From Candidatus Omnitrophota bacterium (lineage in GTDB: Bacteria; Omnitrophota; Gorgyraeia; Duberdicusellales; 4484-171), in NCBI GenBank assembly GCA_028713415.1, contig JAQTOI010000002.1:16689-80688 (forward strand): a stretch of 64,000 nt of DNA, written 5' to 3'. Both the position numbers and the translations under genes were made by a program. Under the pieces are notes generated by a model. It had not been told where the DNA came from and did no database searches. It saw only the letters and a list, made by a program, of their open reading frames with translations. Below are positions 1 to 64,000 of the stretch, piece after piece (within the stretch, counting starts at the first letter, position 1; each line of letters begins with the position of its first letter).

Positions 1-783
1 TTTTTTGATAAAAAATTGCGAGAATAGTTTGAAGCTGCGCGATATCTTTAAGATGCCTAATTTTATCTTCTTCGGAAACCGATATCGTGCCGTCTTCTTC
101 AGATACAATAAGGCACAAAGCGTCCGTGCGTTCGGTTAAACCTAAAGCGGCTGCATGTCGCGTTCCCAGGCGGCCAACTTCTTTAATGTTTGTAGAAAGA
201 GGCAGATAGCAGCCGAACTTGACAATCCGGTTTGCCTCAATAACCACGGCGCCGTCATGGCTGGGGGCATGGCGCTCAAAAATACTCTCAAGCAACACCT
301 GGCTTAATAGGCCGTCCAAATTAATGCCGGCTTCGATATGGCGCTCCAGCGGGTCTATTCCGCGCAGGGCGACTAACGCCCCTATTTGTTTACGCGATAA
401 ATTCGCAAGGGCGCTGCTCAATATTTCTATGTTTTGCGAAAATGAAGCCCTAAGGCGACGGCGGGTTATTCCCAGCATAGCGATACTTTCAAAAAAATGG
501 CGTAAATCGTCCTGGAATATCACCACCACCATAATAAGAGCAGCCGCGAAGAACGCCTGCAGCGCCATGGTAGTCAGATATAAACCAAAATAGTTGGCTA
601 AAGCATAGACTGCCCCCACTACAATCATGCCGATAAAGATAAACTTTGCGCGGGGCCTGGCAAGCCAGACTAGTATCAAATAAACGAATAAGGCGATGAT
701 CGCTATATCGACCAGATCGGTTGCCTTAACGTTGTTAAAAAAACGTAGGTAGTGCGTAAATAAGGAATAAATTTTTTCTTTCA
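1..783 (-). CDS. cdaA: Diadenylate cyclase (c-di-AMP synthase) CdaA. The 5' part is complete and the C-terminus runs off the window start.
   Basis: Minus-strand ORF with ATG at 783-781 continuing to position 1. Translation MKEKIYSLFTHYLRFF... has 3 N-terminal TM helices, then a DAC domain with HDGAVVI and GTRHAAALGLTERTDALCLIVSEEDGTISV (RHR/A motif). It is not in the ORF track because it is truncated by the window edge. Confidence 0.8.
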
Positions 784-1012
784 TTTTAATTTACACTTTC
801 ATCGGGCGCAGATTATTAATATCTCTTAATTAGTTTAATCCTTATATTAAAGTATGTCAATTTAGTAATTCTTCATTTCTCTGACTTTTTTCCGCTTTTA
901 TATTAATCGATTAAAAAATTGAGAATTTGGTTTAGCGGCCGGGGTGCAGCAGGAAAAAAATAATTTTTGGTAATATTTTCACAACTTATAGAAGTTATGC
1001 TACTTATAGAAT

Positions 1013-1726
1013 TCAATCTAGATATTCCAAATGACAATCTCCTCTTTTACGAAGCAAATCACGGACTTTCTTTCGAAAAGATTCTTTTTTTATACGCTCA
1101 TCTGCTTTTTCGCACTCCTCCCCAAGTTTTCCGCTATCCCATTTGTACTTTTTCATAAGTGCCGCCATTTTACCGACGATAATTTGTTGAAACTGCTGGC
1201 CATGAGAACCTGCATCTTCCACGGTCATAACCCGTGGCTGCAGAGGGTCAAGCGGTTTTCCCAGCCCAGATTCATTTCTCGCTTGAAACGTAGCGCAATA
1301 AATGTCAGCGGCCTTTTCTACATCAGGATCGATTTTAATATTGGTATTGGTTGCGTATGATTCCTCGGAAGCTGTGACTGTTTTATCTTCTACGGAAATT
1401 GTTTTCTCCTGTTTTTCCTCAATTGTGCTTTCTTCCGGTTTTATAGGATTATTGGCTGACGCAGCAGGGGTTTGATTATTATCTTTTTCAATCGCTTTTA
1501 TAACATTATCAGTTGGTACGATTGGCGCTTGGCCGTCTATACTTTCAATCTCTTCAAAATAATAGGTTATAGGTATACCACTGATATCTACCTTAATAGC
1601 TTTATCTGTTTTCTCGATTATCTTTCCCTCCACGGTGTTTCCGGACTTAAGAATAACGGTCTCTGCAAAAACATGTACAGGAAGAAATAAAAATATCAAC
1701 AATGAAAGTATGATTTCTTTATTCAT
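1013..1726 (-). CDS. Hypothetical secreted protein (N-terminal signal peptide), upstream of cdaA on the same strand
   Basis: 239-aa ORF in the track. An internal Met (MNKEIILSLLIFLFLPVHVFA...) gives a classic signal peptide. The rest is Glu/Lys-rich with no recognisable domain. Confidence 0.45.
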   Translation of the reverse strand: MNKEIILSLLIFLFLPVHVFAETVILKSGNTVEGKIIEKTDKAIKVDISGIPITYYFEEIESIDGQAPIVPTDNVIKAIEKDNNQTPAASANNPIKPEESTIEEKQEKTISVEDKTVTASEESYATNTNIKIDPDVEKAADIYCATFQARNESGLGKPLDPLQPRVMTVEDAGSHGQQFQQIIVGKMAALMKKYKWDSGKLGEECEKADERIKKESFRKKVRDLLRKRGDCHLEYLD

Positions 1727-2088
1727 AAGCAAACCTCCTTAGAGTTTTAATTATATCATTCTTTTCCCGTAGCATTAAGATATTTTCTATGTAGCCAAGT
1801 ATATTATATATCTTAAATAACTTAATAGGCTTGATAATGGTAGTGAAAATCATGAAGAAAATAAAAATAGCGAAATCACTTATTAGGTAAGCAATTTCGC
1901 TATTTCCTTTGAAGCTATTGAGATTACAAAAAATCTTAAAAAAGATGGCGGGGACGAAGGGATTTGTCAACAATCTTCGACGAAGTCGAAGCGATTCCGA
2001 AGGAATCAATTGTTGCCAAATAAGACGTTGGTGTATGAGACAGCTGCGTATGATATTTAGAGCTAACTTGATGTTAAAGAATAAAAAC

Positions 2089-2166
2089 ACGGGGACGAAG
2101 GGATTTGAACCCTCGGTCAGCTGATCGACAATCAGCGGTCTTGAACCGGGCTAGACGACGTCCCCG
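2089..2166 (-). tRNA. tRNA-Asp (anticodon GTC)
   Basis: Reverse complement CGGGGACGUCGUCUAGCCCGGUUCAAGACCGCUGAUUGUCGAUCAGC...GGGUUCAAAUCCCUUCGUCCCCG. It has a 7-bp acceptor stem, a GUUCAAAUCC T-loop, and anticodon loop UUGUCGA. CCA is not encoded. Confidence 0.8.
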
Positions 2167-2383
2167 AAATGGCATATAGCTTACAGCAAATAGCAAGTAG
2201 TGAGTTATTGTAAAGCGATATTGAGAAAAGTCAAAGAATTTTTGTTGATTTTTATAAACCCTGGACTATGCGCCATGAAAAACAATGGGTCCGCCGCGCT
2301 CGTAAAATTTGAAGAAACAAATTTTGCGCTACGGGCGAGACTTCACCATTTTTTTGCAAGCAAAAAAAATGGTGGGCGATACA

Positions 2384-2406
2384 GCCTGCCTGCCGGCAAG
2401 GCAGGG
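2384..2406. repeat. REP-like GC palindrome (CCTGCCTGCCGGCAAGGCAGG), copy 1
   Basis: Near-perfect palindrome. Related copies occur at 10779-10810, 18327-18348, 23946-23967 and 38349-38370. Confidence 0.6.
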
Positions 2407-2661
2407 ACTTGTATAAAATCTTCGACGAAGTCGAAGCGGCCAAAGGCCTCTAATTTTATCCAAGAACTGCCATAGCGCTTTCAAATAACGCGTATTTTGG
2501 CGCATACCGTTGATTGCAAGGAAAACATGGGCGATACAGGACTTGCATGCAATCTTCGACTTCCTGTCGAAGCGCCCGAAGGGCTTTTGCATCCAAGAAC
2601 TGCTACCGCGATTTTAATCAAAGCTTGTTTGCCGCTAGCGCTCTGTTTACAAGGAAAACAA

Positions 2662-2735
2662 TGGGCGATACAGGACTTGAACCTGTGATCCCTTCCATGT
2701 CAAGGAAGTGCTCTAGCCAACTGAGCCAATCGCCC
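2662..2735 (-). tRNA. tRNA-Val (anticodon GAC)
   Basis: Reverse complement GGGCGAUUGGCUCAGUUGGCUAGAGCACUUCCUUGACAUGGAAGGGAUCACAGGUUCAAGUCCUGUAUCGCCCA. It forms a cloverleaf with anticodon loop UUGACAU and a T-loop GGUUCAAGUCC. Confidence 0.85.
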
Positions 2736-3047
2736 TAAATTGCAAATAGCATATGGCAAATAGCTTATAGTTAGATTGCATCCTGCCATAAGCTATATGC
2801 TATAAGCTATTAGCCAGACTGCCGGAGGCGGCTTGTCCGCCGTAGCTTTAGCGTAGGCGGAGACTCGTATCGAATCTGCGACGAAAGTCGCAGCGGTTTC
2901 TCTCTAATTCGATCCGAGATCACCCTTAAGTTTAAAAAAACGAACAATAGAGCAATAGAAAATAGACCGCAATTGAGCTTTAAATCTATTGTTCTATTTT
3001 CGATTGCTCAATTGCTCTGTCTAATTTCGCCACAGGCGAAATTAGAC

Positions 3048-3132
3048 TGCCGGGGGCGGGACTCGAACCCGCACGTCCCTCACGGGACAGCAGATTTTAA
3101 GTCTGCATTGTCTGCCATTCCAACACCCCGGC
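3048..3132 (-). tRNA. tRNA-Leu (anticodon TAA), class II with long variable arm, uninterrupted (no intron)
   Basis: Reverse complement GCCGGGGUGUUGGAAUGGCAGACAAUGCAGACUUAAAAUCUGCUGUCCCGUGAGGGACGUGCGGGUUCGAGUCCCGCCCCCGGCA. It has anticodon loop CUUAAAA, a long variable stem-loop CUGUCCCGUGAGGGACGUG, and a T-loop GGUUCGAGUCC. Confidence 0.85.
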
Positions 3133-3418
3133 TGAAGAATCATAGGGGCTCTGCCCCTTCTGACGTTCGCAAAGTAAGAATTTCATAGAAGCAAAACTTT
3201 GTTCACTGTCAACCCCGCAGTCAAGCCAGGAAGAAAAACTAGTTTCAGCGATTGTTCTAAAGATCAACTAAAGAAAGCTATTTAAAAGAGCAAAAATCTT
3301 TGCTTACGCAAAGAGTCATTACCAACACCCTGGCTTTATTGGTAAATAGCGTATTGCGTATAGCTTATGGTAGAAACTCTTAGCTTTTTGCCATTAGCTA
3401 TGAGCCATATGCCATTAA

Positions 3419-3492
3419 AGGCGGCGAGCGGATTTGAACCGCTGTGTAAAGGTTTTGCAGACCTCCCCCTTAGACCACTTGGGTACGCCGCC
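3419..3492 (-). tRNA. tRNA-Cys (anticodon GCA)
   Basis: Reverse complement GGCGGCGUACCCAAGUGGUCUAAGGGGGAGGUCUGCAAAACCUUUACACAGCGGUUCAAAUCCGCUCGCCGCC. The anticodon loop is CUGCAAA and the T-loop is GGUUCAAAUCC. Confidence 0.8.
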
Positions 3493-3504
3493 AATTCTAA
3501 TATT

Positions 3505-4176
3505 TTAAGAAAGAGCTGATTTATAATTGCTATAAAGTTTATATTTTCTGTCTAGAAAACAAAAGCTCTTATCGCTTGCAGGCCTGAACATAAAATCCAT
3601 TAGCTCCATAGCCTCTTTTGATTTATAAACTAATTGATAACTCCTATGGCTATTGTAAACTTTTTTAACCCGCTGCAAATGGCAGGAGCTTGCAATAACT
3701 TCCGAGAGGCTTTCTAAGAATCGTTTACTTCCAGAAGTAAAAACCGTCCGTGGGATTATTCTATTTTTTGTTTTTTCGCAATAAAATGTTCCATCGCCAT
3801 CAAAATAACCTCGTATGAAATCACCCATAAAATTAGAAGGTATACATTTTGGGAATATCATTGTTAACGATTTTCTTGGTGTTAGCCCTAAATTTATTAA
3901 ATCGCCATAAATATTATGATCGCCTATTCTAAGAAAATAACGGTATTTCCCGTTTGCTGTGCTCGGCGGCAATTTAATAATTTTGTGCTCTGACTCGAAT
4001 GCCCTTCGTATTGTTTGGAGAATTGAGATATCACAACTCGTGATTCTTAAGTATTTACCTCTTAAATAACTGGCATCTTCAAGGCTGCCGTCTGCAAAAA
4101 TATAGCCAAGAATATATGCCATATTTCTGAACCAGGTTTTAAAAAAGTTGCTGTTGACTTTATATTTAAAACCCAT
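3505..4176 (-). CDS. Free-standing double-motif LAGLIDADG homing endonuclease
   Basis: 223-aa ORF with two LAGLIDADG-type motifs, YILGYIFADGSL near the N-terminus and FIRGYFDGDGTF about 100 residues later. It sits directly beside the tRNA cluster and is not embedded in another gene. Confidence 0.75.
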   Translation of the reverse strand: MGFKYKVNSNFFKTWFRNMAYILGYIFADGSLEDASYLRGKYLRITSCDISILQTIRRAFESEHKIIKLPPSTANGKYRYFLRIGDHNIYGDLINLGLTPRKSLTMIFPKCIPSNFMGDFIRGYFDGDGTFYCEKTKNRIIPRTVFTSGSKRFLESLSEVIASSCHLQRVKKVYNSHRSYQLVYKSKEAMELMDFMFRPASDKSFCFLDRKYKLYSNYKSALS

Positions 4177-4252
4177 TCAAGCCTCGCTTCTTAGAAGTCA
4201 AGCTACCGCGCCTAATTTTCAGAAATAGGGCATAAACTTTTGCCGTGGAGCT

Positions 4253-4462
4253 TTACTTTTGCGCGGTATCTTTGACTTGTATTTTGCCCTCAACAATTTC
4301 CCGTAGAGCGTTATCCAAAAGTTTCTCTCCGGGTTTGTCAATCAACGATTTTGCTCCATCAGCAAGGGCAAGCGCGCGTTTGGCTGCCAGAATGGTAATT
4401 TTGAATATTGAACCTTTGCTGGCACCAATTACTCTATCCACTGAAATATACTGCTCATTCAT
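4253..4462 (-). CDS. rpoZ: DNA-directed RNA polymerase subunit omega
   Basis: 69-aa ORF with the ILAAKRALALADG signature of RpoZ. It lies downstream of gmk in the conserved gmk-rpoZ arrangement. Confidence 0.75.
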   Translation of the reverse strand: MNEQYISVDRVIGASKGSIFKITILAAKRALALADGAKSLIDKPGEKLLDNALREIVEGKIQVKDTAQK

Positions 4463-5031
4463 TCGTACCTCCTTGCCAGAAGAATATCCTCCAGATCCAT
4501 TACTGCCGTTTTTATATTCTTGTTAATGACAACATAATCATAATCTTTTTGAGCAAGCATCTCTTTCTTAGCAAGCGCTAGCCGCTCGTCGATTATATTC
4601 TTTTTTTCCGCGCGCGAAAGCAAGCGTTTATAAAGCTCTCCGGAATCCGGAGCAGCTATAAAAATGGTAGTTATTTTACCAACTTTATGGTGTTTTTTCA
4701 AATACATTCCTCCTTTTACGTCTATGCAAAGAATCAGGTTTTTCTGCGCGTGCTTTGCCTGGGTATAGAAATACTTCGGCGTTCCGTAATAATTATCCAA
4801 TACTTTCTGGCTCTCTAAGAAAAATTTTTTCTTCTTGCGCGCGAGGAACTTTTCTTTACTCACAAAGAAATAATCCCTGCCGTTGTTTTCCTTGGGCCTG
4901 CGCTTGCGGGTGGTCCAGGAAATGGCGCGGATGAAATTTTTCTTGAAGATCTTCTTGCGAAATAGTTTATTGAGGAGTGTTGTTTTGCCGCTTCCGCCAG
5001 GACCGGAGAGGATAAAAACTCGAGTGCCCAT
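4459..5031 (-). CDS. gmk: Guanylate kinase
   Basis: 190 aa with a P-loop (ILSGPGGSGKTTL) and SWTTRKRRPKENNGRDYFFVSKEKF, which matches the guanylate kinase TTR...E..G.DY.FV motif. It overlaps rpoZ by 4 nt. Confidence 0.85.
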   Translation of the reverse strand: MGTRVFILSGPGGSGKTTLLNKLFRKKIFKKNFIRAISWTTRKRRPKENNGRDYFFVSKEKFLARKKKKFFLESQKVLDNYYGTPKYFYTQAKHAQKNLILCIDVKGGMYLKKHHKVGKITTIFIAAPDSGELYKRLLSRAEKKNIIDERLALAKKEMLAQKDYDYVVINKNIKTAVMDLEDILLARRYE

Positions 5032-5831
5032 TATTCTATGTTTTGTGCTTGTTCGCGTATCCTGTCCAGATAACCCTTGGCCTCGACGATTAAAAACGCA
5101 AAGTTTTTATCCTTTGTCTTACTGGAAGCTGCGTTTAGCTCGCGTAATATTTCCTGGGTGAGAAAATCTATGGATTTCCCTTTAGGGGATGCGCCGTTTG
5201 CGTGTATCGTTTTTTCGAGCTTATCGGTATAAAAGAGGCCCAAAGAAACTTCTTCGTCGATATCCTCCTTAATATTTGCTTCGTTATTCTTTGCGGGTTT
5301 TACCTTTTTTTGTTTACGCAGGCGGTCTATTTCCGTAATATTATGTTTTAACTGGGCTAAGCTTTTGAGCATCTGTTTGCGGATAGCCTCTCCTCCTTTT
5401 GCCTTAAATTCCAGGAGTTTCGCTAAACCCTCACGCATCCCTGCGATTATAAGGCTCTCCTCGCTTTTATTCTTCTCCTGCGACCAGACAACTTGAGGCA
5501 AGTTAAGAAAATCACTTACCGAAAGCTCAGAACGAAGGTTATACTTTTTTGCGAAATGCCTGGCCTCAGTAATATATTTCGCAAGTGTTTTTTCATCAAT
5601 ATGAATTTGATGGCTTATGGGGCTTTTGGGGAAAATATATACTTCGATTTTCCCACGCTGGATTTTCTTTTTAATTTCCCGTTTAATATTTTCCTCAAGT
5701 AAAATATTCTCAGCCGGTAAATTATGGATCGTGATATCCAGATATTTAAAGTTGAGTGAACGCAAAACGATCTGAAGACTCTGTGAATCTTTACGTTTAA
5801 ATATGCTGGCATATGCTGTCATCGATTTCAT
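5031..5831 (-). CDS. yicC: YicC-family stress-induced protein (UPF0701)
   Basis: N-terminal MKSMTAYAS matches the YicC start MIRSMTGFG, and the C-terminal IDFLTQEILRELNAASSKTKD matches the YicC DFLxQEMNREANTLGSK motif. The ATG at 5831 overlaps the ndk stop (ATGA). The track ORF extends to a GTG at 5837. Confidence 0.7.
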   Translation of the reverse strand: MKSMTAYASIFKRKDSQSLQIVLRSLNFKYLDITIHNLPAENILLEENIKREIKKKIQRGKIEVYIFPKSPISHQIHIDEKTLAKYITEARHFAKKYNLRSELSVSDFLNLPQVVWSQEKNKSEESLIIAGMREGLAKLLEFKAKGGEAIRKQMLKSLAQLKHNITEIDRLRKQKKVKPAKNNEANIKEDIDEEVSLGLFYTDKLEKTIHANGASPKGKSIDFLTQEILRELNAASSKTKDKNFAFLIVEAKGYLDRIREQAQNIE

Positions 5832-6334
5832 TTCCACACCTTCTTCCTGTAGTTCTTAAGGCTAGTCTGCTTTACTGGATACAAATCGCTTACAATCTCA
5901 TCCGGGTTAAACCAAAGTTTTATTTCCCGCTCTGCCTCGCTAGGGTCGCTTGAAGCGTGCACCACGTTTTCATAAAGCCCTGTGGTCAAAATCCTGCCGT
6001 AGGCTCCGCGCACGCTGACCGGATCCGCTTCTTCCGGATTAGTGGCTCCGGAAATCTGCCGTACTTTGGCTATGGCGTCCTTACCGTAATAGATGAGAGC
6101 CATCACCCTGTTTTCTCCGTGCAGCCTGCCGGTAATATATTTGATTAATTCAGGATAAAACGGTTTATCTTTCAGGTGCCGGTAGTGCTGTTGTGCAAGT
6201 TTTTCGCTAACGCTTACGATTTTGGCGCCGATTATCTTAAGTTTCGTCTCAGATAGGCGGCTTAAGATATTACCGGTCAATGACTTCTTCAAACCATCCG
6301 GCTTTATGATAACTAAGGTTGCCTGATTGGTCAT
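5828..6334 (-). CDS. ndk: Nucleoside diphosphate kinase (long form with C-terminal extension)
   Basis: ATLVIIKPDGL...NPEEADPVSVRGAYG...NVVHASSD are classic NDK motifs. Confidence 0.85.
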   Translation of the reverse strand: MTNQATLVIIKPDGLKKSLTGNILSRLSETKLKIIGAKIVSVSEKLAQQHYRHLKDKPFYPELIKYITGRLHGENRVMALIYYGKDAIAKVRQISGATNPEEADPVSVRGAYGRILTTGLYENVVHASSDPSEAEREIKLWFNPDEIVSDLYPVKQTSLKNYRKKVWK

Positions 6335-7155
6335 GATAGCCTCCTCACAATTCTTTCTAAATCATCAAGGCTGTAGTACTCTATAACTATCTTACCGCGA
6401 TTGTTGCGCTTATTTGCGATTTTTACTTTGGTCCCCAAAAATTTCTGCAGCTTCTCCTCTACTTCTGTAACAAAAGGGTCGCTGGTACGTTTCTTTTTTG
6501 AGGCCGCCTTGGCGCGGGCCTCGATTTCCCGCACTGACATGCCTCCGTTTAGAATCTGGCGGAACAATTTTTCCTGTTCCTGTTTATTGTCTACGGCCAA
6601 AAGTGTGCGCGCCTGGCTGCGGCTCAACAACCCGCTTCTAAGCGCATCCTGGATATCTTGCGGTAATTTGAACAGGCGTAGAGTATTAACAATTGTTGTC
6701 TTGTCTTTGCTTATAAACTTGGCTATGTCATCCTGGGTAAATTCAAATTCATCGCTTAAGCGCGCAAAGGCTTCAGCCTCCTCCATGGGATTTAAATCTT
6801 TGCGTTGCAGATTTTCGACAATTGCCACAATAAACGCGTCTTTATCATCGAGCTCTTTAACAATTGTTGGTATCTCATTGAGCCCCAATGACTTAGCAGC
6901 TTCATACCGCCTGCCGCCGGCCACAATTTCATAATCTTCAGGCCCGACTTTACGCACCACGATTGGTTGGATAAAACCCTTTTCCTTGATTGATTGGCAT
7001 AGTTCCTCCAAGTCCTGTTGCTCTATTTCTTTGCGTGGCTGGTATTTACCCGGATGTATCTTGCTTAAAGGCAGCGTAAAATCTTTTGAATATGCCGGCA
7101 GGGGTTTTTTGGGTATAAGCGCGTCTAAACCTTTTCCTAATACTCTGCGTTCCAT
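6331..7155 (-). CDS. parB: Chromosome partitioning protein ParB/Spo0J
   Basis: ParB box (IQPIVVRKVGPEDYEIVAGGRRYEAAKSLGL), an HTH region, and a C-terminal dimerisation region. It is adjacent to parA. Confidence 0.85.
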   Translation of the reverse strand: MERRVLGKGLDALIPKKPLPAYSKDFTLPLSKIHPGKYQPRKEIEQQDLEELCQSIKEKGFIQPIVVRKVGPEDYEIVAGGRRYEAAKSLGLNEIPTIVKELDDKDAFIVAIVENLQRKDLNPMEEAEAFARLSDEFEFTQDDIAKFISKDKTTIVNTLRLFKLPQDIQDALRSGLLSRSQARTLLAVDNKQEQEKLFRQILNGGMSVREIEARAKAASKKKRTSDPFVTEVEEKLQKFLGTKVKIANKRNNRGKIVIEYYSLDDLERIVRRLS

Positions 7156-7329
7156 TGATTTTGTTCCTCCTTAACCCGGCACTTAGTATAAGTGCTGGGT
7201 TAACCCGAAACACTCCGGAAAATTTTCCGGTATGTATATTAGGTACAAGGGTAACTCGTGAATTGTATCAAGTGCCCCAGGCACCTGTTATTTACTGCGC
7301 CCTTATGGTTCAAAAATAGAAAATTGCGA

Positions 7330-8166
7330 TCAACCTTGAGGCATGCTTTTATCTGAAGTCGCACTTTCAAGCGGGCTGCAGGCTTCCTGGACTAAATAAT
7401 TTATTTCTATTTTTTCTTTAATAATTTCCTCGGTAAGGTTGAGGTACGCTTTTGCTCCCACGCATAAAGGATCATAACAATGTATGGGCTTGCCAAAACT
7501 CGGTGCTTCGGCAAGTTTAATATTACGGGGAATAATAGTATTGAAAGTTTTATCTTTAAAAAATTTACGCACTTCCTCTATTACCTGCAAAGTGAGTTTG
7601 GTGCGAAAGTCTGCCATGGTAAGTAAAAACCCCTCAACTTCTAAATGCGAGTTTAAACGCTCTCTAATTAAGTCAATGGTATGGAGCAAATTAGAAACGC
7701 CTTCCAGGGCATAATACTCACACTGGATGGGTATAATCAAACTGTCGGAAGCGGAAAATACATTAACCGTGAGTAATCCCAATGAAGGTGGCGCATCGAT
7801 AATTATATAGGAAAAATCCTCTTTTAATTGCTCTACTTTCTCTTTTAGGCGCAGCTCTCTATTTTCAATATTGACCAACTCTATTTCCCCTCCGGTAAGC
7901 GATATATTAGCCGGAATAATGGAAAGATTAGGCCATTGAGTAGGATATACGCTATCCTTTAATGACGCGTTATCAGCAATGACATCGTAAATAGAATTCT
8001 TCTCTTTGCTGTTAAAGCCTATGCCGGAAGTAGCGTTCCCTTGAGGGTCAATATCGATAAGGAGGGTTTTCTTGTTGCCGAGGGCTAAATAAGAACTGAT
8101 ATTTATAGCGGTGGTAGTTTTTCCTGTTCCGCCTTTTTGGTTGCAAATGCCAATTATACGGCCCAT
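7330..8166 (-). CDS. parA: Chromosome partitioning ATPase ParA/Soj
   Basis: Deviant Walker A motif (ICNQKGGTGKTTTAINIS) and the ParA/MinD fold. Confidence 0.85.
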   Translation of the reverse strand: MGRIIGICNQKGGTGKTTTAINISSYLALGNKKTLLIDIDPQGNATSGIGFNSKEKNSIYDVIADNASLKDSVYPTQWPNLSIIPANISLTGGEIELVNIENRELRLKEKVEQLKEDFSYIIIDAPPSLGLLTVNVFSASDSLIIPIQCEYYALEGVSNLLHTIDLIRERLNSHLEVEGFLLTMADFRTKLTLQVIEEVRKFFKDKTFNTIIPRNIKLAEAPSFGKPIHCYDPLCVGAKAYLNLTEEIIKEKIEINYLVQEACSPLESATSDKSMPQG

Positions 8167-8215
8167 AAATTAGTATCTTATTTTTAAAAAGCTATATTTA
8201 ATAATACTTTTTCGA

Positions 8216-8231
8216 GTTTTCACGTGAAAAC
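8216..8231. promoter_or_regulatory. parS-like centromere site (ParB binding), copy 1
   Basis: 16-bp palindrome GTTTTCACGTGAAAAC. Its 12-bp core TTTCACGTGAAA is identical to the parS consensus core (tGTTtCACGTGAAAca). It sits immediately upstream of parAB. Confidence 0.55.
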
Positions 8232-8731
8232 TTTTTTAATTAATAGTATTCTAATATCCGCCGACTGGACTGTCAAGATAAATCAGAAATAAATTATATA
8301 AAAGCGAAAGCTGTCCGCCAAAGGCTAAAAAATTTGTTTGCCTTTGGCGAGGCCTCGCCATTTTAAACCACTCGCGCAATGGCGGGTGGGCTTCCGGATT
8401 TTGAAATTTGTAAGAGGTAACACATATCCGGTATCAGGCTAAGAATAGTGATAAAGATAAAACATCACCTGTCAAGATGTACGTCACTAGACAATTAGCG
8501 AATTCAAAAAACGTGGTACCTATTACTTGTAATGTAACTTGTTACCTACCTTGCTCGTCTTGCGGCGAAGCCGAGCGCCGGCAGGCAGGCGTGATACATA
8601 AATAAGCCGTAGAGCATTTTCGTTACCCCAAGCCGCTTCGCGCTGATTACACGAAATCTTGCGCAAAATCGTGCTCAAAACTAAGCTAATTTCCTCAAAA
8701 CAAAACTCATTGATTTTATTACGTTTTTAGA

Positions 8732-8747
8732 GTTTTCACGTGAAAAC
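8732..8747. promoter_or_regulatory. parS-like centromere site, copy 2 (perfect 20-bp palindrome GAGTTTTCACGTGAAAACTC)
   Basis: Identical 16-mer to copy 1, with extended flanking identity. The two copies bracket about 500 bp of non-coding DNA between parA and yidC. Confidence 0.55.
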
Positions 8748-8832
8748 TCTAAAAATGCAATGAATTCAAGGGTTTTTAATTTTGGTTTCAGTAATGTGCT
8801 GCGGCTGGTATTGGAATCAAAAAAGATGTAGT

Positions 8833-10278
8833 TTAAGCCCTTTCGCAAGCGTAGCTATGCTGAAATTTAGCTACTTTTAATTGATAGGCAAAAGTGAGCA
8901 GGTTCTGGATAAACCAGTAAAGAGTTAAACAGGCAGCAAAGTTATAGAACATTACTCCCATGAAAATAGCAAAAAATAAGGCCATTGATTGCTGTTCTTT
9001 ATTGGTGGCAGGAGTGGTAATTTTCTGCTGAACCAATGTCAACGCGACCATAAGCAAAGGCAGTAAATTCAGGTATTCGCCGACAAAAGGAATAGTCATG
9101 GGCAATTTCAAAATTCTATCAGGAAGCGTTAAATCTTTAATCCATAAGAAAGATACTCCTTTTACTTCCACAAAGCGCATAAAAACCTGCAAAAGCGCGA
9201 AAAATACCGGCATCTGAAACAAAAGGGGCAAACAGCCGCCTAAGGGATTAATCTTATATTTTTTGAATAATTCCGCCTGTTCTTTTTGCAGCTTAGCCAT
9301 ATTATCTTTGTATAGGCTTTTAAGTTTATCCAATTCCGGCTGGACTTGCGCCATTTTTTTCATGGCTTTTGTGCTTTGCATGGTAAAAGGGAAGAGAACG
9401 ATATAGGAAAAAGTTGTTAGCAAAATGATACTCAAACCCCAGCTTTTAGTCCAGGAATAAAAGAGGTGCAAAAACCAGGCTAAGATAACTCCTATGGCAT
9501 TAAAAAAACCATAATTTAGAACCCCTTCTAAGCCATGTTGCTTCAAATCATTTGTTGTCTGGGGGCCAATATAAAGAGAAATTGACGAAGAAGGCGAGGA
9601 GAGGAACAGTTCAACTTCAGTCTTTGTTTTTTGGGTTTTCAGGCTATATTTGCCTTTCAGAAGTGAAATGCAAAAATATTGGCTGCGGCTTCCGGCAAAA
9701 TTAACATTCTCATAGGATTCATTTTTTACTTTCTTAAAATTTTCGCGCCGGATATCGTTTTCCCGGACAAAAAATAGTTCCTGATACCCCTGTTCTAACA
9801 TATTGGAGGATAGAGAGTTGGAAAACAAAACCGCTTGTCCCTGCAAAGAAGAGGGGAGGGTTATTTTAAGAATATACCCGTCAAAATAAAACTCTTTTTT
9901 CTCGCCGTTTTCAGCCGTAAAAATAATGCTATTGCCTGCAATTTGAGCAGAAAACTTCTTATCGCGATCTTGCGGGATAAATCCGATATTCTTAAAACTC
10001 AACTCTTCCTGGTATTTTAACAGTAACAATTTTTTTATGTAACCACCTGTAGTAGAATAGGTTACATCAAAATTGCCTATTCTTACTTGAGATAGGTTTT
10101 CCTTTTCAGGCAGGTTTAAAGGCGATTCTTTGGGTTCTTCTTTCACTTCCTGCACTGGGGTGGAGGAAGAGGAGGATGCTGTCGGGGGTGTTTTTGGAAG
10201 ATATTTGGGTGCCAAAACACTATAACCTATTAGAAACAAAAGACTTAGCAAAAAAGCGTAAAGAAGGCGTTTTTCCAT
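8833..10278 (-). CDS. yidC: Membrane protein insertase YidC
   Basis: 481 aa with an N-terminal TM helix, a periplasmic domain, and a C-terminal 5-TM core (GGCLPLLFQMPVFFALLQVF). Confidence 0.85.
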   Translation of the reverse strand: MEKRLLYAFLLSLLFLIGYSVLAPKYLPKTPPTASSSSSTPVQEVKEEPKESPLNLPEKENLSQVRIGNFDVTYSTTGGYIKKLLLLKYQEELSFKNIGFIPQDRDKKFSAQIAGNSIIFTAENGEKKEFYFDGYILKITLPSSLQGQAVLFSNSLSSNMLEQGYQELFFVRENDIRRENFKKVKNESYENVNFAGSRSQYFCISLLKGKYSLKTQKTKTEVELFLSSPSSSISLYIGPQTTNDLKQHGLEGVLNYGFFNAIGVILAWFLHLFYSWTKSWGLSIILLTTFSYIVLFPFTMQSTKAMKKMAQVQPELDKLKSLYKDNMAKLQKEQAELFKKYKINPLGGCLPLLFQMPVFFALLQVFMRFVEVKGVSFLWIKDLTLPDRILKLPMTIPFVGEYLNLLPLLMVALTLVQQKITTPATNKEQQSMALFFAIFMGVMFYNFAACLTLYWFIQNLLTFAYQLKVAKFQHSYACERA

Positions 10279-10311
10279 TTTATTGTTTTTTTATGAGGAA
10301 ACTTTGCGCCA

Positions 10312-10548
10312 TCACAACCCGTTGCTGGTCCGAGAATGGTGCGTGGGTAAAGGGTCAAGGCCACCTCTGACAAAAGGATTACAGCGCAAAATTCGCGCGA
10401 TACTTAACATGCAAGCTTTTAAAAATGGGTATTGCAAAAAGGCTTGCCTGGCATATTGGGAACAACTTGGCTCATAAAGGCAATGTGAAGGAAAAAGAAA
10501 AGAAATTCGTTGATAAAGACCTATTAGAAAAAGAGCTAGGCGATTCAT
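10312..10548 (-). CDS. yidD: Membrane protein insertion efficiency factor YidD
   Basis: 78 aa with the YidD motifs ...[15 protein letters not shown]...[12 protein letters not shown]. Its start overlaps the rpmH stop (ATGA). Confidence 0.75.
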
Positions 10549-10685
10549 ACGGTAATTAGCTGCTTGCGCCCTTTTTTCCTTCGTCTAGCCAATACATTCC
10601 TGCCGGAATGGCTTGCCATTCTCTTACGGAAACCGTGCCTTCTTTTGCCGCGCACGTTGGTGGGAGTGGTCAAAGTTAGTTTCAT
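10545..10685 (-). CDS. rpmH: 50S ribosomal protein L34
   Basis: Hand-translated 46-aa minus-strand [49 protein letters not shown]. It is below the track's length cutoff. The bL34 motif HGFR.RM....GR.VL.RRR.KGRK is present. Confidence 0.8.
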
Positions 10686-10778
10686 AGGTCAAGATTTTAA
10701 CACACTGCTTTTTTATGTCAATAATTTTTATGGATATTTCTAAAAAAATGTTAATATGACACCGCAGAATCGCAAAAT

Positions 10779-10810
10779 CCCTGCCTGCGTCGAAACTTCG
10801 GTAGGCAGGC
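10779..10810. repeat. REP-like GC palindrome variant with nested hairpin (CCCTGCCTGC-gtcgaaacttcggt-AGGCAGGC)
   Basis: The same CCTGCCTGC/GCAGGCAGG arms flank an inner CGAA-AC-TTCG hairpin, upstream of rpmH. Confidence 0.5.
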
Positions 10811-11145
10811 CGCAAAAATGCTAAGGGAAGACGAAAAGTAAGCTCGAGAAATAAGCAAATCCATTCTTTGTATCTCTTTTTGCGCTTTTGCGCATCCTTT
10901 GCGTCCGCCTTCGCTAACGCTTCGGCCTGGCTTCGCCGAAGGCTACGCCGAGGCGAGCGAGACCTCTCCGAAGCTCGAAGAACGAAGGAGGGTCTTTACG
11001 GTGTAAAAATATTTCCTGAAAACTCCTGAAAATAATTGTATAGATATTTATCAAAGGAATGATATAATATCCGAGGTTTGCGTGGGCGCATAAGTGTTAA
11101 ATGAGGCTATCTTGCGCTCGCAATTACTAATGGTATAATAAAAAT

Positions 11146-11724
11146 ATGCTTATGGCTGTAGAAAAAGAAAAAAAAGATTTACGTATAAGCCTGCTGGAGA
11201 AGCTGTTGTCTCTGGCCCAAGAAGAAATAAAAAGGAGGAGTAAAAATGTTGAACAACGCCTATCGAGCTTACCTATATATAAAGAAGCAAAAGTTATCAT
11301 GGCTTATTACCCTCTAAAAGGGGAAGTAGATATACTGGAGATGATTAGGAAGGCGAATAAAAAAAGATTTTGTTTTCCCGTGATGGATCTTAAAACCGGG
11401 GGCCTTAGGGCATTTGAGGTTTCCAACCTTGATACCGATTTTATTAGAGGGCCTTTCGGCGTTAGAGAACCCGACAGGGACAAAGCGAAAGAAGTTGATA
11501 TTGCGGAAATAGACTTGGTTATTGTACCGGGCTTAGGTTTTGACCACAAAAGAAACAGGTTAGGCAGAGGCGCCGGCTTCTATGACCGCTTCCTGAAGAA
11601 AATTAAACCTCCCACAAAAAAAGTGGGCATCGCTTTTGATTTCCAAATCTTAGAAAGCCTTCCTATTCATCAGTCGCTTGACGAAACAGTGGATGTTGTC
11701 GTCGGCGAAAATTTCCAAATTTAG
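11146..11724 (+). CDS. 5-formyltetrahydrofolate cyclo-ligase (MTHFS)
   Basis: 192 aa with ...VIMAYYPLKGEVDILEM... and VDLVIVPGLGFDHKRNRLGRGAGFYDRFL, typical 5-FCL motifs. Confidence 0.75.
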   Translation: MLMAVEKEKKDLRISLLEKLLSLAQEEIKRRSKNVEQRLSSLPIYKEAKVIMAYYPLKGEVDILEMIRKANKKRFCFPVMDLKTGGLRAFEVSNLDTDFIRGPFGVREPDRDKAKEVDIAEIDLVIVPGLGFDHKRNRLGRGAGFYDRFLKKIKPPTKKVGIAFDFQILESLPIHQSLDETVDVVVGENFQI

Positions 11725-11911
11725 CATATTTTAATTTTATCAAATTAGCTAGGGAGTAATGAATTTATAATACCCCTACAGCTAAAAACGTCGAAAATTT
11801 AGTCTAAATTTTCTCGTTGCTGTCGGGGTCAATTCGAACTAAGCACTTTTTCTGCAGGCCCGCCTATCGGCGGTCAGCTTGAAAAAGCGCAAGTCTCATT
11901 GAGGAGGAACC

Positions 11912-13462
11912 ATGCAAATTCTTTACACATTTATAGGTGTGCTAATCGGCATATTTTGCGGCTGGTGGCTGGGAGAGATTTTTGAAAAAAATAAACTAAA
12001 AAAAGCACAGGAAGACGCAACAAAGATCTTAAAAGAGGCAAAGGCAAAAGCAGATGAAGTCTTGCGTAAAGCCGATTTAGACGGCAAAGAGCTGCTTTAT
12101 AAGTTGCGTGTTGAATTTGAAAAACAGAACGCTTCCAAAAAAGAAGAATTATTTCAACTAGAGAAAAGACTGACCCAGCGTGAAGAGAATTTAGAGAAGC
12201 GGCTTGATTTCATCGAGAACAAAGAGCAGGAATTAAACCGCAAAGAAGTGAGCTTAAAGAATCTTTCCGAGGAGTTGACCAAAAAAGACGAGGCGTTAAG
12301 GCAGCTAATTGAGGAGGAGAAAGAGAAACTAAAAAGAATCTCTTCGTTGACCCAAACTGAAGCGCGTGAACTGCTCTTAAAACGCTACGAAGAGGAGTTA
12401 CGCAGCGAAAAAGCAAAAATGCTTAAGCAAATGGAAGAAGAGATTAAAGAGGAAGCTGACAAAAAAGCAAAAGAAATAATAACGCTTTCTATACAACGCT
12501 GCGCCGTAGAGCATTCGACAGAGAGCACGGTGAGTGTTGTGCCTCTTCCAAATGATGAAATAAAAGGGAGGATAATCGGCCGCGAAGGAAGAAATATCCG
12601 GGCATTTGAGATGGCGACCGGAGTTGACCTGGTCATTGACGATACTCCGGAAGCGGTAAATCTTTCAAGCTTTGATCCTATCAGGCGCGAAATTGCCCGC
12701 CTCTCACTTGAAAAATTAGTCCAGGACGGCAGAATTCATCCTGCGCGCATCGAAGAAATAGTGGACAAAACCAAACAGGAATTTGATAAACAACTGCTTG
12801 AGGAAGGCAAAAATGCTGCTTTTGAAGTGGGGATTCATAACCTGCACCCTGAATTAATAAAATTACTGGGTAAGCTGCGTTACAGAACGAGTTTCGGCCA
12901 GAACGCCCTGCAACACTGCAAAGAAGTGGCGTTTATCATGAGCGTATTGGCATCTGAACTGGGGCTTGACTCGCGTATTGCAAAAAAAGTCGGGCTCCTG
13001 CATGATATAGGAAAAGCCGTTGACCATCAGGTGGAAGGTACTCACGCCCAAATCGGCGCTGAACTCTTAAGGAAGTATGGAGAGAACGAAGTGGTCATAA
13101 ACGCCGCGGAAGCGCACCATGAAGAGGCAGAGTTTAAATCCATTTATTCTCTGCTTACCCTGATTGCCGATGCAATTTCAGCTTCGCGGCCCGGCGCGCG
13201 CAGGGAAACGCTTGAAACATACATCAAGCGCCTTAATGAACTGGAAACAGTGGCAAACTCTTTTGACGGTGTTGACAAAAGTTACGCTATACAGGCTGGG
13301 CGCGAGATACGCGTTATTGTGCAACCCAACAAGGTTAAGGATGAGGAGATAACACTGCTTGCTCATGAGATTAAGAAAAAAATAGAGCAGGAGATGGATT
13401 ATCCCGGCAACATCAAAATCACTTTAATCAGAGAAACGCGGGCGGTTGATTACGCTAAATAA
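11912..13462 (+). CDS. rny: Ribonuclease Y
   Basis: N-terminal TM helix, a long coiled-coil, a KH domain ([15 protein letters not shown]), and an HD domain ([25 protein letters not shown]). Confidence 0.85.
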
Positions 13463-13615
13463 ACGCGAATCACCACTGATTCGGGACGAATTACCACGAA
13501 TAAAAAAGGTTGTATAATGCGACTTTGACGAGAATTATCGATAATGAGCGTTATAAAAAAAATTCACACTGATTTTAAAGATGATGTAAAATATATTAAC
13601 TTTTAATCTAGGGTT

Positions 13616-14413
13616 ATGAAAATATTATTTCTCGGCGATATTGTCGGCAAGCCGGCGCGTGTTTATCTTAAGGAGCTCCTGCCGTCTTTGCGCAGCACGC
13701 TTTCGCTTGATTTTATTATCGCCAACGGCGAAAATGCAGCTGGTGGCTCAAGCTTAACTCCTGATACAGCTCAAGAAATCTTTGAATCAGGAGTTGACGT
13801 AGTCACTACCGGCGACCATATTTTTAAGAAACAGGAAGCAAAAGAAGTACTGGCCACTATGGATGTAATCCGGCCGTTAAACTATGGAGAGCTCGCCTCT
13901 GGCCGTGGATATATAATTAAAGAATCGAAAGGGAAAAAAATAGGCGTGATTAATCTTCTGGGAAGAGTATTTATGCAGCCGGTGGACTGTCCCTTTAAAA
14001 CGATACGGGATACCTTGGAAAATATTAAAAAAGAGGCTAAGGTTATTATTGTAGACATGCACGCCGAAGCAACCAGCGAAAAATTAGCCATGGGTTATTT
14101 TTTAGCCGGCAAAGTAAGCGCTTGTTTGGGCACGCATACCCACATACCTACGGCGGATGAAAAGATCATTGATAACTACACTGCCTACATAACCGATCTT
14201 GGGATGACCGGAAGTTTTGACTCCGTCTTAGGCAGGGAAAAACATCAAATTATTGAGCGTTTTTTAACCAATATGCCGGTGCGCTTTAACCTTGCGCAGG
14301 GAGATGTGCGCGCGCAGGGCCTCATTATGGAAATCGATGACCAAACAGGAGGAGCGTTATCAATAGAGCGGGTGGAATACAGAAAAGACGATAAAACAGG
14401 AGGGGCGCTATGA
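13616..14413 (+). CDS. ymdB: YmdB-family metallophosphoesterase (2',3'-cyclic-nucleotide phosphodiesterase)
   Basis: MKILFLGDIVGKPAR...IANGENAAGG is the TIGR00282-type N-terminus. The conserved rny-ymdB pairing is present. Confidence 0.75.
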   Translation: MKILFLGDIVGKPARVYLKELLPSLRSTLSLDFIIANGENAAGGSSLTPDTAQEIFESGVDVVTTGDHIFKKQEAKEVLATMDVIRPLNYGELASGRGYIIKESKGKKIGVINLLGRVFMQPVDCPFKTIRDTLENIKKEAKVIIVDMHAEATSEKLAMGYFLAGKVSACLGTHTHIPTADEKIIDNYTAYITDLGMTGSFDSVLGREKHQIIERFLTNMPVRFNLAQGDVRAQGLIMEIDDQTGGALSIERVEYRKDDKTGGAL

Positions 14414-14775
14414 GCTGGGAAGGAATAGAAAAAAGAAGGTTTGTGCGCGCTAATTTTCCTTGCGAGATTGCTATTTTTGCTCCTAAAGAACATACCGTTT
14501 CTACGCATACCGAAAATATCGGTGCCGGCGGCATACGTGTAATCATTGAAGAAAAACTAGATATCGGCTCTTTTGTGAGATTACAGCTCTATCTCTACGA
14601 AGAAAATGAGCCGATTATGTGCGAGGGAAAAATAGTCTGGATGTTTGAAAAAGAGAGCCGTTACCGTAAAAATTTGGTTTTTTTCGATACAGGCATAGAA
14701 TTTCACAGCATGAAAGAGGCAGATAGAATAAGAATAAAAAATTTAGTAGAAGCAATAGTGCTGGGTAAAAAATGA
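14410..14775 (+). CDS. PilZ domain protein (putative c-di-GMP receptor)
   Basis: 121 aa. RRFVRANFPCEIAIF... fits the PilZ RxxxR ... D/NxSxGG pattern (ENIGAGGIRV). It overlaps both neighbouring genes by 4 nt. Confidence 0.6.
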   Translation: MSWEGIEKRRFVRANFPCEIAIFAPKEHTVSTHTENIGAGGIRVIIEEKLDIGSFVRLQLYLYEENEPIMCEGKIVWMFEKESRYRKNLVFFDTGIEFHSMKEADRIRIKNLVEAIVLGKK

Positions 14776-16655
14776 TATTGGATAAAATAACCACACCGGC
14801 TGACCTGAAACGCTTAAGCTTAGAGGAGCTAAAATCGTTAAGCGAAGAAGTTAGGGGCTTGATGATTGACGTTGTCTCGAAAAAAGGCGGCCATTTAGCC
14901 TCATCTCTTGGGTCGGTAGATTTATGCATTGCGCTTCACTATTGCCTCAACGCTCCGGATGATTCGTTACTTTTTGATGTGGGCCATCAGGCCTATGCGC
15001 ACAAAATTATTACCGGCAGAAAAGATTCCTTTGCCAGCTTACGCCAATATAAAGGCTTAAGCGGATTTCCTAATTACCGGGAATCGGCTTTTGACGTCTA
15101 TACCTGCGGGCACGCCTCAACCGCGATTTCCTGGGCGCAAGGCATCGCTGAAGCTAAACGCCTAAAACAGGAAACTTCTAAAACCGTAGCAATTGTCGGC
15201 GACGGAAGTTTAACCGGGGGCATGTGTTTTGAAGCCTTAAACAGCTGCGGACACGCGCAAAGTGACGTTTTAATTATTCTTAATAATAACGAGTTAAGTA
15301 TCGCGCCTAGCGTGGGGGCGCTGAGCAATTACCTTAATAAAATTATTTCTGCTCCGGTATATAACCGCATTAAAGCAGAACTGGAAACTTTTCTTAAGCA
15401 CTTTCAGGTAGTAAAAAAATTATCCCCTACGGTAAGAAAATTCGAAGAAGCAATAAAGGGGTTAATTGTGCCGGGGATATTTTTCGAGGAACTCGGCTTT
15501 CGTTATTTCGGGCCTATTGACGGCCACAACCTGGAAGCGCTTATTCCTACCTTAAAAAACTTACTCACGCTAAAAGGCCCGCGGCTTCTTCACGTTATTA
15601 CCAAGAAGGGCAAAGGGTATAGGCACGCTGAACGTAACCCTGAAGATTTCCACAGCGCCGGAGCGTTTAATGTAGAGACGGGAAAACCCCTTAAAGAGGC
15701 GCAAGATTCTTTCGGCGAAATCTTAGCCAAAAAACTTATTGAGTTGGCGGGCGTTGATGAGCGCGTTGTGGCTATTACCGCGGCAATGCCTAAAGGAACA
15801 GGTTTAAACCTGTTTGCGGATAAATTTCCCAAGCGTTTCTTTGACGTCGGTATTGCCGAGGGCCATGCCGTAGGCTTGGCTTCAGGGCTTGCCAAAAAAG
15901 GCTTAAAGCCGGTGGTAGCTATTTATTCTACCTTCCTGCAGCGGGCTTTTGACCAAATCATACATGATGTTGCTTTGCAAAATTGTGGAGTAATTTTTGC
16001 CATCGACCGAGCGGGGGCAGTGGGAGAAGACGGCCCCACCCATCACGGGGTATTTGATATAGGTTATATGCGCCTCATACCGGAAATGGTTTGCATGGCG
16101 CCCAAAGATAAAGAAGAAATAGAGGATATGCTCAAATTTGCTCTCTCTTTAGATGCGCCTTCGAGCATCCGCTACCCAAAAGGCGAAGCTTATTCTTTAG
16201 GCATACGCAAACCTATTGAGCTGGGAAAAGCAGAGGTCATACTTGAAGGAAAAGATGTCTGCATAGTTGCTCTTGGCTCAATGGTAAAAACCGCGCTTGA
16301 GTGCGCGGAAATTTTAAAAGAATCCGGCATAAGCGTTTTTCTGGTGAATGCCCGCTTCATAAAACCGCTTGATGAAGCCCTCTTGCAAGATGTAGCCAAT
16401 AAATTCAATCTGATCGTTACCCTGGAAGAAGGAAATCTCAATGCAGGTTTTGGCAGCGCCGTCTTAGAATTTTACGATAAAGAGGAACTTTCTCGCAACA
16501 TGAAACTTATCAGGGCAGGTTTTCCTGATGAGTTTATCACAAACGCAAAGCGCGAAGACCTCTTGAAGATGTACGGACTGGATGCCAAATCGCTTGCGCG
16601 AAGGATAAAAAAAGTGCTTCTGAAGGAAGAGCCCATATGGCAGAAGTCACGATAA
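14772..16655 (+). CDS. dxs: 1-deoxy-D-xylulose-5-phosphate synthase
   Basis: 627 aa with a TPP-binding N-terminus (GGHLASSLGSVDLCIALHY...GHQAYAHKIITGR) and the transketolase-like central and C-terminal domains. Confidence 0.9.
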   Translation: MILDKITTPADLKRLSLEELKSLSEEVRGLMIDVVSKKGGHLASSLGSVDLCIALHYCLNAPDDSLLFDVGHQAYAHKIITGRKDSFASLRQYKGLSGFPNYRESAFDVYTCGHASTAISWAQGIAEAKRLKQETSKTVAIVGDGSLTGGMCFEALNSCGHAQSDVLIILNNNELSIAPSVGALSNYLNKIISAPVYNRIKAELETFLKHFQVVKKLSPTVRKFEEAIKGLIVPGIFFEELGFRYFGPIDGHNLEALIPTLKNLLTLKGPRLLHVITKKGKGYRHAERNPEDFHSAGAFNVETGKPLKEAQDSFGEILAKKLIELAGVDERVVAITAAMPKGTGLNLFADKFPKRFFDVGIAEGHAVGLASGLAKKGLKPVVAIYSTFLQRAFDQIIHDVALQNCGVIFAIDRAGAVGEDGPTHHGVFDIGYMRLIPEMVCMAPKDKEEIEDMLKFALSLDAPSSIRYPKGEAYSLGIRKPIELGKAEVILEGKDVCIVALGSMVKTALECAEILKESGISVFLVNARFIKPLDEALLQDVANKFNLIVTLEEGNLNAGFGSAVLEFYDKEELSRNMKLIRAGFPDEFITNAKREDLLKMYGLDAKSLARRIKKVLLKEEPIWQKSR

Positions 16656-16840
16656 AAAAAGATAAATGCAAAGGCTGCCAGTTATGCCTCATCCACTGCC
16701 CCGCAGGGCATCTTGTATTATCATCAAAATTAAATAAAAGAGGGGTTAAGTCTGTCGAGATTAAGCCCGGTACAAAATGTTCCGGGTGTACTTTCTGCTT
16801 TTTGATGTGCCCGGATGCGTGCATCGCGATAAGTAAATAA
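16637..16840 (+). CDS. 2-oxoacid:ferredoxin oxidoreductase delta subunit (2x[4Fe-4S] ferredoxin)
   Basis: 67 aa with two CxxCxxCxxxCP clusters (CKGCQLCLIHCP, CSGCTFCFLMCP). It overlaps the dxs 3' end by 19 nt. Confidence 0.65.
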   Translation: MAEVTIKKDKCKGCQLCLIHCPAGHLVLSSKLNKRGVKSVEIKPGTKCSGCTFCFLMCPDACIAISK

Positions 16841-16873
16841 AAGCTATCAGCGATCAGCCATCAGTTGTCAGCT
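16841..16873. repeat. Word-repeat inverted repeat, left arm (AGCTaTCAGCgaTCAGCcaTCAGTtgTCAGCT)
   Basis: The reverse complement of 17229-17260 (AGCTctCAGCcgTCAGCtcTCAGTcaTCAGCT) differs only in the dinucleotide spacers between TCAGC words. The two arms bracket the AT-rich ORF 16874-17203. Confidence 0.6.
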
Positions 16874-17203
16874 ATGAAAAAAAATATTAAGGTCTCGTTA
16901 TTTTACAATGTTTTCATTGTGATTTTTGTGTTTGCGCTTGAAATAAATGCAGACGATACAACGGGAATGGGATTACTTTGGATTCTAATCCTATTAATAC
17001 CGATAACCGTACTCCACGCTGCTCGGATTCTTTACGTTTTTTTCAAAAAACATGATAAAAGCTTTAATAAGGCTTTGTTAAACGTTTTGGGAGTAGTTGG
17101 TATCAATATCTGTGCGTTTTTTATGGATATTTTACTCGTAGTAGTAACGCTCAACTTATTGGATAGAGTAAATATTATCCATACAGAACTCATTGGCTCT
17201 TGA
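16874..17203 (+). CDS. Hypothetical small membrane protein, AT-rich insert inside the oxidoreductase operon
   Basis: About 109 aa from ATG 16874 (the track ORF starts at TTG 16865). It is very hydrophobic, Ile/Phe/Leu/Asn-rich and has about 33% GC against about 48% in the flanking genes. It is flanked by inverted word-repeats at 16841-16873 and 17229-17260. Confidence 0.4.
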   Translation: MKKNIKVSLFYNVFIVIFVFALEINADDTTGMGLLWILILLIPITVLHAARILYVFFKKHDKSFNKALLNVLGVVGINICAFFMDILLVVVTLNLLDRVNIIHTELIGS

Positions 17204-17228
17204 ACGCATCAGTTTATAAGAGATAAAA

Positions 17229-17260
17229 AGCTGATGACTGAGAGCTGACGGCTGAGAGCT
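17229..17260. repeat. Word-repeat inverted repeat, right arm (AGCTGATGACTGAGAGCTGACGGCTGAGAGCT)
   Basis: See the left arm at 16841-16873. Confidence 0.6.
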
Positions 17261-18313
17261 ATGAATAATAAAATATTACTATCAGGCAACGAAGCTATGG
17301 GCGAAGCCGCTATACGTGCCGGCTGCCGCTTCTATGCCGGCTACCCCATAACGCCACAAAACGAGCTAACCGCATACATGGCAAAAAGAATGCATCAGGA
17401 AAAAAGGATTTTTATCCAGGCGGAAAGCGAATTGGCGGCGATTAATATGGTTTTTGGCGCATCTTCCACGGGGGCCAGGGCAATGACCTCTTCTTCAAGC
17501 CCGGGAATTTCTTTAAAACAAGAAGGTATTTCATATATGGCCGGAACACAATTGCCTGCGGTTATAATTAATGTGATGCGCGGAGGGCCGGGATTAGGGA
17601 ATATCTCTTCAAGCCAGAGTGATTACTTCCAGTCAACACGCGGAGGCGGACATGGAGATTACTTTACGCCCACACTTGCACCCGCAAGCGCTCAAGAAGC
17701 TGCAGAGCTTACGATGCTCTCGTTTGATATGGCGGATTATTACAGGACGCCCGTATTAATCTTAGCTGATGCGATTATCGGGCAGATGATGGAACCATTA
17801 ATCCTGCCGCAGAAAAGCACCTTTACAAAAAAACTCGCGGCAAAAAGCTGGGCTTTAACTGGAGCGGACAAGCGGGCTCCCAACATCGTGCGCTCACTGT
17901 TTTTAGGGGAAGGGATGCTCCAGGCGCACAACGAAATGTTGCGTAAAAAATGGGAAACTATAAAAAATAACGAACAGCGCCATGAGGCCTATAAAACAGA
18001 AGATGCCAGATATCTGATTATCGCCTACGGTTCACAGGCGCGCATAGCAATTGATGTAATCGATTCTTTAAGAAAACAAAATATAAAAGCCGGGCTATTT
18101 CGCCCGGTGAGCCTCTGGCCCTATCCTGAAAAAGCATTGCGGCAAATCAGCAAAAAAATAAAAAAGGTTTTTGTCGTTGAGCAATCACTGGGCCAGATGA
18201 TAGAGGATGTGCGTTTGAGTTTGCCGGGCGAAGAAATACATTTTTTTGGAAAAGCCGGAGGAGGAATCCCGACGGTTGAGGAAATTATAAAATTTGTAAA
18301 AAGAAATTACTAA
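17261..18313 (+). CDS. 2-oxoacid:ferredoxin oxidoreductase alpha subunit (KorA/VorB-type)
   Basis: 350 aa. The N-terminus MNNKILLSGNEAMGEAAIRAGCRFYAGYPITPQNEL is typical of KOR/POR alpha subunits. Confidence 0.8.
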   Translation: MNNKILLSGNEAMGEAAIRAGCRFYAGYPITPQNELTAYMAKRMHQEKRIFIQAESELAAINMVFGASSTGARAMTSSSSPGISLKQEGISYMAGTQLPAVIINVMRGGPGLGNISSSQSDYFQSTRGGGHGDYFTPTLAPASAQEAAELTMLSFDMADYYRTPVLILADAIIGQMMEPLILPQKSTFTKKLAAKSWALTGADKRAPNIVRSLFLGEGMLQAHNEMLRKKWETIKNNEQRHEAYKTEDARYLIIAYGSQARIAIDVIDSLRKQNIKAGLFRPVSLWPYPEKALRQISKKIKKVFVVEQSLGQMIEDVRLSLPGEEIHFFGKAGGGIPTVEEIIKFVKRNY

Positions 18314-18326
18314 AACGAAATTAAAA

Positions 18327-18348
18327 ATCACAAATTCCCTGCCTTGCC
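18327..18348. repeat. REP-like GC palindrome (CCCTGCCTTGCCGGCAGGCAGG), copy 3
   Basis: Lies just after the korA stop and probably serves as a terminator or stabiliser hairpin. Confidence 0.6.
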
Positions 18349-18490
18349 GGCAGGCAGGCAAATTACAAATAAATTCCAATAACCAATGGCCGAATTATCT
18401 AAAACGGAAAGCTGTTTGGAATTTTGGTAATTAAAATTTGGATATTGTTTGTAATTTGATGCTTGGAGATTGGAATTTTAAAAAGTTATT

Positions 18491-19231
18491 ATGAATAAAG
18501 TATTTACTCAATCAAAGTCTCTACGAGACATTGACACCCATTACTGCCCGGGATGCGGCCATGGAATATTGCACCGGCTTGTTGCAGAAGTTATCGACGA
18601 GCTTGGGTTGCGCGAGAAAACAATTGGAGTCGCGCCGGTTGGCTGCGCGGTCATTGCTTATGATTACTGGAGTTTTGACTGCACGGAGGCAGCCCACGGC
18701 AGAGCATTGGCTGTTGCCACAGCAATTAAACGCTGCCGGCCGAATCTGGCAGTATTCACTTATCAAGGAGACGGAGATTTAGCCTCTATAGGCCTCGCCG
18801 AAACCGTGCACGCAGCAAATCGAGGCGAGAACCTTACATGTATATTCGTGAATAATGCCTGCTATGGCATGACCGGCGGGCAAATGGCACCCACGACAAT
18901 CATCGGACAAAAAACTACCACAACACCCTGGGGAAGAAGCCCCTCAAACGGCGATGGCTGGCCGCTTAAGGTGAGCGAAATGTTAGCTCCTTTGGAAGGC
19001 GTATGTTTTGTTGCGCGAGCAACCATTACAAACCCTAATGCTGTGCTGAAAACAAAAAACTATATTAAGAAGGCCTTTTGCAATCAGATGGAAAATAAGG
19101 GGTTTTCTCTGGTGGAAATTTTAAGCCCTTGCCCGACAGTCTGGCAGAAAGAACCAACGCAGGCGATGAGGTGGATAGAGGAAGAAATGGTTAAAGTGTT
19201 TCCATTGGGAGTAATAAAGGATAAGGCATAG
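18491..19231 (+). CDS. 2-oxoacid:ferredoxin oxidoreductase beta subunit (TPP-binding)
   Basis: 246 aa with HYCPGCGHGILHRLV... and a TPP-binding GDG motif (YQGDGDLASIG). Confidence 0.8.
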   Translation: MNKVFTQSKSLRDIDTHYCPGCGHGILHRLVAEVIDELGLREKTIGVAPVGCAVIAYDYWSFDCTEAAHGRALAVATAIKRCRPNLAVFTYQGDGDLASIGLAETVHAANRGENLTCIFVNNACYGMTGGQMAPTTIIGQKTTTTPWGRSPSNGDGWPLKVSEMLAPLEGVCFVARATITNPNAVLKTKNYIKKAFCNQMENKGFSLVEILSPCPTVWQKEPTQAMRWIEEEMVKVFPLGVIKDKA

Positions 19232-19302
19232 CGCAAAGAGCAGAGCGCAAAGCGTTAAAATTTTTCATACGCTATGCGCTATGCGCCACGCGCTTAGCGA
19301 AT

Positions 19303-19845
19303 ATGAAAGTAGAAATACTATTATCCGGCTTCGGCGGACAGGGCGTAATGAGCTTGGGCAAGGCCTTGGCAACTGCTGCGCTTATGCAAGGAAAGCACCC
19401 CATTTATTTTCCTTCCTATGGGGCTGAAGTGCGGGGAGGAACCGCCTATTGTTTCGTGAAGATATCTGACGAAACTATCGGCTCGCCTTTAATAGAGAAA
19501 CCTGATATCGCTATTATTTTAAACCAGCCTTCATTGGATAAATTTGAGAAGGACTTAAAAACAAGCTGTCTTTTAATCGCAAATTCAGATCTTATCACGC
19601 GCAAAATTGTGCGCAAAGATATAGAGGTGGTGCTGGCACCGCTTAATACTATAGCTCTTGACTGCAAAAACAGCAAAGTAGCAAATACGGTTGCGCTGGG
19701 GATTCTTATCGCGCTAAGGCCACAGCTGCTTAAGAAAGAAACCATATTAAAATTTCTTGAGCAAACATTTCCACCGGGAGAATTGTTAGAGCAAAACAGA
19801 GAGGCGTTGAACAAAGGCATACAATACGCTTTGTCAAAAAAATGA
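19303..19845 (+). CDS. 2-oxoacid:ferredoxin oxidoreductase gamma subunit
   Basis: 180 aa. MKVEILLSGFGGQGVMSLGKALATAA is typical of the POR/KOR gamma subunit. Confidence 0.75.
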   Translation: MKVEILLSGFGGQGVMSLGKALATAALMQGKHPIYFPSYGAEVRGGTAYCFVKISDETIGSPLIEKPDIAIILNQPSLDKFEKDLKTSCLLIANSDLITRKIVRKDIEVVLAPLNTIALDCKNSKVANTVALGILIALRPQLLKKETILKFLEQTFPPGELLEQNREALNKGIQYALSKK

Positions 19846-19936
19846 TTCCAGCGATTAGGGAAAGATTACGGAGATTTCTAATCACTGTAATCGTTCTCAT
19901 AATCTGTGTAATCAAAACCAATAAAAGAATTATTTA
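19846..19936. repeat. Intergenic word-repeat element (GATTACGG/TAATC words)
   Basis: ...gattacggagatttctaatcactgtaatcgttctcataatctgtgtaatc... lies between korC and gltX. Confidence 0.5.
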
Positions 19937-21223
19937 ATGGTAAAAGTAAGATTTGCTCCCTCACCTACGGGGTATCTGCATATCGGCGGCGCACGCACCT
20001 GCCTTTTTAACTGGCTCTATGCCCGCGCTAAAAAAGGTAAATTTATTTTGCGCATCGAGGACACCGACCTTGAACGCTCAAAAAAGGAATATCTCGATGA
20101 AATTTTAGAAAGCATACGCTGGCTGGGGCTGGACTGGGATGAAATTTATTACCAGTCACAGCGTTTTGACCTCTACAAGCAATACGCGCAGAAATTAATA
20201 GAGTCGGGCAACGCTTATCAAAAAGAAGGCGCGGTTTTTTTTAAATACCAGTTTAGCAAAATAGAAATTAATGACTTAATCCGCGGGAAAATCATCTTTA
20301 CCGAATTACCCAAAGAAGAAGAAGTGATAATAAAAAGCGATGGCTCTCCGACATACAATTTTAGCTGCGTGATAGATGACGCTACTATGGGCCTTACCCA
20401 CGTGATAAGAGGGGAAGACCATATTTCCAACACTCCCAAACAAATACTGATGTATAAGGCGCTGGGCTTAAACACTCCTGAATTTGCGCATGTGCCGTTA
20501 ATTCTATCTCCTGACGGAGGCCGCCTTTCCAAGCGTTACGGCGCAACTTCTATACGCGAATACAAAGAAGCCGGTTATCTGGCTGATGCAATCGCCAATT
20601 ACTTATCGCTTTTGAGCTGGTCCCCAGGCAATAACCGCGAAATTATCTCGCTTGACTCAGCAAAAGAAATTTTTGATATAGCGGATGTCAATAAAACCGG
20701 AGCAGAATTTTCTCTGGAGAAATTAAACTGGTTGAATTCAGAATACATCAAAGCCAAAGACACTAAAACTTTGGCCGAAATTGTAGCCAATTTTCTGAAA
20801 GATAAAAAATTCCTTCCGGAAAATGTTTCACAAGATTATTTAGAAAAGGTAACGCAGCTTTTCAGGGACCGTTTGGTGAAACTTTCTGATTTTCTTGATC
20901 GTGCGAGGTTTTGCTTCTATGATGATTATGTATATGCGCCGGATACTCAAGAAATATTGCAAAACAACCTTTCTAAACAAATAGATGCGCTCGCGCAGAA
21001 GATGTCTGACATAGCCGATTTTAATAAGCTTGCGATAGAGACGGAATTTCGTGCAACCTGCACAAATTTAGGCCTAAAGACAAAAGAGCTGGTGCATCCG
21101 GTGCGCGTAGCCCTTAGCGGAAACAGGGTAGGCCCGGGTTTGTTTGAAACTATGGAAGTGCTTGGGAAAAATGAAGTGGTAAAGAGGCTTAAACGCCTCA
21201 TTCAATATTGGCAAAGTACGTAA
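19937..21223 (+). CDS. gltX: Glutamate--tRNA ligase
   Basis: 428 aa with RFAPSPTGYLHIGGARTCLFNW (the HIGH motif) and a KMSKS-like LSKRYG. Confidence 0.9.
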   Translation: MVKVRFAPSPTGYLHIGGARTCLFNWLYARAKKGKFILRIEDTDLERSKKEYLDEILESIRWLGLDWDEIYYQSQRFDLYKQYAQKLIESGNAYQKEGAVFFKYQFSKIEINDLIRGKIIFTELPKEEEVIIKSDGSPTYNFSCVIDDATMGLTHVIRGEDHISNTPKQILMYKALGLNTPEFAHVPLILSPDGGRLSKRYGATSIREYKEAGYLADAIANYLSLLSWSPGNNREIISLDSAKEIFDIADVNKTGAEFSLEKLNWLNSEYIKAKDTKTLAEIVANFLKDKKFLPENVSQDYLEKVTQLFRDRLVKLSDFLDRARFCFYDDYVYAPDTQEILQNNLSKQIDALAQKMSDIADFNKLAIETEFRATCTNLGLKTKELVHPVRVALSGNRVGPGLFETMEVLGKNEVVKRLKRLIQYWQST

Positions 21224-21231
21224 GGAGGCCT

Positions 21232-21405
21232 ATGAAAAAATTTTATTTTATTCTTATCGCGTTAATTGCAATCATTTCTCTTTCAGGTTGCGCGACAGTA
21301 CGCAATGTTTCAGAAGGTTTAGGCAAAGGTGTGGTTGAGGACGGAAGAAATACGGTCAATCACCTAAAAACCGCTAACGCCTGGTGGCGCGAGCATACGT
21401 GGTGA
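21232..21405 (+). CDS. Small lipoprotein (58 aa)
   Basis: MKKFYFILIALIAIISLSGC has a lipobox. The RBS AAGGAGG lies 7 nt upstream. The track ORF starts 24 nt earlier, inside the gltX 3' end. Confidence 0.4.
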   Translation: MKKFYFILIALIAIISLSGCATVRNVSEGLGKGVVEDGRNTVNHLKTANAWWREHTW

Positions 21406-21480
21406 AAATTGATTACAGAGATTACGGAAAGATTACGGAGATTGTAAATCTCTGAAATCTTTTCCTAATCTCCGGAATCG
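21406..21480. repeat. Intergenic word-repeat imperfect palindrome (GATTAC/TAATC words)
   Basis: gattacagagattacggaaagattacggagatt-gtaa-atctctgaaatcttttcctaatctccggaatc. The two arms pair about 75%, with mismatches confined to dinucleotide positions. Confidence 0.55.
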
Positions 21481-21499
21481 TTTAATTTAAGGAGGTGCT

Positions 21500-21895
21500 A
21501 TGAAGATTTTAATGTTGGTTTTCGCAGCATCGTTGTTCCTGAATATGACTGCTTACGGAGAAAATAGTTATACTGCAATGGGGAATAGTTATACTGTAAC
21601 GGGGGATGGTAATACTACAATGGGAAGCGATCCTTACGTGGCTGCTTGCGCCAAAGAATGCAGCTTTTTAACCAAAGACTGCACCGCGTATCTGGACTGC
21701 CGGGTGGCCAAAACAACCTGCACGGAAAATTGCATGCAGCGTAAAGTATGGGAGAAAGTGGCAATATCTTTGGATAAATTAATTGTTTCACTCGAAGAAC
21801 AAACTCAAGCGTCTCTTAAAGAAAAAGAAATATTTGCGCAATTAATTAAAACTCTTTCAGCCGGGGCCCAAAAAAGCGAAACAGGCGCCGAATAA
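21500..21895 (+). CDS. Secreted Cys-rich hypothetical protein with N-terminal NSYT tandem repeats
   Basis: 131 aa with a signal peptide and ENSYTAMGNSYTVTGDGNTTMG, which is encoded by about 3 imperfect 21-nt DNA repeats, then 6 Cys residues. The RBS GGAGG is upstream. Confidence 0.45.
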   Translation: MKILMLVFAASLFLNMTAYGENSYTAMGNSYTVTGDGNTTMGSDPYVAACAKECSFLTKDCTAYLDCRVAKTTCTENCMQRKVWEKVAISLDKLIVSLEEQTQASLKEKEIFAQLIKTLSAGAQKSETGAE

Positions 21896-21955
21896 ACCGG
21901 CGCTCAATAATCTTTTAAACAATTAGGGCCTCGATTGGCAGGAAAACAAACAGAA

Positions 21956-22111
21956 ATGGCTAAAAAATGTAAAAAGTGTGGTGTGCCTCTGGAAGGATTC
22001 TTATATAACTGGATTGCTTCAAAAATACTGGGGATAAAACCCTCTACGCAAGATACAGACATCTGCAATAAATGCGAAGATAAGAAAAATATGCAAGGTA
22101 AACGACTATAA
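21956..22111 (+). CDS. Putative 51-aa zinc-ribbon-like small protein
   Basis: Hand-translated MAKKCKKCGVPLEGFLYNWIASKILGIKPSTQDTDICNKCEDKKNMQGKRL with two CxxC pairs. Its stop overlaps the next ORF's ATG. It is below the track cutoff and speculative. Confidence 0.3.
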   Translation: MAKKCKKCGVPLEGFLYNWIASKILGIKPSTQDTDICNKCEDKKNMQGKRL

Positions 22112-22410
22112 TGAGCCCCCTTCTAACTCAATTATTAGCACTAAGCTTATATGTTTTAACCATGGGGTTCTGTTTTTGCGACGGTTTTAAGCTGCATATC
22201 GCAAGAAAACTCGCCTGGTTTCTTGTGTTCCTTTTAATCAGCGCCTATACCTTTCAATTAAAAGGAGAATATGATCTGGCGCTGATCTTGCCTATTCCTT
22301 CTTTGCTGGCAATACTATTATGCAATTACCAAAGAAAGGAAGCGTTGCTTCGGGAAGCTCGGGAAATAATGGCACGCTCAGCGCAACGCCAAAAAATGCT
22401 ACAAAGATGA
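22111..22410 (+). CDS. Hypothetical small membrane protein (99 aa, 3 TM)
   Basis: ORF in the track, hydrophobic, with no known domain. It overlaps its neighbours translationally. Confidence 0.4.
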   Translation: MSPLLTQLLALSLYVLTMGFCFCDGFKLHIARKLAWFLVFLLISAYTFQLKGEYDLALILPIPSLLAILLCNYQRKEALLREAREIMARSAQRQKMLQR

Positions 22411-22526
22411 GGCTGTTATTTCTGGCGTTTCTTACGCTTTTTTTATGCGCTTGCCTGTTCGATAAAAAACCTGTCAGGAAAGGTTATGTTACCTATTACC
22501 CCGCAAAAGCCACAAAGCCGCGATGA
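22407..22526 (+). CDS. Tiny lipoprotein (39 aa) with a GYVTYYPAKAT motif
   Basis: The ATG at 22407 overlaps the previous stop (ATGA). MRLLFLAFLTLFLCAC has a lipobox. It is a paralog of the next gene. Confidence 0.4.
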   Translation: MRLLFLAFLTLFLCACLFDKKPVRKGYVTYYPAKATKPR

Positions 22527-22714
22527 AAATATTGTTTATTGTATTGCTTGCCATCCTCTGCGGCTGCTCTAATCAAAAACCTTATACTGAAGGTTATACC
22601 ACTTATTACCCTGCGAAATCCACAACGCCCACCGTCTATCAAACTCCTTATGACATCATCGAAGAGGGCAATAAAATAACAACCAGAAAAACTACCTACG
22701 AAGCCGCTCAATAA
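22523..22714 (+). CDS. Small lipoprotein (63 aa) with a GYTTYYPAKST motif, tandem paralog of 22407-22526
   Basis: MKILFIVLLAILCGCS has a lipobox. It shares the GY(V/T)TYYPAK(A/S)T motif with the upstream gene. Confidence 0.45.
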   Translation: MKILFIVLLAILCGCSNQKPYTEGYTTYYPAKSTTPTVYQTPYDIIEEGNKITTRKTTYEAAQ

Positions 22715-22725
22715 TTTGTTGTTAT

Positions 22726-23034
22726 TTACCGGCCGCGATAATCACCCCTGTGATTATATTGACCATAAAACCTGGCTCGTTTTTCCCAGTGGCCGCCAAT
22801 CCAAACATACCTTCGGAATCTTCCTTGCCGCTCCCAATGCCCAGGGACCCAGATAAAATCACGATGCTGCCTTGAATTTATGTTGATTTGGAATCCGGGA
22901 AAACGCGCCTGAATAACCGGAACAACTACTGTAGATTTATCCCTGTGCTGGTCTCTTGGCGATGCAAAGGCATTGTTGCTTGTAAAAATAACACCTGAAA
23001 GCAAAAGACAAACTACCAAAATCAGCCGTTTCAT
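22726..23034 (-). CDS. Secreted basic hypothetical protein with duplicated W(V/I)(P/G)GHWE(R/K) motif
   Basis: 102 aa with a signal peptide MKRLILVVCLLLSGVIFTSNNAFA and an internal repeat ...IWVPGHWERQGRFRRYVWIGGHWEKRARF. Confidence 0.45.
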   Translation of the reverse strand: MKRLILVVCLLLSGVIFTSNNAFASPRDQHRDKSTVVVPVIQARFPGFQININSRQHRDFIWVPGHWERQGRFRRYVWIGGHWEKRARFYGQYNHRGDYRGR

Positions 23035-23661
23035 AAACCCTCCTTTTTAATGAGCGCGTGACTTATGGAGCGAACGCATGTGAGCGCTCATAAGCCACAT
23101 GCGCGAATGATCCCGTTTTTGCCTCCATTGATATTTTCGCAATTTCCCCGTGCCGCCCTTAGCGGCAGGAAATTGCGAGAGAAACCTATTGGGCGCAAAA
23201 ATGGGACAAATTCGACCTAGCATTTTTCCTGCGTATTAACTTGTAAAAATGCTGGTCTCATTTGATTAGACGATAGAGGGTCAAAAAAAGTCTACATGCA
23301 ACTCTACTGCCACCAATAGTATTTCAATCTGCGTAATCTTTCTTCAATCTGTGCAATCAAGTTCTTTCCCTTTACTACAAGCTTGGGAAAGAACTAAAAA
23401 TTCTACTTGCGATAATCCCTTGAAAATAATACAATAATTCAAGTTAATGAGGCAGTTAAAATTTAAGCCGAAGGCTTAACTTTTACGTAGCCGAATTAAT
23501 CCCGCCGGAGTCATGGTAAATTTGCGAAGTAAATTTACCGTGTATACAGCGAAGGCGGGATAACACGTTTTCTGGATAGTCTAATATTTGTCCCAACTAA
23601 CGTTGGGACAAATCGACTAGAGGCTTTTGTGCACCTTCAGCTTCAAAAGCCTGAGTCTCAT

Positions 23662-23736
23662 TGCCCGGTAGTGTAATTGGCAACATGACAGACTCTGGAT
23701 CTGTTGTTCATGGTTCGACTCCATGCCGGGCAGCCA
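23662..23736 (+). tRNA. tRNA-Gln (anticodon CTG), CCA encoded
   Basis: UGCCCGGUAGUGUAAUUGGCAACAUGACAGACUCUGGAUCUGUUGUUCAUGGUUCGACUCCAUGCCGGGCAGCCA. It has a U1-A72 pair, discriminator G73, anticodon loop CUCUGGA, and T-loop GGUUCGACUCC. The overlapping track ORF 23661-23972 is spurious. Confidence 0.85.
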
Positions 23737-23744
23737 TAATAAAA

Positions 23745-23776
23745 AATCCTCCTCATTTTTTTGAGGGGGATTTTTT
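23745..23776 (+). terminator. Rho-independent terminator after tRNA-Gln
   Basis: AATCCTCCTCA-TTTTTTT-GAGGGGGATT hairpin followed by TTTTTT. Confidence 0.45.
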
Positions 23777-23945
23777 ATTTATAGTTTTAGGCATGGAGGA
23801 GAACCATCAAAGGGAGCTCAAGGGAAAAGACATTTTTCCCTCGAATTACGTACGCTTCTTTGCAAGGGAAAGAAGTGACAGTCCGCCACACAAGTGGCGA
23901 GGCGTCAGAGAAGAAAACCGTAGGTTGTCTTTTATGAGGAGCGAA

Positions 23946-23967
23946 GCCTGCCTGCCGGCAGGCAGGG
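23946..23967. repeat. REP-like GC palindrome (GCCTGCCTGCCGGCAGGCAGGG), perfect 20-bp palindrome core, copy 4
   Basis: Lies in the non-coding region downstream of tRNA-Gln. Confidence 0.6.
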
Positions 23968-24461
23968 AGTGAGCGACTGGTTCGCCGCAGGGAAATTCCA
24001 TGCGACCGGAGGGCTCATGCCCGAAGGGAGTGCCGAAATTTTACCTGAATGTAATTATATAGATGATTTCGGCCCGGGCAGCCAGGCTTCATCGCGCTTG
24101 CGCGCGTTTCTTCGAATAGAGGTTTTCCTTCAACCGAATGTTATTTTCTCTTACGCCCCGATATTAATCGGGGCGTAACTCTTTAGGGTTTGGGCCCCCA
24201 AACTAAGGTTGTTCATATGAAGCCTCATGAAGGGCGCTGCCTCTTTCTGATGCTTCGCTGTAAGCTTACGCAAAGAAGAAACTTACGCTTCGCTGGTCAA
24301 TCCCCGTAAGAATTTCAGAGAAGAATTTTTATGCTAAATGTTTTGCATTTTAGCTCGATAGCTTTAATTTTTTAAAAGGGTAGTTGGAACAACGGGTTCG
24401 CTGAAGGAAGGGAGTTTTTATTCGTTGATTGTCCCGGCAGGCGAGAACCTGTTAGCCGCGG

Positions 24462-24836
24462 CTATTTCATCTTTAGCAGTAATTTGATATTTTTCAGAAG
24501 TTCGTCCATCTCAAAAGGCTTACGCACATAACAGTTTGCGCCGAGTACCCTGCCTATTACTTTATCGGTATCTGAATTTTTGGCGGTAAGCATAATTATG
24601 GGCAGCGATTCATATTTTTCTTCCTTGCGCAGTTCTCTGCAAATTTGTTCTCCGGGCAAACCCGGAAGTCCTAAATCAAGGAGAATTAGGCTGGCTCCGG
24701 AAGTCCTTGCCTTGTATATACCTTCATAACCATCGCCGGCCGTAATAATTTCGAATCCTTCCATCTCCAGCCTAAGCTTAAGGATTCTTACCATGTCGAC
24801 GTTATCATCTATAATCAAAATTTTTTTCTTTTCCAT
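24462..24836 (-). CDS. Single-domain response regulator (CheY-like receiver)
   Basis: MEKKKILIIDDNVDMVR...LILLDLGLPGL...IIMLTAK is the REC domain. The ATG at 24836 is preceded by a G-rich RBS. The track ORF is extended by 16 codons. Confidence 0.75.
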   Translation of the reverse strand: MEKKKILIIDDNVDMVRILKLRLEMEGFEIITAGDGYEGIYKARTSGASLILLDLGLPGLPGEQICRELRKEEKYESLPIIMLTAKNSDTDKVIGRVLGANCYVRKPFEMDELLKNIKLLLKMK

Positions 24837-25021
24837 GGCAGCCCCCCGTCTTGTTTCTTTGTTTAACTTAGTAAGAGTAGCCAATTATTTTTACTATATA
24901 AATTGCCTTCAGTCAATTGATGATTTCCGCATCCGTAGTTAAAAAAGCTATACCTTAAATTTATTATCGGTGATATTATATATCCGAATATAGATAATTT
25001 TGCGCCGAGCCCAAGGTAGAT

Positions 25022-26122
25022 ATGAAAAAGGTTATCGCCATAACCCTCATCTTAGGATTGATTTTCTGTTTAAATCTACCGCAAAATGCGGATGCAGAAC
25101 TTTCTTTGCGCGTGGCAAGTTACTGGAGAAAATTAAAAGAAAATCTGGTGCAGTGCGAGCTTTGCCCGCGTAAATGCGTTATCGCGCCAAATCAAAGAGG
25201 CTTATGCACCGCGCGCATAAATCGCGGCGGAACTCTCTATACTCTAGCTTACGGAAATCCTGTTTCACTTGCCATTGACCCCATCGAAAAAAAACCTTTC
25301 TTCCATGTTGCTCCAGGAGAACCCATATTTTCCCTGGCGGTGGCAGGCTGCAATATGCGCTGCTTATTCTGTCAGAACTGGCAAATCTCTCAATCAAAGC
25401 CGGATGAAACGGTAAATTACAATATGCCTCCGCAGGCGGTGGTGGATACAGCAATAAAAAATAAATGTAAATTTATCGCTTTTACCTATACGGAGCCGAC
25501 TATTTTTTACGAATATATGCTGGATATCGCAAAAATAGCAAAGGCCAGCGGGCTTAAAAACACGATGCATTCCTGCGGCTACATAAATCCCAAACCTCTG
25601 GAAGAACTGCTTAAATACATGGATGCCGTAAATATTGACCTTAAATCCTTTGACGACAAATTTTATAATAAGATGGCAATGATGGCACAAGTCGGCCCGG
25701 TGCTTGAAACTATTAAAACTATAAAAAAGAACGGCGTATGGCTTGAGCTGACAAATCTGATTATCCCGGGAGAAAACGACTCGCCTGAACAAATACGCCG
25801 GATGTGCCTCTGGATTAAGGAAAATCTGGGTGATGATGTGCCTTTGCATTTTAGCCGGTTTATACCTACGTTTAAGTTGACTAATCTTCCGCCGACACCC
25901 ATTGAGAAACTGGAGGAAGCGCAAAAAATCGCAAAAGAGGCCGGTTTAAAATATGTATATATAGGAAACGTGCCCGGGCACGCCGGAGAGAATACCTATT
26001 GCCCGCATTGCGGAAGAGTTGTAGTTTCGCGCCTGGGCTATGAAATCAGGGAACTGAATATAAAAAACGGTAAGTGCGGCTTTTGCGGAGAAAAAATAGC
26101 CGGCCTCTGGGAAAATGGGTAA
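25022..26122 (+). CDS. Radical SAM enzyme, AmmeMemoRadiSam/PFL-activase-like, with predicted N-terminal signal/anchor
   Basis: 366 aa with CELCPRKC, a radical SAM cluster GCNMRCLFCQNW (Cx3Cx2C), and a C-terminal CPHCG...CGFCG cluster. The N-terminal 25 residues (MKKVIAITLILGLIFCLNLPQNADA) resemble a signal peptide. The alternative start GTG 25112 lacks an RBS. Confidence 0.7.
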   Translation: MKKVIAITLILGLIFCLNLPQNADAELSLRVASYWRKLKENLVQCELCPRKCVIAPNQRGLCTARINRGGTLYTLAYGNPVSLAIDPIEKKPFFHVAPGEPIFSLAVAGCNMRCLFCQNWQISQSKPDETVNYNMPPQAVVDTAIKNKCKFIAFTYTEPTIFYEYMLDIAKIAKASGLKNTMHSCGYINPKPLEELLKYMDAVNIDLKSFDDKFYNKMAMMAQVGPVLETIKTIKKNGVWLELTNLIIPGENDSPEQIRRMCLWIKENLGDDVPLHFSRFIPTFKLTNLPPTPIEKLEEAQKIAKEAGLKYVYIGNVPGHAGENTYCPHCGRVVVSRLGYEIRELNIKNGKCGFCGEKIAGLWENG

Positions 26123-26787
26123 TGTTAATAAATTTTATTGAGATTTTCGCTATAGGCTTTGGATTAGGCCTGGCCGGGCCCTGCCTTTTTTACTGTATCC
26201 CGCCTATTTTCGCCTTTACTCTCGGCTCAATAAAAAATTATGGAAAGTGCCTTATGGATATTTGTGTTTTTTTGTGCGGCCGGACAATTGCCTATATTTT
26301 TCTTGCATTTCTCGCAGGGGCCTCCGGCATGCTTCTGCATAATTTTATTGGCTGGCATTTTGCCTCTTACCTAAAGCCTCTGGCCGGTTTAATAAGCATT
26401 GGCCTTGGTATTTTTATCCTGTTTGAAAAAGAGAATAAGCAAAAGAGGTGCCTGCCGAAATTTGAAACCAATTATACCAAGGGGAGTTTGTTTGGCCTGG
26501 GTTTTATCTTAGGAATAACGCCTTGCGCGCCGCTGGTGGCCTTGCTGTCTGAAATAACCTTAATTTCAAAAGAAGCTTTCTCCGGCGCTCTTTACGGCCT
26601 TGCTTTTGGTTTAGGTACCTTTATTCCGGCGTTTCTCATCACCGCAGCTCTAGCGGGTATTTTTAAAGAGGCGCCGCGGGTGTTATTAAAATCAGTCAAT
26701 ACAAGGCGCTACCTGAAAATAACCTCATCGATTCTGCTTATAGCATTAGGTTTATTATTTATCGCAGGATCATTTACTGGTCGCTGA
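26122..26787 (+). CDS. DsbD_2/CcdA-like transmembrane protein with conserved Cys pair (putative thiol-disulfide or electron transfer)
   Basis: About 221 aa with 6 TM helices. Cys lies within TM1 (GLAGPCLFYC) and TM4 (GITPCAPLVA). The ATG at 26122 overlaps the radical SAM stop (TAATG). The family call is tentative. Confidence 0.5.
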   Translation: MLINFIEIFAIGFGLGLAGPCLFYCIPPIFAFTLGSIKNYGKCLMDICVFLCGRTIAYIFLAFLAGASGMLLHNFIGWHFASYLKPLAGLISIGLGIFILFEKENKQKRCLPKFETNYTKGSLFGLGFILGITPCAPLVALLSEITLISKEAFSGALYGLAFGLGTFIPAFLITAALAGIFKEAPRVLLKSVNTRRYLKITSSILLIALGLLFIAGSFTGR

Positions 26788-26915
26788 ACAACTATCTTGA
26801 CACCGCAGAGGCGCAAAAAGGAAAAAAAGAATGCACTTAGTTATTTTTAAATTTTTTATCTCACTTTTGCGTTTTTGCGCACTTTTGGCGGTTTAGCGGT
26901 GTAAAAATTTAAACA

Positions 26916-29174
26916 ATGAAAAAAACTCTTTTCTTTTCAGTAATCTGCGCCGGGCTTACCGCTATGGCAAGCCAGATTATCTTAGTGCGGGAATTTCTGG
27001 TGCTTTCGGGGGGAGATGAATTATCCATAGGAATAATCCTCGCTTGCTGGCTGATAAATACGGCCTTGGGAAGCATGGCGCTGGGTAATTTTATTCCTAA
27101 AATAAAATCTAAAATTTATTGGCTTTGGTTTTCTTTTCTCTTTCTGGCGGTATACCTGCCGCTGGCAATTTTCCTCTGCCGGGGAGTTAGAGTAGCCCTC
27201 CGGATAAACCCCGGAGAAATTTTGCAGTATCAGGTGCTTGGATTCTGCGCTTTTTTTATCCTGCTTCCTAGCTGTGCGCTTCTTGGCTTTATATTTTCTC
27301 TTGCCTGCAGATTATATGAAGATAATTCGCCTTTAGGCTCAGTAAACATAGCGAAGGTTTACGCTCTTGAGGCTATAGGCTCAATGCTGGGGGGATTATT
27401 GACAAGCTCGGTTTTAATAGGTATGTTCAACAGCTTCGAGGCAATTGCTTTATTGAGCTTGTTAAATATCCTGCTTGGTTTTTTTATCATTTTAGGCTTG
27501 CCTAAAAAAAGGCTGGTAGCTGTAGGCATAAATTCCATTTTTTTTATTATCTGTATATTTTTATTCCTGACAGGTGCCTGGAAGAATTTGGAGACTTATT
27601 CTCTGAAAAGGCAGTGGCCCGGATTTGAAGTCTTAGAAAGCAAGAATACAATTTACGCAAACCTCCTTAGCCTTAAAAGAGGAAATCAGGTCTCTTTTTT
27701 TGAAAACGGGACAAGGCTCTATACAGTTTTTGACAAACAGTTAAGCGAGGAGGCAGTGCACTTCTGCCTTCTGGAACACAAAAACCCCCGCAATATACTT
27801 CTTATCGGCGCAGGCTTTGCGGGTTTATTGGATGAAATATTAAAATATCCTGTAACCTGCGTTGATTACGTAGAGCTTGACCCAGCGCTCGTTACAATGG
27901 CAAAAAAACATCTTCCGCCTCTTTATACTTCCAGCCTCCAAAATACGCTGGTGCATGTGATAAATACTGATGCGCGATTTTTCCTAAAAACTACCCCAAA
28001 AAAATACGATTGCATAATTCTGCATCTGGGCGCGCCTTACAGCGCCCAGATAAACAGGTTCTATACTTATGATTTTTTCAGGCGCCTTAAGCTGAATTTA
28101 AAAAATGAAGGCATATTATCTTTTTACCTTAATGCTTCAGAAAACTATATCAACGCGGAAGGAGCGGATTTCCTGCGCTCTGTTTATAGCACCTTGAAAA
28201 CTGTGTTTAAAGAAGTTAAGGTTATTCCCGGAGAGACGGTATATTTCCTGGCTTCTGATACAAAGGGAGAATTAACTTTAGATTTTAATATACTCATGCA
28301 AAGGGCAAAGGATGCGGGTTTAAATTTGCAATATGTGCGGGAATATTACTTAATCAGCAGATTGAACCCTGACAAAATTAATTATTTAAATTCTATTCTG
28401 GAAAGAAATGTCCCGGTAAGAATTAACCGCGATTTTAAACCTCGCTTGTATTATTACGGAATTATCTCATGGGGCTCCCGTTTTAGAGAATCAATATTTA
28501 CTAAAGTTTTGAAACAGGTAAGTGAAAAAAAGATTTACCTAATTTTCGCTCTTTTTTTATTTGGCATAGCTTTTTTTGGAGCAAGGCAGCCAAGAAACTC
28601 AATTTCAGCCGCATTAATAACTGCCGGGTTTTGCCAGAGCGTATTGCAGATAATCCTGATTTATGCCTTTCAAGTTATTTACGGCTACCTCTTCTATAAA
28701 ATCGGAACTCTATTTGCCTCTTTTATGCTGGGCCTGGGCGTGAGCGCCTGGCGTTTTACTAAAGCAAAAGCGCCTGAACAAAAAACATATTCGCGCCTAT
28801 TAGGCATCCAGCTGGCAGCCGCCGCGCTTTTTTTGATTTTACCGCTGATTTTATCGCGACTGGCTAGTTTGAACCTTGCTTCCATATCCTGGCTTGGCGC
28901 AAACTTATTTTTCCCAGCACTTTCCTTGCTTTCCGGACTCCTGGGCGGCGCCATATTTGCTCAAGCCAACCACATATATCTTTTCCAAGCAGAAAGCGCC
29001 GGGATAGAAAAAACAGCCGCGTTTGCTTATGGCTTAGATTTATTGGGTGCGTGCTTCGGGGCCTTAAGCGTTGTTTTTTTAATCCCGATTATGGGCATTT
29101 TCTCGACTTGCTTTTTACTGGCTAGCCTGAATCTAGTTGTCTTTATTGTGCTGCGTTATGGCAGGAACCGCTAA
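26916..29174 (+). CDS. Polytopic membrane protein with embedded spermidine/spermine-synthase-like (aminopropyltransferase-fold) domain
   Basis: 752 aa with about 7 TM helices, then a soluble domain with RNILLIGAGFAGLLDEI...VELDPALV...DCIILHL (a Rossmann or SpdS-like GxGxG...D motif), then about 6 more TM helices. Confidence 0.65.
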   Translation: MKKTLFFSVICAGLTAMASQIILVREFLVLSGGDELSIGIILACWLINTALGSMALGNFIPKIKSKIYWLWFSFLFLAVYLPLAIFLCRGVRVALRINPGEILQYQVLGFCAFFILLPSCALLGFIFSLACRLYEDNSPLGSVNIAKVYALEAIGSMLGGLLTSSVLIGMFNSFEAIALLSLLNILLGFFIILGLPKKRLVAVGINSIFFIICIFLFLTGAWKNLETYSLKRQWPGFEVLESKNTIYANLLSLKRGNQVSFFENGTRLYTVFDKQLSEEAVHFCLLEHKNPRNILLIGAGFAGLLDEILKYPVTCVDYVELDPALVTMAKKHLPPLYTSSLQNTLVHVINTDARFFLKTTPKKYDCIILHLGAPYSAQINRFYTYDFFRRLKLNLKNEGILSFYLNASENYINAEGADFLRSVYSTLKTVFKEVKVIPGETVYFLASDTKGELTLDFNILMQRAKDAGLNLQYVREYYLISRLNPDKINYLNSILERNVPVRINRDFKPRLYYYGIISWGSRFRESIFTKVLKQVSEKKIYLIFALFLFGIAFFGARQPRNSISAALITAGFCQSVLQIILIYAFQVIYGYLFYKIGTLFASFMLGLGVSAWRFTKAKAPEQKTYSRLLGIQLAAAALFLILPLILSRLASLNLASISWLGANLFFPALSLLSGLLGGAIFAQANHIYLFQAESAGIEKTAAFAYGLDLLGACFGALSVVFLIPIMGIFSTCFLLASLNLVVFIVLRYGRNR

Positions 29175-29245
29175 ATTCGGTTTCAAATAGTTTTAAGCTT
29201 GACACTCACAGCTTGAAATAGTATGCTTAGCATTAAGAACAGTTT

Positions 29246-30052
29246 ATGGCTACGATAATTAAATTTCTAAAACGGCCCCACCTTTCAATTTTAATCCTGC
29301 TTACATTTCTGTCTCATTATCCTCAATGCCAGTCGGAAAATATATATTATAAAGACGGTAGAGCAATAAACGTTAGAATAATCTACCGCGATAAAGATAC
29401 TCTCTGGATAAAACAAAGCGTGGGCTCTACGGGAATAGACATCAATACCATCAGCAGAATTGAAAATAACGACGGTTCAATTTCAAAATATGACGTCGCT
29501 TTTCTCACCAAGCAAATACAGGAATTTATAAAACAAAAAAAATATGCCGAGGCGGAAAAACTTTGCGGCACATTATTGGAAACTTCTCCTAATAATGTCG
29601 AAATCCGTTATCTGCGTGGCATGCTAAGCCAGAAGGCGGGCGACACAGAGATGGCAATTGAAGACTATGAATATCTTATAAACCACGATGACGCTGATGA
29701 GAGAATTTTTAATAATCTGGGCGCTATTTATGCCGGGCAAAAACGTTACAAAACGGCTGAAGAATTATTTTATAAGGCCCTGGGCTATAACCAGAATAGA
29801 GCGGAAATAAGGAATAATTTATCTGAACTATTCATGGAGGCGAAAGAATACGCTAAGGCCATAGAAGAATACAACAAGCTGATTACATTGGAACCGGATA
29901 ACGAATCAGCTTTATATAACCTGGGCATTGCATACAAAAATACAGGAGATTTTACTAAAGCAAAAGAGCTCTGGGAAAGAGTTTTAGCCCTGAAGCCCGA
30001 AGACGCAGACGCAAAAAATGCCCTGGAATACCTCTCAAAGCAAACGCAATAA
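29246..30052 (+). CDS. Secreted TPR-repeat protein
   Basis: 268 aa with a signal peptide and several TPR-like repeats (AEAEKLCGTLLETSPNN..., AIEEYNKLITLEPDNESALYNLGIAYKNTGDFTKAKELWERVLALKPED). Confidence 0.65.
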   Translation: MATIIKFLKRPHLSILILLTFLSHYPQCQSENIYYKDGRAINVRIIYRDKDTLWIKQSVGSTGIDINTISRIENNDGSISKYDVAFLTKQIQEFIKQKKYAEAEKLCGTLLETSPNNVEIRYLRGMLSQKAGDTEMAIEDYEYLINHDDADERIFNNLGAIYAGQKRYKTAEELFYKALGYNQNRAEIRNNLSELFMEAKEYAKAIEEYNKLITLEPDNESALYNLGIAYKNTGDFTKAKELWERVLALKPEDADAKNALEYLSKQTQ

Positions 30053-30136
30053 AATCCCGGGGGCTCGAAAAAGTTTGAAGCTTGTTATTTAGGATTTTTT
30101 GTGGTATCTTCGAACTAAGGGAAAAACCCTTAAATT

Positions 30137-31345
30137 ATGCATAAAATTAAAAGGAAAAGCTTCAGTTTACTTGAATTAATCATTGTTTTAGTGGTGGTAG
30201 GGATCTTGGCTGCAACGGCACTTCTTATATATAACGGCACCATAGAATATGCTAAAAGAAATGAAGCAATTCATAATGCGGCTCTTATCAGAGAAGCGGA
30301 ATTTGCTCAAAAAACCCAAAACGGAACCTTCATAGCAGCTGGTAATGCCGAAGAAGTTAACAATCTTTTATCCCTCACTATTGTTCCCAAAGATTATGAA
30401 TATAAAGTGGTTGGAGTAAGCGATGACGATTTTACTATTTTAGCCACAAAAATTGATACTGATGAAATAGTCCTGGCTTTAAATAAAGATGGGGTGCTTC
30501 AGGTAACAGACTCTGGCCAGGGCGGCGACACAGGCGGCGGCACTGGCGGTTCAGGCTCCGATAGTGGTGAGGAGGGCGGTGGTGGTGGCTCTGGCGGAGG
30601 GGGCGGCGGAGGCTCTGGCGGAGGCTCTGGCGGTGGTGACAGCGGTGGCGGCACTGGCGGTGGCGGTGGCGACACTGGCGGTGGGGGCGGCGGCTCTGGT
30701 GGCGGCGGAGGCTCTGGCGGCGGCGATGACGGAGGCGGAGATGACGGAGGCTCTGGCGGTGGGGGCGGCGGTTTTGGTTCTGTTTCTCACTCTGGAGGCG
30801 GTTGGTCCAATATCCTCGCTAGAGGCGGAGAGGCTGGGACAATAGATGATGGCTTACAAAGCGCTTTAAGCCTTCTTGAAAGTTCTACTTCTGCACTATA
30901 TGTTCCAGAATTAATAGAAGATAACCACATTAGCGTGCTGTATCAAACTGCTCCGTCTTATATCGGGGCGTGGTGGATGAGCAGTACAAATACAATATAC
31001 GTTAATACAGACCAGCAGGGCAACCCTACTGCGGCAATCGCAGCCTTAATCGCTCACGAGGCAACGCATGCTGATTATGATTATCACCAGGAATATTGGA
31101 TTAATACCACCATAGAGAGGCATCCGGAGCTAACAAGAGAGCAGCTTAGCGTACCTGATAATTCCGTTAACCAGGAATATGATTGTTTTTGTAATCAGAT
31201 GGCAGCGTGGCAAGAATTGAAACAAACCGCAACAGATGTCAATAATGATGCTTGGTTAGGCATATATAATCAAGGTGAAGATTATATGAAGTCGACCATA
31301 AAAACCCAGTATGCTTCTATCGGAATAATATTACCCAATTATTAG
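30137..31345 (+). CDS. Type IV pilin or pseudopilin-like protein fused to a C-terminal HExxH (DUF4157-like) putative metallopeptidase domain through a Gly/Ser/Asp-rich linker
   Basis: 402 aa. The N-terminus KRKS/FSLLELIIVLVVVGILAA is a prepilin cleavage/methylation motif with E at +5 and Ser instead of Gly at -1. Residues about 125-225 are more than 70% Gly/Ser/Asp. The C-terminal domain is ...NTIYVNTDQQGNPTAAIAALIAHEATHADYDYHQEYW...EYDCFCNQMAAWQEL. Confidence 0.6.
   Translation: MHKIKRKSFSLLELIIVLVVVGILAATALLIYNGTIEYAKRNEAIHNAALIREAEFAQKTQNGTFIAAGNAEEVNNLLSLTIVPKDYEYKVVGVSDDDFTILATKIDTDEIVLALNKDGVLQVTDSGQGGDTGGGTGGSGSDSGEEGGGGGSGGGGGGGSGGGSGGGDSGGGTGGGGGDTGGGGGGSGGGGGSGGGDDGGGDDGGSGGGGGGFGSVSHSGGGWSNILARGGEAGTIDDGLQSALSLLESSTSALYVPELIEDNHISVLYQTAPSYIGAWWMSSTNTIYVNTDQQGNPTAAIAALIAHEATHADYDYHQEYWINTTIERHPELTREQLSVPDNSVNQEYDCFCNQMAAWQELKQTATDVNNDAWLGIYNQGEDYMKSTIKTQYASIGIILPNY
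30525..30790 (+). repeat. Low-complexity coding repeat (GGC/GGT/TCT units encoding a poly-Gly/Ser linker)
   Basis: Reiterated ggcggtggc, tctggcggaggc and gatgacggaggc units. The antisense alanine-rich track ORFs here are artefacts of this repeat. Confidence 0.7.
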
Positions 31346-31358
31346 TCAGGGAGATGGT

Positions 31359-31943
31359 ATGAAATTAAGTTTAAAAAAATATTATTTTTTAATATTAGGA
31401 GCGGTTCTTATGATGAATACTTTTGGCTGTTCCGCTATAAAATTCGAGAAATATTCCAGTAAAGACCCTTTAATAAATATTTCCATGGATTATATCGCAG
31501 GTTGGCGATATAGCGAAACCAGGGGTGCTGATACCAGTTATGCCCAGGTACTTTTCTTTCCCTTTGAAGAAGGCAAAAAAAGTCCAAGAGTGCTTATTGA
31601 CTTAACCGTGAAAGATATTTCAAAAATTAAACTCGAGGCCCCTACTTTAAAGGCGGCGGAAGATGGCTTATTGGCAAAAAGAATGAAATTGAAAGATGCT
31701 AAGATATTGTCTATATCAAAAAATAAAGTTCTCGATGCAGAGGCTACTGTTATAGAGTTATCTTATCTGATGTTGGAAAATACTCTTGATGTTAAATCGA
31801 AATTAATTCCTGTGAAAGAAAAAATTATTATTTCAAAGAAAAATAATAATTTTTATTTTTTAAGATACGAGAGCCCGGCGCAAGAATTCAGCAAATACGA
31901 TTCGGCCTTTATGCGCATCGCGCGGTCAATGAAAATAAAGTAA
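31359..31943 (+). CDS. Hypothetical lipoprotein
   Basis: 194 aa. MKLSLKKYYFLILGAVLMMNTFGCS has a lipobox. No known domain was recognised. Confidence 0.45.
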   Translation: MKLSLKKYYFLILGAVLMMNTFGCSAIKFEKYSSKDPLINISMDYIAGWRYSETRGADTSYAQVLFFPFEEGKKSPRVLIDLTVKDISKIKLEAPTLKAAEDGLLAKRMKLKDAKILSISKNKVLDAEATVIELSYLMLENTLDVKSKLIPVKEKIIISKKNNNFYFLRYESPAQEFSKYDSAFMRIARSMKIK

Positions 31944-32153
31944 GTCGCATATTTAAGCTAAGTCTGCACCAAAACCTCACTCCTTCAGGGGTGGGGTTTT
32001 AAAGTTTCTGGATCAAAGCAATAAAAAATCGAAGTTTTGCAGGTAATTTATACGTGGTAATTTTCTTAAGCCGCCTTGAAGGTGAGAAATAAAGGAGGTT
32101 AAATAAACACCAAAATAAAAGTTTTAATTAGCCTTTTTTTCCTTCTCGTTTCA

Positions 32154-32663
32154 TTGAATACTATTGCTCAAGCAGAAATAGGCAATTTTCAAGGCATAGA
32201 GATAGTCGGCAGCCACGAATTCGTATTGCATGTAGGAAAAGCATTGGGGCTTCTTAACAAAAATGCCTTTTTTGCTTTTAATACCGTTAAAGAGTACGTG
32301 GGCAGGATACAGGAGTCGCCTCGTAGCGGAATGAACGTATACATTAATCCGCCGACATTCGAATTAAGCGCCAAAAGCGCATTTTACTCTCTTACCTGGT
32401 GCGCGGGGATCATTGCTCATGACGCCTACCATTCACAGCAATATTTTTCTTATCAGAAAATTCATGGAGATCCGGTACCTGCTGGTGTCTGGACAGGAAA
32501 AGATGCTGAGATAGAATGCCTCAATTTCCAAAAAGAAGCGATGCGCGCTATAGGCGCTCCGGATAAAGAGATAGACTATGTGGCTTCCGTAGAGCCAACA
32601 TATTATGATGTCAATAAAGATGGCCGATACGATCAAGAAGATTACCTCTTGCGGGACTGGTAA
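32154..32663 (+). CDS. Secreted protein with an HxxxH (HExxH-like, DUF4157-like) domain, paralog of the pilin-fused C-terminal domain
   Basis: ...NVYINPPTFELSAKSAFYSLTWCAGIIAHDAYHSQQYF...EIECLNFQKEAMRAIG aligns by eye with the pilin-fusion region TIYVNTD...ALIAHEATHADYDYHQEYW...EYDCFCNQMAAWQEL. The true start is probably upstream (the in-frame KIKVLISLFFLLVSLNTIAQA signal peptide has no ATG), so the 5' end is uncertain. Confidence 0.5.
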   Translation: MNTIAQAEIGNFQGIEIVGSHEFVLHVGKALGLLNKNAFFAFNTVKEYVGRIQESPRSGMNVYINPPTFELSAKSAFYSLTWCAGIIAHDAYHSQQYFSYQKIHGDPVPAGVWTGKDAEIECLNFQKEAMRAIGAPDKEIDYVASVEPTYYDVNKDGRYDQEDYLLRDW

Positions 32664-32739
32664 AACTTTTTAATATAACCCGCCCTTTGCGATTTACAAT
32701 GATTTTTTTAATAGATATGTTACAATAATCCCTCCTATT

Positions 32740-34413
32740 ATGAAGCCGAATTTCATTACCGAAATTATTGACGAGCACAATAAAATAGGGAAGTTTTCCG
32801 GTAAAGTCCACACCCGATTCCCTCCTGAACCCAACGGATATCTGCATATAGGCCATGCCAAATCAATTTGCTTAAATTACGGCCTTGCCTGCCAGTATAA
32901 CGGCAAGTTCAACCTGCGTTTTGATGATACCAATCCCTGCAAAGAAGAACAGGAATACGTAGATTCTATTATCGAAGATGTCAGCTGGCTGGAAGCAAAG
33001 TGGCAGGAGCCTACTCTTTATGCTTCTGATTATTTTGAGCAGATGCACGAGTATGCTGTCGCGTTGATTAAAAAAGGGAAAGCCTACGTTTGCGATTTAA
33101 ACGCAGAGCAAATGCGCGTATATCGCGGTACTTTAACCACCCCAGGCAAAGAAAGCCCCTATAGAAACCGCTCCATAGAGGAAAACTTGGATTTATTTGA
33201 ACGCATGCGCAAGGGAGAATTCCCTGACGGCGCAAAGACTTTGCGGGCAAAAATAGACATGAGCCATCCTAATCTTAACATGCGCGATCCGGTTATGTAC
33301 CGTATTTTACATGCGGCTCATCACCGCACGAAAGATGCCTGGTGCATATACCCGACCTATGATTGGGCGCACGGCCTGGAAGATTCCGTAGAAGGAATTA
33401 CCCACTCCATATGCACCCTGGAGTTTGAAAACCACAGGCCTTTATATGATTGGTTCTTGGCACAGCTTCAAATATTTCATCCGCAGCAAATAGAATTCGC
33501 CCGTCTTAATATGACCTATACTATACTTAGCAAGAGAAAACTGCTCGAACTTGTCCAGTCAAAACTTGTAAGCGGCTGGGATGACCCGCGTATGCCCACT
33601 ATTGCGGGCCTGCGCCGCAGAGGTTTTCCCGCGCAGGCGATACGCAATTTCTGCGATGAGATAGGCGTTGCTAAATTTAACAGCACCATCGATATAGCCA
33701 TACTTGAAGAAGCAGTGCGCGGCCTCTTAAATAAAACGGCGCAGCGCCTTATGGCGGTATTGCACCCGCTTAAAGTTGTTATTATAAATTATCCGGAAAA
33801 TCAGACAGAAGAACTGGAGGCTATAAATAACCCCGAGGATGCAAACATGGGCAGCCGCAAGGTGCCTTTTTCGCGGGAACTTTTCATAGAAAGAGACGAT
33901 TTTCGCGAAAACCCTCCAAAGGAATTTTTCAGGCTTGGCCCGGGGCGTGAAATACGCCTGCGTTACGCCTATTTTATCAAATGCGTGGATGTGGTTAAAG
34001 ACTCAAGCGGCGAAATCAAAGAACTGCATTGTACCTACGACCCACAAACGCGCGGGGGCAATGCTCCTGACGGAAGAAAAGTAAAATCAACCATACACTG
34101 GGTTTCCGCGAAACAGGCTCAAAGCGCTGAAATCAGGTTATACGACAGGCTATTTATGAAAGCGAACCCGGATGATGCGCCGGAAGGCTTCAAGGCTAAC
34201 ATCAACCCGCGCTCACTGGAAATTATAACGGACTGCAAACTTGAGCCGGCTATCATGGAAGCTAAACCAAGAACGCATTATCAGTTTGAACGCCTGGGCT
34301 ATTTTTATATTGACGAGAAGGATTCGATTGGCGAAAGATTAGTCTTCAACCGCACTATAAGCTTGCGGGATACCTGGGCAAAAATAGAAAAAGTCTTAAA
34401 GGGGCGTTCCTGA
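32740..34413 (+). CDS. glnS: Glutamine--tRNA ligase
   Basis: 557 aa with [26 protein letters not shown] (HIGH) and ...LSKRK.. (a KMSKS-like motif), and about the length of a GlnRS. Confidence 0.9.
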
Positions 34414-34595
34414 AACATTGGCAGACGATTTTAATAATCGTGGCAGAAAAAAATATTTTGAAAGAGGCTATCTGAAGTAACTCCTGCGTAAATTTCCAGC
34501 CCTAAATACATGCGATTCAGCATCCAGAAAACACTTTAAAGTTGCGCCAATACGCACTATAATCAGAAGTGGACTTACCTTAATAATATAATAAT

Positions 34596-37500
34596 ATGCG
34601 CAGCAAAAAAACTTCCCCTAAAAACAAAAATGCAAAAACCCTAATAAGCGCAGAGGGTTCTTATTTCTTCAAGAAGCTGGCCGAATTGGCGGGTTTTGGC
34701 ATATGTTGCTATAGCCTTGACGATGAAAAGATACTCTTCGCTAATCAGGGGCTGGTCAATATACTGGGCCTGCATTATAAGCCAAAGGATTTAATAGGAA
34801 AATATCTGGAAGATATATTTGTATATGGCCAGAAGCCGGAAAATATCAGGAAAACGGACTTGGCGGGAGGCCAGCTTCGCCAATGCGAATACTATTTTAA
34901 AACCTTAAAAGGCGAAGACAAATGGGTGCTTTATGACGCTTTCGTCCGGGCTCCGGGCGCAAAAGGGAAACGCATCGTCGAAGCGCTCGTCAAAGATATC
35001 ACTTATCTAAAAATTTCTCAAAAAAATTTAGAAACTCTTAATAGAAAATTGCAGATGCTTACCGAATGCTCGCATGCGCTGGTGCACGCTTACGATGAGG
35101 TTGAGCTTTTGCAAAATATATGCAAGATAGCGATTGACGTCGGGCAGTACCGTTTTGCCTGGGCCGGATTTGCGCAAAGCGATGAAAAGAAAAGCGTGCG
35201 TCCTGTTGCATGGGCTGGCTATGAAGATGGTTATCTGGCGGGTTTAGAGCTAAGCTGGGGAGATAATGAGCTTGGCCAGGGCCCGACCGGGATAGCTATC
35301 CGTACCGGCAAGCCGAGCATAAACAGAAATATCCTTATTGACCCGCAATATGGCATATGGCGCTCCAGGGCACTCGAGAGAGGCTATGCCTCTTCCATCG
35401 CCCTGCCTCTGGTCATCGGGGATAAAACAATAGGAACGCTTAATATTTATTCAAGCATACCAGACGCTTTCAATGCAGACGAGGTCAGTTTGCTTGTGGA
35501 AATGACAAACGATATATCTTACGGCACAACAGTGCTGCGTTCCCGTATAGAACAAAGCAAAACAGAAGCGGCGTTGAGCGAGAGCGAAGAACGGTTTAGG
35601 CGCGCATTTGAAAATGCGGGGATAGGCATGGCGCTGGTTGACCTTGACGGAAGATGGCTAAAAGTTAACCGCGTGCTTTGTGAAATCGTAGGGTATTCAG
35701 AAGAGGAACTTCTCACCATGAGTTTCCAGGAAATTACTCATCCTGATGATTTGGGCGCCGACGTTAGTTACGTGCAAAAAATGTTAAGCCGCGAAATTCT
35801 TTATTACCATAAAGAAAAACGCTATATACATAAATCAGGCCATATCTTATGGGTCCTATTAAGCGCGGCACTGGTCAGTGCCAAGAGCGGTGAGCCGCTC
35901 TATTTTGTTTTTCAAATCCAGAATATTACCGACCGCAAAGAAACAGAGGAGGCATTACGGGAAGGAGAGAGGTTCTTGTCGAGCTTTTTCGCGAGTATCC
36001 AAGACGGCATCAGTATTCTCGATAAAGAAATGAATATTGTGCGGGTAAACCCGGTAATGGAGCAATGGTATGCTCACGCCATGCCTCTGGTAGGAAAAAA
36101 ATGTTTTCAGGCTTACCACGGGCGCAAAGATTATTGCGAAGTATGCCCGACAAAACACACTCTCGAAAAAGGCATCGCGGCGCATGAAGAAGTGCCTAAG
36201 CGAAACGCCCAGGGAGAAATTGTCGGTTGGCTTGACCTCTATAGTTTTCCGCTCATCGATAAACAAACCGGCTCAATGAAAGGAGTTATTGAATACGTAC
36301 GCGATATATCCAGCCGCAAAGAGGCAGAAGAAGCTTTGCGTTTAAGCGATAAGCGCTTTACGCAAATAGCGGATAACGCATGCGAGTGGATCTGGGAAGT
36401 GGATAAAGACGGATTATATGTCTATTCTAACCGCGCTGTAGAGAAAATATTAGGATATACGAGGGAAGAGGTCGTGGGCAAAAAATATTTCTATGATTTT
36501 TTTGCCTGCGAACTACAGGGCACATTAAAAGATGAGGTATTCGGGATTTTCAGCAAAAAGGAACCGTTAACAAACTTTATTGCCCCTTACTTAAGTAAAA
36601 CCGGAACTCCCTGTATGCTTGAGGCAAGCGGCACTCCAATAGTAGATGCTCGAGGTAACTTTTTTGGATATAGGGGAATAGCCACGGATATAACCAAACG
36701 CCAGGCGCTTGAAGATTTAAAAGATGATTTCATCAATACCATCTCCCACGAGCTAAAAACCCCTCTTGCCATCACCAAGGAAGCGATAAACCTTGTTTTA
36801 GGTAAAGTTATCGGGGAAATTAATGAACAGCAGGAAAAAACATTAAACATAGCCAAAAACAACACTGACCGCTTAGCGCATATTATTAATAAACTTCTTA
36901 ATATTTCAAAAATAGAATCCGGGGCAAAAGAGTTTAAAAGGGACTTTGTTGATATCGTTTTCCTGATACGGCAAGTGGCGGATTTATTACGCCAGAGAAT
37001 AACCGAAAAAGGCCTGGGATTAAAGCTTCTGTTTGCTAAAGAAAAAATTGAAGTTTATATCAACGAAGAGGGGATAAAAGAAGTTTTTATTAACCTTATA
37101 GAAAATGCTTCAAAATTTACGCAAACAGGGTTTATAGAAATTTCCGTAAAAGAAACAGAAAGTATGATCACCTGCAGCGTAACTGATACCGGCTGCGGCA
37201 TAACCGGCGAAAATGCGAAGAAAATTTTCAGCAAATTCCAGCAATTTACGCGCTCTGGCCAAGAAGGCGAAAAAGGGCTGGGTATCGGCCTGTCTTTAGT
37301 AAAAAGCATAGTAAACATGCACGATGGGCAAGTTTGGGTTGAAAGTAAACCAGAGCGCGGCAGTAGCTTTATTTTTACCTTACCAAGGTATAGCGCGAAA
37401 ACCCTCTTAAAGAAGTGCCTTGCCTGCGACATAGAAAAATCGATTAAAAATAACGCTAAAGTTTCGCTGGTTATAGTATCGATACTTTCTTTCGAAAGCC

Positions 37501-37808
37501 TGCAACAAAAACTTTCAGCCCAAGCGCTGCCTGCGTTGTTAAAAACACTGGGGGAGATAGTAAAAAGCAGTTTGCGGCGCGGAGAAGATGTCGTAATCGA
37601 AGATGCCGGAGAAATCATCGCTGTTTTGCGCGAATGCGATAAAGAAAATTCACGAGTCTTTCTGGAGCGCCTGCAGCAATCTTTACAAAATTATATAAAT
37701 GGGCAAAAATTAAATGATATAATAAAACTCCATTGCGGGGTAGCGACATACCCTGACGATGGCGCAGACGAGGAAACCTTAATTAAAAAAGCAAAGGGGA
37801 TGCAGTGA
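34596..37808 (+). CDS. Multi-sensor histidine kinase (PAS/GAF/PAS-HisKA-HATPase) with C-terminal degenerate GGDEF-like tail
   Basis: 1070 aa with an H-box (ISHELKTPL), N/G boxes (NLIENASKFT, DTGCGI, GLGIGLS), and a tail ...EDAGEIIAVL...IKLHCGVATYPDDGADEETLIKKAKG that resembles a GGDEF C-terminus with DAGEI in place of GGDEF. Confidence 0.8.
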   Translation: MRSKKTSPKNKNAKTLISAEGSYFFKKLAELAGFGICCYSLDDEKILFANQGLVNILGLHYKPKDLIGKYLEDIFVYGQKPENIRKTDLAGGQLRQCEYYFKTLKGEDKWVLYDAFVRAPGAKGKRIVEALVKDITYLKISQKNLETLNRKLQMLTECSHALVHAYDEVELLQNICKIAIDVGQYRFAWAGFAQSDEKKSVRPVAWAGYEDGYLAGLELSWGDNELGQGPTGIAIRTGKPSINRNILIDPQYGIWRSRALERGYASSIALPLVIGDKTIGTLNIYSSIPDAFNADEVSLLVEMTNDISYGTTVLRSRIEQSKTEAALSESEERFRRAFENAGIGMALVDLDGRWLKVNRVLCEIVGYSEEELLTMSFQEITHPDDLGADVSYVQKMLSREILYYHKEKRYIHKSGHILWVLLSAALVSAKSGEPLYFVFQIQNITDRKETEEALREGERFLSSFFASIQDGISILDKEMNIVRVNPVMEQWYAHAMPLVGKKCFQAYHGRKDYCEVCPTKHTLEKGIAAHEEVPKRNAQGEIVGWLDLYSFPLIDKQTGSMKGVIEYVRDISSRKEAEEALRLSDKRFTQIADNACEWIWEVDKDGLYVYSNRAVEKILGYTREEVVGKKYFYDFFACELQGTLKDEVFGIFSKKEPLTNFIAPYLSKTGTPCMLEASGTPIVDARGNFFGYRGIATDITKRQALEDLKDDFINTISHELKTPLAITKEAINLVLGKVIGEINEQQEKTLNIAKNNTDRLAHIINKLLNISKIESGAKEFKRDFVDIVFLIRQVADLLRQRITEKGLGLKLLFAKEKIEVYINEEGIKEVFINLIENASKFTQTGFIEISVKETESMITCSVTDTGCGITGENAKKIFSKFQQFTRSGQEGEKGLGIGLSLVKSIVNMHDGQVWVESKPERGSSFIFTLPRYSAKTLLKKCLACDIEKSIKNNAKVSLVIVSILSFESLQQKLSAQALPALLKTLGEIVKSSLRRGEDVVIEDAGEIIAVLRECDKENSRVFLERLQQSLQNYINGQKLNDIIKLHCGVATYPDDGADEETLIKKAKGMQ

Positions 37809-38167
37809 TAAAAAAAGATCTCATTCTTGTCGGAGACAAGGTCCTCATAGAACCGGATGAAGGCGAAGGAAGGACCGATGCCGGGCTGTATCTTCCGCAG
37901 AACGTAAAAGAAAAAGAAAAAATTCAAACCGGTAAAATCGTAAAGACCGGCCCCGGTTACCCCGTGCCTGATCCGACAGCCCTGGAACAGGAGCCCTGGG
38001 CAAAAGCTGCGATAGATAAATATTTTCCCCTGCAGGCGCAAGAAGAGGATTACTGTATATTCCTGCGTGACCAGGGGGTTGAAATTGAATTTGAAAAAAA
38101 ACATTATATAGTCATACCGCACTCGGCTATTCTTGTTTTAATCAGAGGCTCAAACACAGAAGACTGA
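37805..38167 (+). CDS. GroES-like (Cpn10-fold) protein, 120 aa, stand-alone
   Basis: LILVGDKVLIEPDEGEGRTDAGLYLP...GKIVKTGPGY...YIVIPHSAILVLI follows the GroES pattern with an insertion. The GTG start overlaps the kinase stop. No groEL is adjacent. Confidence 0.5.
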   Translation: MIKKDLILVGDKVLIEPDEGEGRTDAGLYLPQNVKEKEKIQTGKIVKTGPGYPVPDPTALEQEPWAKAAIDKYFPLQAQEEDYCIFLRDQGVEIEFEKKHYIVIPHSAILVLIRGSNTED

Positions 38168-38348
38168 GTATAATTAAGGTTACATAATGCATCTTTATTT
38201 AAATGCCCAATGATGCAATGACGAATAAAATCCCAATGGCCAAATATCCCAATTGGATATTGGTGTTTAGGTCGTTCATTGTATAATTCGGGAGATGTGT
38301 TTACATTTTGTCATCGCGTCATACGTTAAACGGTTGCGAGGCTCGTTA

Positions 38349-38370
38349 CCCTGCCTGCGGCAGCCAGGGG
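38349..38370. repeat. REP-like GC palindrome variant (CCCTGCCTGCGGCAGCCAGGGG) at the centre of a ~400-bp imperfect palindrome
   Basis: Lies at the centre of the 38168-38592 intergenic element. The flanking arms reuse the words CCAATG/CATTGG, GACGAAT/ATTCGTC and GGTTGCG. Confidence 0.5.
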
Positions 38371-38592
38371 TTGCGTTGTAGGGTTGCGTTAAAAAATATC
38401 AGCAAAAATAACGACGATTTACGTTTACCGCCCAACGATACGAGCTGTGCAACCGATAGACGTAAGACGTAACCTTAAGTTTAAGAATTGTAAACTTGAC
38501 ATCCAAATAATACACATTCATTCGTCATTCGGATTTAGGCATTGGACATTAAATTTTATTATTGAGATGTAACTTCTTAAAGAGGAGGTATC

Positions 38593-39465
38593 ATGGGTAA
38601 GAAAGTTTGTATTTCTATAGCAGTGGTTACTATTATGTTCGCAGCAATGGTAACAAGCGCCTTTTGCGCTCAAAACACAATAGAAAAGTTGCGCTCAAGC
38701 GACCCTAACGAACGGGCTATGGCCGTTACTGAATTAGGAAGAAAGAGTGACCCCTCTAGCGTGCAGGCGTTAATAAATGCGCTTGGCGATGCCTCGGAAG
38801 ATGTAAGAAGGCGTGCGGCGCAATCTTTGGGAAAAATAAAAGATGGCAGCGCAGTGGAACCGTTAATCGCCGCGCTTCGCGATAAAAACGCAAATGTGCG
38901 CATGTGTGCAGCGCAGGCCCTTGGTTTTATACAGGATACAAAAGCCACCGAAGCACTATTAGCTTTACTTAATGATGCAAACACCGAGGTCAAAAAATTT
39001 GTTATAAAAGCTTTGGCGCAACTTCGCGATAACCGCGCCAGCGATTCTCTCATCGCCGCCCTAAAGGACGCTGACTCAAGCGTCAGGCAATTATCCGCAG
39101 AAGCTCTGGGAGAAATGAAAGACGCTAAATCAGTAGATTCTCTTATCGAGCTCCTGAAAGATAACGCGGCTTTAGTACGCATGGATGCAGCGGGCGCTCT
39201 TGGCAAAATAAAAGACTCAAAAGCCGTAGAACCGCTAATTTCTGCTTTGAACGATAAATACAAAGAGGTGCGCGCAGCGTCCGCAGAGGCGCTTGGAGAG
39301 ATACAAGACGCTAAGGCCACTGATGCGCTTAAGAAACTTGCCGGCGACGAATATAAAGAAGTACGCGATAAAGCCAAAACAGCCTTGCAAAACATAGGGA
39401 TTGCTAAACCGCAGGAAGAAGAGCCAAAGCCCACGGGCACAAACACAAACCTAGAGCTTAAATAA
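38593..39465 (+). CDS. Secreted HEAT-repeat (PBS-lyase-type) protein
   Basis: 290 aa with a signal peptide and about 8 tandem 31-residue repeats ((D/N)..VR..AA.ALG.I.D..A(V/T)(E/D)(P/A)LI.AL.D). The 272-aa antisense track ORF is an artefact of the repeats. Confidence 0.7.
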   Translation: MGKKVCISIAVVTIMFAAMVTSAFCAQNTIEKLRSSDPNERAMAVTELGRKSDPSSVQALINALGDASEDVRRRAAQSLGKIKDGSAVEPLIAALRDKNANVRMCAAQALGFIQDTKATEALLALLNDANTEVKKFVIKALAQLRDNRASDSLIAALKDADSSVRQLSAEALGEMKDAKSVDSLIELLKDNAALVRMDAAGALGKIKDSKAVEPLISALNDKYKEVRAASAEALGEIQDAKATDALKKLAGDEYKEVRDKAKTALQNIGIAKPQEEEPKPTGTNTNLELK

Positions 39466-39529
39466 GAAAGCTGGACTAAGAATAACAATAATAGCTCGTG
39501 AGCTCATCAGCTCATGAGCTCGCGAGCTA

Positions 39530-41449
39530 ATGATTACCCTTAATAACCTATCCAAAAGCTACGGCACAAAGATTCTTTTTAAGGACGTTTCTCTTTCTAT
39601 AAACCGCGGAGAGAAAATAGGGCTCATCGGCCCTAACGGCGCAGGTAAATCAACTCTTTTCTCCCTCATCTTGGGTGAAAGCGAACCAAATTCTGGCCAT
39701 ATCCACACCTATAAAAACATTCGTATAGGTTATCTGCCACAGGAATCGCACTTTGCTTCAGGAAAAAGTGTTCTTGCGGAATTGCTCGAAGGTGACAAAA
39801 CAATAATGGACTTAAAGCAGGAAAAGGAACGCTTAGAGGCCAAAAACGAAACCGCCACAAAGCGTTATGGAGACATAATACACCAACTAGAAATATTGGG
39901 CTATATGAGCCTTGAGCATACCGCAAAAAAGATACTTGCCGGCTTAGGGTTTAAACAAACAGACTTTGCGCGGCCGGTGCAAGATTTAAGCGGCGGATGG
40001 CAGATGCGCGTTCTCCTGAGTAAGCTTTTGACTTACGAATATGACATCCTGTTGTTGGATGAACCCACCAACCACCTTGACTTAAATGCTGCGATTTGGT
40101 TTAAAGACTACCTGGCTTCCTTCAAAGGGACATTTATCATAATTTCTCACGATAGAGATTTCCTGGATGAAGTAACAGCTCACACGCTGGTTCTGGAGAA
40201 TGGCGAGCTTGTAAAGATACATGGAAATTATGAGCAGTATTTAACGATACGCGGGGAACGCACAACGCACCTGACCAAACAATTCAAGGAACAGGAAAAA
40301 AAGATAAACCAATTACAGGAATTCATCGACCGTTTCCACGCGCAACCGAACAAAGCTTCACAAGTGCGCGCCAAGCGCAAAATGCTTGAGCAGATGGAGC
40401 CGATTTTAATCCCGCCTGACATACGTGAAAGCATCCGCACCTTTCGCTTTCCTTTGACCGAATCAAGCGGGCAGAGAATAATAACGCTTAGTAAAATATC
40501 TAAATCCTACGGGAACATAAACGTTTATAAAGATTTTGATTTCGAAATCACCAAAGGCGAGAAAGCGGTGCTTGCAGGAGAAAATGGTGCAGGTAAATCC
40601 ACTCTTTTAAAAATCCTGGCAGGCGTGGTAAATATTGACGCAGGAGAACGCATTTTAGGGCATAATGTAAAAACAGGATATTTTTCGCAAACCCGCATGG
40701 ACGTGTTAAGCGCCGACAATACCGTGCTTGGTGAGGCGCACTCTGCGGCGCAAAAGTATATGTCCGAAGAAACCGTCCGCACTATTTTAGGGGCGTTTCT
40801 GTTTAGCGGAAATGACTCTGATAAGAAAGTAAGCGTGCTTTCGGGGGGAGAAAAAAGCCGGCTTATACTGGCTAAACTCCTCATTAACCCTCCAAATTTT
40901 CTGCTGCTGGATGAACCCACCACGCATCTTGACGTGGATGCCGTAGATGCCCTGATTAAGGCGCTTGGGGAATACGAGGGAACGCTAGTTTTTATCAGCC
41001 ACGATATCCATTTTGTCCGTTCTCTTGCCAATGTAGTCTTTGAGGTAAAAAGCGGGCGAGTGATAAAGTACCCGGGGAATTTTGATTATTACCTCGAAAA
41101 AAAAGCAAAAGGAGAAATAGCCGGCTCAAAGCCGCATGTCTCAAAAGGAAAATGGCACGCAACCTACCAGGCACTCGAGAAACAATCAAAACAAAAAGCA
41201 GACGCTAGCTACGAGGAAAAACAGAAATCTTATAACGCTTTCTTATCTGCCCAGATAAAACAATTAAGAAAAGAAAAAGAAGAGCTCCAGGCGGAGCGTT
41301 ATGTCAAAGAACGCATCATCGTAAACAAATACAGCCATCACAGCAACGAAACAAAAAAACAATATGCGCAGCGTATCCATGATATTGATGCGCGGATTTG
41401 CGAAATTGATAATCAAATAAAGTCCCTTAAGACCAAGTTTTTAAATTAG
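39530..41449 (+). CDS. ABC-F family ATPase (tandem ABC domains, no TMD; EttA/Uup/YheS-like)
   Basis: 639 aa with two Walker A motifs (GPNGAGKST, GENGAGKST), two LSGG signatures, and a coiled-coil C-terminus. Confidence 0.85.
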   Translation: MITLNNLSKSYGTKILFKDVSLSINRGEKIGLIGPNGAGKSTLFSLILGESEPNSGHIHTYKNIRIGYLPQESHFASGKSVLAELLEGDKTIMDLKQEKERLEAKNETATKRYGDIIHQLEILGYMSLEHTAKKILAGLGFKQTDFARPVQDLSGGWQMRVLLSKLLTYEYDILLLDEPTNHLDLNAAIWFKDYLASFKGTFIIISHDRDFLDEVTAHTLVLENGELVKIHGNYEQYLTIRGERTTHLTKQFKEQEKKINQLQEFIDRFHAQPNKASQVRAKRKMLEQMEPILIPPDIRESIRTFRFPLTESSGQRIITLSKISKSYGNINVYKDFDFEITKGEKAVLAGENGAGKSTLLKILAGVVNIDAGERILGHNVKTGYFSQTRMDVLSADNTVLGEAHSAAQKYMSEETVRTILGAFLFSGNDSDKKVSVLSGGEKSRLILAKLLINPPNFLLLDEPTTHLDVDAVDALIKALGEYEGTLVFISHDIHFVRSLANVVFEVKSGRVIKYPGNFDYYLEKKAKGEIAGSKPHVSKGKWHATYQALEKQSKQKADASYEEKQKSYNAFLSAQIKQLRKEKEELQAERYVKERIIVNKYSHHSNETKKQYAQRIHDIDARICEIDNQIKSLKTKFLN

Positions 41450-41530
41450 ATAATTAAATTACAGGTTTGAAAAATTTATGGTATAATTAATTTTAAAATA
41501 TATTAAATTTTTATATTGACGGAGGATTTT

Positions 41531-42043
41531 ATGGGTTCTATCGTTGTTATTTTAGTTTTAATAGGCGTTGCCTTAATCGTTATCATGCTGCGCTCTCCGA
41601 AAAAAGAAAACGGTCAAGAAGGGGCAGCGGGAGCATCTGAAGATAAGCTGCACTTGGAAAACGAAGCTGCCGCCATTAAAGATGAGCGCGACAAGTTAAA
41701 GGCAGATGTTGAAACGTTAAAAAATGAGCTTCAGGAAATAAAAAAAGAGGATTCTGACTTGCGTGACCAACTGGCAAGAGCGAAAGAGGGATACGCAAAA
41801 AATCAGGAAACCCTTTCTAAATGCATGAAAGAAAATCAGGACTTAAAAGATAAACTGGCGCAACAGCAAAAAGCTATTTTAAAAGCTTCCGTAGAAGCTG
41901 AGAAAGTGAAAAAACAGCCACAAATTACCCCTGCCTCGCCTGGAACGAGTCAAGGCGGGCAGCCGCAGCAACCTCAAGTAACAAAACAAGACGAAATTAA
42001 AAAACCGCAAGACGAAGGAAAGCCTGGCCCTGCGAGCGAGTAA
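41531..42043 (+). CDS. Membrane-anchored coiled-coil protein (hypothetical)
   Basis: The ATG at 41531 has a GGAGG RBS 7 nt upstream. It has an N-terminal TM helix, then a coiled coil and a Pro/Gln-rich tail. Confidence 0.4.
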   Translation: MGSIVVILVLIGVALIVIMLRSPKKENGQEGAAGASEDKLHLENEAAAIKDERDKLKADVETLKNELQEIKKEDSDLRDQLARAKEGYAKNQETLSKCMKENQDLKDKLAQQQKAILKASVEAEKVKKQPQITPASPGTSQGGQPQQPQVTKQDEIKKPQDEGKPGPASE

Positions 42044-42052
42044 TCCCCGTTA

Positions 42053-43816
42053 ATGAACTCCTTTTTACCTACTTCAAAAGCCGACCTAAAAAAGACAAAT
42101 TGGGAGAGCCTGGACATCATCCTTATCAGCGGTGATGCCTACGTGGACCACCCCTCTTACGGCACCTCCGTAATAGGCAGGGTTTTGGAAAATTCCGGCT
42201 ATAAAGTAGGGATTATCGCCCAACCCAATTGGCGCAAGCCGGATGATTTTGTCAGATTAGGTAAACCCCGCTTATTTTTTGGAATATCCGCCGGAAACCT
42301 TGATTCTATGGTGGCAAATTACACAACCAACATGCACCGCCGCCGGTCCGACGATTATTCACCAGGCACAAAACCGAATTTACGGCCAGACAGGGCGGTA
42401 ATTGTTTACGCAAATATGGTGCGCAAGGCCTATAGCGATACTTGCATTGTAATAGGGGGGATAGAAGCATCGTTACGCAGATTTGCGCATTATGACTTCT
42501 GGGAAAATCGCGTGCGCGGCTCAATTCTCCTGGATTCAAGAGCAAACATTTTAGTTTACGGCATGGCTGAAAAACAGATAGTAGAAATAGCGCGCCGCAG
42601 GAGAAAAAATTTGCCTCTGACAAATATTCCAGGCACAACCATTGCGCAAAAAGATACAAGCGGGCTTGGAGAATATTTGGAGCTTCCCTCTTGCGAAGAA
42701 ACAAAAGCAGACAGAGATAAATTCAATGAAGCATTCAGGATATTTTACCGCAACCAGGACCCTTTTAGAGGGAAAACGCTTATTCAGCGCCACAGCGGAC
42801 GCTTAATAGTGCAATTTCCCCCTGCCCCGCCACTGGCGCAAGAAGAGCTTGGTAAAATATTTGAGCTGCCCTATATGCGCGCGCCTCATCCGGATTATAA
42901 CACTCAGGGCGGCGTATCCGGTTTTGAAACAGTGCGTTTTTCTATTATTTCAAATAGAGGCTGCTGCGGAGAATGCAACTTCTGCTCTCTTTATGCGCAT
43001 CAGGGAAGAATTGTTACCTCGCGCAGCAAAGAATCTATACTTCGCGAAGTCCTGCTTTTAACGCGGCAGAAAAATTTTAGAGGAACAATCACCGACGTAG
43101 GAGGCCCTACCGCTAACCTATACTACAGCCGTTGCGGCCGCTGGAACAGGGAAGGCGCCTGTGCTCATAAACAATGCTTAATGCCAAAACAATGCCCGCA
43201 TTTAAAATTAGGGTATAGAGAAAGCCTGGAACTTTATAAAGCGCTGCTGGCCCTGCCAAAAGTAAAACATGTTTTTATAGAAAGCGGGTTTCGTTACGAC
43301 TTGCTTACCGATGAAACAGCGGAAAACTACCTGAAAAATATATGCGCAAGCCACATAAGCGGCCAGATGAAGGTAGCCCCGGAACATAATGTTGAAAAAG
43401 TATTAAAAGTTATGAATAAACCAGCCCTGGCTTCTTATGAAAAGTTTGTGGAAAAATACCGCGCAGCGTCCGCAGAGGTTAAAAAAGAACTTTATCTGGT
43501 AAATTATTTCATCTCAGGACACCCAGGCACAACCCTGCAAGATGCTTTGGATTTAGCGCTATATCTAATACGCAAAAAAATCAGGCCGCAACAGATACAA
43601 GATTTTATACCCCTGCCCCTGACCCTAAGCGGCTGCATTTTTTATACAGGAAAAGACCCTCTGACTTCGCAAATTATTTATGTGCCCAGGGCACAAAAGG
43701 AAAGAAAAATGCAGCGGGCGCTTATACAGTATTTTAATCCGAAAAATAAAAGGTTGGTCTTAGAAGCCTTAAAGATTTTAAAGAAGGTTCACTTAAGGGG
43801 CCAGTTTCATGTTTAA
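42053..43816 (+). CDS. ygiQ: YgiQ-family (UPF0313) radical SAM protein
   Basis: 587 aa. The N-terminus ...ILISGDAYVDHPSYGTSVIGRVLENSGYKVGIIAQPNW is the hallmark of YgiQ, and a CxxxCxxC motif (CGECNFC) is present. Confidence 0.8.
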   Translation: MNSFLPTSKADLKKTNWESLDIILISGDAYVDHPSYGTSVIGRVLENSGYKVGIIAQPNWRKPDDFVRLGKPRLFFGISAGNLDSMVANYTTNMHRRRSDDYSPGTKPNLRPDRAVIVYANMVRKAYSDTCIVIGGIEASLRRFAHYDFWENRVRGSILLDSRANILVYGMAEKQIVEIARRRRKNLPLTNIPGTTIAQKDTSGLGEYLELPSCEETKADRDKFNEAFRIFYRNQDPFRGKTLIQRHSGRLIVQFPPAPPLAQEELGKIFELPYMRAPHPDYNTQGGVSGFETVRFSIISNRGCCGECNFCSLYAHQGRIVTSRSKESILREVLLLTRQKNFRGTITDVGGPTANLYYSRCGRWNREGACAHKQCLMPKQCPHLKLGYRESLELYKALLALPKVKHVFIESGFRYDLLTDETAENYLKNICASHISGQMKVAPEHNVEKVLKVMNKPALASYEKFVEKYRAASAEVKKELYLVNYFISGHPGTTLQDALDLALYLIRKKIRPQQIQDFIPLPLTLSGCIFYTGKDPLTSQIIYVPRAQKERKMQRALIQYFNPKNKRLVLEALKILKKVHLRGQFHV

Positions 43817-43852
43817 CTAGTTTTTCTCTAAAAGATACTTGTTCGGCGAAAA

Positions 43853-44728
43853 CTACTTACGGCTATATTTATTTACAAAGGCTGTAAAAGCTCTGATAAA
43901 TTCCTCCTGATACGCATAAGCGCCTTCATTGTGCCCGCCGCGCATTATCAAAAACTCTTTAGGGGCTTTGGCCGCGGCAAAAAGCTTCTCTCCTAGCCTA
44001 AAAGGCACCATCTCATCCTCTCTGCTGTGGATAATAAGTTTGGGAATAGATATCTGTTTGATTTTAGACAGAGAATCAAATTTGACGCTTGAAAGCGCGC
44101 GCAGGAGGAATTCCGGAAACCAGGGAAATATAGCCTTGCCCATATCCGCAGCAGAGCTAAAACCGCTATACAGAACCAGAAGCCCTGCGGGGGCGCGTGA
44201 AGCTAGATCTACTGCTGCTTGAGTGCCAATTGATTCTCCGTAGATTATCACATCTCCGGGAGAAACGTATTTTTCTTTAAGAAGATATTGATAGGCAGCG
44301 AAAGCATCATCATAAATTCCCTGCTCGGATGGTCTGCCGGTACTTCGGCCGTACCCTCTGTAATCGAAAATAAAAACGCTAAAGCCGGCCTGATGAAAAA
44401 GTTCAAGGAGCGGTATTCTGTGGCTTATATTCCCGGCATTACCGTGACAGAATAAAATAACAGGCGCTTGACTTTTGCCCTGAATAAACCAGCCGTTTAA
44501 GGTGACTTTACCCTGCGGGCCTGAGCCGAGCGAAGCGGAAAAACTTACATCTTCGTAATCTAGCCCTGCGTCTTTTGGGGTAGCGCTAATTTTCCGTGAA
44601 GGATAGAATATGTTGTTTTTCTCGAAATTTTTAAGATAAAACAGGAATGCAGCAAACAGTAGGCATATAGCTATTCCAAGGTTTATCTGCATCCCCATGA
44701 TTTTTTTTATGTCAATTTTAATACACAT
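43853..44728 (-). CDS. Alpha/beta hydrolase (membrane-anchored, S9/S33-like)
   Basis: HGNAGN...GESIGT (nucleophile elbow GxSxG) ...HSREDE... gives the catalytic triad pattern. An N-terminal TM helix is present. Confidence 0.7.
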   Translation of the reverse strand: MCIKIDIKKIMGMQINLGIAICLLFAAFLFYLKNFEKNNIFYPSRKISATPKDAGLDYEDVSFSASLGSGPQGKVTLNGWFIQGKSQAPVILFCHGNAGNISHRIPLLELFHQAGFSVFIFDYRGYGRSTGRPSEQGIYDDAFAAYQYLLKEKYVSPGDVIIYGESIGTQAAVDLASRAPAGLLVLYSGFSSAADMGKAIFPWFPEFLLRALSSVKFDSLSKIKQISIPKLIIHSREDEMVPFRLGEKLFAAAKAPKEFLIMRGGHNEGAYAYQEEFIRAFTAFVNKYSRK

Positions 44729-44903
44729 ACTCCCTTTAAATTATATTATAAAATGAAGCCCCCTGCAACTCTCCGGCTAGCCCCGAGGTTCCAGGGCGGA
44801 ATACTGAGCGCCGCCGGCATAATTTTGGCGGCGCGAATGTACAAATTTTCTTTATAACAATAATTCTATTTTCTGCTATAATTGTCCACTAAATTGTTTT
44901 AAG

Positions 44904-44995
44904 TGATTACGGATGCAGACGGATTACTACGGATGCCGCAGATTATCGATAAATTCATCCGTCCAATCCGCAACAATCCGTGACATCCACACTTA
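44904..44995. repeat. Intergenic word-repeat imperfect palindrome (CGGAT/ATCCG words)
   Basis: gattacggatgcagacggattactacggatgccgcagattatcgataaattcatccgtccaatccgcaacaatccgtgacatcc lies upstream of maf. Confidence 0.5.
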
Positions 44996-45009
44996 AATAA
45001 AATTAAGTT

Positions 45010-45594
45010 ATGCATATAATCCTTGCATCCAAATCTCCTCGCAGGAAAGAACTATTTAAAAAAATAGTGCGCCGCTTTACTGTGGCACCAAGCCGGGTAG
45101 ATGAAACAAAAATACAGGAGATTGACCCGGTAATCTTTGCCCTGCAGGCGGCTCAAGAAAAAGCTTGCGTAGTAGGAAAACGGTATCCGCACGCAATAGT
45201 TGTCGCGGCAGACACAATAGTTGCCTTAAAGAGCACAATTTTTGGAAAACCAAAAAATCTCTTAGAGGCAAAAAAAATGCTAAAGAGGCTATCGGGCACT
45301 ACTCATCGCGTAATTACCGCGGTAACTTTATATAAACACGATAACGGGAAAATATTAAACGATTACGAAATAACGTCTGTAACTTTTAGAAAACTAAAAA
45401 AGGAAGAAATCGAAAGTTATTTAAAAAACGGCGATTTCAGAGACAAGGCCGGCTCTTACGCTGTACAGGCTATCGGCGATGTATTTGTCGAAAAAATTGA
45501 AGGCGATTATGACAATGTGGTCGGGCTTCCCACCAGAAAAGTGAGAAAGCTTTTAAAACAATTCAAACGAACTTTAGAAGCGGATACCCGCTGA
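45010..45594 (+). CDS. maf: Maf-like nucleoside triphosphate pyrophosphatase
   Basis: MHIILASKSPRRKELF...VVAADTIV... matches the Maf/Ham1 N-terminus. Confidence 0.8.
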   Translation: MHIILASKSPRRKELFKKIVRRFTVAPSRVDETKIQEIDPVIFALQAAQEKACVVGKRYPHAIVVAADTIVALKSTIFGKPKNLLEAKKMLKRLSGTTHRVITAVTLYKHDNGKILNDYEITSVTFRKLKKEEIESYLKNGDFRDKAGSYAVQAIGDVFVEKIEGDYDNVVGLPTRKVRKLLKQFKRTLEADTR

Positions 45595-45596
45595 TT

Positions 45597-45655
45597 AAAA
45601 CGCGGATGAACGCGGAGTCAGCGTTGTTCCGCGTATTGTTCCGCGGCAATCCGCC
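45597..45655. repeat. Intergenic word-repeat imperfect palindrome (CGCGGA/TCCGCG words)
   Basis: aacgcggatgaacgcggagtcagcgttgttccgcgtattgttccgcggcaatccgc lies between maf and the surA-like gene. Confidence 0.5.
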
Positions 45656-45677
45656 TCTACCATTAAAGGAGGGCTTC

Positions 45678-46658
45678 GTGAATAAAGCTGTGATTATTTC
45701 AGTTGGTTTCGCATTATTGGCCGTCATCACGACAGGCGCTTTTGCGCAGGCGCAACAGTCAGCCGCGCCAATACAGGGAACTACAATCAGCGCAAATCAA
45801 GAGGCGCAAAAGAATGATGTTTTGGCAAGAGTGGGAGACTGGTCCGTAACGTTGGATGAATTCAATAAAGCATTGGAGAAGTTAAAACCTTATCTTGCGC
45901 AACAGCAAATCGAGATAGACCCTGATTTTAAAGAAAGAATGCTTAACGAGCTTATCGAGCAAGAAATCTTGGCGCAAATTGCCGAAAAAGACGGCAGGGA
46001 CCAGGACCCGGAAGTTATTGCGGCGCTTAAACGTTATCGCAGCGCGATGCTGGCGGTAAAAGCAATGGAAGGGCTGCAGGCTAATATTGCCATAAACAGC
46101 GCTGAAATTAAAAATTTTTATGACAGAAATAAAGATCTTTTTGCCACGCCGCCTAAAGAGGTAAAAATATTAAGTATTGCCTTCGAAACAGAAGCGCAGG
46201 CGCAAGATATAAAAGCAAAACTGCAAAAAGAGGGAAATTTCGAAAAAATTGCGCGCCAATACCCGGATTCCGCATTCGGCGTAAAAAGCGCAGAGTCAGG
46301 ATTTATTCCGGTTAAAGATGTAATTTTAAAAAATAATGACATTGAGCCTAATGAAACCGGCATGGCGGACAAAAGCGATACGCCTAACTTGCCTGATAAA
46401 CCAAAGGAATTCTGGGATAAATTGCTTGCCTTAAAAAAGGGAGAAACCTCTGATGTTTTTAAGGCTTCCGATGGTAAATTCTACATTATCAATTTAAGCG
46501 ATGTAAAGGGCGGCCAAAATATTGCCCCTTTTGAGCAGGTAAGCTCTTATATCGAAGAGTATTTGAAAATAAAAGAACTTAATCAAGCGGTCCAGAAGCT
46601 GGTCGAAGGTTTTAAGGCAGAGAAAAAGGTTGAAGTAAACAGGGATTTGCTGAAATAA
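45678..46658 (+). CDS. Periplasmic SurA/PpiD-like chaperone (SurA N-terminal domain plus a parvulin-like region)
   Basis: The GTG at 45678 is preceded by AAGGAGG and gives a signal peptide VNKAVIISVGFALLAVITTGAFAQ. The track ORF starts 72 nt earlier, inside a word-repeat element. Confidence 0.6.
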   Translation: MNKAVIISVGFALLAVITTGAFAQAQQSAAPIQGTTISANQEAQKNDVLARVGDWSVTLDEFNKALEKLKPYLAQQQIEIDPDFKERMLNELIEQEILAQIAEKDGRDQDPEVIAALKRYRSAMLAVKAMEGLQANIAINSAEIKNFYDRNKDLFATPPKEVKILSIAFETEAQAQDIKAKLQKEGNFEKIARQYPDSAFGVKSAESGFIPVKDVILKNNDIEPNETGMADKSDTPNLPDKPKEFWDKLLALKKGETSDVFKASDGKFYIINLSDVKGGQNIAPFEQVSSYIEEYLKIKELNQAVQKLVEGFKAEKKVEVNRDLLK

Positions 46659-46786
46659 CTCTTTTCATAAGCTTAAAAATAACCGTTTTTTCCTAAATCT
46701 CTGTAATCACTCCCCTAATCTACGTAATCAAGTCTTTACTGAAAAAACTTGACGCAAAAAGCTTTCTGTGTTAATATCTCTCCCTT

Positions 46787-47098
46787 ATGTGGGCAGTTAT
46801 AGAAATCGATAATAAACAATACCTGGTTAAAGAAGGGGATTCTATCGAAGCTGAGAGGCTCAAGCAAAAAGAAGGAGAAATCACCTTTGATAAGGTACTC
46901 CTCTTGGTTGACGACTCTTCGGTAACAGTCGGCACCCCTTATGTCTTAAAAGCTACGGTAAAAGCTACGGTAAAAGGCGAAGCCAAAGGCAAAAAGGTCA
47001 TCAGCTTCAAATACCGCCGGAGAAAGAAATCGCGTTGGATTAAGGGGCATCGTCAAATTCACACTCTCCTTGCTATTTCCCGCATTATCCCCGCCTAA
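46787..47098 (+). CDS. rplU: 50S ribosomal protein L21
   Basis: MWAVIEIDNKQYLVKEGDSIEAERL... matches the bL21 N-terminus MYAVIETGGKQYKV.EGD. Confidence 0.85.
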   Translation: MWAVIEIDNKQYLVKEGDSIEAERLKQKEGEITFDKVLLLVDDSSVTVGTPYVLKATVKATVKGEAKGKKVISFKYRRRKKSRWIKGHRQIHTLLAISRIIPA

Positions 47099-47281
47099 TT
47101 TATAAAATCTTTTTTACGCAGATAATCGCAGATTAGAAGCTACAGATAACCGCAGATAGATAAAAAAGGTTTTGTATAATATGATTAGCCTTATCTGTAT
47201 TTTCCATCATATCTGCGATCATCTGCGTTGATTTATTAATTTTTTATTCAGGTTGTTTCATCTGCGCTAATCTGCGTTTAT
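47099..47281. repeat. Intergenic word-repeat imperfect palindrome (CGCAGAT on the left arm, ATCTGCG on the right arm) with a TGnTATAAT extended -10 box in the centre
   Basis: ...acgcagataatcgcagattagaagctacagataaccgcagatagat...tgtataat...atctgcgatcatctgcgttg...tcatctgcgctaatctgcgttta-ATG(obg). Confidence 0.55.
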
Positions 47282-48223
47282 ATGATTATCGACCAGGCAA
47301 AAATATATTGTAAGGGTGGGAACGGCGGAGAAGGGGACTGCTCTAAGCTAACGCTTTCAGCCAGGCGCGTTATCGGCGGAGGCGGAGACGGCGGAGGAGG
47401 CGGCGATGTTATCATTAAGGTAAGCCCCCATCTTTATGATTTGAATAAATTCCTCATTAATAAAAAATTTATCGCAGCGTGCGGTGAACGGGGCAAGCGG
47501 AATAATAGAAAGGGGGCTAGAGGAGAAAACCTCATTGTCAATGTCCCACAAGGCACACGAATATTAGATTTAGAGGGAAATCTCATAGTTGATTTAGCCC
47601 AAATGGCTCAAGAATTCCTCATTTGCCGCGGAGGGGAAGGGGGCAGGGGTAATTATAAAAAAGAGTATAGCCTTCCAGCTCAAGCTGGGGAAGAACGCGA
47701 TTGTTACCTGGATTACCGCATTCCAAATGACGTTGCTATTCTGGGCTTCGCCAATAACGGGAAAACCTCACTGCTCAATAAGCTAACTTCTAAAAACTTC
47801 AAGGTCGCTGATTATCCTTTTACTACAAAAGCCTGCGCATGGGCGCAATTTGAATCTGCGTACAGGAAGTTCGTAATCATGGATATGCCTCCGCTTAAAA
47901 AAAATGTAAAAGATGCTTATGCGGAAAATAATTTTATTAAACATCTATATCGTAGTAAAATAATTTTATTTGTGAGTGATAATTTTTCCGCCTTTAAAGA
48001 GGAATTTTCATCGCTCAAAGAACAGGTTTCTTCTCTCGATGAGGAGTTGCTTGCGGGTAAAAAAATTCTGTATGTATTGAATAAAGTTGATACAATAGAT
48101 AAAAATACCTCGGATTTAAAGAATATTATTCCGGTATCGGCACTTAACGGCGCGGGAATAGAAGAATTGAAAGAAAAGATAATTAAAACGCTTCAAGCCG
48201 CAAGTCACAGGTCGCAAGCTTAG
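47282..48223 (+). CDS. obg: Obg-family GTPase, short (313 aa) with degenerate G3 motif
   Basis: Obg-fold N-terminus (KGGNGGEGDCS...GGGGDGGGGGDV), G1 GFANNGKTSLL, G2 YPFTT, G4 NKVD. G3 reads DMPP where DxPG is expected. There is no C-terminal OCT domain. Confidence 0.7.
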   Translation: MIIDQAKIYCKGGNGGEGDCSKLTLSARRVIGGGGDGGGGGDVIIKVSPHLYDLNKFLINKKFIAACGERGKRNNRKGARGENLIVNVPQGTRILDLEGNLIVDLAQMAQEFLICRGGEGGRGNYKKEYSLPAQAGEERDCYLDYRIPNDVAILGFANNGKTSLLNKLTSKNFKVADYPFTTKACAWAQFESAYRKFVIMDMPPLKKNVKDAYAENNFIKHLYRSKIILFVSDNFSAFKEEFSSLKEQVSSLDEELLAGKKILYVLNKVDTIDKNTSDLKNIIPVSALNGAGIEELKEKIIKTLQAASHRSQA

Positions 48224-48271
48224 AACTTTTTAAGCCTGAGACCTGAAGCCTGTAGCTTGTAGCCTGAACTT

Positions 48272-49318
48272 ATGAAAAAAATTGTCGTAAAAATTGGCAG
48301 CAGTGTTATCGCGCCAACCGGGAAATTGGAGCAAAAGCTGGTGGAGGGTTTCGTCAGCGATATACTCTCTGCGCAAATGCAAAGCTGTAAAGTTATATTA
48401 GTAACATCGGGGGCCATCGCCGCCGGAGCCGATGCTTTAGGCCTTAAGAAAAAACCCGCAAGTCCGCATTCTTTAATGGCGATTGCCTCCCTGGGCCAAA
48501 TAATCCTGATGGATGCCTACAAAAGCGCTTTCTCCAAACATGGCGCTAAGTGTGCGCAAATACTGCTCACTTGGGATGATTTTGATATACGCAGGCGTTT
48601 TTTAAACGCCCGCTCAACCATAGAAACATTACTTAGTATGGGCATAACTCCGGTAATCAACGAAAACGACGCTGTTTCCAGCGAAGAGATAAAATTCGGA
48701 GATAACGACAGGCTCTGCGCGCTTGTCGGCGACTTGATAGGCTCCGATAAAGTAATAATCTTATCGGACGTTGCCGGCCTCCTGGATGAAACGGGCCAAA
48801 TAAAGAAAACTGTCGAAAAAATTGATTCAAAAATCTATAAACTTGTCAAAACAAAGAGCGGAAAATTTACTTCAGGGGGCATGTATACAAAACTGCAAGC
48901 GGCCCAAATCGCTACAGCCAGCGGAGCGACTCTTTTTATCGCAAGCGGCAAGGAAAAAGATGTAATCAGCCGGATCGTGCGCGGGGAAGCTCCGGGAACG
49001 CGGTTCTTGCCGGCTGTAAAAATAGAGAAAGCTCGCAAGCGCTGGATTGCCTTCAGCAAAAAAATAAAAGGTAAAATCTGCATTGATGATGGGGCCAGGG
49101 ACGCGGTTATAAACCGCGGCAAAAGCCTGCTTTGCGTAGGCATACTCAATATTGAAGGCGATTTCAAACGTAAAGACTCCGTGTGTTTGGTTGATAAATC
49201 AGGTAATATCCTAGGCTGCGGCCTGGCAGAATATTCCTGTGACGAGCTTAAAGATTCCAAAAACAAAAAACTCCAGAAAGAAGTAATCCATAGAGATAAT
49301 TTTGTTATTAAAAAATAA
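48272..49318 (+). CDS. proB: Glutamate 5-kinase with C-terminal PUA domain
   Basis: MKKIVVKIGSSVIA...VTSGAIAAG... is the amino-acid-kinase fold, followed by a PUA domain. Confidence 0.85.
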   Translation: MKKIVVKIGSSVIAPTGKLEQKLVEGFVSDILSAQMQSCKVILVTSGAIAAGADALGLKKKPASPHSLMAIASLGQIILMDAYKSAFSKHGAKCAQILLTWDDFDIRRRFLNARSTIETLLSMGITPVINENDAVSSEEIKFGDNDRLCALVGDLIGSDKVIILSDVAGLLDETGQIKKTVEKIDSKIYKLVKTKSGKFTSGGMYTKLQAAQIATASGATLFIASGKEKDVISRIVRGEAPGTRFLPAVKIEKARKRWIAFSKKIKGKICIDDGARDAVINRGKSLLCVGILNIEGDFKRKDSVCLVDKSGNILGCGLAEYSCDELKDSKNKKLQKEVIHRDNFVIKK

Positions 49319-49419
49319 CGCAGATAATCGCTGATTACACACAGATGGTCGCAGATTATTTATCTGCGTAAATCTGCGTTAGATGTGCGGTAATCTGCGT
49401 TTGAAGAAATAATATTATT
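49319..49419. repeat. Intergenic word-repeat imperfect palindrome (CGCAGAT/ATCTGCG) ending in TAATCTGCGTTTGA before proA
   Basis: cgcagataatcgctgattacacacagatggtcgcagattatttatctgcgtaaatctgcgttagatgtgcggtaatctgcgtttga. Confidence 0.55.
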
Positions 49420-50670
49420 ATGCAAAAATACGTTAAAACATTAGCCAAACAGGCAAAGGAAAACAGTTATAAGCTGGCGGCATTGACCAGCGACCAGAAA
49501 AATGCCGTGCTGCTTAAGATGGCTGATTATATTATCGCGGAAAAAGAATTTATTCTTAAAGAAAATAAAAAGGATGTTGCGGCAGCGCTAAAAAATAAAT
49601 TGCAGAAAAGCTTTATTGACCGGCTTTCCTTAAACGAACAGCGCATAAATGAGATGGCGTCCGGCTTGCGGGAGGTGGCGGGGCTGGCTGATCCTGTAAA
49701 CAGCATAATCAGCCAAAGCAGGAGGCCCAACGGCATTTCTATTAAAAAAGTAAGGGTCCCTATCGGAGTTATCCTTATAATTTATGAGGCGCGTCCTAAC
49801 GTTACCTGCGACTGCATCGGGCTGCTTTTTAAATCTTCTAACGTAGCTATTTTGCGTGGAGGCAGCGATGCCATACGTTCTAATCTTGCTATCGCTAAAG
49901 TTTTAGAAAAAGCTATAAAAGAAAGGGGGGTTAATTTTAATCCTTTTTTTGTGGTGGAGAAAACTGGCTATAGCGTTACGGATGCATTACTGGCCCAAGA
50001 TAAATATATTGACCTGGTTATTCCCAGAGGCGGAGAAAGTTTAATACGCAAGGTCGTGGAAAAATCGCGTATCCCTGTCCTTAAACATTATAAAGGCGTC
50101 TGCCACTTATTTATCGATAAAGACATAGATACGCAAAAGGCGCTTAAAATATGCGTAAATTCAAAAGTCCAGCGCCCCTCTGTCTGTAACGCGGTTGAAA
50201 AAATCCTCATTCACCAGGATGTAGCAAAGTCTTTTTTACCGCTCTTAAAAAATGAATTCGATAAATATCGCGTTGAGATTAGAGCTGACACCCAAACTGC
50301 AAAAATCATAAAGGGCGTAAAAAAAGCCACTGAAAAAGATTGGTTTGCCGAATACCTTGACCTTATTATCGCTATAAAAGTAGTAAGGGGTATTGACGAA
50401 GCGATTAGCCATATAAATAAATATGGCTCGCACCATACAGACAGCATAATTACCAACGATACAGCAAACGCTGAAAAATTTATTAAGGAAGTTGATTCTG
50501 CCTGCTGTTTTGTGAATATCTCGACGCGTTTTTCTGACGGGTATCAGTTTGGTTTAGGCGCAGAAATTGGAATTTCCACCGACAAGCTTCATGCGCGCGG
50601 GCCTATGGGATTGGAAGAACTGACAACCTATAAGTGGGTGGCAGAGGGCGACGGACAAATTAGAGAATAG
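49420..50670 (+). CDS. proA: Gamma-glutamyl phosphate reductase
   Basis: 416 aa aldehyde dehydrogenase-fold protein with catalytic Cys context (...PSVCNAVEKILIHQD...) and of ProA length, downstream of proB. Confidence 0.85.
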   Translation: MQKYVKTLAKQAKENSYKLAALTSDQKNAVLLKMADYIIAEKEFILKENKKDVAAALKNKLQKSFIDRLSLNEQRINEMASGLREVAGLADPVNSIISQSRRPNGISIKKVRVPIGVILIIYEARPNVTCDCIGLLFKSSNVAILRGGSDAIRSNLAIAKVLEKAIKERGVNFNPFFVVEKTGYSVTDALLAQDKYIDLVIPRGGESLIRKVVEKSRIPVLKHYKGVCHLFIDKDIDTQKALKICVNSKVQRPSVCNAVEKILIHQDVAKSFLPLLKNEFDKYRVEIRADTQTAKIIKGVKKATEKDWFAEYLDLIIAIKVVRGIDEAISHINKYGSHHTDSIITNDTANAEKFIKEVDSACCFVNISTRFSDGYQFGLGAEIGISTDKLHARGPMGLEELTTYKWVAEGDGQIRE

Positions 50671-50685
50671 CATAGCGCATGGTGC

Positions 50686-51273
50686 ATGGTGCAAAGCGTA
50701 GAATACAAAAAACATAAACAGATGGATTTTGAGATAGTATTAAAAAACCTGGCAGATGAGTTTGAAAAAAATAAAATAGGCTATGCGCTCATTGGAGGAT
50801 TTGCGTTAGGAATATATGGCGTGGTACGTTCGACGAACGACCTTGATTTTCTTATCGATAAAAAACACCAAGCTCTCCTCAAGAAAATAATGAAACAAAA
50901 TGCATACGATATTATTCATGAATCTGAAGATGTTATCCAGTTTGAACATCCTACGGGGGCGTTCGGCAGCATAGATTTTTTGTACGCCTTTAGGCAACCT
51001 TCATTGGAAATGCTAAATCGTGCTGTTAAAAAAATAATATTTGAAGAAACCATAACCCTTAGCGTGCTTCTACCAGAAGATCTTATCGGCCTGAAAGTGC
51101 AGTCGCTTCAAAACAATCCTCAACGAAAAGTTCTTGACCTTGAGGACATCAAAGGCCTGCTGGAAGCAAACGCAGCAAATCTTAATTGGGGACTTATTGA
51201 AAAACATTTTGCGTTATTTGGGCTCAATGGTATATATGTAGAATTAAAAAATGCCTATGCTAAAAAACAATAA
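50686..51273 (+). CDS. Nucleotidyltransferase-fold protein (pol-beta superfamily, MNT/AbiEii-like), stand-alone
   Basis: YALIGGFALGIYGVVRSTNDLDFLI fits hG[GS]..........[DE]h[DE]h. The start may be the ATG at 50722 (MDFEI...). No partner gene is seen. The family is uncertain. Confidence 0.45.
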   Translation: MVQSVEYKKHKQMDFEIVLKNLADEFEKNKIGYALIGGFALGIYGVVRSTNDLDFLIDKKHQALLKKIMKQNAYDIIHESEDVIQFEHPTGAFGSIDFLYAFRQPSLEMLNRAVKKIIFEETITLSVLLPEDLIGLKVQSLQNNPQRKVLDLEDIKGLLEANAANLNWGLIEKHFALFGLNGIYVELKNAYAKKQ

Positions 51274-51494
51274 AATTATACCTTGTACTGTTCCGGAAAA
51301 AGAACGTATTAAAAGATACCTTCGCTTTGTAGTATTTTTTAACAAATTCATTAATCATAAGAAAAAAATTCACCGCCTGTTCATCGCGCGCGATATGAAA
51401 ATGTGAACGAAATTTTATGGCTCATCTCAATAGTAGAATTAAGCAACAATAAAATAAAGAATTAAGTATTCGTGGAAATTCGTGTATAAAAATC

Positions 51495-52055
51495 ATGAAA
51501 ATAGGCATACTCGGAGGCACGTTTAATCCGCCGCACATAGGGCATTTGATACTGGCGCAGGAAGTATATCAAAAACTTAATTTAGATAAGATTTTTTTTG
51601 TTCCTACCAATATACCGCCGCATAAAGAAAGCCATAACGTAAAAGCCGCAGACCGCTTAAAGATGCTGCGTCTTACCGCCGAAGAAGATAAGAACTTTGA
51701 AGTGCTGGACCTTGAGATAAAACGCGGCGGTGTTTCTTATACTATCGATACGGTAAAGGAACTAAAAAACCAATATCCTAAAGCCGAATTTTACCTTATC
51801 GTAGGTTCGGACCTGGCAAATGATTTTCCCACCTGGAAATATTTTGAGGGGCTTAAGAAAGCGGTAAAAATAGTGGTCGCAAAAAGGCGCGCCTTTCCGC
51901 TCCAAAGCAAGAATAGATTCATCATTTTAAGAATAGTGCAGATGGGAATTTCTTCTTCCTATATACGGGGGTTGATAAAAAAGGGTTTTTCGGTAAAATA
52001 CCTCGTTACCGATTCGGTAGCTAGGTATATAGAGAAAAGAAAGTTATATAAATAA
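51495..52055 (+). CDS. nadD: Nicotinate-nucleotide adenylyltransferase
   Basis: MKIGILGGTFNPPHIGHL is the (H/T)xGH motif of NadD. Confidence 0.85.
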   Translation: MKIGILGGTFNPPHIGHLILAQEVYQKLNLDKIFFVPTNIPPHKESHNVKAADRLKMLRLTAEEDKNFEVLDLEIKRGGVSYTIDTVKELKNQYPKAEFYLIVGSDLANDFPTWKYFEGLKKAVKIVVAKRRAFPLQSKNRFIILRIVQMGISSSYIRGLIKKGFSVKYLVTDSVARYIEKRKLYK

Positions 52056-52158
52056 CTAACGCAGATGCACACAAATCTAACGCGGATTCCCGCAGATAAA
52101 TCATCTGCGATTATCTGTGTTGTGTCTGCGATAATCTGCGTTTGAAAAAAGGAGTCAA
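52056..52158. repeat. Intergenic word-repeat imperfect palindrome (CGCAGAT/ATCTGCG) ending in TAATCTGCGTTTGA before the phosphohexomutase gene
   Basis: aacgcagatgcacacaaatctaacgcggattcccgcagataaatcatctgcgattatctgtgttgtgtctgcgataatctgcgtttga. Confidence 0.55.
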
Positions 52159-53550
52159 ATGATCAAATTCGGCACTGACGGCTGGCGCGCGGTTATCGCG
52201 CAGGATTTTACTTTTGATAACGTAAAAATAGTCACTCAAGCAATTGCCGACTATTTACATAAACAACCCGGGGAAAATAAAAAAGTAGTTATCGGCTACG
52301 ATTGCAGATTTTTATCCGCGGAGTTCGCAAAGACAGTTGCCATAGTTCTTTGCGCAAACAAAATAAAAGCGGTGCTCTCGGACAGAGCAATACCCACCCC
52401 GGCAGTAAGCCTACATGCCCTGGCCGGTAAATACGATTTAGGCGTGATGATTACCGCATCTCATAACGGGGCAGAATTTAACGGCCTAAAGATAAAAACT
52501 AAAGACGGGGGGGCGGCTGATAAAGCGCTTACTGATAAGGTCGAAAACCTGCTTTATAAAACAAAACCGAAAATATTAGCAGAAGAAGAAGCCAAGAAAG
52601 CCGGCCTGCTTAAAATACAGGATTTAACTGAAGCCTACATAGCATTCTTCAAAAAATTCGTCAACATAGATAAAATAAGAAGGCTCAAACTACATATCCT
52701 GGTGGATGTCATGTACGGCGCAGGAGATAATTTCATTGAAAAAGTCTTAGGTTCCTGCAATATCAAATTTAGTTATCTTAACAATGAATTTAACCCCTCT
52801 TTCGGGGGGATACATCCTGAGCCCATAGAAGAATACCTTAAAGACATGAGTTTAGCCATGAAAACCGGAAAGTATGACTTGGGAATAGTGCTCGACGGAG
52901 ACGCGGACCGGATAGCTGCTTTTGATTCTACCGGTAATTATGTCAACGCCCAAATCCTTCTGCCTCTCTTAAGCGTACATATGAACAAAAACAGAAAAGA
53001 AGCCGGGGGTATAGGAAAAACCGTAGTGGGCAGCAACATTATTGATGAGGTCGCTCTTTCCTTGGGGGTTGCCTGTTACGAAACGCCGGTGGGCTTTAAA
53101 TATATCTCCAGCCTCTTCAAACAAGGCCTAATTTCCGTCGGGGGGGAAGAAGCCGGAGGCATAGGCTTTAAGGGGTATATCCCGGAAAGAGACGGTTCCA
53201 TGTCCTGCCTGCTGCTTTTGGAGATGATTGCTTACGAAAATAAAAACTTTGATACTTTGCTTAAAGAACTTTATTCACAGTTCGGCAGATGGTATTATAG
53301 CCGCACAAGCCTTCCGGTAAAAAGCGTTAAAAAAAGCATAAATGATATGAAAGTTCCGCAAGCGCTCTTAGGAAAAAAAATAGAAAGAGTCAATACGCTT
53401 GACGGCGTAAAACTAATTACTAAAGATAGCTGGCTGATGTTTCGTCAATCAGGCACCGAACCTATTGTCAGGGTCTATGCGGAAAGTAAAAGCAAAGAGG
53501 AAGCCGACAGGCTTCTTGCTTTGGGCAAAAAAATGATTTATGCTCTATGA
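52159..53550 (+). CDS. Phosphoglucomutase/phosphomannomutase family protein (alpha-D-phosphohexomutase)
   Basis: The active-site loop TASHNGAEFNGLK (TASHNP-like), the metal-binding DGDADR, and four-domain length all fit. Confidence 0.8.
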   Translation: MIKFGTDGWRAVIAQDFTFDNVKIVTQAIADYLHKQPGENKKVVIGYDCRFLSAEFAKTVAIVLCANKIKAVLSDRAIPTPAVSLHALAGKYDLGVMITASHNGAEFNGLKIKTKDGGAADKALTDKVENLLYKTKPKILAEEEAKKAGLLKIQDLTEAYIAFFKKFVNIDKIRRLKLHILVDVMYGAGDNFIEKVLGSCNIKFSYLNNEFNPSFGGIHPEPIEEYLKDMSLAMKTGKYDLGIVLDGDADRIAAFDSTGNYVNAQILLPLLSVHMNKNRKEAGGIGKTVVGSNIIDEVALSLGVACYETPVGFKYISSLFKQGLISVGGEEAGGIGFKGYIPERDGSMSCLLLLEMIAYENKNFDTLLKELYSQFGRWYYSRTSLPVKSVKKSINDMKVPQALLGKKIERVNTLDGVKLITKDSWLMFRQSGTEPIVRVYAESKSKEEADRLLALGKKMIYAL

Positions 53551-54109
53551 GATATTAAAAAGCATAGGCCTTTTTATCTTTACCTGTTTCTTTGGGCTGT
53601 GCGTTAAGGGAAAGAAAGTTTTCCCAAGAAGCGGGCCCTTCATCGTCGCCTGCAATCACATAAGCAATCTTGACCCTATTGTTCTTGGTTGCGCCTGCCC
53701 CAGGCAATTGTATTATCTTGCCAAAGAAGAACTCTTTGAGAATAAGCTTTTTGGCCTCCTGCTGCGTAACATTAACGTCCTGCCCTTAAAAAGAGGGAAA
53801 TCTGACATACGTATAATGCGAGCCGCCCTTTCTATATTAAAAACAAGCCCGCTTGCACTTTTTCCTCAAGGAACCAGGGGCGCAAATTTCGATAACTTTA
53901 AAGCCGGCGTGGGTTTCTTATATAGGAAGGCTAAAACCCCTGTTATTGCGGCAAAAATCTCCGGAACTGAAAATATCCTGCCCAAGGGGGCGAAATTCTT
54001 AAAAAAAGGCCGCATAACCATCATTTTTGATGAGGTAAGAAACATAAAAAACGAAGATACAAGCGAAGAAGTCGCTCAAAAAGTAATAGAAAAGATAAAA
54101 AGCCTCTAG
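53540..54109 (+). CDS. plsC: 1-acyl-sn-glycerol-3-phosphate acyltransferase
   Basis: The HxxxxD motif (ACNHISNLDP) and FPQGTR are present. It overlaps the previous gene by 11 nt. Confidence 0.75.
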   Translation: MLYEILKSIGLFIFTCFFGLCVKGKKVFPRSGPFIVACNHISNLDPIVLGCACPRQLYYLAKEELFENKLFGLLLRNINVLPLKRGKSDIRIMRAALSILKTSPLALFPQGTRGANFDNFKAGVGFLYRKAKTPVIAAKISGTENILPKGAKFLKKGRITIIFDEVRNIKNEDTSEEVAQKVIEKIKSL

Positions 54110-54117
54110 AAATTAGG

Positions 54118-54232
54118 TAAAGGCCAGGGTAACGAGGCCAGTATCGGTCAACGGTAAAGGTTACGTGCAGAAAATAAAAGACGTTTTACCGTAACCGATA
54201 AACGAAACGGGCGTCGTAACCGTTACCTTATT
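54118..54232. repeat. Intergenic word-repeat element (GGTAAC/GTTACC/CGTAAC words)
   Basis: aggccagggtaacgaggccagtatcggtcaacggtaaaggttacgtgcag...gttttaccgtaaccgataaacgaaacgggcgtcgtaaccgttacc lies after plsC. Confidence 0.5.
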
Positions 54233-54247
54233 GTGATGTATTTTATA

Positions 54248-54276
54248 TTGACAAGCCTAGCATTTTCAGAGATAAT
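54248..54276 (+). promoter_or_regulatory. Consensus sigma70-type promoter for rpsA (TTGACA-17 bp-GATAAT)
   Basis: TTGACA at 54248-54253 and GATAAT at 54271-54276 with a 17-bp spacer. This predicts a structured, GC-rich 5' UTR of about 220 nt before the rpsA ATG. Confidence 0.5.
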
Positions 54277-54506
54277 TGGTGAGCTTTTCCCAAAGGGAAA
54301 AAGCGCTTAATCCCTTTGCCGGCCCCACGGGGCGTCCTGGGGGACAGAATTCCACGGGCACGCCTTCGGCAGCCTGTGGGCAATGGCGGATTAGGGACGT
54401 CGCCCACCAAGGCAGCACACCAAGGCGTGCCGTGAGGGTCGAATAAAAAGTCCACGGGTATAGCTCGTGGGCTCCAGACAAAATCTTTTAAGGAGGATTT
54501 TAACTA

Positions 54507-56075
54507 ATGGCTGATGTGTCTACCGAATTACAAAAAGCGTATTACGATTCTATCAAAGAGCTAAAGGAAGGGGAAATCATCAAAGGAAAAATCTTAAGCG
54601 TATCCCCTAATGAAGTTGTCGTTGATGTCGGCTATAAGGCCGAGGGTATGCTGCCCAGAGAAGAATTCGCAGGGTTTGACATCGAAAATACCAAAGAAAT
54701 TGAGGTTTATGTAGAAAATGTTGAGGATGAGGAAGGCAAAATCATCCTTTCCTTTAAAAAAGCCCGCGAAACCAAGGGTTGGCAGAACTTGGCCACTAAC
54801 TATAATGAAGGCGACCTTGTCGAAGGCATCATCACCCGCAGGGTAAAAGGCGGCTATATGGTCAGTGTCTTTGGCGTAGAAGGATTCCTGCCGCAAAGCT
54901 TGTCATCATTTAGAAATATCAGCGACGAGGAAATAATTACCAAAAAATTCTACTTCCAGATAGTCAAAATGAGCCGCGCGAAAGAAAACTTCATTCTTTC
55001 CCGCAAGGACGCTTTAAAGATAGAAAGAGAGCTTTCCCGCAAGAAAATCTGGGAAGAAATAGAAACCGGCAAGTTAATGAAAGGGAAAGTGAAAAGCATT
55101 GCTAATTTCGGTGCTTTCATAGACCTTGGCGGAGTCGACGGCCTCCTGCACATAGCCGATATGAGTTGGAAAAAGATTTCGCACCCCTCTGAAGTTGTTG
55201 CGGTGGGGGATGAAATTAACGTGCTGGTGCTTGGTTTTGACCGCGAGAAAAGCAAAATTTCCCTTGGCCTAAAGCAAACTACCCCTGACCCCTGGAAAGA
55301 AATCGACAAGAAATACCTTGTTAACTCAATGGTCAAGGGAAGAATTACCAATATTCAGAATTACGGCATTTTTGTGGAGCTGGAAAAAGGAATTGAGGGC
55401 CTTGTGCACATAAGCGAAATATCCTGGACTAAAAAGTTCATTAATTTATATGAAACTTACGCTATAGGCGATGCTATCGAAGCAAAGATTATTGGGGTTG
55501 ATGCGGCGGAACGGAAAATTTCCTTGAGCATTAAACACCTGGAAAAAGACCCTTGGGAAGATGTAGAAACCCTCATAACCATCGATACCACCACAAAAGG
55601 TAAAGTCGCGAGTTACGGCGAAGGTTGCGCCTACATGGAACTGGAAAACGGCCTTGAAGGCGTTATCTACAATGAAGATATTTCCTGGACAAAAAGAGTT
55701 ACCCGCGCGCAGGAAATGCTCAAACGAGGCCACGCCTATGATGTCAAAATCCTGGGTATAGATAAAACCAGCAGAAAAGTCATCCTGGGAATGAAACAGC
55801 TAAAGGACGACCCCTGGCCACAGATCTTAGAACGCTATAGGGTAGGTACTGTGCTTGAGGGGGAAGTGGTTAAAGTCACCAATTTCGGCGTGTTCGTTAA
55901 AATAGAAGAAGAGCTTGAAGGTTTGGTTTTCTCCGGAGAAATTGAAAAAGAAACGTCTGAAAAACTGAAACCCAAAGATAAGCTAAAAGTTAAAATAATC
56001 AAGATAGACGCAGGCGCTGCAAAAATCGGACTTTCGGCAAAAATAGATGAAGAGCCAAATACGGCAGCATCTTGA
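54507..56075 (+). CDS. rpsA: 30S ribosomal protein S1
   Basis: 522 aa with repeated S1 domains (GKVKSIANFGAFIDLGGVDGLLHI, GRITNIQNYGIFVEL, GEVVKVTNFGVFVKI). The RBS AAGGAGG is upstream. Confidence 0.85.
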   Translation: MADVSTELQKAYYDSIKELKEGEIIKGKILSVSPNEVVVDVGYKAEGMLPREEFAGFDIENTKEIEVYVENVEDEEGKIILSFKKARETKGWQNLATNYNEGDLVEGIITRRVKGGYMVSVFGVEGFLPQSLSSFRNISDEEIITKKFYFQIVKMSRAKENFILSRKDALKIERELSRKKIWEEIETGKLMKGKVKSIANFGAFIDLGGVDGLLHIADMSWKKISHPSEVVAVGDEINVLVLGFDREKSKISLGLKQTTPDPWKEIDKKYLVNSMVKGRITNIQNYGIFVELEKGIEGLVHISEISWTKKFINLYETYAIGDAIEAKIIGVDAAERKISLSIKHLEKDPWEDVETLITIDTTTKGKVASYGEGCAYMELENGLEGVIYNEDISWTKRVTRAQEMLKRGHAYDVKILGIDKTSRKVILGMKQLKDDPWPQILERYRVGTVLEGEVVKVTNFGVFVKIEEELEGLVFSGEIEKETSEKLKPKDKLKVKIIKIDAGAAKIGLSAKIDEEPNTAAS

Positions 56076-57246
56076 CGTAATCAGTGAAAATGTCGTAGAC
56101 TTGCTTTCAAAAGAAGAACTGATTGCCAAGTTAGATAATTCTCTAGCCACCAACACCCCCCTTAAGCTAAAAATCGGTTTTGACCCTACCTCGCGCGATA
56201 TACACTTAGGCCATGTAGTGCTCTTGCGTAAATTGCGCAAATTGCAGGATTTAGGCCATTTTGTATATCTTATCATCGGTGATTTCACCGCTAAAATCGG
56301 AGACCCTTCGGGAAGAAACATTTTGCGGCCGATTTTAAGCGATGAAGAAATCAGAGACAATGCCGCCAGTTACAGCGAGCAAGCCTTTAAAATCCTCGAC
56401 GAAGGAAAAACAAAAATAATCTATAACAGCATCTGGTATAAACAAATGAAGCTGGCTTCGTTTCTGGCCTTGCTTTCTTCATACACAATAGCGCAGATAC
56501 TGGAAAGGGAAGATTTTTCGCAACGGCTAAAAGAAAACCGTCCGCTAACGTTACTGGAAATTATCTACCCGTTAGTGCAGGGGTATGATTCGGTGATGCT
56601 TGAAGCTGACGTTGAATTCGGAGGCACTGATCAGAAATTCAATTTAATCGTAGGCAGGCACCTGCAGCAAGTTTACGGCCAGAAACCGCAAATTATTGTT
56701 ACCATGCCTCTATTGGTAGGTTTGGACGGTAAAAATAAGATGTCAAAATCGCTGGGAAACTATATAGGGGTGACTGAAGAGCCAAAAGAAATGTTCGGAA
56801 AATTAATGAGCATCAATGACGAGGTAATGTGGGAATACTTCAGGCTTCTTACCGGACACGATGCCGCTCAAGCAAAAAAAATGCATCCCAAAGAGGCAAA
56901 ATTATTACTTGCGCAGTTAATCGTTTCTTTTTTTACCACGGAAGCTAAAGGCGCAGCCGCGCGGGAAGAATTCCAGAGGGTATTCTCCCAGAAAGAAATA
57001 CCCCAGGATATCGCAACCTACAAGGCCTCTGGCCCGAATGTCGATATATTAGAGGTATTATTATCTGCGAAATTAGTGGCTTCGAAAAATGAAGCGCGGC
57101 GCCTGATTACGCAGGGCGGAATTTCTCTGCTTAGCGCCGGTAATTCCTCGATAAGCACTACCGTTAGCACGCAAACGCTTTCTATACCCGAGAGCGGAAT
57201 AATTCTTAAAATAGGTAAAACTAAATTCCTTAAAATAATTTTGTGA
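56047..57246 (+). CDS. tyrS: Tyrosine--tRNA ligase
   Basis: GFDPTSRDIHLGHVV (HIGH) and KMSKSLGN (KMSKS) are present, with a C-terminal S4-like domain. The annotated ATG overlaps the rpsA 3' end by 29 nt. An in-frame TTG at 56101 is an alternative start. Confidence 0.85.
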   Translation: MKSQIRQHLDVISENVVDLLSKEELIAKLDNSLATNTPLKLKIGFDPTSRDIHLGHVVLLRKLRKLQDLGHFVYLIIGDFTAKIGDPSGRNILRPILSDEEIRDNAASYSEQAFKILDEGKTKIIYNSIWYKQMKLASFLALLSSYTIAQILEREDFSQRLKENRPLTLLEIIYPLVQGYDSVMLEADVEFGGTDQKFNLIVGRHLQQVYGQKPQIIVTMPLLVGLDGKNKMSKSLGNYIGVTEEPKEMFGKLMSINDEVMWEYFRLLTGHDAAQAKKMHPKEAKLLLAQLIVSFFTTEAKGAAAREEFQRVFSQKEIPQDIATYKASGPNVDILEVLLSAKLVASKNEARRLITQGGISLLSAGNSSISTTVSTQTLSIPESGIILKIGKTKFLKIIL

Positions 57247-57270
57247 AGAGAAAAATCAAATAAGTAAAAA

Positions 57271-57660
57271 ATGTCAGAACAGTTAAGCGAAAGACGACAG
57301 TTTGCACGTATACCGGTTGTTTTTGTAGCCACTTATAAAGTGCGCGAACCGGTGAGTTTGCGCATGTTTATCAAAAGTGAAGAAACGCCTGCTACTATGG
57401 TCGATTTAAGCGAGGGTGGCATAGCTATTAACACAAGCTGTGACATTCCTGTCGCAAGCATACTTTTAATAGAATTTACCTTTATAGACATGACAGCTAC
57501 AGCTGATGAACCGATACATAGAATGAAAATAGTGGGCGATGTACGCTATAACGTCTTAAAAGAAAACGGTGTACACAGGCTTGGTATACGCTTTACTGAA
57601 ATCAGTGAAAGCGACAAATACATCATCTCAATGTTCTGCCGTAAAGCCCTAGCGAAATAA
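57271..57660 (+). CDS. PilZ domain protein
   Basis: RRQFARIPVVFVATYKV... (RxxxR) and DLSEGGIAI (DxSxGG) are present. It lies directly upstream of the T2SS/T4P ATPase gene. Confidence 0.6.
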   Translation: MSEQLSERRQFARIPVVFVATYKVREPVSLRMFIKSEETPATMVDLSEGGIAINTSCDIPVASILLIEFTFIDMTATADEPIHRMKIVGDVRYNVLKENGVHRLGIRFTEISESDKYIISMFCRKALAK

Positions 57661-57723
57661 AGTTTAGCGGCTCAAGCTGTTGAGAATATTTAGTTTTAAA
57701 TTTTCGTAAAGTATAATTATTGT

Positions 57724-59436
57724 ATGCCGACAAAAGAAAATCTTCTGGTAGGCAGGATTCTAGTAGAAGAAAACATCATAACTTCCGAACAGCTTGAGGC
57801 GGGGCTCAAAGAGCAAAAGCGCACCGGAGACTTTATTTGCACTACACTGGTAAAACTGGGGTTTGCGCCGCAAGAGAAAGTATTCAGCGTTCTATCTCGC
57901 CAATTAAATATCCCTTATGTAAAATTGAAGGACAAAGAAATCCCTCAAAACGTTATCGAAAAAGTATCCGCTAAGTTCGCAAGCCACTATAAAATCGTCC
58001 CCATAGAGTATCGCGACAATACCCTGGTAATAGCCATGGCAAACCCGCTGGACACCCGCACGCTTGACGATATTAATCTATTATTGGGCATTGAAGTTAA
58101 GGCAGTGCTCTCCAGCGAAGTCGAGATAAACGAAGAACTTCGTAAATATTACGGAGTAGGCGCGGATACTCTGGAACAAATTATGGCGCAGAAAGAATTT
58201 TCCGGGGAAATACAGATGCAGGCTGAAAAAACCGAGGACATAGAAACGCTGGCGGAAGACGCCTCTATTATCAAATTTGTCAACCAGATACTTTCAGAAG
58301 CGGTTAAAGACAGGGCGACTGATATACACATTGAACCTTTCCAGGATGAACTACGCGTGCGCTTTCGTATCGATGGCGTGCTTTATAAAATAAATATACC
58401 CGGGACAATAAGGTATTTCCATCCCGCAATAATCTCGCGAATTAAAGTTATGGCGCAGATGAATATCGCTGAGCACCGCATGCCACAGGATGGACGCATC
58501 AAAATCAAAGTTGCCGAAAGAGAACTTGACCTGCGAATTTCTACACTACCTACGGCATTTGGCGAAGGCGTGCATATGCGCATATTGAGCTCGCATAGCT
58601 TTCTGGAATTAGAAAAACTGGGATTAGCGCAGTGCGATCTTGCTATTATTGAAAATGTCATTAAAAAACCTCACGGCATTATCTTTGTTACCGGGCCCAC
58701 GGGAAGCGGGAAATCCACAACGCTATACGCCTCCCTGGCAAAAATAAATTCCATGGAAACAAAAATAATTACCATAGAGGACCCCATAGAATATCAGTTA
58801 AAAGGCATAAACCAGATGCAGGTTATCCCAAAAATAGGGTTTGATTTTGCCATAGGACTGCGCCACATATTAAGGCACGACCCTGATGTCATAATGGTGG
58901 GTGAGGTCAGGGATTATGAAACCGCTGAAATTGCAATACGTTCTGCACTCACAGGACACTTGGTGTTTTCCACGCTGCATACCAACGACGCTGCCGGGGC
59001 GATAACACGCCTTGTTGATATGGGCGTTGAGCCTTTTTTAGTTTCATCAAGCCTTGAGTGCCTGATTGCGCAGCGGCTTGTGCGGTTAATCTGCCCGAAA
59101 TGTAAAACGGCAATAAGCGGGCACAAAAAAGCTGACATCTTAAAACAGGCTCATGAGGAAAAAATCGAAACTTCCGAAATTGAGTTGTTTGAAGGTAAAG
59201 GGTGCCAGGAATGCCGCTTTACAGGCTACCGCGGCCGGACAGGCATATACGAGATACTGCGTATCAGCGAACCTATAAGAGAAATGATTGTTACCAAGTC
59301 AACCAGCCAGCAAATAAAGCAAAAAGCTATTGCCGAAGGAATGCGCACCCTGCGCCGAGACGGCCTCTGCAAAGTATTAAGGGGGTTGACTACTTTAAGC
59401 GAAGTGATGCGCGTTAGCCAGCAGGAAACAACTTAG
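57724..59436 (+). CDS. Type II secretion/type IV pilus assembly ATPase (GspE/PilB family)
   Basis: 570 aa with an N-terminal T2SE_Nter domain, Walker A GPTGSGKSTTLYA, Asp and His boxes, and a tetracysteine motif (CPKC...CQEC). Confidence 0.8.
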   Translation: MPTKENLLVGRILVEENIITSEQLEAGLKEQKRTGDFICTTLVKLGFAPQEKVFSVLSRQLNIPYVKLKDKEIPQNVIEKVSAKFASHYKIVPIEYRDNTLVIAMANPLDTRTLDDINLLLGIEVKAVLSSEVEINEELRKYYGVGADTLEQIMAQKEFSGEIQMQAEKTEDIETLAEDASIIKFVNQILSEAVKDRATDIHIEPFQDELRVRFRIDGVLYKINIPGTIRYFHPAIISRIKVMAQMNIAEHRMPQDGRIKIKVAERELDLRISTLPTAFGEGVHMRILSSHSFLELEKLGLAQCDLAIIENVIKKPHGIIFVTGPTGSGKSTTLYASLAKINSMETKIITIEDPIEYQLKGINQMQVIPKIGFDFAIGLRHILRHDPDVIMVGEVRDYETAEIAIRSALTGHLVFSTLHTNDAAGAITRLVDMGVEPFLVSSSLECLIAQRLVRLICPKCKTAISGHKKADILKQAHEEKIETSEIELFEGKGCQECRFTGYRGRTGIYEILRISEPIREMIVTKSTSQQIKQKAIAEGMRTLRRDGLCKVLRGLTTLSEVMRVSQQETT

Positions 59437-59474
59437 AAACAAAACCCTGCGGATTTCCCTTAATCTCTAAATTA

Positions 59475-59891
59475 ATGTTACATTTAACTTCCGGCCGCTT
59501 GCGCTTAAGCGTCTTATTTCTCACCAGCATATTAACTTTCTGCTTCTTTTCTCCGCTTGTTTGCCGGCCCACAGAAAACCTTCAGGAATCCGTACAAAGC
59601 AAAATCTGGGATTTTGGCCGGGTAAAAGAAACTAAAATTCTAAAGCACAATTTTATTTTTAAAAATGAAACAGGAAAAATTTTACATATCGTCAATGTCA
59701 GCACCTCCTGCGGCTGCATGGTTTCTAAAGTAAATAAAACAACTCTTCTGCCTCGAGAGACCGCCGTCATCGCGGTTGAGTTTAACCCTGCTAGTTACAG
59801 CGGCAAGATCACTCAATACGTTTACCTTCATACCGATAATATTAAAAACTTACTGATTGAGTTTGCTTTAAGGGCTGAAGTGATGAGTTGA
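59475..59891 (+). CDS. DUF1573 domain protein (secreted)
   Basis: 138 aa with an N-terminal hydrophobic segment. The conserved DUF1573 motifs FxFxNxG (FIFKNETG) and SCGC (VSTSCGCM) are present. Confidence 0.6.
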   Translation: MLHLTSGRLRLSVLFLTSILTFCFFSPLVCRPTENLQESVQSKIWDFGRVKETKILKHNFIFKNETGKILHIVNVSTSCGCMVSKVNKTTLLPRETAVIAVEFNPASYSGKITQYVYLHTDNIKNLLIEFALRAEVMS

Positions 59892-59940
59892 TCTTTACTT
59901 TAAGCCGAAAAAAGAGCAAATTTAAGCAAATATTTTACTA

Positions 59941-59969
59941 TTGACAATAATTTAAGCTTCTCCTACAAT
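59941..59969 (+). promoter_or_regulatory. Consensus sigma70-type promoter (TTGACA-17 bp-TACAAT) upstream of the RHS toxin gene
   Basis: TTGACA at 59941-59946 and TACAAT at 59964-59969. The strong RBS AAAGAGGAGG at 60001-60010 is downstream of the predicted TSS. This implies the real start codon is near 60016 (non-ATG) and not the track's GTG at 59974. Confidence 0.5.
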
Positions 59970-59973
59970 TGAA

Positions 59974-62900
59974 GTGCTTTTTCCTCCGGTAAACCAGTTA
60001 AAAAGAGGAGGTTATATTAAAAACATTCCCTGTTTGCGGCTAATTTGCGCGCTTCTTTGCGCAACGCTTGCCTTTAACCCCCTACTCAGCTATGCCCAGC
60101 CAGAAAACTACGCAGCCATTAGTCTTTTCAAATCAGCTCAAGAAGACCAAAAGAACCTGAAATGGCAGGATAGCCTTGCCAAATTTGGGCAGGTTATTGC
60201 TTCTTCTCCAAAAAGTCCTGAGGCACAAAAAGCCTTTATTGAAATAGGTAAATATTATAAATACAACCGGGACTGGCAGAAGGCTCTCCAACAATACGAC
60301 CGGGCGATTAATATTTCCTCCGCTTCCCGCGACGCCCAGGACGCCAAAACCGCAAAAGCCGCTGTCTATTATTTCCGTCAGGATTTCCCGACCGCTTTAG
60401 GAATGTTTCAGGAAGTCTTAGCTCAAACAAAAGACTGGGACCAGATAAACTACTGCTCTTACTGGATTAAGGAAGTAAAACGCAAAATGGATTTTTCCCG
60501 GGCCGATTCATTTGCCTGCGGGCCGCAGGCGCTCAAAATTGTTTTTAATATCCTGGGCTTGCCCGCGAATAATAAAGAAATAGCCGGATTATTCCAAACT
60601 GAAGATAAACAGATTTCGCTTGCCCAATTAACCAAAGCGGCTAAACAAAAAGGGTTAAAGCCGAAAGTCGCCAAACTCAAATCCGCTGATCTTGCAAATG
60701 TAAACACTCCCTTTATCGCCTTAGTGAATCCGGAACATTATGTGGTAGTTACTGATACTGCGGATAACCAAGTGCGCTATATCGACCCCAGCTACCAAAG
60801 CCAAACGCAATCGGCAAGTTTAGAAGAGTTTAATAAAAATTTTAAAGGCTACGCCCTGATCTTCATTGAGGATCAGACCCGCTTGGCAAAAGTAAAAATT
60901 GTTTCGCCTGAAAATAAAGAGTTAAATGAACTAAAAGGCGGTATCTGCTGGTGCTGCCCGCCTTCAGGCTTAGGCGACTGCCCCAATGCTGAAAAAGACG
61001 GAAAAAAGCCCTGTTCGCCGGGTATGCCTTCATGGATGGTCAATACCGTCAATCTTAATCTCATCATCCAAGATATTGATTTTCAATATACCTCGCGCGG
61101 TATGCCTGTTGAGTTCATTCGTACCTACAACGCTGACGATCCCAGAGATGGCGTTTTCGGCCACTCCTGGACTTTTAATTACAATGTCTATTTGGTAGAA
61201 AATCCGGATAAAAGCATAGATATTAGAAGGGGCGACGGCAGGATAGACCACTTCTTCTGGAACGGCAGCCGCTATCAGGCACCTGAAGCTATTTACGATA
61301 CTCTCACTAAAAACGGGGATAACACTTACACTTTAAAGCTAAAGGCTGATAAAACCAGCTATAACTTTAATGCGCAGGGGAGGCTTATCAATATCAAGGA
61401 CAGAAATAATAATACCATCGCCTTTTCTTACGATGCTGAAGGCAAACTTACGCAAATAACCGACCCCAATGGCAAAAATACCGCACTTGCTTACGGGACA
61501 AACAAAAAAGTCTCAAGGCTTACCCTGGCTGACGGCCGCTTTGCCGAGTTTTTCTATGACAGCAATAATAACCTCATCCAGACTAAAGACATGGTGCAGG
61601 CCACCGCCGCATTTACCTATGACAGCGCAAGCTACATAACTGCCATCACCACTCCTCATCAAGGAAAAACCACCATCGAATACGGCACAACCAGCTATGA
61701 AGGCTATTATATTAAATCCATTACCGACGCTTTAGGCAATAAGCGCAGCTACTCTACTTACCAAACCCACACCCAAATACAGATTCTGGACAGTAAAAAC
61801 AACTCTACGCTCTATAAAAATAACTATGACGGTTATACTACCTCAATTACCTCCCCCAGCGGTAACGCAGTAAATTTTGAATATGATACTTTTGGAAACC
61901 GCACTAAAATCATAGATACCTTGGGTAACGCTACCGCCTTAACCTATGACGCAAACGGCGGCATTACCTCAATAACCGACGCCTTAAATAACAAGGTTAT
62001 TCTTGATTATGATGCCAATGATAACCTGATAAAAGCAACCGATCCTAAAGGCAACATCATCAATTTCACCTACGATACAAAAAGTAACCTGCTTTCCTTA
62101 AAAGACCCGGACAGCCAGACTACATCTTTTACTTATAATTCTTTCGGCCAACTGCAAAGATTAACCGACGCAAAAAATGGGATCACTGATTTTGCTTACG
62201 ATGCAAGCGGTAACCTGATTAAAATGACCAACCCCTTAGGTAAGATCAGTAATTACCTCTGTGATACTCTAGGCAGACTAACCAAGCTCACCGATCCCAA
62301 AGGCCAGGCGTTTACCTATATTTATGACGGGGTTGATCATTTGACTAAAGTAACCTATCCGGATTCAGGCACAATAACCTATACTTATAACTGCTGCAAC
62401 CTTAATCAGGTGGAGGATAAAAACGGCACGTTGAAATTTACTTACGATGCTCTTGGCAGGCTGAAATCTTTTACCAATTATGATAACAAGATAATTTCCT
62501 ACGATTATGATGGCGAAGACAATTTGATCAGCCTTACTTATCCTGACACAAAAAAAGTAAATTACCAATACGATAAAGACAATCGCCTCACAAAAGTTAT
62601 TGACTGGCTCAATAATATTACCACCTATAGTTATGATTCGCGGGGAAATTTAGCCTTTAGCCAGTCGCCGGCCTTGCTCAGCGTATATAAATACGATGCG
62701 CTTAACCGCTTGACTAAACTTCTTAATTATAACTCTAATACCATGACGATCAGCTCTGGTTTTGAATTTACTTTAAATGAGCTCTCTAACCGCGCTAAAA
62801 TCAAACGCTACCTTCCTTTGAGCGCACCCACTTTTGCTCTTTCGGGAAGCGCCTACTCCTACAACTCCGACAACCAGCTTACTTCTGCCACCGGAAAAAC

Positions 62901-63807
62901 ATTTACTTATGATGATAACGGCAACTTAATCGGCATAGCGCAAAGCGCAGGCAATATCGGCTTTAGCTATGATTATGACAACCAACTTACACAATACACG
63001 CAGGGTACAACAACTCTAACTTACCAGTATGACGCACTTGGTAACCGCATCAAGAAAACCTCTGGCTCTACAGTAACCAAGTATATCGTTGACCCCAACA
63101 GAGGATTACCCTCTGTGCTCTGTGAAACCAACTCCTCCGGCGCTATCACTGCTTACTATGTCTATGGTTTAGGGTTAATCTCCAAGATAGAGGGAAGCAA
63201 TGCCTATTACTACCAATACGATGGGATAGGTTCAACGGCAGCGATAACCGATAAGAACGGGGTGATAAAGAACAAATACGCCTACGATGACTTTGGAAAC
63301 TTGGCTACGAATTCTACGGAAACAATCGCAAATCCATTCAAATATATCGGGCGGCATGGTGTTGTGACTGATACAAATGATCTTTTTTATATGCGCGCAC
63401 GTTATTACATGCCAAGTATGGGAAGATTTGTAAATAAGGATCCAATTGGATTGGCAGGTGGATTGAATTTATATGGGTATGTCAGCAATAACGCTATAAA
63501 CATAGTTGACCCAAACGGTCTTTTCGATACAAGCACAGTTCCCATTCAGATTATCAATTCCGATTTAGTCATGCCCCCCATGTTCAAATCGTCACTACCT
63601 CTTTACTCATCTTCTTATTATTCTTCGTCGAAAGGTTACAAAAGGATAAGATGCGATTTAATTGATATACCCACCATTAAAGGAGATAAAAAAATTTGTA
63701 AATACAGGTGTGTGGATGAACATGGGAACTTCATCTCAATCTGGTATCATATCATATTAGCGGATTCTAATTGTGATTCGGTATTTTTTAAAATAGTGCC
63801 AAAATAG
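59974..63807 (+). CDS. RHS/YD-repeat polymorphic toxin with N-terminal peptidase-C39-like domain and novel C-terminal domain
   Basis: 1277 aa with a signal peptide, a TPR-like region, a Cys/His papain-like block (CGPQALKIVFNILGL...NPEHYVVVTD), about 20 YD repeats, an RHS core (YYQYDGIGSTAAITD...RARYYMPSMGRFVNKDPIGLAGGLNLYGYVSNNAINIVDPNGL), and then an unrelated 95-aa C-terminal tail. The 5' end is uncertain (see promoter feature). Confidence 0.8.
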   Translation: MLFPPVNQLKRGGYIKNIPCLRLICALLCATLAFNPLLSYAQPENYAAISLFKSAQEDQKNLKWQDSLAKFGQVIASSPKSPEAQKAFIEIGKYYKYNRDWQKALQQYDRAINISSASRDAQDAKTAKAAVYYFRQDFPTALGMFQEVLAQTKDWDQINYCSYWIKEVKRKMDFSRADSFACGPQALKIVFNILGLPANNKEIAGLFQTEDKQISLAQLTKAAKQKGLKPKVAKLKSADLANVNTPFIALVNPEHYVVVTDTADNQVRYIDPSYQSQTQSASLEEFNKNFKGYALIFIEDQTRLAKVKIVSPENKELNELKGGICWCCPPSGLGDCPNAEKDGKKPCSPGMPSWMVNTVNLNLIIQDIDFQYTSRGMPVEFIRTYNADDPRDGVFGHSWTFNYNVYLVENPDKSIDIRRGDGRIDHFFWNGSRYQAPEAIYDTLTKNGDNTYTLKLKADKTSYNFNAQGRLINIKDRNNNTIAFSYDAEGKLTQITDPNGKNTALAYGTNKKVSRLTLADGRFAEFFYDSNNNLIQTKDMVQATAAFTYDSASYITAITTPHQGKTTIEYGTTSYEGYYIKSITDALGNKRSYSTYQTHTQIQILDSKNNSTLYKNNYDGYTTSITSPSGNAVNFEYDTFGNRTKIIDTLGNATALTYDANGGITSITDALNNKVILDYDANDNLIKATDPKGNIINFTYDTKSNLLSLKDPDSQTTSFTYNSFGQLQRLTDAKNGITDFAYDASGNLIKMTNPLGKISNYLCDTLGRLTKLTDPKGQAFTYIYDGVDHLTKVTYPDSGTITYTYNCCNLNQVEDKNGTLKFTYDALGRLKSFTNYDNKIISYDYDGEDNLISLTYPDTKKVNYQYDKDNRLTKVIDWLNNITTYSYDSRGNLAFSQSPALLSVYKYDALNRLTKLLNYNSNTMTISSGFEFTLNELSNRAKIKRYLPLSAPTFALSGSAYSYNSDNQLTSATGKTFTYDDNGNLIGIAQSAGNIGFSYDYDNQLTQYTQGTTTLTYQYDALGNRIKKTSGSTVTKYIVDPNRGLPSVLCETNSSGAITAYYVYGLGLISKIEGSNAYYYQYDGIGSTAAITDKNGVIKNKYAYDDFGNLATNSTETIANPFKYIGRHGVVTDTNDLFYMRARYYMPSMGRFVNKDPIGLAGGLNLYGYVSNNAINIVDPNGLFDTSTVPIQIINSDLVMPPMFKSSLPLYSSSYYSSSKGYKRIRCDLIDIPTIKGDKKICKYRCVDEHGNFISIWYHIILADSNCDSVFFKIVPK

Positions 63808-63817
63808 ACGAATAAGT

Positions 63818-64000
63818 ATGCAACCATCTAACACTCATAAGGTAGAAAAATTATTATACAATCGAACAGCTAAAACATTGGTTACCCAAGTAAGGCTGGA
63901 ATCTTCAAGGCTCTATATTTCCAGAATTTATTCACGGCATATAAAAGAAAAACAATATCGTATGATTGGATATTCTTTTAGGCCAGATTGTTCTTATGAG
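63818..64000 (+). CDS. Candidate immunity protein for the RHS C-terminal toxin domain (partial, runs off window)
   Basis: The ATG lies 11 nt after the RHS stop. The translation MQPSNTHKVEKLLYNRTAKTLVTQVRLESSRLYISRIYSRHIKEKQYRMIGYSFRP... continues off the window. The call rests on position only. Confidence 0.3.
   Translation, partial: MQPSNTHKVEKLLYNRTAKTLVTQVRLESSRLYISRIYSRHIKEKQYRMIGYSFRPDCSYE

Follow-up and report, generated by a model that had tools for sequence, protein, structure and literature searches.

Integration at tRNA genes is a main entry route of foreign DNA into bacterial genomes and is usually studied on integrase-bearing elements of many kilobases. A tRNA cluster in a metagenome-assembled Candidatus Omnitrophota genome, contained in the 64,000-nt stretch analyzed here (the window), raises the question of what placed spare copies of tRNA 3' ends and recurrent hairpins behind several of its tRNA genes. 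ARAGORN, a check proposed in a first-pass annotation of this DNA, and Rfam agreed with that annotation on the intact minus-strand tRNAs:

2089–2166, minus strand: tRNA-Asp(GTC), intact (ARAGORN; Rfam 59 bits).
2662–2735, minus strand: tRNA-Val(GAC), intact, CCA not encoded (ARAGORN; Rfam 68.3 bits).
3047–3132, minus strand: tRNA-Leu(UAA), intact (ARAGORN, with a tool call of 3048–3132 and the discriminator A at 3047; Rfam 53.8 bits).
3419–3492, minus strand: tRNA-Cys(GCA) of a second sequence type (ARAGORN, Rfam).

The tRNA-Leu(UAA) gene is intact, as first read: it is continuous over 85 nt, with no intron in its anticodon loop and no intron family matched by ARAGORN or Rfam.

Gene-less insertions of ~135 bases follow three of these genes, one behind tRNA-Asp, two in tandem behind tRNA-Val and one behind tRNA-Leu(UAA); no such unit stands behind the tRNA-Cys gene at 3419–3492. 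Reading away from the tRNA, a unit comprises an AT-rich, unstructured spacer of 59–72 nt, a three-way-junction module of ~55 nt and a copy of the tRNA 3' end that always begins at T-loop C56 of its own tRNA. The repeats lie 114–123 nt apart and enclose no open reading frame (ORF). The units and the elements bordering them are as follows:

1863–1907, minus strand: 20-bp hairpin with T-run, the likely terminator of the Asp transcription unit (terminator scan; consensus match only).
1946–1966, minus strand: displaced original tRNA-Asp 3' end (positions 56–73 at 1949–1966, 18/18; encoded CCA at 1946–1948, then a T-run).
1967–2020, minus strand: module of the Asp unit (covariance model R1 match at 1961–2020, 69.2 bits; minimum-energy fold).
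2021–2088, minus strand: spacer of the Asp unit (~68–70 nt, AT-rich, fold z-score +1.0, unlike the other spacers).
2370–2527, minus strand: outer (older) Val unit, with the original trailer beyond it (R1 match at 2406–2464, 76.6 bits).
2528–2661, minus strand: Val unit nearest the tRNA (R1 match at 2540–2597, 66.9 bits; repeat families D1, D4, D8 and D12).
2817–3046, minus strand: Leu unit (R1 match at 2862–2918, 60.5 bits; repeat family D14), with an orthologous unit in the relative L122.

By sequence reading, the working tRNA-Asp continues from positions 56–73 into TGTTTTT instead of CCA, and the exact 18-nt copy of these positions, already noticed in the first pass, lies at 1949–1966. Read in the tRNA sense, the Asp module consists of a foot (TTTG-G), P1 (CAACAAT/ATTGTTG), P3 (GATTCC-TTC-GGAATC), P2 (CTTCGAC-TTC-GTCGAAG) and an unpaired A. 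The Asp transcription unit probably extends from a promoter-like site at 2234–2207 to the terminator-like hairpin at 1907–1863 (consensus scan). The inner Val unit is made up of a spacer (2598–2661), a module (2546–2597; P1 ATGCAA/TTGCAT, P2 loop AGGAA) and a copy of positions 56–73 at 2528–2545; this copy, earlier given as 19 nt at 2527–2545, is exact over 18 nt, the 19th being a flank base. In the outer Val unit, spacer (2465–2527) and module (2412–2464; P1 ATAAAAT/ATTTTAT) are followed by an interrupted tail. The 12-nt tRNA-Val copy first described at 2373–2384 is present (positions 62–73, with CCA at 2370–2372), but the fragment goes on at 2406–2411 (positions 56–61), split by a 21-nt palindrome at 2385–2405 that is itself dispersed in the window. 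A caaggaaaaca flank thought to accompany each Val fragment occurs only at 2516–2526 and 2650–2661; the outermost fragment is flanked by TGG (that is, CCA) and a T-run.

The first-pass list of fragments had missed one derived from the 3' end of tRNA-Leu. Its positions 56–61 lie at 2862–2867 and, beyond a hairpin insert (2833–2861), positions 62–73 at 2821–2832 (11/12), followed by four shared flank bases, GTCT, at 2817–2820. The Leu module (2868–2918) has P1 ATCGAAT/ATTCGAT and P2 CTGCGAC-TTTC-GTCGCAG and lacks P3, and the Leu spacer (2919–3046) holds an additional ~67-nt palindromic insert. The recurrent hairpins were located where the first pass had placed them. CTTCGAC-N3-6-GTCGAAG occurs three times in the window (0.00 expected from shuffles), and the fourth hairpin, at 2876–2893, carries a compensatory T-A to G-C change.

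Comparison of empty and filled sites among relatives shows that the units are insertions. At the empty site of L120, tRNA-Val runs directly into CCA-TTTTTTT...AAAAATGGTGAGGTCTCGCC, and the same trailer lies beyond the outermost Val fragment in the window. CCA is present on the outermost Asp and Val fragments (1946–1948 and 2370–2372) and absent from the working tRNAs; an outer copy with CCA next to a working tRNA without it was found in three units (window Asp, window Val and Asp of L132). The native tRNA-Gln of the window genome, the native tRNA-Val of L120 and the native tRNA-Asp of L124 and L127 encode CCA, which is not universal in relatives (absent from Asp in L126 and from Val in L122, L124 and L127). 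The two Val units are ~70–85% alike over repeat-aligned stretches and share little in the remaining spacer, yet their 18-nt repeats are perfect, which speaks for separate insertion of elements that had diverged beforehand. Terminal inverted repeats are absent from the units, whose ends, TGTTTTT... and ...ATTNNNNA, are not complementary. Of the origins initially considered, scars of integration at tRNA 3' ends hold up in so far as the tRNA is regenerated and the original 3' end displaced, but these are not random scars; they form one structured ~135-nt family. A tRNA-derived repeat family describes the 18-nt terminal copy only, as the module is not tRNA-like.

The module is a covarying structure. 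Within the paired columns of the module alignment, 97.8% of cells are paired, ten pairs have changed on both sides and the covariation score is 0.41 versus 0.117 for shuffled alignments, with 0 of 500 shuffles attaining 0.41; slid controls gave 19–36% pairing. Junction strands measure 0–5 nt. The foot pairs with T-loop bases 56–59 and varies with the tRNA (CTTG/CAAG, CTCG/CGAG and TTTG/CAAA): YTYG is paired with C56–R59 in 13/13 aligned copies and covaries with the tRNA, and foot columns 3/61 are U-A in eight copies and C-G in five, tracking the T-loop. Folding is slightly more favorable on the tRNA-sense strand than on the antisense strand (11/13 modules with RNA parameters, 13/13 with DNA parameters), and the conserved stem mismatch is purine-purine (G.A or G.G) on the sense strand. 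The antisense DNA strand could form a stable GAA triloop, which might speak for that strand, but predicted energies favor the sense strand. An origin of the module as a degenerate tRNA 5' part was rejected: sizes are similar (~55 nt), but the module pairs by a different scheme and its copies at different tRNA kinds are homologous.

The repeat period is 131–141 nt in 11 units at six tRNA kinds. Spacers have unrelated sequences, with no conserved promoter, hairpin, ORF or shared motif, and folding z-scores mostly near 0 (two of 11 at −2.3 and −3.1). The spacer is nevertheless length-constrained, at ~65 nt. Between the orthologous Leu units of the window and L122 (Gmk 74% identical), stems are perfectly conserved and the spacer is unalignable. 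In L131, the second (outer) unit has a decayed P1.

A metagenome scan with a strict structural pattern, which left variable positions unconstrained, returned seven matches, every one of them shortly after a tRNA gene (Met, Leu, Val and Pro, plus one truncated at a contig edge). At the loci not cut by a contig edge, the module is followed by a 3'-end copy of the same tRNA. Covariance model R1 recovered two further copies, for a total of 15 at six tRNA kinds (Asp, Val, Leu, Met, Pro and the one cut by a contig edge), none with an ORF. Direct repeats range from 18 to 27 nt, with 18 nt the commonest length and outliers at 24–27 nt. Among eight relatives sampled without bias, three carry modules, while five are without one at the same conserved tRNA cluster. 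The element matches no described family among the Rfam, phage and plasmid records searched: cmscan of positions 1–6000 against Rfam (E up to 5) found only the four tRNAs and chance-level matches, and neither phage nor plasmid records matched the Asp and Val units by BLAST. A looser module pattern hit viral contigs in two identical chance matches, which lay in coding sequence and had no tRNA close by. The bare hairpin ATCTTCGAC-N3-5-GTCGAAGCG matched reference genomes 119 times, always in GC-rich, coding-like sequence from which the flanking motifs of the module were absent.

We hold with moderate confidence that the units are copies of a small, gene-less mobile element that specifically targets the T-loop of tRNA genes and is moved in trans. 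Each unit sits between T55 and C56; it regenerates the tRNA with a replacement 3' end (56–73) and shifts the native end, CCA and trailer included, ~135 nt downstream. In this reading, tandem arrays with the newest unit adjoining the tRNA come from insertion having occurred more than once. The presumed enzyme, encoded elsewhere, would most likely read the module as a folded single strand, with the T-loop crossover point within the helix, by analogy with integron attC sites and IS200/IS605 ends. The 18-nt repeat may be borne by the element, like an integrase att site, or may arise from a staggered cut of ~18 nt, as made by Cas1-type integrases beside a T-loop. Colonization of new tRNA kinds is not easily explained by an element-borne repeat; a staggered cut fails to explain the 25-nt repeats of L127 or the CCA beside the working tRNA-Val in L134.

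Neither the 64-kb window nor the available sequence around the other copies yielded an integrase, transposase, HUH nuclease, Cas1 or reverse transcriptase. Pfam was run on 37 window ORFs, including every ORF of at least 200 aa except parA, parB, yidC and an antisense ORF overlapping 38593–39465, and on four large unassigned ORFs beside other copies, where the remainder were judged by their translated N-termini; the Pfam results comprised housekeeping genes, a Fic protein and an RHS protein, and no recombinase. No copy among those found has genes of its own, so movement in trans is purely what we infer, and neither an excised form nor polymorphism within a population was observed. If movement in trans holds, the unit would be near the smallest possible integrating element and would point to an Omnitrophota enzyme that recognizes both a folded strand and the tRNA T-loop.

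Some of these features would also be expected of a functional RNA. Module and tail copy could form a structured 3' trailer that signals processing or stability, or is released as a small RNA like rtT behind E. coli tyrT; it would have multiplied by local duplication and be kept by host selection, an account we consider possible but unlikely. The tyrT repeats of E. coli each contain the tRNA-Tyr 3' end, and Egan and Landy in 1978 and Bosl and Kersten in 1991 reportedly described repeat units downstream of a tRNA gene with its 3'-terminal ~19 nt. The tyrT repeats are transcribed along with the tRNA, and the locus is reported to yield rtT RNA, whose mode of action is unclear (bioRxiv 10.1101/2024.07.17.603846). 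In favor of an RNA, the units are always in tRNA sense and within a likely transcription unit, the strand preference of the fold and the purine-purine mismatch point to the same strand, and an RNase cutting after each tail copy would free a unit-length RNA. Stems kept in the orthologous Leu units while the spacer sequence is lost are expected of locus-level selection on an RNA or cis element and not of a purely selfish element. Local duplication, however, cannot put one homologous module behind six tRNAs with their own tails and a matching foot. The five of eight relatives without a module at the conserved cluster show that it is dispensable, and the outer L131 unit is decaying. No Rfam family matches, rtT (RF00391) included, which gave no sequence or model match (cmscan of 1–6000, E up to 5) and is a 178-bp unit at one tRNA locus, whereas the present units are spread over many tRNA kinds. 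In one old copy the stems are conserved although the terminal repeat has decayed, which suggests that the module also acts in place, probably within the tRNA transcript. A role as RNA may be additional to mobility rather than an alternative to it. If the module works as RNA, it would be a new structured motif of tRNA trailers, in a phylum about which little is known.

For the mobile element that we favor, known single-strand systems offer partial parallels. IS200/IS605 elements read a tetranucleotide by a 4-nt guide at the hairpin foot, which is reprogrammable (PMC3201880, PMC5934647). These elements, their gene-less derivatives and REP elements with TnpA depend on recognition of single-stranded DNA hairpins, as the units would, and like the units they have no terminal inverted repeats and include small gene-less copies. 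They make no direct repeat and carry no piece of the target, however, whereas the units have an 18-nt direct repeat; no Y1 HUH transposase was found in the 64-kb window, and the 4-nt pairing of the units is a plain helix extension that differs in geometry from IS608 (PMC3201880). IS91 targets 5'-CTTG, GTTC and CTCG, always with T second, and its ori end has two subterminal palindromes beside the tetranucleotide (PMC13181058). The antisense of T-loop bases 56–59 (CTTG, CTCG or TTTG) similarly abuts the hairpin-rich end of the units, and neither has inverted repeats. This is a resemblance only, since the tetranucleotides of the units are dictated by the conserved T-loop; furthermore, IS91 lacks an 18-nt repeat, the units fold better on the sense strand and no HUH-Y2 gene was found. 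Integron attC sites share only the principle that structure is conserved more than sequence: their R boxes (RYYYAAC / GTTRRRY, crossover G|TT) differ from the foot YTYG/CRAR and junction A|C56 of the units.

Casposons make a long target duplication beside a tRNA-Pro T-loop segment acting as a 'leader', with tandem insertions foreseen (PMC5137440). As in casposon and CRISPR spacer insertion, the newest unit lies next to the leader, here the T-loop segment, but the casposon duplication is 15 bp with only a 5-bp overlap with the tRNA, and casposons have terminal inverted repeats and genes. The units have no Cas1, no inverted repeats and a repeat of 18 nt with outliers of 24–27 nt. Non-complementary ends and an 18–27-nt repeat also separate them from miniature inverted-repeat transposable elements, which have terminal inverted repeats and a short, fixed target duplication. 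In type V-K and I-F CRISPR-associated transposons, a delocalized crRNA, consisting of a structured partial repeat and a short tRNA-matching segment and encoded close to a transposon end, serves for homing beside that tRNA gene (PMC8730458). The tRNA match of the units likewise begins right after GGTT; delocalized crRNAs, however, lie inside transposons of tens of kilobases with cas and tns genes, whereas here the unit is the whole insertion and the match is also the flanking direct repeat. Self-cleaving three-way-junction ribozymes (hammerhead, twister-sister and others) gave no Rfam match, and junction strands of 0–5 nt are too short for a hammerhead core.

A foot that changes with the target suggests that targeting could be reset by a few bases. 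In a stricter version of the mobile reading, which we regard as doubtful, the module would be the recognition structure of a previously unknown, base-pairing-guided single-strand mobilization system in which the 4-nt foot guide picks the matching T-loop, the 18-nt duplication from C56 to the discriminator spares the tRNA and old copies are domesticated as trailer RNAs. If true, such insertion would be reprogrammable and, by design, safe.

Decayed prophages or islands, repeatedly integrated by their integrases and deleted down to att junctions, are an improbable source. A tRNA gene split by an integrase is restored by island sequence, with a displaced fragment left behind (PMC4383910). In phage Ms6, strand exchange takes place in the 7-base T-loop, and an edited attP core can give the phage a new target (PMC1762012). 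The units share this hallmark of a regenerated tRNA and a displaced 3' fragment bounding the insert at its far end, with identity from the T-loop to the tRNA 3' end, as well as the known capacity for tandem accretion at tRNA genes and a target changeable via the core (PMC4383910, PMC1762012). Unlike islands, they measure ~135 bp and contain no integrase or other gene, with no integrase fragment in any copy and no Phage_integrase match in the window, and one family with a constant period occupies at least six tRNA kinds. Independent deletions would not give a period of 131–141 nt in 11 units, nor is a homologous, covarying three-way junction expected to abut C56 each time and pair its foot with core bases 56–59. 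Together with the lack of similarity to phage and plasmid records and the mere chance coding matches in viral contigs, this largely refutes decay from islands already. The same integration footprint is produced here by ~135 bases of folded module, spacer and spare tRNA tail only, and island-mapping tools that use displaced tRNA fragments would call such units tiny false 'islands'.

Lastly, the cluster contains an endonuclease gene and further tRNA remnants:

3322–3335, minus strand: diverged copy of the tRNA-Leu 5' end (repeat family D18), ~190 nt upstream of the real tRNA-Leu gene.
3505–4176, minus strand: free-standing, double-motif LAGLIDADG homing endonuclease gene (Pfam LAGLIDADG_3, PF14528, E = 6.7e-9).
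4202–4212, minus strand: 11-nt 5'-end remnant of an older tRNA-Cys (GGCGCGGTAGC), upstream of the LAGLIDADG gene (alignment A3).

Endonuclease-triggered repair, proposed in the first pass, would make the units by-products of double-strand breaks cut by this neighbor, and the gene does share the tRNA cluster and left the tRNA-Cys remnant at 4202–4212 on its own insertion, but the idea is refuted for the 3' units and has almost no probability left because units and LAGLIDADG genes do not co-occur (L122, L127 and L135, whose sequences span everything between rpoZ or gmk and the tRNA cluster, have units but lack a LAGLIDADG gene in that interval; the two such genes of L120/L121 and the one of L141 come without a module) and because repair scars would not form a conserved structured family. 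Relatives with the same arrangement and no endonuclease gene were to point to ordinary regulatory hairpins; they exist and remove the endonuclease link, but do not thereby make the hairpins ordinary regulatory ones. L131–L134, L136 and L137 are likewise without a LAGLIDADG gene, but are less informative, being short or from other parts of the genome.

The LAGLIDADG gene is a separate insertion that replaced a tRNA-Cys and stands outside the unit family. Its reading as a double-motif gene was borne out by the Pfam match and by two motifs seen by eye, LGYIFADGSL and IRGYFDGDGT. It is 51% identical to its orthologue at 8885–9634 in L120, which occupies the same position, and a LAGLIDADG gene of that position is absent from L122, L124, L126 and L127. 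No recorded protein was identical to the LAGLIDADG or Gmk protein of the window. Of the older tRNA-Cys, 22 nt are kept at the same place in L120 and L121, and L122 and L126 have the older type intact. The tRNA-Leu 5'-end copy described in the first pass was found again, matching at 13 of 14 positions.

The tRNA-end fragments, hairpins and LAGLIDADG endonuclease gene described in the first-pass annotation all lie where it placed them. Its outermost tRNA-Val fragment of 12 nt is real but longer: a 21-nt palindrome (2385-2405) separates these 12 nt from 6 more, and the flank there is CCA plus a T-run instead of the caaggaaaaca assigned to it. A tRNA-Leu 3′ fragment (2862-2867 plus 2821-2832) had been overlooked. 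CCA is present on the outer, displaced Asp (1946-1948) and Val (2370-2372) fragments, and the working Asp and Val genes lack it.

The minus-strand gene order is parA, parB, ndk, yicC, gmk, rpoZ, LAGLIDADG gene, tRNA-Cys, Leu(UAA), Val, Asp. A protein that NCBI assigns to a Candidatus Omnitrophica MAG is 100% identical to the guanylate kinase (4459-5031), whose close homologues are all Omnitrophota. GC skew changes sign near 9-11 kb, beside yidC, with genes diverging from there; in relatives, dnaA adjoins yidC. The region at ~8000-12000 is the probable replication origin. Given the skew switch, the tRNA cluster is probably transcribed in the direction of replication, and with an origin at this position its tRNA-sense strand would be the lagging-strand template.

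Read in tRNA sense, each unit of ~135 nt runs from the discriminator base N73 through a 59-72-nt spacer, T-rich at its start, into a three-way-junction module.

Parts of the module, in order
foot, YTYG: first part after the spacer, pairs with C56-R59
unpaired G: follows the foot, before P1a
P1a: usually ATNNAAT
hairpin P3, NNCC-TTC-GGNN: between P1a and P2
hairpin P2: CTNCGNC, loop of 3-5 nt, GNCGNAG
P1b, ATTNNAT: follows P2
unpaired A or G: after P1b, then the tRNA's own sequence from C56 onward

Minimum-energy folds recovered this structure in five of six units tested. The foot varies with the T-loop (CTTG with CAAG, CTCG with CGAG, TTTG with CAAA). The repeat-to-repeat period is 131-141 nt (11 units), and the commonest repeat length is exactly 18 nt (C56-N73); longer repeats (24-27 nt) extend mostly into the T-rich trailer, the exception being the relative's locus L127, which shares TCATACA. 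Spacers (27-43% GC) are constant in length though not conserved in sequence, without detectable similarity between different tRNA kinds, and their folding z-scores are mostly ~0 (two of 11 at -2.3 and -3.1). The window's Leu spacer holds an extra segment of ~67 nt (2936-3018) with nested inverted repeats and an 8-nt tandem repeat (TCTATTGC), missing from the orthologous spacer of L122, a relative's tRNA cluster.

Scanning reference genomes with the bare hairpin returned only chance matches in GC-rich, protein-coding-looking sequence. A pattern that specified the foot, P1b, the T-loop and the two strands of P2, and left every variable stem position unconstrained, detected seven metagenome loci. 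In all seven a tRNA gene closely precedes the module, and wherever the sequence is complete a copy of the 3′ end of that same tRNA comes after it.

Metagenome loci by tRNA
Met: L131
Leu: L132 (tRNA-Leu itself beyond the contig start), L133, L135
Val: L134 (outer copy cut by the contig end)
Pro-CGG: L136
L137: tRNA cut by the contig edge

In an alignment of thirteen modules (A1), with pairing statistics computed on the structure listed, 97.8% of cells are in standard pairs and 10 of 21 pairs show double-sided change. The covariation score is 0.41 versus 0.117 for shuffles (0 of 500 reach 0.41), and slid controls pair at only 19-36%. The derived covariance model, R1, found exactly four copies in the window, also with filters off, and added a second, decaying unit behind the L131 tRNA-Met and an Asp unit in L132. 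Each of the 15 copies closely follows a tRNA gene and has the tRNA's orientation without exception, the tRNA-Leu of the first L132 copy being beyond the contig start. Together they form a genuine Omnitrophota family of structured mini-insertions at the T-loops of tRNA genes, with no match to described families in the libraries searched. The strict Watson-Crick covariation implies that the module acts as a folded single strand, DNA or RNA.

Comparison with relatives' clusters shows that the units are insertions. In L120, with the same synteny and a guanylate kinase 65% identical, tRNA-Val is followed directly by CCA-TTTTTTT...AAAAATGGTGAGGTCTCGCC, and this trailer is found in the window behind the outermost Val fragment. 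The module is absent from the same four-tRNA cluster in L124, L125, L126, L138/139 and L141-144; L122 and L127 have a unit behind tRNA-Leu. CCA is encoded in native tRNA-Asp of L124 and L127 and in the window's tRNA-Gln, and the window Asp, window Val and L132 Asp units carry it on the outer copy and not on the working tRNA. The empty L120 site, the module-free relatives and the CCA distribution together identify the outer copy as the original tRNA gene end.

The units behind tRNA-Leu in the window and in L122 descend from one insertion, because both have the same P1, both lack P3 and both carry an unusual hairpin insert within the outer tRNA copy. Stem for stem they are identical or show compensatory changes (CTGCGAC/GTCGCAG versus CTCCGAC/GTCGGAG), whereas the spacers are unalignable, which suggests that the fold is under selection here. 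The two window Val units are only ~70-85% alike, over aligned stretches, yet their 18-nt repeats are perfect, a combination that favours separate and fairly recent insertions of elements that had already diverged. In L131, the outer unit has lost P1 pairing.

The footprint matches that of tRNA-integrating elements, which split and then restore the gene, the displaced fragment marking the element's end (PMC4383910); phage Ms6 exchanges strands in the T-loop, and its target can be changed via the attP core (PMC1762012). Relative to such elements, the novelty lies in how small the unit is, in the folded module that adjoins the core and in the use of a single family for many tRNAs. No unit contains an ORF, and phage, plasmid and viral collections gave no match to the units. 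No mobilising gene was found among 37 window ORFs run through Pfam (all of at least 200 aa apart from parA, parB, yidC and one antisense ORF), which were housekeeping genes, the LAGLIDADG gene or without family match; around other copies, where Pfam covered four large unassigned ORFs only, no recombinase was seen. The unit is most likely a non-autonomous integrating element.

A role as trailer RNA like rtT of E. coli tyrT, whose function is unclear (bioRxiv 10.1101/2024.07.17.603846), is plausible, possibly in addition to mobility: the units are probably located within tRNA transcripts, folding is slightly better on the sense strand, where the conserved mismatch sets two purines against each other, and the old Leu copy shows conservation. 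Such a role alone, however, does not explain one module behind six tRNAs with matching feet or its absence from five of eight relatives. For an integrating element, exact N73 ends and easy spread to new tRNAs favour an 18-nt repeat made at insertion by a measured cut, while CCA and trailer differences, L127 and L134 fit a repeat carried by the element. Integron attC sites, conserved in structure rather than sequence, are partly like the module in this respect. Partial resemblances also exist to IS200/IS605 ends, whose cleavage site base-pairs with a 4-nt guide located at the foot of the hairpin (PMC3201880, PMC5934647), to IS91, with CTTG/CTCG targets beside an end with two palindromes (PMC13181058), and to casposon integrase, by which a segment next to the T-loop of tRNA-Pro is duplicated and tandem insertions are possible (PMC5137440). 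The units did not qualify as members of any of these four families.

The LAGLIDADG gene is real and free-standing, but the suggested endonuclease origin of the 3′ fragments is contradicted by its failure to co-occur with units among the relatives compared. The gene number varies by lineage: two in L120/L121, one each in the window and L141, and none in L122, L124, L126 and L127. In the window (3419-4212, minus strand) and L120 (8801-9685), the gene lies between the 5′ remnant of an older tRNA-Cys (11 and 22 nt, respectively), which comes first, and a complete tRNA-Cys whose sequence type differs, an arrangement from which gene and replacement tRNA seem to have arrived together as one cassette. 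A further LAGLIDADG gene abuts tRNA-Leu in L120/L121 and L141.

Other repeats occur nearby. A REP-like, GC-rich dispersed palindrome, CCTGCCTGCCGGCA(A)GGCAGG, has 7 matches in the window versus 0.36 expected, and ATAGCNN 7-nt repeat arrays occur together with inverted copies.

Repeats in the window
2385-2405: REP-like palindrome (21 nt), inserted inside the outer tRNA-Val fragment
8576-8589, minus strand: REP-like palindrome
18345-18358, minus strand: REP-like palindrome
23947-23966: REP-like palindrome
2169-2194: ATAGCNN array
2739-2771: ATAGCNN array
2785-2810: ATAGCNN array
3346-3364: ATAGCNN array
3390-3408: ATAGCNN array

The ATAGCNN arms (up to 27 bp) immediately precede tRNA-Val and tRNA-Asp and also occur in the Cys-Leu interval; 14 of the window's 22 matches fall in the tRNA cluster. 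In relatives, arrays of this kind are built from other heptamers (L120 10750-10870, L132 118-265); processing stems and regulator sites are possible roles for such arrays. The 5′ end of tRNA-Leu recurs as a 13/14 copy (3322-3335, minus strand) 190 nt upstream of its gene, and in L136 the 5′ end of tRNA-Pro plus flank, 32 nt in all, is duplicated ~100 nt upstream of that gene. TAATGA follows the duplicated fragment in both cases, which may represent a second insertion kind restoring the 5′ side.

In L120 (10930-11104), a ~138-nt insert follows tRNA-Asp, with a 19-nt repeat of the tRNA's 3′ end at its boundaries (period 156 as read from the sequence, 152 by script); the insert has a different internal hairpin, lacks the module, gives no R1 match and may be a second family of the same kind. 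A 57-nt module-free insert between the two L131 tRNA-Met units (875-948) opens with TTGTTTT and closes with a hairpin, and a 14-nt repeat of the tRNA end flanks it; comparable hairpin inserts lie inside the outer tRNA copies of Leu units (window 2833-2861, L122). At 24068-24082, ~330 nt downstream of tRNA-Gln and past its terminator, GCCCGGGCAGCCA resembles the tRNA-Gln 3′ end with CCA (23723-23736), perhaps by chance, and R1 detects no module there. The window also encodes a 1277-aa protein (59974-63807) with a C39 peptidase domain, DUF6531 and RHS repeats, likely a secreted polymorphic toxin.

Follow-up and report, generated by a model that had tools for sequence, protein, structure and literature searches.

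In this uncultured Omnitrophota bacterium, hairpin repeats built from reiterated short words occupy many of the spacers between genes. In the window (the whole stretch of 64,000 nucleotides analysed here), imperfect palindromes filled at least 16 spacers. Each arm consisted of 2–5 tandem units of 7–14 nt, a unit being a conserved 5–8-nt word with a free spacer of 1–4 nt, and the second arm was the inverted copy of the first. The 5′ arm was purine-rich in 82% of the elements, and about a dozen unrelated word families occurred within the 64 kb. We put the chances at about even that these are dispersed small palindromic repeats, REPIN- or MITE-like, which were inserted at stop/start junctions and are tolerated or used because their fold holds stop and start together. 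Unrelated bacteria, gut Bacteroides among them, also carry these repeat families; this suggests undescribed small copied or mobile DNA and not home-grown regulatory signals.

Fold stability was scored at each locus against 100 dinucleotide shuffles. Stable elements showed z values of −3 to −8, and 40 coding 90-mers used as control gave a mean z of −0.36, with one of the 40 below −3. The preliminary description had cited 14 palindromes; 12 of them formed hairpins more stable than shuffled controls on at least one strand (z −2.0 to −8.3), but 46686–46740 and 50671–50700 were one-armed and gave no palindrome by themselves. The window was scanned for 5-mers that occur two or more times and are then followed two or more times by their reverse complement, with at least five copies in all. 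This returned 13 loci, whereas dinucleotide shuffles made block by block gave 1.4 (maximum 4). Arm pairing, earlier put at about 75%, was Watson–Crick at 571 of 786 aligned pairs in 22 hairpins (73%). The mismatches were indeed concentrated in the spacers: in 46 C-R-CAGAT hairpins, Watson–Crick pairing was 93% opposite an intact word and 65% in the spacer. Words also recurred as described: there were 12 copies of CGCAGAT against an expectation of 3.6, and 15 of ATCTGCG against 3.8, with clusters at 47.1, 49.3 and 52.1 kb. The proposal of an intergenic hairpin family made of reiterated words, distinct from CRISPR and from classic RAYT-type REP, was upheld. An assembly artefact can be dismissed, since Logan contigs of SRR22315509 were 100% identical to window positions 14592–21474 and 49040–55676, two independent contigs reproducing the elements, and similar elements are present in finished records of cultured bacteria.

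Further elements lay outside the range or the list first cited. Three stood between tRNA genes. The hairpin at 2742–2814, adjoining tRNA-Val, was built of GCAAATAGC / GCTATAAGC units with a period of 7/14 (TRF period 14 and 7), and its inverted repeat I3 had 27-nt arms of 85% complementarity (z −3.6). Upstream of tRNA-Leu (2942–3017), GCAATAGA units formed inverted repeat I4 with 25-nt arms of 88% complementarity, 31 Watson–Crick pairs and a 5′ arm of 81% purine. ATAGC-type units adjoining tRNA-Cys (3343–3414) gave 27 Watson–Crick pairs and a z of −4.9. Beyond these, a one-armed CGAAT array (13463–13510, + strand) 3′ of the RNase Y gene did not fold above its shuffles (z −1.1).

The kor operon carried several elements. 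A split hairpin (16841–17260) was inserted between korD and korA, which in relatives are separated by a spacer of 10–62 nt. Its ATCAGC-word arm (16841–16873) and GCTGA-word arm (17229–17260), when joined, gave −43.8 kcal/mol (z −8.3); the AT-rich interior of 355 nt held an orphan frame, orf109, with no homologue among 5.8 billion proteins. The korA-korB spacer was filled by a hairpin new to the list (18351–18464; AATTCCAAT / CAAATTAC units; I8 and I14; z −5.8), and the two genes overlap in relatives L004 and L005. The korB-korG hairpin (19226–19298; CATAGCGCAAAG / CGCTATGCG units; z −2.0/−3.2 scored over 19232–19302) included the korB stop codon; in L004 and L005 korB and korG instead overlap by ATGA. 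The words of this hairpin also occurred at a different junction in L007 (4168–4254). GATTA / TAATC units between korG and gltX (19846–19911; z −3.6 over 19846–19936) began at the first base past the stop codon, and the orthologous place in L005 (9893–9965) held a GATTA hairpin. Further along the window, the hairpin at 21407–21483, with AGATTACGG units of period 9–11 (TRF period 9 and 11), showed 29 Watson–Crick pairs and a z of −7.3 (scored over 21406–21480). At 26800–26902, another addition, GCGCAAAAAG / CTTTTGCG units formed 32 Watson–Crick pairs with a z of only −2.3, so we regard it as a weaker member.

The composite at 38168–38592 contained nested word hairpins (AATGACGAAT, CCCAAT and GGTTGCG / ACGTAA units) and a CCTGCCTGC palindrome (inverted repeat I12; z −4.6/−5.2); nesting was also observed in L027, L076 and L107. 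GAGCTCNN units of period 8 (TRF, 5.1 copies) formed a hairpin at 39492–39529 that abuts the ATG of an ABC-F gene, with 0 nt from stem to start (z −7.9 over 39486–39529). Between divergent genes, the hairpin at 44911–44988 joined ACGGAT units to one CGCAGAT unit (29 Watson–Crick pairs; z −3.3/−4.1 over 44904–44995). ACGCGGA units 3′ of maf (45597–45639; z −3.3 over 45597–45655) left 2 nt between stop and stem. Open reading frames that run into the elements had been called artefacts, with which we agree; for the surA-like gene, GTG 45678, which lies behind AAAGGAGG, is a more plausible start than ATG 45606 within the hairpin. The one-armed TAATC array (46686–46740, + strand), upstream of the conserved rplU promoter, gave no fold (z −1.2) and was missing from the orthologous spacers of L186 and L188.

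C-R-CAGAT hairpin 1 (47116–47278; I5, I24 and I25) occupied the rplU-obg spacer with four units per arm and an interior of 130 nt (z −3.4/−7.4 over 47099–47281); this junction holds a CACAGAT hairpin in L186 and none in L187 and L188. The AGCCTGA array between obg and proB (48232–48268, + strand; TRF period 7, 5.3 copies) was tandem-only, without a hairpin. Hairpin 2 (49317–49401) overlapped the proB stop codon in the proB-proA spacer, and its inverted repeat I2, with 40-nt arms of 73% complementarity (z −6.5/−7.2 over 49319–49419), aligned with elements of relatives. A one-armed truncated array at 50671–50700 (+ strand) consisted of CATAGCGCA, GCATGGT twice and GCAAAGCG (z −0.2), and had CATAGCGCA in common with 19227. 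Hairpin 3 (52056–52144; z −5.6 over 52056–52158) lay between nadD and pgm, a junction with a different leader in L186 and L188; its centre (52092–52120) matched the korB-korG element of L007 (9418–9445) at 27 of 28 positions. The hairpin at 54120–54229 (GGTAACG / CGTTACC units; z −4.4 over 54118–54232), which lies 3′ of an acyltransferase gene and precedes the rpsA promoter, was missing in L186 and L188.

Word slippage or compensatory change in place had been suggested as the way these elements evolve. As the main process this is not supported by relatives, whose orthologous junctions were empty or held another family, or by near-identical arms at non-orthologous junctions. The left arms of the L186 rplU-obg and L187 proB-proA elements were about 90% alike; ProA of these two genomes is 72% identical. 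All junctions around proA differed among four genomes. Five elements from four genomes and four different junctions aligned end to end with a mean column identity of 74%; the consensus had four units, and its four helices, each of 7–9 bp, were set apart by internal loops. At korB/korG, the window has a GCGCAAAG hairpin and L007 a CACAGAT hairpin, whose left arm encodes the KorB tail TDGHR*; the L007 element was probably gained independently. Among cultured Bacteroidaceae, atpA-atpG holds an AAGAATG hairpin in B. finegoldii, compared with about 14 nt in P. massiliensis.

The preliminary description had also taken the family to be lineage-specific, but the C-R-CAGAT hairpin was present in Bacteroides finegoldii, Bacteroides nordii and Haliscomenobacter, and in Skermanella, Candidatus Muproteobacteria and Terriglobales contigs. 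About 40 of 120 metagenome stretches matching TGCGNTAATCTGCGTT were C-R-CAGAT hairpins, on contigs of 35–68% G+C, and none occurred in 5,426 E. coli genomes. The unit logo was a-C-R-C-A-G-A-T-d-A-n-c, and the R position covaried between arms (G:C 69, A:T 11, A.C 10, G.T 9).

Of the 14 elements preceded by a stop codon, 7 had it at most 2 nt from the stem; from stem to start the distance was 0–4 nt in 7 of 15. We infer insertion, and not local growth, as the origin of the elements. New copies would land at gene-gene boundaries, often precisely at an overlapping stop/start, where the element would give the upstream gene its stop codon and occupy the spacer as far as the following start. Because the insert would fold on itself, stop and start would remain adjacent, with the start region paired until the ribosome completing the upstream gene unwinds the outer stem, and so the coupling of the ancestral overlap would persist. 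Such a translational-coupling role may be the reason that inserts are tolerated, and perhaps used, within essential operons. About a dozen word families in 64 kb is a high number if mobilisation is sequence-specific, and it counts against the REPIN/MITE-like reading. The window held neither a transposase nor any other candidate for a mobilising gene, no gene family recurred beside more than 100 C-R-CAGAT arrays, and a search for a longer element with these arms at its ends found none.

The lack of a mobilising gene would suit an origin without movement, which we consider unlikely. In lineages prone to it, slippage of 7–11-nt units would then fill spacers with tandem arrays, fold-back (template-switch) synthesis would make the inverted partner, and common words would reflect mutational or compositional bias. 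The arrays at 46686, 48232 and 50671, together with 13463, are one-armed or tandem-only and suit local slippage equally well; a TAACTGA-type array in the Omnitrophota relative L186 (4211–4270) is of the same kind. Copies differ in unit number and length, each genome holds numerous word families, and the young copies L087 and L128 have perfectly complementary arms despite differing units, as fold-back copying predicts. However, arms in different genomes and phyla have spacers and unit order in common beyond the words, GCCGCAGATGAACGCAGATTAACGCAGATAA was found repeatedly in unrelated contigs, and the search pattern, with its 15 specified bases, is far too specific for repeated independent arrival. 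The arm order was also constant, CRCAGAT always being 5′, and the arms alike at non-orthologous junctions likewise speak for insertion.

Equally doubtful in our view is that the host keeps the elements as selected RNA, that is, intercistronic stem-loops for translational coupling, mRNA processing (e.g., by RNase III) or mRNA-end protection. REP and ERIC elements of enterobacteria are intercistronic stem-loops with such described roles. The very stable folds, the tight fit of the stems between the stop and start codons of co-directional neighbours, the presence in the essential kor, pro and atp operons and some compensatory pairs are consistent with this. Shine-Dalgarno motifs are also scarce in the genome (11 of 42 genes), but their absence was not commoner after hairpins (10 of 13 genes) than elsewhere (21 of 29), which counts against the coupling role proposed above for inserted copies as well. 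Sense-strand G.U (36) was not above A.C (41), which gives no pointer to RNA-only selection, and non-pairs stood at the 2:1 ratio expected of random bases. Fold energies did not favour the transcribed strand, orthologous junctions did not conserve hairpins, and the words were preserved as sequence, which pairing alone would not need.

That conservation beyond pairing leaves a slender chance, smaller than for the two preceding alternatives, to DNA-level protein-binding arrays, in which the word would be a putative protein site and the arms two convergent site sets. Heptad operators of ribbon-helix-helix proteins and the multiple transposase sites of transposon ends are analogues. The words were better conserved than the spacers and retained in several phyla, the C-R-CAGAT unit was mostly 10 bp (one helical turn), and the arms were always convergent with a purine/pyrimidine polarity. 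A dozen unrelated words in one 64-kb window do not fit this reading, nor do units of 7–14 bp that are not all in helical phase; binding sites would not need the complementary spacers of young copies, and there is no known candidate protein. Intrinsic terminators or attenuators, also proposed earlier, are very improbable: the elements are stable intergenic stem-loops after stop codons and three C-R-CAGAT copies end in GCGTTT, but a terminator scan found no T-tract after complete stems and matched inner sub-stems only, the stems are long, mismatch-interrupted and low in G+C, they separate single-pathway genes that overlap in relatives, flanks in other hosts are T-rich upstream and A-rich downstream (a terminator reversed), and a canonical terminator exists elsewhere in the window (23738–23779).

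Among known systems, integron attC sites are recognised by structure and vary highly in sequence. They resemble our elements as variable imperfect palindromes between genes, but the stem feet here lack RYYYAAC / GTTRRRY core sites as read from the sequence, the neighbours are housekeeping genes in conserved order and not cassettes, and the window holds no integrase. ERIC/IRU, Correia and Nezha are MITEs that fold as RNA hairpins within operons. The likeness to MITEs includes non-coding elements of 50–200 nt, terminal inverted repeats, nesting, insertion polymorphism among relatives and an expected effect on neighbouring mRNAs. The ends here, however, are reiterated words, no insertion sequence with matching ends was found as a parent, and target duplication is not readable at this divergence. 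REPINs are REP doublets that form hairpins and are mobilised by RAYT transposases. REP, BIME and REPIN elements share with ours the short, exclusively extragenic imperfect palindromes, of which a genome has numerous copies and several families, also within operons, the hairpin as the copied unit, and arms that agree more within one copy than between copies. The elements here differ in having arms of 2–5 tandem words and no GTAG/CTAC end motif, with no RAYT gene in the 64 kb; one family also spans several phyla, and REP families are, to our knowledge, species- or genus-specific.

The nearest published phenomena are intergenic heptamer repeats, namely TAACTGA in Beggiatoaceae and the inverted GGGAATC arrays of Xanthomonas. 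GGGAATC forms 70–75 convergent array pairs per genome with potential stem-loops, and it and the GGGGAYT of Nostoc, one word per genus, were studied as G-quadruplex formers (Rehm et al. 2015, PMC4692102). Neither a multi-family system nor cross-phylum sharing was reported for them (PMC4692102), but the arrays are likewise intergenic and carry the G-rich (purine-rich) arm 5′ on each strand, the polarity observed here. TAACTGA direct repeats occur in Beggiatoaceae, Cyanobacteria and Bacteroidetes, and their patchy presence across unrelated phyla was read as horizontal spread by an unknown mechanism (MacGregor 2015, PMC4679880). Those sets are nearly all direct repeats of a single heptamer, 169 direct and one indirect (PMC4679880), whereas most arrays here have an inverted partner and use many words and unit lengths. 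Both consist of tandem spacer units of about 7 nt that lie a few nucleotides from start codons and run into the stop codon upstream, mostly with no Shine-Dalgarno motif, and both are patchily distributed over unrelated phyla.

The preliminary description had listed 14 intergenic loci between 16841 and 54232 as imperfect palindromes built from reiterated short words, and the sequence at these loci agrees with it. Compared with 100 dinucleotide shuffles per locus on both strands, 12 of the 14 folded above the shuffles on at least one strand (z −3.2 to −7.9), and the arms 16841-16873 and 17229-17260, which form a split hairpin, gave a z of −8.3 when joined. The other two loci (46686-46740 and 50671-50700) proved to be one-armed arrays with no palindrome. 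In the coding control, 1 of 40 90-mers fell below z −3. A combinatorial scan for a 5-mer that is present at least twice and precedes two or more copies of its reverse complement (at least five copies altogether) detected 13 loci in the window vs 1.4 in shuffles. Further members were found among the tRNA genes (2742-2814, 2942-3017 and 3343-3414) and elsewhere (18351-18464 and 26800-26902). The window holds more than 20 elements, all intergenic, in families of 2-4 copies per 64 kb and at a frequency of about one per 2.5-5 kb.

Two Logan contigs from an independent assembly (run SRR22315509) were 100% identical to 14592-21474 and 49040-55676. Together with the excess fold stability, these independently assembled contigs dispose of both objections raised beforehand, namely that the palindromes are no more stable than shuffled sequence or are assembly artefacts. 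Logan contig L003 terminates within an element, where an inverted repeat would be expected to interrupt the assembly graph. Word hairpins cause assembly breaks, and in annotation they give rise to orphan ORFs and spurious 5′ extensions. Between the arms of the split hairpin, in its loop, lies orf109 (16874-17203), a predicted small membrane protein; it showed no homologue among 5.8 billion proteins, was therefore rejected as a cargo gene and is probably not a gene.

An arm consists of 2-5 units of 7-14 nt, with TRF periods of 7, 8, 9, 10, 11, 12, and 14. In the predicted stems, word pairs against word in runs of 5-9 pairs, divided by small symmetric internal loops that the spacers make, and Watson-Crick pairs occupy 73% of the aligned positions in 22 hairpins. 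The best-sampled word family, C-R-CAGAT, has the unit a-C-R-C-A-G-A-T-d-A-n-c, in which conservation is 77-90% at the four positions preceding GAT and those past GAT are nearly free. Across 46 distinct hairpins of this family, pairing reached 93% opposite intact words vs 65% at spacers. The R position covaries across the arms (G:C 69 and A:T 11 vs A.C 10 and G.T 9). The purine-rich arm was the 5′ arm in 95 of 116 word hairpins (60 vs 21 when the search-bait family was excluded), and this polarity is true of both strands because the elements are palindromic. Arm order is fixed within a family, CRCAGAT being 5′ in every case. All-frame stop codons were rejected as the cause of the purine-rich 5′ arms, as the window showed no such excess (stop codons per 100 nt: 5′ arms 4.7, 3′ arms 5.8, overall 5.1).

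Among the closest relatives, GltX (19937-21223) is 79% and ProA 75% identical to the window proteins; a ProA search of genome contigs returned only relatives at 47-49%. Around gltX and proA the relatives keep the gene order of the window, so the spacers could be compared one by one. The 177-nt hairpin spacer of korA/korB corresponds to a 4-nt overlap in one Omnitrophota relative (L004) and an 8-nt overlap in another (L005), and the 71-nt hairpin spacer of korB/korG to an ATGA overlap in both. At korB/korG, the window has a GCGCAAAG hairpin and a third relative (L007) a CACAGAT hairpin unrelated to it; the left arm of the latter encodes the last five codons of KorB. The C-R-CAGAT hairpin at rplU-obg is also present in L186 and missing from L187 and L188, three further relatives. 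The one at proB-proA is shared with L187, while L186 has a GAAATC-word hairpin and L188 a one-armed array. At nadD-pgm, the window has a C-R-CAGAT hairpin, and a conserved leader of another kind is present in L186 and L188. In L186, GCTGATAGCTGAAGACTGATAACTGAAAG directly precedes proB (4211-4270); this array is a TAACTGA-type direct repeat, a heptamer known from Beggiatoaceae.

Five elements, drawn from four genomes and located at four different junctions, aligned end to end with 74% column identity, and the arms of L186 and L187 are about 90% alike vs 72% identity for ProA of the same genomes. The same gain and loss of a hairpin was seen at atpA-atpG of cultured Bacteroidaceae. The preliminary description supposed evolution in place by word slippage or compensatory change; the differences between relatives, the alike arms at different junctions and the nesting of some elements inside others speak against it as the main process. 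Such behaviour is typical of repeats that are copied and dispersed, not of regulatory sequence that evolves where it stands. Slippage clearly remodels the copies, and the arms are tandem arrays; as a full account of the elements, local slippage with fold-back copying nevertheless appears improbable against this pattern. The divergence between filled and empty korA/korB and korB/korG sites is too high to read a target-site duplication, a hallmark of MITEs, protein identities of 75-79% being too distant for insertion boundaries, and the Bacteroides filled/empty-site comparison in a plasmid collection drew on relatives at genus level only.

The elements had been said to look lineage-specific, and this did not hold. 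A metagenome-contig scan with the pattern TGCGNTAATCTGCGTT returned at least 120 matching stretches, and about 40 of the 120 matches listed were C-R-CAGAT hairpins, in which GCCGCAGATGAACGCAGATTAACGCAGATAA is typically followed by a loop and then by its exact complement; the contigs that carry them range over 35-68% G+C and come from gut, soil, sediment and water. Viral contigs, used as background, gave 54 matches to TGCGNTAATCTGCGTT, of which 48 were single and chance-like, and 50,697 phage records gave none; phage was therefore rejected as the carrier. Skermanella mucosa carries a perfect C-R-CAGAT copy, Haliscomenobacter hydrossis a hairpin flanked by two co-directional genes, Bacteroides finegoldii a hairpin after aspD, and Dolichospermum a one-armed array. 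No C-R-CAGAT hairpin was found in 5,426 E. coli genomes, and the window families AGATTACGG and GCGCAAAG had no match in the plasmid collection.

Contigs rich in diverse word hairpins were assigned to hosts by exact protein match, giving Bacteroides nordii (L079), Candidatus Muproteobacteria (L031), and Terriglobales (L065). By a strict criterion, word-hairpin density per 10 kb was 2.0 in the window, 0.5-2.5 at other Omnitrophota loci, 4.1 in L079, 5.8 in L076, and 0-0.7 at two control loci. Arrays of CGCAAAG, CAGGAT, ACGAAT, AGTGAT, and TTGACAG are common to several hosts. Bacteroides hairpins with different arm words (TTGACAG, AGTGAT, AGTTGAA, AAGAATG) conserve the loop CTATGCAGTAT(C)ATAGCG(C)AGC (L022 1940-2023; L079 7540-7626, 9766-9896 and 14237-14333; L185 25343-25418). 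This is the opposite of the other hosts, in which arms are kept and loops vary.

With moderate confidence, we interpret the elements as a superfamily of palindromic repeats that resemble REPINs and MITEs and have arms built as arrays; they would have inserted at gene boundaries, where they are tolerated or exploited because they fold. The main weakness of this interpretation is the missing copying agent. A Pfam scan of the window proteins found neither a transposase nor a RAYT gene, no gene family recurs beside the arrays at the compared loci, and distant arm pairs (L010, L016, L038, L040) enclose no transposase-like ORF. The analysis spanned 64 kb of the source genome and about 1.3 Mb of compared loci, and the autonomous element was sought in the latter. 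If the elements are copied, a mobilising activity would be widespread in bacteria, including the culturable and genetically tractable Bacteroides.

A more specific and rather doubtful proposal is that the words are recognition sites of a horizontally spreading trans-acting factor, which would copy hairpins to stop/start junctions. Its range would take in at least five phyla (Omnitrophota, Bacteroidota, Pseudomonadota, Acidobacteriota and, by a one-armed array, Cyanobacteriota). The hairpins would then form a new class of miniature mobile DNA whose ends are built from arrays, the inserts would double as translational-coupling modules where Shine-Dalgarno motifs are little used, and the intergenic heptamer repeats (TAACTGA, GGGAATC, STRR) would be explained too.

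Stem positions bear on use by the host. Of the 14 elements preceded by a stop codon, 7 start their stem within 2 nt of it, two including the stop, and 7 of 15 end 0-4 nt ahead of the next start codon. A ribosome at the stop codon would already have unfolded the outer one or two words, which would free the sequence beside the next start codon. Such unmasking is the classical form of translational coupling, and would here substitute for coupling via the ATGA overlaps of the relatives. Shine-Dalgarno motifs are sparse (11 of 42 genes); a hairpin-specific deficit was rejected, as genes downstream of hairpins are no different from others. From this geometry a coupling role is plausible, but the data do not single it out because Shine-Dalgarno use is the same behind hairpins and elsewhere. 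If used by the host, the hairpins would be a general means of keeping adjacent genes translationally coupled. The consensus pause signal G-10 Y-1 G+1 was discarded as uninformative, since it fits any 10-nt array containing YG.

That the host selected these stem-loops as RNA is unlikely in spite of such positions: the sense strand has no G.U excess (36 vs 41 A.C), and fold energies show no bias to the transcribed strand. Transversion-type non-pairs outnumber transition-type ones (138 vs 77), the ratio expected of unrelated bases. The copied-repeat interpretation does not fully exclude host use, as a copied element can be co-opted. Protein-binding arrays acting at the DNA level seem very unlikely. 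Presumed likenesses to the DnaA box, IHF site, CtrA TTAA-N7-TTAA, Fur hexamers, MraZ repeats, and E. coli REP consensus were discarded, either for want of a sequence fit or because the factor is not a universal one. The terminator option of the preliminary description is hardly tenable, since no complete stem among the window's word hairpins is followed by a T-tract, whereas a textbook terminator follows tRNA-Gln (23738-23779).

The window has other features. It probably includes the replication origin region (intervals 6331-8166 and 10279-11145), with two parS-like sites (GTTTTCACGTGAAAAC) at 8218-8233 and 8735-8750 beside parA and parB. ParB, ParA, and YidC are encoded on the minus strand; gene orientation switches at 10.3-11.1 kb, and almost every gene downstream of the switch is on the plus strand. 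The minimum of the cumulative GC skew lies near 7-8 kb. The G+C-rich small palindrome CCTGCCTGCCGGCAGGCAGG (8 half-sites vs 0.4 expected) is a second, REP-like repeat family, located at 2385-2412, 8578-8590, 10780-10810, 18341-18365, 23947-23966, and 38350-38372, with two copies in the relative L004; at times it is nested in word hairpins.

A leader-like motif consists of a stem ending GGGAC/T, then CAATTCGAC(C)TA, a short hairpin, and AGTCTCATTG. It occurs at 11831-11905, 23209-23290, and 23600-23661, and in L186 (8470-8515), L188 (about 12100-12150), and L005 (about 13600-13650), immediately 5′ of the RNase Y gene, ahead of the relatives' pgm and abutting tRNA genes, and has no Rfam match. 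Fragments of the tRNA-Val 3′ end (GGGCGATACAG...) occur twice at 2370-2700, upstream of the true gene (2662-2735), and may have been left behind when DNA integrated at the tRNA. A LAGLIDADG-like domain protein (3505-4176, minus strand) adjoins the tRNA cluster. The rpsA promoter TTGACA-17-GATAAT (region 54248-54506) is conserved in L186 and L188; in the window, unlike in these relatives, a G+C-rich leader of 230 nt that contains CCACGGG words comes after it. In the proA-nadD interval, an AbiEii/NTP_transf_5-type nucleotidyltransferase gene (50686-51273) is present in L186 and L187, not in L188; the stretch after it (51257-51406), where Logan calls a 49-aa gene, is conserved in three genomes.

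Rfam detected only five tRNAs at gathering score in the window, and no match to the hairpins even at E ≤ 1. The exact arm sequences had no match in searchable papers, and nothing was found in the literature on Omnitrophica with a hairpin or inverted repeat. A CRISPR array has near-identical direct repeats, regular spacing and unique spacers; here the units are degenerate and 7-14 nt long, with 1-4-nt spacers and each array mirrored, so CRISPR had been correctly set aside. Integron attC sites are marked by R″/R′ cores (RYYYAAC ... GTTRRRY) and belong to cassette arrays that come with an integrase, whereas in the sequences inspected these cores are absent and the neighbours are syntenic housekeeping genes with no cassette array. 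The elements do not show the G+C-rich stem and following T-tract of an intrinsic terminator.

Like REP/REPIN, the elements are short, multi-copy imperfect palindromes confined to extragenic space. REP hallmarks are a GTAG tetranucleotide at the 5′ end and a cognate, repeat-flanked RAYT (Y1 transposase) gene; the stem feet inspected lack GTAG/CTAC and no RAYT was among the Pfam-scanned window proteins, which bears out the earlier remark that this is not classic REP. Besides REP/REPIN, ERIC/Correia elements and cyanobacterial STRR sequences are known repeats with which the elements can be compared. Like MITEs, the elements have terminal inverted repeats, 50-500 nt and no coding capacity (the sole inner ORF is the orphan orf109), but the compared loci hold no autonomous element with the same ends.

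Among published phenomena, the elements come closest to intergenic heptamer/LSSR repeats, which they resemble in having tandem units of 5-11 nt in spacers near start codons, the TRF periods here being 7-14. Intergenic tandem repeats of 7-11 nt have been on record for decades in Cyanobacteria, Xanthomonas, Beggiatoaceae, and Bacteroidetes, to our knowledge with no mechanism or role. Nostoc has heptamer repeats close to start codons. TAACTGA direct repeats of Beggiatoaceae, Cyanobacteria, and Bacteroidetes are intergenic, lie beside start codons and overlap stop codons without a Shine-Dalgarno motif, and are patchily distributed across phyla (PMC4679880). Xanthomonas GGGAATC arrays form 70-75 convergent pairs per genome and are stem-loop capable (PMC4692102). 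The present elements differ from these published repeats by mirrored arrays as the rule, one architecture and polarity across many word families, a single family common to several phyla, and direct evidence of gain and loss at stop/start junctions. A common architecture and arm polarity, words shared across phyla, and gain and loss at stop/start junctions tie the repeats to one another in this comparison. The window shows short intergenic tandem repeats in their densest, mirrored form, filling operon spacers of one Omnitrophota genome.

Follow-up and report, generated by a model that had tools for sequence, protein, structure and literature searches.

The window, the whole 64-kb stretch of DNA analyzed here, contains three neighboring open reading frames (25022-26122, 26122-26787, and 26916-29174) that form one operon and encode a radical SAM enzyme, a DsbD_2/CcdA-like membrane protein, and an MFS-like protein carrying a spermidine-synthase-like domain. 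All three lie where the preliminary description had placed them, and the translational overlap it reported is present, with the stop codon of the radical SAM gene and the start codon of the DsbD_2 gene sharing the sequence TAATG at 26120-26124. A second, independent gene call, made on a Logan contig from this organism, yields products of identical lengths (366, 221, and 752 aa). The locus comprises the following features.

24462 to 24884, minus strand: divergent single-domain response regulator (PF00072, 84.5 bits)
24885 to 25021, plus strand: intergenic region 5' of the operon, with promoter-like hexamers and an AAGG 5 nt before the ATG
25022 to 26122, plus strand: AmmeMemoRadiSam-type radical SAM enzyme, 366 aa (TIGR04337, 398.7 bits; PF04055, 92.1 bits)
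25022 to 25096, plus strand: residues 1-25 of the enzyme, MKKVIAITLILGLIFCLNLPQNADA, a predicted Sec-type signal peptide lying outside the TIGR04337 alignment
25154 to 25207, plus strand: N-terminal four-cysteine cluster (C45, C48, C52, C62), from cysteine positions
25349 to 25372, plus strand: CX3CX2C (C110, C114, C117), radical SAM [4Fe-4S] cluster binding, inside the PF04055 match
26000 to 26086, plus strand: C-terminal CxxC...CxxC pairs (C327, C330, C352, C355), from cysteine positions
26122 to 26787, plus strand: DsbD_2/CcdA-like six-TM membrane protein, 221 aa (PF13386, 66.5 bits)
26916 to 29174, plus strand: MFS-like 14-TM protein, 752 aa, with a spermidine-synthase-fold domain between TM7 and TM8 (PF01564, NF037959, AlphaFold2)
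27627 to 28517, plus strand: spermidine-synthase-like soluble domain, residues 238-534 (Foldseek, alignment, Lys + Arg bias)
29164 to 29194, plus strand: terminator-like hairpin over the stop codon of the third gene (consensus match only)

The promoter-like sites (24939-24967 and 24970-24998) were identified solely by their match to the consensus, and the hairpin likely marks the end of the operon. The response regulator is a neighbor that is only loosely associated with the module; its homologues lie close to the module in six related loci (L019, L022, L023, L031, L032, and L053).

The radical SAM enzyme is a full member of the TIGR04337 family, scoring 398.7 bits in a profile search against a cutoff of 220, and the AmmeMemoRadiSam-like cysteine pattern attributed to it earlier is borne out at residues 45/48/52/62, 110/114/117, and 327/330/352/355. 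The CxxCPxxC motif of the N-terminal cluster is also found in homologues. Since the TIGR04337 alignment covers residues 33-364 only, the N-terminal ∼32 residues fall outside the family model. The enzyme is a distant relative of the PflA activase: the PflA structure 3C8F is its nearest solved structure (E 2.3e-7), and PflA is its next-best NCBIfam match, although far under the equivalog cutoff (66.7 against 231.75). It shares the radical SAM core and CX3CX2C motif with PflA and the glycyl-radical activases, but differs in its extra N- and C-terminal four-cysteine clusters, its export signal, and a module that holds no glycyl-radical enzyme partner. PflA, for its part, works in the cytoplasm and receives its electrons from flavodoxin.

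The sole ATG 5' of the radical SAM domain is that at 25022, with AAGG 5 nt ahead of it, and the 25-residue signal-peptide-like N-terminus that results, both as first described, is conserved in all close relatives. Among 80 homologous loci retrieved, the N-terminus could be scored in 76, and every one of these retains a hydrophobic N-terminus, with no orthologue starting at an internal codon that would omit it. The n-region is net positive in 75/76, the uncharged stretch that follows has a median length of 17 residues, and 68/76 carry a small-x-small motif; the charge flanking the hydrophobic segment is +2.55 on the N side and +0.62 on the C side, being greater on the N side in 58 of the 76 homologues and not so in 18. 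These localization calls, like all others given here, are heuristics based on charge bias, hydrophobicity, and motif matching. The window enzyme carries a highly hydrophobic Sec-type signal with KK and no twin arginine, whereas TIGR04337-passing orthologues in other phyla bear canonical Tat motifs, namely RRQF[IV]K in Syntrophorhabdus (L051, L060, and L080), INRRRFLQ in an Acidobacteriota MAG (L084), and SRRRFLQG in a Chloroflexota MAG (L085); the h-regions of the Tat-type signals are less hydrophobic (2.0-2.2) than those of the Sec-type (2.4-4.0). Of the 150 nearest cluster representatives (50% identity), roughly a third bear export or membrane signals; the set includes 32 Tat-type and 6 Sec/TM-type proteins and 13 long N-terminal fusions, 11 of which start with a membrane or signal segment.

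The 221-aa product of the second gene matches PF13386 well above the cutoff (66.5 bits against 24.9), as its earlier designation would have it. It had been described as a two-Cys protein with cysteines in TM1 and TM4; the placement is correct, but there are three family-invariant cysteines, in the motifs GPC21xxxC25xP of TM1 and PC135xPL of TM4 (C21 and C25 in 62/62 homologues, C135 in 60/62). Loops 1, 3, and 5 contain 12 Lys and Arg residues against 2 elsewhere, a bias indicating an N-out/C-out topology. The Pfam match, six TM helices, Pro-Cys motifs in TM1 and TM4, and N-out/C-out bias are shared with the CcdA/DsbD thiol-disulfide electron transporters, from which the window protein differs by the third invariant cysteine, which makes a CxxxC in TM1, and by its translational coupling to the radical SAM enzyme, to which it is fused in other organisms. 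No sequence match to the solved CcdA structures was found, and the 64-kb window lacks a gene for a thioredoxin-like periplasmic partner. The DsbD_2 gene is present in 62/81 loci, accompanying Sec-type radical SAM enzymes in 57/73 cases and Tat-type enzymes in 0/6, a difference that is confounded by phylogeny.

The 752-aa protein matches PF01564 over residues 277-403 (75.3 bits), and NF037959, the "fused MFS/spermidine synthase" subfamily, whose cutoff of 40 it passes with 46.9 bits; our literature search found no experimental work on this subfamily. The Rossmann-like domain is indeed sandwiched between TM helices, although the AlphaFold2 model (pLDDT 92, pTM 0.90) contains 14 (7+7) rather than the ∼13 first counted. 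The domain has the full fold of SpeE (Foldseek TM-score 0.70-0.78) and retains the glycine-rich loop and the ribose- and adenine-binding residues E320 and D352, which are invariant in the family, yet it has lost the catalytic acids: aligned to 1UIR/3ANX, GGGEG is replaced by GAGFAG (F301) and DLTDP by HLGAP (H370, A373), changing the acid of the GGG(D/E)G motif (V/A/I elsewhere in the family) and both acids of D-x-x-D-P. Unlike SpeE, it is inserted between two 7-TM bundles. Which side of the membrane it occupies had been left to be predicted; the Lys + Arg bias of 18.3 against 4.5, in the same sense in 53/53 homologues, places the soluble domain outside, which predicts a periplasmic location for it. 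In two homologues each half also matches MFS_1 below threshold, consistent with an N-in/C-in arrangement.

The order of the three genes, whose co-conservation the preliminary description had left to be checked, is kept in 37/37 of the closest genomic loci, and the DsbD_2 and MFS-like/spermidine-synthase-like genes (the latter in 44/81 loci) adjoin this radical SAM clade in at least six gene orders and six phyla, with other orders in Syntrophorhabdus, Margulisiibacteriota, KSB1, Acidobacteriota, and Chloroflexota. The DsbD_2 gene is further linked to the clade through natural gene fusions, namely DsbD_2::radical SAM (P0245 and P0247) and DsbD_2+FMN_bind+Fer4_5+radical SAM (P0256). Other fusions are FMN_bind+Fer4_5+radical SAM (P0248 and P0250) and FMN_bind+radical SAM (P0258 and P0266), and a spermidine-synthase-like::Fer4_5 fusion lies inside a radical SAM-DsbD_2-spermidine-synthase-like locus (P0125/L086). 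Fusion proteins from metagenomes can be gene-calling artefacts; here seven independent cluster representatives show fusions. In both DsbD_2 fusions the radical SAM domain follows TM6, the end of which is periplasmic by loop charge. Further redox neighbors are Tat-DUF362, a NapH-like polyferredoxin, and signal-peptide nitroreductases. FMN_bind domains are extracytoplasmic, as in NosR, RnfG, and NqrC, and the FMN_bind and Fer4_5 modules fused to or adjoining the radical SAM enzymes of this clade suggest a NosR/NapH-like logic in which electrons are fed to a periplasmic catalyst; the window differs in lacking such a module, with DsbD_2 in the corresponding position.

The canonical AMMECR1/MEMO1 partners had been called absent, which is true of the 64-kb window, where neither Memo nor AMMECR1 is detectable, but not of its relatives: in 38/80 related loci a Memo-AMMECR1 protein adjoins the radical SAM gene. 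Where present, this partner is fused into one protein with a signal peptide or lipoprotein signal; all of the fused proteins beside the exported enzyme have a hydrophobic N-terminus, whereas stand-alone Memo paralogues in the same loci, an internal control, have none. Rather than having replaced the AmmeMemoRadiSam system (radical SAM enzyme, TIGR04337; Memo-like protein B, TIGR04336; AMMECR1-like protein A, TIGR04335), the module is thus one of its branches. The radical SAM enzyme far exceeds its family cutoff, as proteins A and B do theirs in the loci where they adjoin it. The differences are the export signals on the radical SAM enzyme and on the fused A/B protein, whereas the family model has no N-terminal extension, and, in the window, the absence of A and B and the addition of two membrane proteins. 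The canonical system is itself uncharacterized, with only passing mentions in the searchable literature; Memo-AMMECR1-radical SAM contexts were reportedly described by Burroughs et al. in 2019.

The earlier view of an uncharacterized membrane-associated modification module holds in its core, and neither orthologues that start internally nor a lack of co-conservation among the closest loci was encountered. On balance we favor a more specific reading, in which the operon probably encodes a branch of the AmmeMemoRadiSam system that is tied to the membrane, acts outside the cytoplasm, and has a dedicated source of electrons and possibly of SAM. The radical SAM domain would be active on the periplasmic side of the membrane, and the three-Cys CcdA-like protein would pass reducing equivalents from the cytoplasm to it, keeping its 14 mature-domain cysteines and clusters reduced or feeding the cluster via a partner. 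Proteins of the FMN_bind, NosR/NapH-like, Tat-DUF362, or exported nitroreductase type may take this role in other lineages. The 14-TM protein would be an MFS-like exporter whose TM7/TM8 hairpin presents an AdoMet/dcAdoMet-binding domain on the periplasmic face; from its fold, retained adenosine-binding residues, and co-occurrence, we propose that this domain, having lost its aminopropyl-transfer residues, may deliver or hold SAM or a cationic substrate for the radical SAM enzyme. By analogy with its PflA-type relatives, the enzyme likely abstracts a hydrogen atom from a protein or some other macromolecule outside the cytoplasm. Against a periplasmic enzyme stands that we know of no periplasmic route for Fe-S cluster assembly or SAM supply, and that the window enzyme, with its KK-type Sec signal, would cross the membrane unfolded and cluster-free. 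Against the role given to DsbD_2, a thiol-disulfide relay is too weakly reducing to reduce a radical SAM [4Fe-4S] cluster directly.

There would be no need to provide SAM and reductant or to build Fe-S clusters outside the cell if the enzyme were cytoplasmic, tethered to its two membrane partners by an uncleaved N-out/C-in anchor, with the spermidine-synthase-like domain also in the cytoplasm. The lack of a twin arginine in the window signal, some Lys/Arg residues on its C-terminal flank, and the 18/76 homologues without an N-flank charge excess are compatible with such an anchor. We nevertheless hold it unlikely in view of the positive n-regions and prevailing N-flank excess, the short h-regions followed by small-x-small motifs, the canonical Tat signals on orthologues, the placement of the radical SAM domain in fusions, where it follows the periplasmic terminus of DsbD_2 or is joined to FMN_bind domains, and the outside-facing charge bias of every spermidine-synthase-like homologue.

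The preliminary description also suggested that the module may process pilins or secreted proteins encoded immediately downstream. A prepilin-like gene with an N_methyl motif (30137-31345) and a TPR gene do follow the operon, L002 likewise has a pilin-like gene 3' of the spermidine-synthase-like gene, and radical SAM-Memo/AMMECR1-DsbD_2 is immediately preceded by a secretin-GspE-GspF-pseudopilin operon in ∼19-21 of the Omnitrophota loci that are more distant. The downstream pilin gene, however, is common to only 1/37 close loci, the T2SS adjacency belongs to one Omnitrophota lineage with a frozen gene order that includes RsmE and a MiaB-like gene, and in Syntrophorhabdus, Margulisiibacteriota, KSB1, Acidobacteriota, and Chloroflexota the module occurs without pilin genes. 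Its connection with the downstream gene is thus weak, and maturation of pilins, pseudopilins, or secreted neighbors is a rather improbable function.

Similarity to PF01564 and PRK03612-type proteins and the complete SpeE fold could also mean that the genes share an order and nothing more, the 752-aa protein being an ordinary membrane-bound polyamine aminopropyltransferase and DsbD_2 serving general cytochrome-c/thiol maintenance. Such independence is very improbable given that the SpeE equivalog cutoffs are missed widely (92.9 against 260 and 72 against 249.55), that the catalytic acids are replaced, and that linkage recurs across phyla with DsbD_2 physically fused to the radical SAM domain in independent clusters. 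Scarcely credible is a misassigned start, in which the "signal peptide" would be untranslated leader before the internal TTG (Leu29) that NCBI PGAP annotates (P0001, MDD5194165.1; 338 aa): conservation already contradicts it, as the upstream frame is open and hydrophobic in all full-length homologues (53-74% identity), most database homologues have 360-384 aa and span 99% of the 366-aa query, the independent gene call agrees, and the ATG at 25022, with AAGG ahead of it, is the only one before the domain.

The occurrence of a radical SAM enzyme bearing an export signal together with two membrane proteins across several phyla suggests that oxygen-sensitive radical chemistry, to our knowledge recognized to date only inside the cell, may also take place outside the cytoplasmic membrane.

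The radical SAM enzyme of the window is encoded by the first of three genes, which lie on the same strand and where the preliminary description had placed them, including the overlap of the first stop codon with the ATG of the second gene:

25022-26122, + strand: radical SAM enzyme, 366 aa, TIGR04337 'AmmeMemoRadiSam system radical SAM enzyme'
26122-26787, + strand: DsbD_2 membrane protein, 221 aa, its start overlapping the radical SAM stop as TAATG
26916-29174, + strand: 752-aa spermidine synthase-like (SpdS-like) membrane protein, starting after a 128-nt spacer, PF01564 and NF037959

The families suggested for them (TIGR04337, PF13386 and PF01564) are all matched. The radical SAM enzyme scores 398.7 bits against a curated cutoff of 220, which places it in the family, with residues 33-364 aligned to positions 2-334 of the 349-position model. 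It carries the CX3CX2C cluster motif (C110, C114 and C117 in AGCNMRCLFCQNW) and two more groups of four cysteines (C45/48/52/62 and C327/330/352/355), and its closest solved structure is PFL activase. The DsbD_2 protein reaches 66.5 bits on PF13386 (gathering cutoff 24.9), and the 752-aa protein matches PF01564 with 75.3 bits at residues 277-403 and NF037959 'fused MFS/spermidine synthase' with 46.9 bits (cutoff 40); a terminator-like hairpin overlaps the stop codon of its gene. Each part of the operon thus belongs to a named family, and two are already labelled by NCBI, which holds MDD5194165.1 (the radical SAM enzyme) and MDD5194167.1 on an 85-kb contig of a Candidatus Omnitrophota MAG and names the 752-aa protein fused MFS/spermidine synthase.

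The proposal that the three genes form a conserved module is borne out by the order radical SAM-DsbD_2-SpdS in all 37 of the closest related loci (61-74% identity), scored as far as each contig reaches. A DsbD_2 gene occurs in 62 of 81 loci and a SpdS-like gene in 44 of 81, and several arrangements include Memo/AMMECR1, the canonical partners of the enzyme.

Gene orders in related loci (L numbers)
L026, L028, L030: Memo/AMMECR1-radical SAM-DsbD_2-SpdS
Syntrophorhabdus L060, L080: SpdS-radical SAM-Memo/AMMECR1 (L080 with AMMECR1 only)
Margulisiibacteriota L061, Omnitrophota L065: radical SAM-Memo/AMMECR1-(SpdS reversed)-DsbD_2
L066, L075: radical SAM-Memo/AMMECR1-(SpdS reversed)

Because the order varies, the linkage is not merely frozen synteny. 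A reverse search from distant SpdS-like homologues found the system again in three of four contexts: in KSB1, with a Memo-AMMECR1 lipoprotein and a radical SAM gene nearby; in Acidobacteriota, with convergent genes for a Tat-signal radical SAM enzyme and Memo-AMMECR1; and in Chloroflexota, where the stop codon of a Tat-signal radical SAM gene overlaps the SpdS-like start. The fourth homologue, from Altiarchaeales, has none of the system genes as neighbours.

The preliminary description had further suggested that the module may process the pilin or secreted proteins encoded downstream. This has lineage-restricted support only: about 20 Omnitrophota loci have a secretin-GspE-GspF-pseudopilin operon upstream of the module, and in the window and in L002 a pilin-like gene lies downstream of it, but other phyla show no link to pilins or type II secretion.

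The surroundings of the operon hold several features of their own. The flanking genes, out to about 15 kb each way, have housekeeping functions, and Tat components, thioredoxins and signal-bearing ferredoxins are absent among them. Two adjacent small predicted lipoproteins at 22320-22714 have a common motif, G-Y-(V/T)-T-Y-Y-P-A-K-(A/S)-T, and make up, together with a WXXGXW-repeat protein (22726-23034, - strand), a group of small envelope proteins upstream of the module. The following 1.4 kb (23035-24461) contains no convincing ORF, its sole feature being tRNA-Gln(CTG) at 23662-23736; an Rfam scan returned nothing else there and only tRNAs in the whole window. The prepilin-like gene at 30137-31345 encodes an N-terminal methylation motif, a Gly/Ser/Asp-rich low-complexity region of roughly 90 residues and a C-terminal domain with HEATH (HExxH-like); that this domain is shared with the ORF at 32154-32663 is unsupported (E 0.16). 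A second, unrelated radical SAM protein of 587 aa (42053-43816, 13 kb downstream; Radical_SAM_N, Radical_SAM and DUF3362) has no signal peptide. One Omnitrophota lineage carries a T2SS/T4P-like block, secretin-GspE-GspF-pseudopilin, directly upstream of radical SAM-Memo/AMMECR1-DsbD_2, with RsmE and a MiaB-like radical SAM gene downstream of these and a constant gene order throughout (L042 236-6271; also L045, L046, L049, L050, L059, L062, L063, L066, L067, L071 and L077). A seemingly recurrent ABC ATPase neighbour was rejected, since the cluster comprises unrelated ABC proteins at unrelated positions.

Memo and AMMECR1, stated earlier to be missing, are indeed absent from the whole 64-kb window by motif scan and tblastn, but this does not extend to related loci, where a fused protein adjoins the radical SAM gene in 38 of 80. 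Of the 43 more distant loci, 35 carry directly 3' of the radical SAM gene a gene for a Memo-AMMECR1 fusion of roughly 500 aa or its visible part (a count that includes partial copies at contig ends and in L080), and in three of the 37 close loci (L026, L028 and L030) the fusion lies directly 5'. The fusion scores 207 bits on PF01875 and 191 bits on PF01871, and its parts exceed the TIGR04336 and TIGR04335 cutoffs. Every fusion adjacent to the radical SAM gene has, just ahead of the conserved Memo start motif, a hydrophobic N-terminal segment that resembles a signal, and in the KSB1 fusion a lipoprotein box is present; the stand-alone Memo paralogues in the same loci, which serve as an internal control, begin right at that motif without such a segment. 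These apparently exported partners suggest that the window module is part of an AmmeMemoRadiSam branch that is exported, and in the subclade of the window the Memo-AMMECR1 gene is simply not adjacent to the radical SAM gene. The nearest Memo-AMMECR1 accession at NCBI, MDD5197033, comes from the same submission batch as MDD5194165/67, 2868 numbers from MDD5194165, although the two may derive from different genomes. Triple fusions of the radical SAM enzyme, AMMECR1 and Memo also occur, with an N-terminal signal or TM segment in proteins P0251 and P0269 and without one in others of roughly 900-1100 aa (P0283, P0287, P0295 and others).

The AlphaFold2 model of the 752-aa protein, built with 53 homologues (pLDDT 92, pTM 0.90), places a soluble domain (residues 238-534) between two sets of seven TM helices, so that the expected arrangement of a Rossmann domain between helices stands, with 7+7 helices in place of about 13. 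The SpeE fold is complete in the soluble domain (Foldseek TM-score 0.70-0.78 against 1UIR, 3O4F, 1INL and 6BQ2), while the SpeE equivalog scores stay below their cutoffs (TIGR00417, 72 against 249.55; PRK00811, 92.9 against 260), as does PRK03612 (139.9 against 472). In SpeE, an acid lies in the GGG(D/E)G motif and the two Asp residues of D-x-x-D-P bind and deprotonate the amine substrate. In the HMMER alignment to Thermus thermophilus SpeE, GAGFAG (F301) stands where SpeE has GGGEG, and HLGAP (H370, A373) where it has DLTDP, and the window protein therefore has F301, H370 and A373 at the positions of the catalytic acids. Across the family position 301 is V/A/I/F and position 370 is N/H, with position 373 being D in 33 of the 53 homologues. 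Invariant are E320 and D352, which we take to be the ribose and adenine residues, respectively, of the SpeE-type pocket, along with the family-specific R354 and R381. From these invariant and replaced residues, the domain probably still binds an adenosyl cofactor, with standard aminopropyl transfer lost in this organism; SAM binding would be compatible with the absence of the acid by which SpeE prefers dcSAM to SAM.

The K+R content of the 53 SpdS-like homologues averages 18.3 on the side of the N-terminus, even-numbered loops and C-terminus, against 4.5 on the opposite side and a further 5.5 in the segments flanking the soluble domain, and all 53 are biased in the same direction, which predicts an N-in, C-in protein with its SpdS-like domain outside. 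The TM parts of the window protein have no MFS_1 match at E <= 1, and two homologues show sub-threshold matches (28 bits against 33.4), one per six-helix half; with MFS_1 below its cutoff and 7+7 rather than 6+6 helices, the TM domain is called only MFS-like. These features fit an MFS-like core whose central cytoplasmic loop gained a TM7/TM8 hairpin that would show the domain in the periplasm. Conserved acidic residues inside its helices (E35, E152 and D708) would suit a cationic substrate.

Several gene fusions, confirmed by Pfam among cluster representatives of the radical SAM enzyme (P numbers), join it to membrane and redox domains.

Fusion architectures of radical SAM relatives
P0245, P0247: DsbD_2::radical SAM
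P0256: DsbD_2+FMN_bind+2×Fer4_5+radical SAM
P0248, P0250: FMN_bind+2×Fer4_5+radical SAM, NosR/NapH-like
P0258, P0266: TM+FMN_bind+radical SAM
P0242, P0244: signal peptide + β-propeller or CBM_11-like domain + radical SAM

In both DsbD_2::radical SAM fusions K/R residues are concentrated in loops 1, 3 and 5, in contrast to loops 2 and 4, and from this pattern the radical SAM domain, which follows TM6, is predicted to be periplasmic. A close homologue of the 752-aa protein is itself fused to Fer4_5 (P0125) within a radical SAM-DsbD_2-SpdS locus, L086. Tat-signal DUF362 proteins are encoded near the radical SAM gene in L084 and L037, a NapH-like polyferredoxin near it in L037, and nitroreductase-family flavoproteins directly beside it in five loci (L001 10991-11680; L048 5679-6425; L052 8080-8769; L069 8096-8755; L072 5443-6120), with an N-terminal signal-like segment in L001, the one sequence inspected. 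L052, L069 and L072 are Elusimicrobia/Endomicrobia loci without DsbD_2, Memo or AMMECR1. A membrane-spanning or extracytoplasmic redox partner is thus the recurrent theme of the neighbours and fusions. That the three proteins of the operon have independent housekeeping functions is contradicted by these fusions, by the variation in gene order and by the replaced SpeE residues. As separate observations, the genes upstream in L086 (1324-4596: Fur, a desulfoferrodoxin N-domain, rubrerythrin, Nitro_FeMo-Co, a methyltransferase, a ZIP metal transporter and a DsrE-like protein) form a metal and oxidative-stress neighbourhood, and P0303, a radical SAM homologue of 784 aa, has by eye an apparent large intein/homing-endonuclease-like insertion right after the first Cys of CX3CX2C.

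Sixty-two DsbD_2 homologues have invariant cysteines in GPC21-x3-C25-x-P (TM1) and P-C135-x-P-L (TM4), and the Pro-Cys pairs of TM1 and TM4 that define DsbD_2/CcdA proteins are accordingly present as GPC21 and PC135, with C25 as an extra invariant cysteine; a fourth, in a cytoplasmic loop, occurs in 40 of the 62. Twelve K+R residues in loops 1, 3 and 5 against two elsewhere predict an N-out/C-out topology, as in CcdA/DsbDβ, although by sequence the protein has no match to the solved CcdA structures. No thioredoxin-like gene occurs in the window operon; a lipoprotein thioredoxin is encoded near the KSB1 locus L083.

All localisation calls in this analysis are heuristic. A Sec signal was called from a positive n-region, an uncharged h-region (about 7-15 residues or more) and small side chains at positions -3 and -1, and a Tat signal from S/T-R-R-x-F-L-K ahead of a moderately hydrophobic h-region. 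Twin-arginine motifs occur in the radical SAM orthologues of L051, L060, L080, L084 and L085. Those of Syntrophorhabdus start MI(N/S/D)RRQF(I/V)K, and the N-termini in Acidobacteriota and Chloroflexota read ...INRRRFLQCALVSG and ...LSRRRFLQGAAAFAG, respectively. When rescanned, L060, L084 and L085 all exceeded the TIGR04337 cutoff, with the model beginning at residue 38, 61 or 65. The h-regions of Tat-type orthologues are less hydrophobic than those of Omnitrophota (2.0-2.2 against 2.4-4.0), as expected for Tat versus Sec signals. Searched exhaustively with HMMER, 1.84 billion cluster representatives yielded 1642 relatives at E <= 1e-30, and N-terminus classes were assigned for the 150 nearest.

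N-terminus classes among the 150 nearest cluster representatives
Canonical Tat signal: 32
Sec/TM-type N-terminus: 6
Long N-terminal fusion: 13, of which 11 start with a membrane or signal segment
No hydrophobic extension: about 94
N-terminally truncated or other: 5

Tat substrates are folded, cofactor-loaded proteins, and a Tat-tagged Fe-S enzyme would for this reason most simply be a periplasmic holoenzyme; the predicted Tat signals in other phyla are the strongest argument for export of the radical SAM enzyme.

The window enzyme lacks a Tat motif, having KK instead of the twin arginine and a strongly hydrophobic h-region (3.09), and shows Sec-type anatomy by the heuristic, MKK / VIAITLILGLIFCL / NLPQNADA. 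Among 76 scorable copies, 75 have a net positive charge over the eight residues ahead of the hydrophobic stretch; the uncharged stretch, of median length 17 residues, is followed by a small-x-small motif in 68. The N-terminus has the anatomy of a signal peptide, N-in, and the catalytic domain is predicted to lie outside the cytoplasm. A cytoplasmic enzyme tethered by an N-out anchor is contradicted by the flanking charges, which average +2.55 on the N-side and +0.62 on the C-side (N > C in 58 of the 76), and by the Tat orthologues and fusions. DsbD_2 is encoded nearby in none of six Tat-type loci and 57 of 73 Sec-type loci, a comparison confounded by phylogeny in which L066 is the sole within-Omnitrophota case; this pattern fits a role in reducing or maturing an enzyme exported unfolded.

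In the region 25022-25108 the NCBI model (MDD5194165.1, 338 aa) differs, starting at an internal TTG (Leu29), such that automated annotation here hides the export signal by cutting off the signal peptide. The ATG at 25022 is favoured as the start, since it is the sole ATG upstream of the radical SAM domain, has AAGG 5 nt before it, and agrees with a second, independent gene call of 366 aa (a 6.9-kb Logan contig of the same organism) and with nearly all database homologues (360-384 aa, 99% query coverage). That this start is mis-called is contradicted by conservation, the in-frame hydrophobic extension being kept in every full-length copy among the 80 genomic loci (52-74% identity).

Family membership of the radical SAM enzyme, conserved export signals, linkage across several phyla, fusions, loss of SpeE residues and the charge-bias topology are computed results. 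In the mechanism that we propose, the enzyme would act on the periplasmic side, DsbD_2 would relay reducing equivalents to it, and FMN_bind, NosR-like, DUF362 or nitroreductase proteins would take this role elsewhere. The MFS-like/SpdS-like protein would export and present SAM or a cationic substrate, and the PflA-like ancestry of the enzyme suggests H-atom abstraction from a protein or other envelope macromolecule, possibly together with Memo-AMMECR1. This mechanism has several weak points. The KK-bearing, strongly hydrophobic signal of the window enzyme implies Sec export of an unfolded apoprotein, neither Fe-S cluster assembly nor a pool of SAM is known from the periplasm, and thiols are too weak as reductants to reduce a radical SAM cluster directly. 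With less than even confidence, then, we tentatively read this branch of the AmmeMemoRadiSam system as an envelope-modifying machine, in which a radical SAM enzyme, brought to the periplasm by Sec in Omnitrophota and by Tat in other lineages, may work with an MFS-like SAM exporter bearing a SpdS-derived AdoMet domain and with CcdA-like, NosR/NapH-like or FMN_bind electron conduits.

The AmmeMemoRadiSam system receives only passing mentions in the searchable literature, and nothing relevant was found there on periplasmic or Tat-exported radical SAM enzymes or on the fused MFS/SpdS family. Burroughs et al. in 2019, a work outside that search, reportedly analysed AmmeMemoRadiSam gene contexts, and a partial prior description is possible. 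The system itself is known though unexplained; what the module adds is an exported branch of wide distribution and a set of accessory membrane genes that had not been connected with it. To our knowledge, all characterised radical SAM enzymes are cytoplasmic, with access to SAM, low-potential reductants and the machinery of Fe-S assembly. A large, multi-phylum clade of this one radical SAM family bearing Tat or Sec signals, with electron conduits and a predicted periplasm-facing SAM-fold domain, would imply an unrecognised supply of SAM and reductant to the envelope of anaerobes. Memo and AMMECR1 have human homologues, and for the function of the AmmeMemoRadiSam system and of these two proteins the cell envelope may offer a testable setting, with the accessory genes now named.
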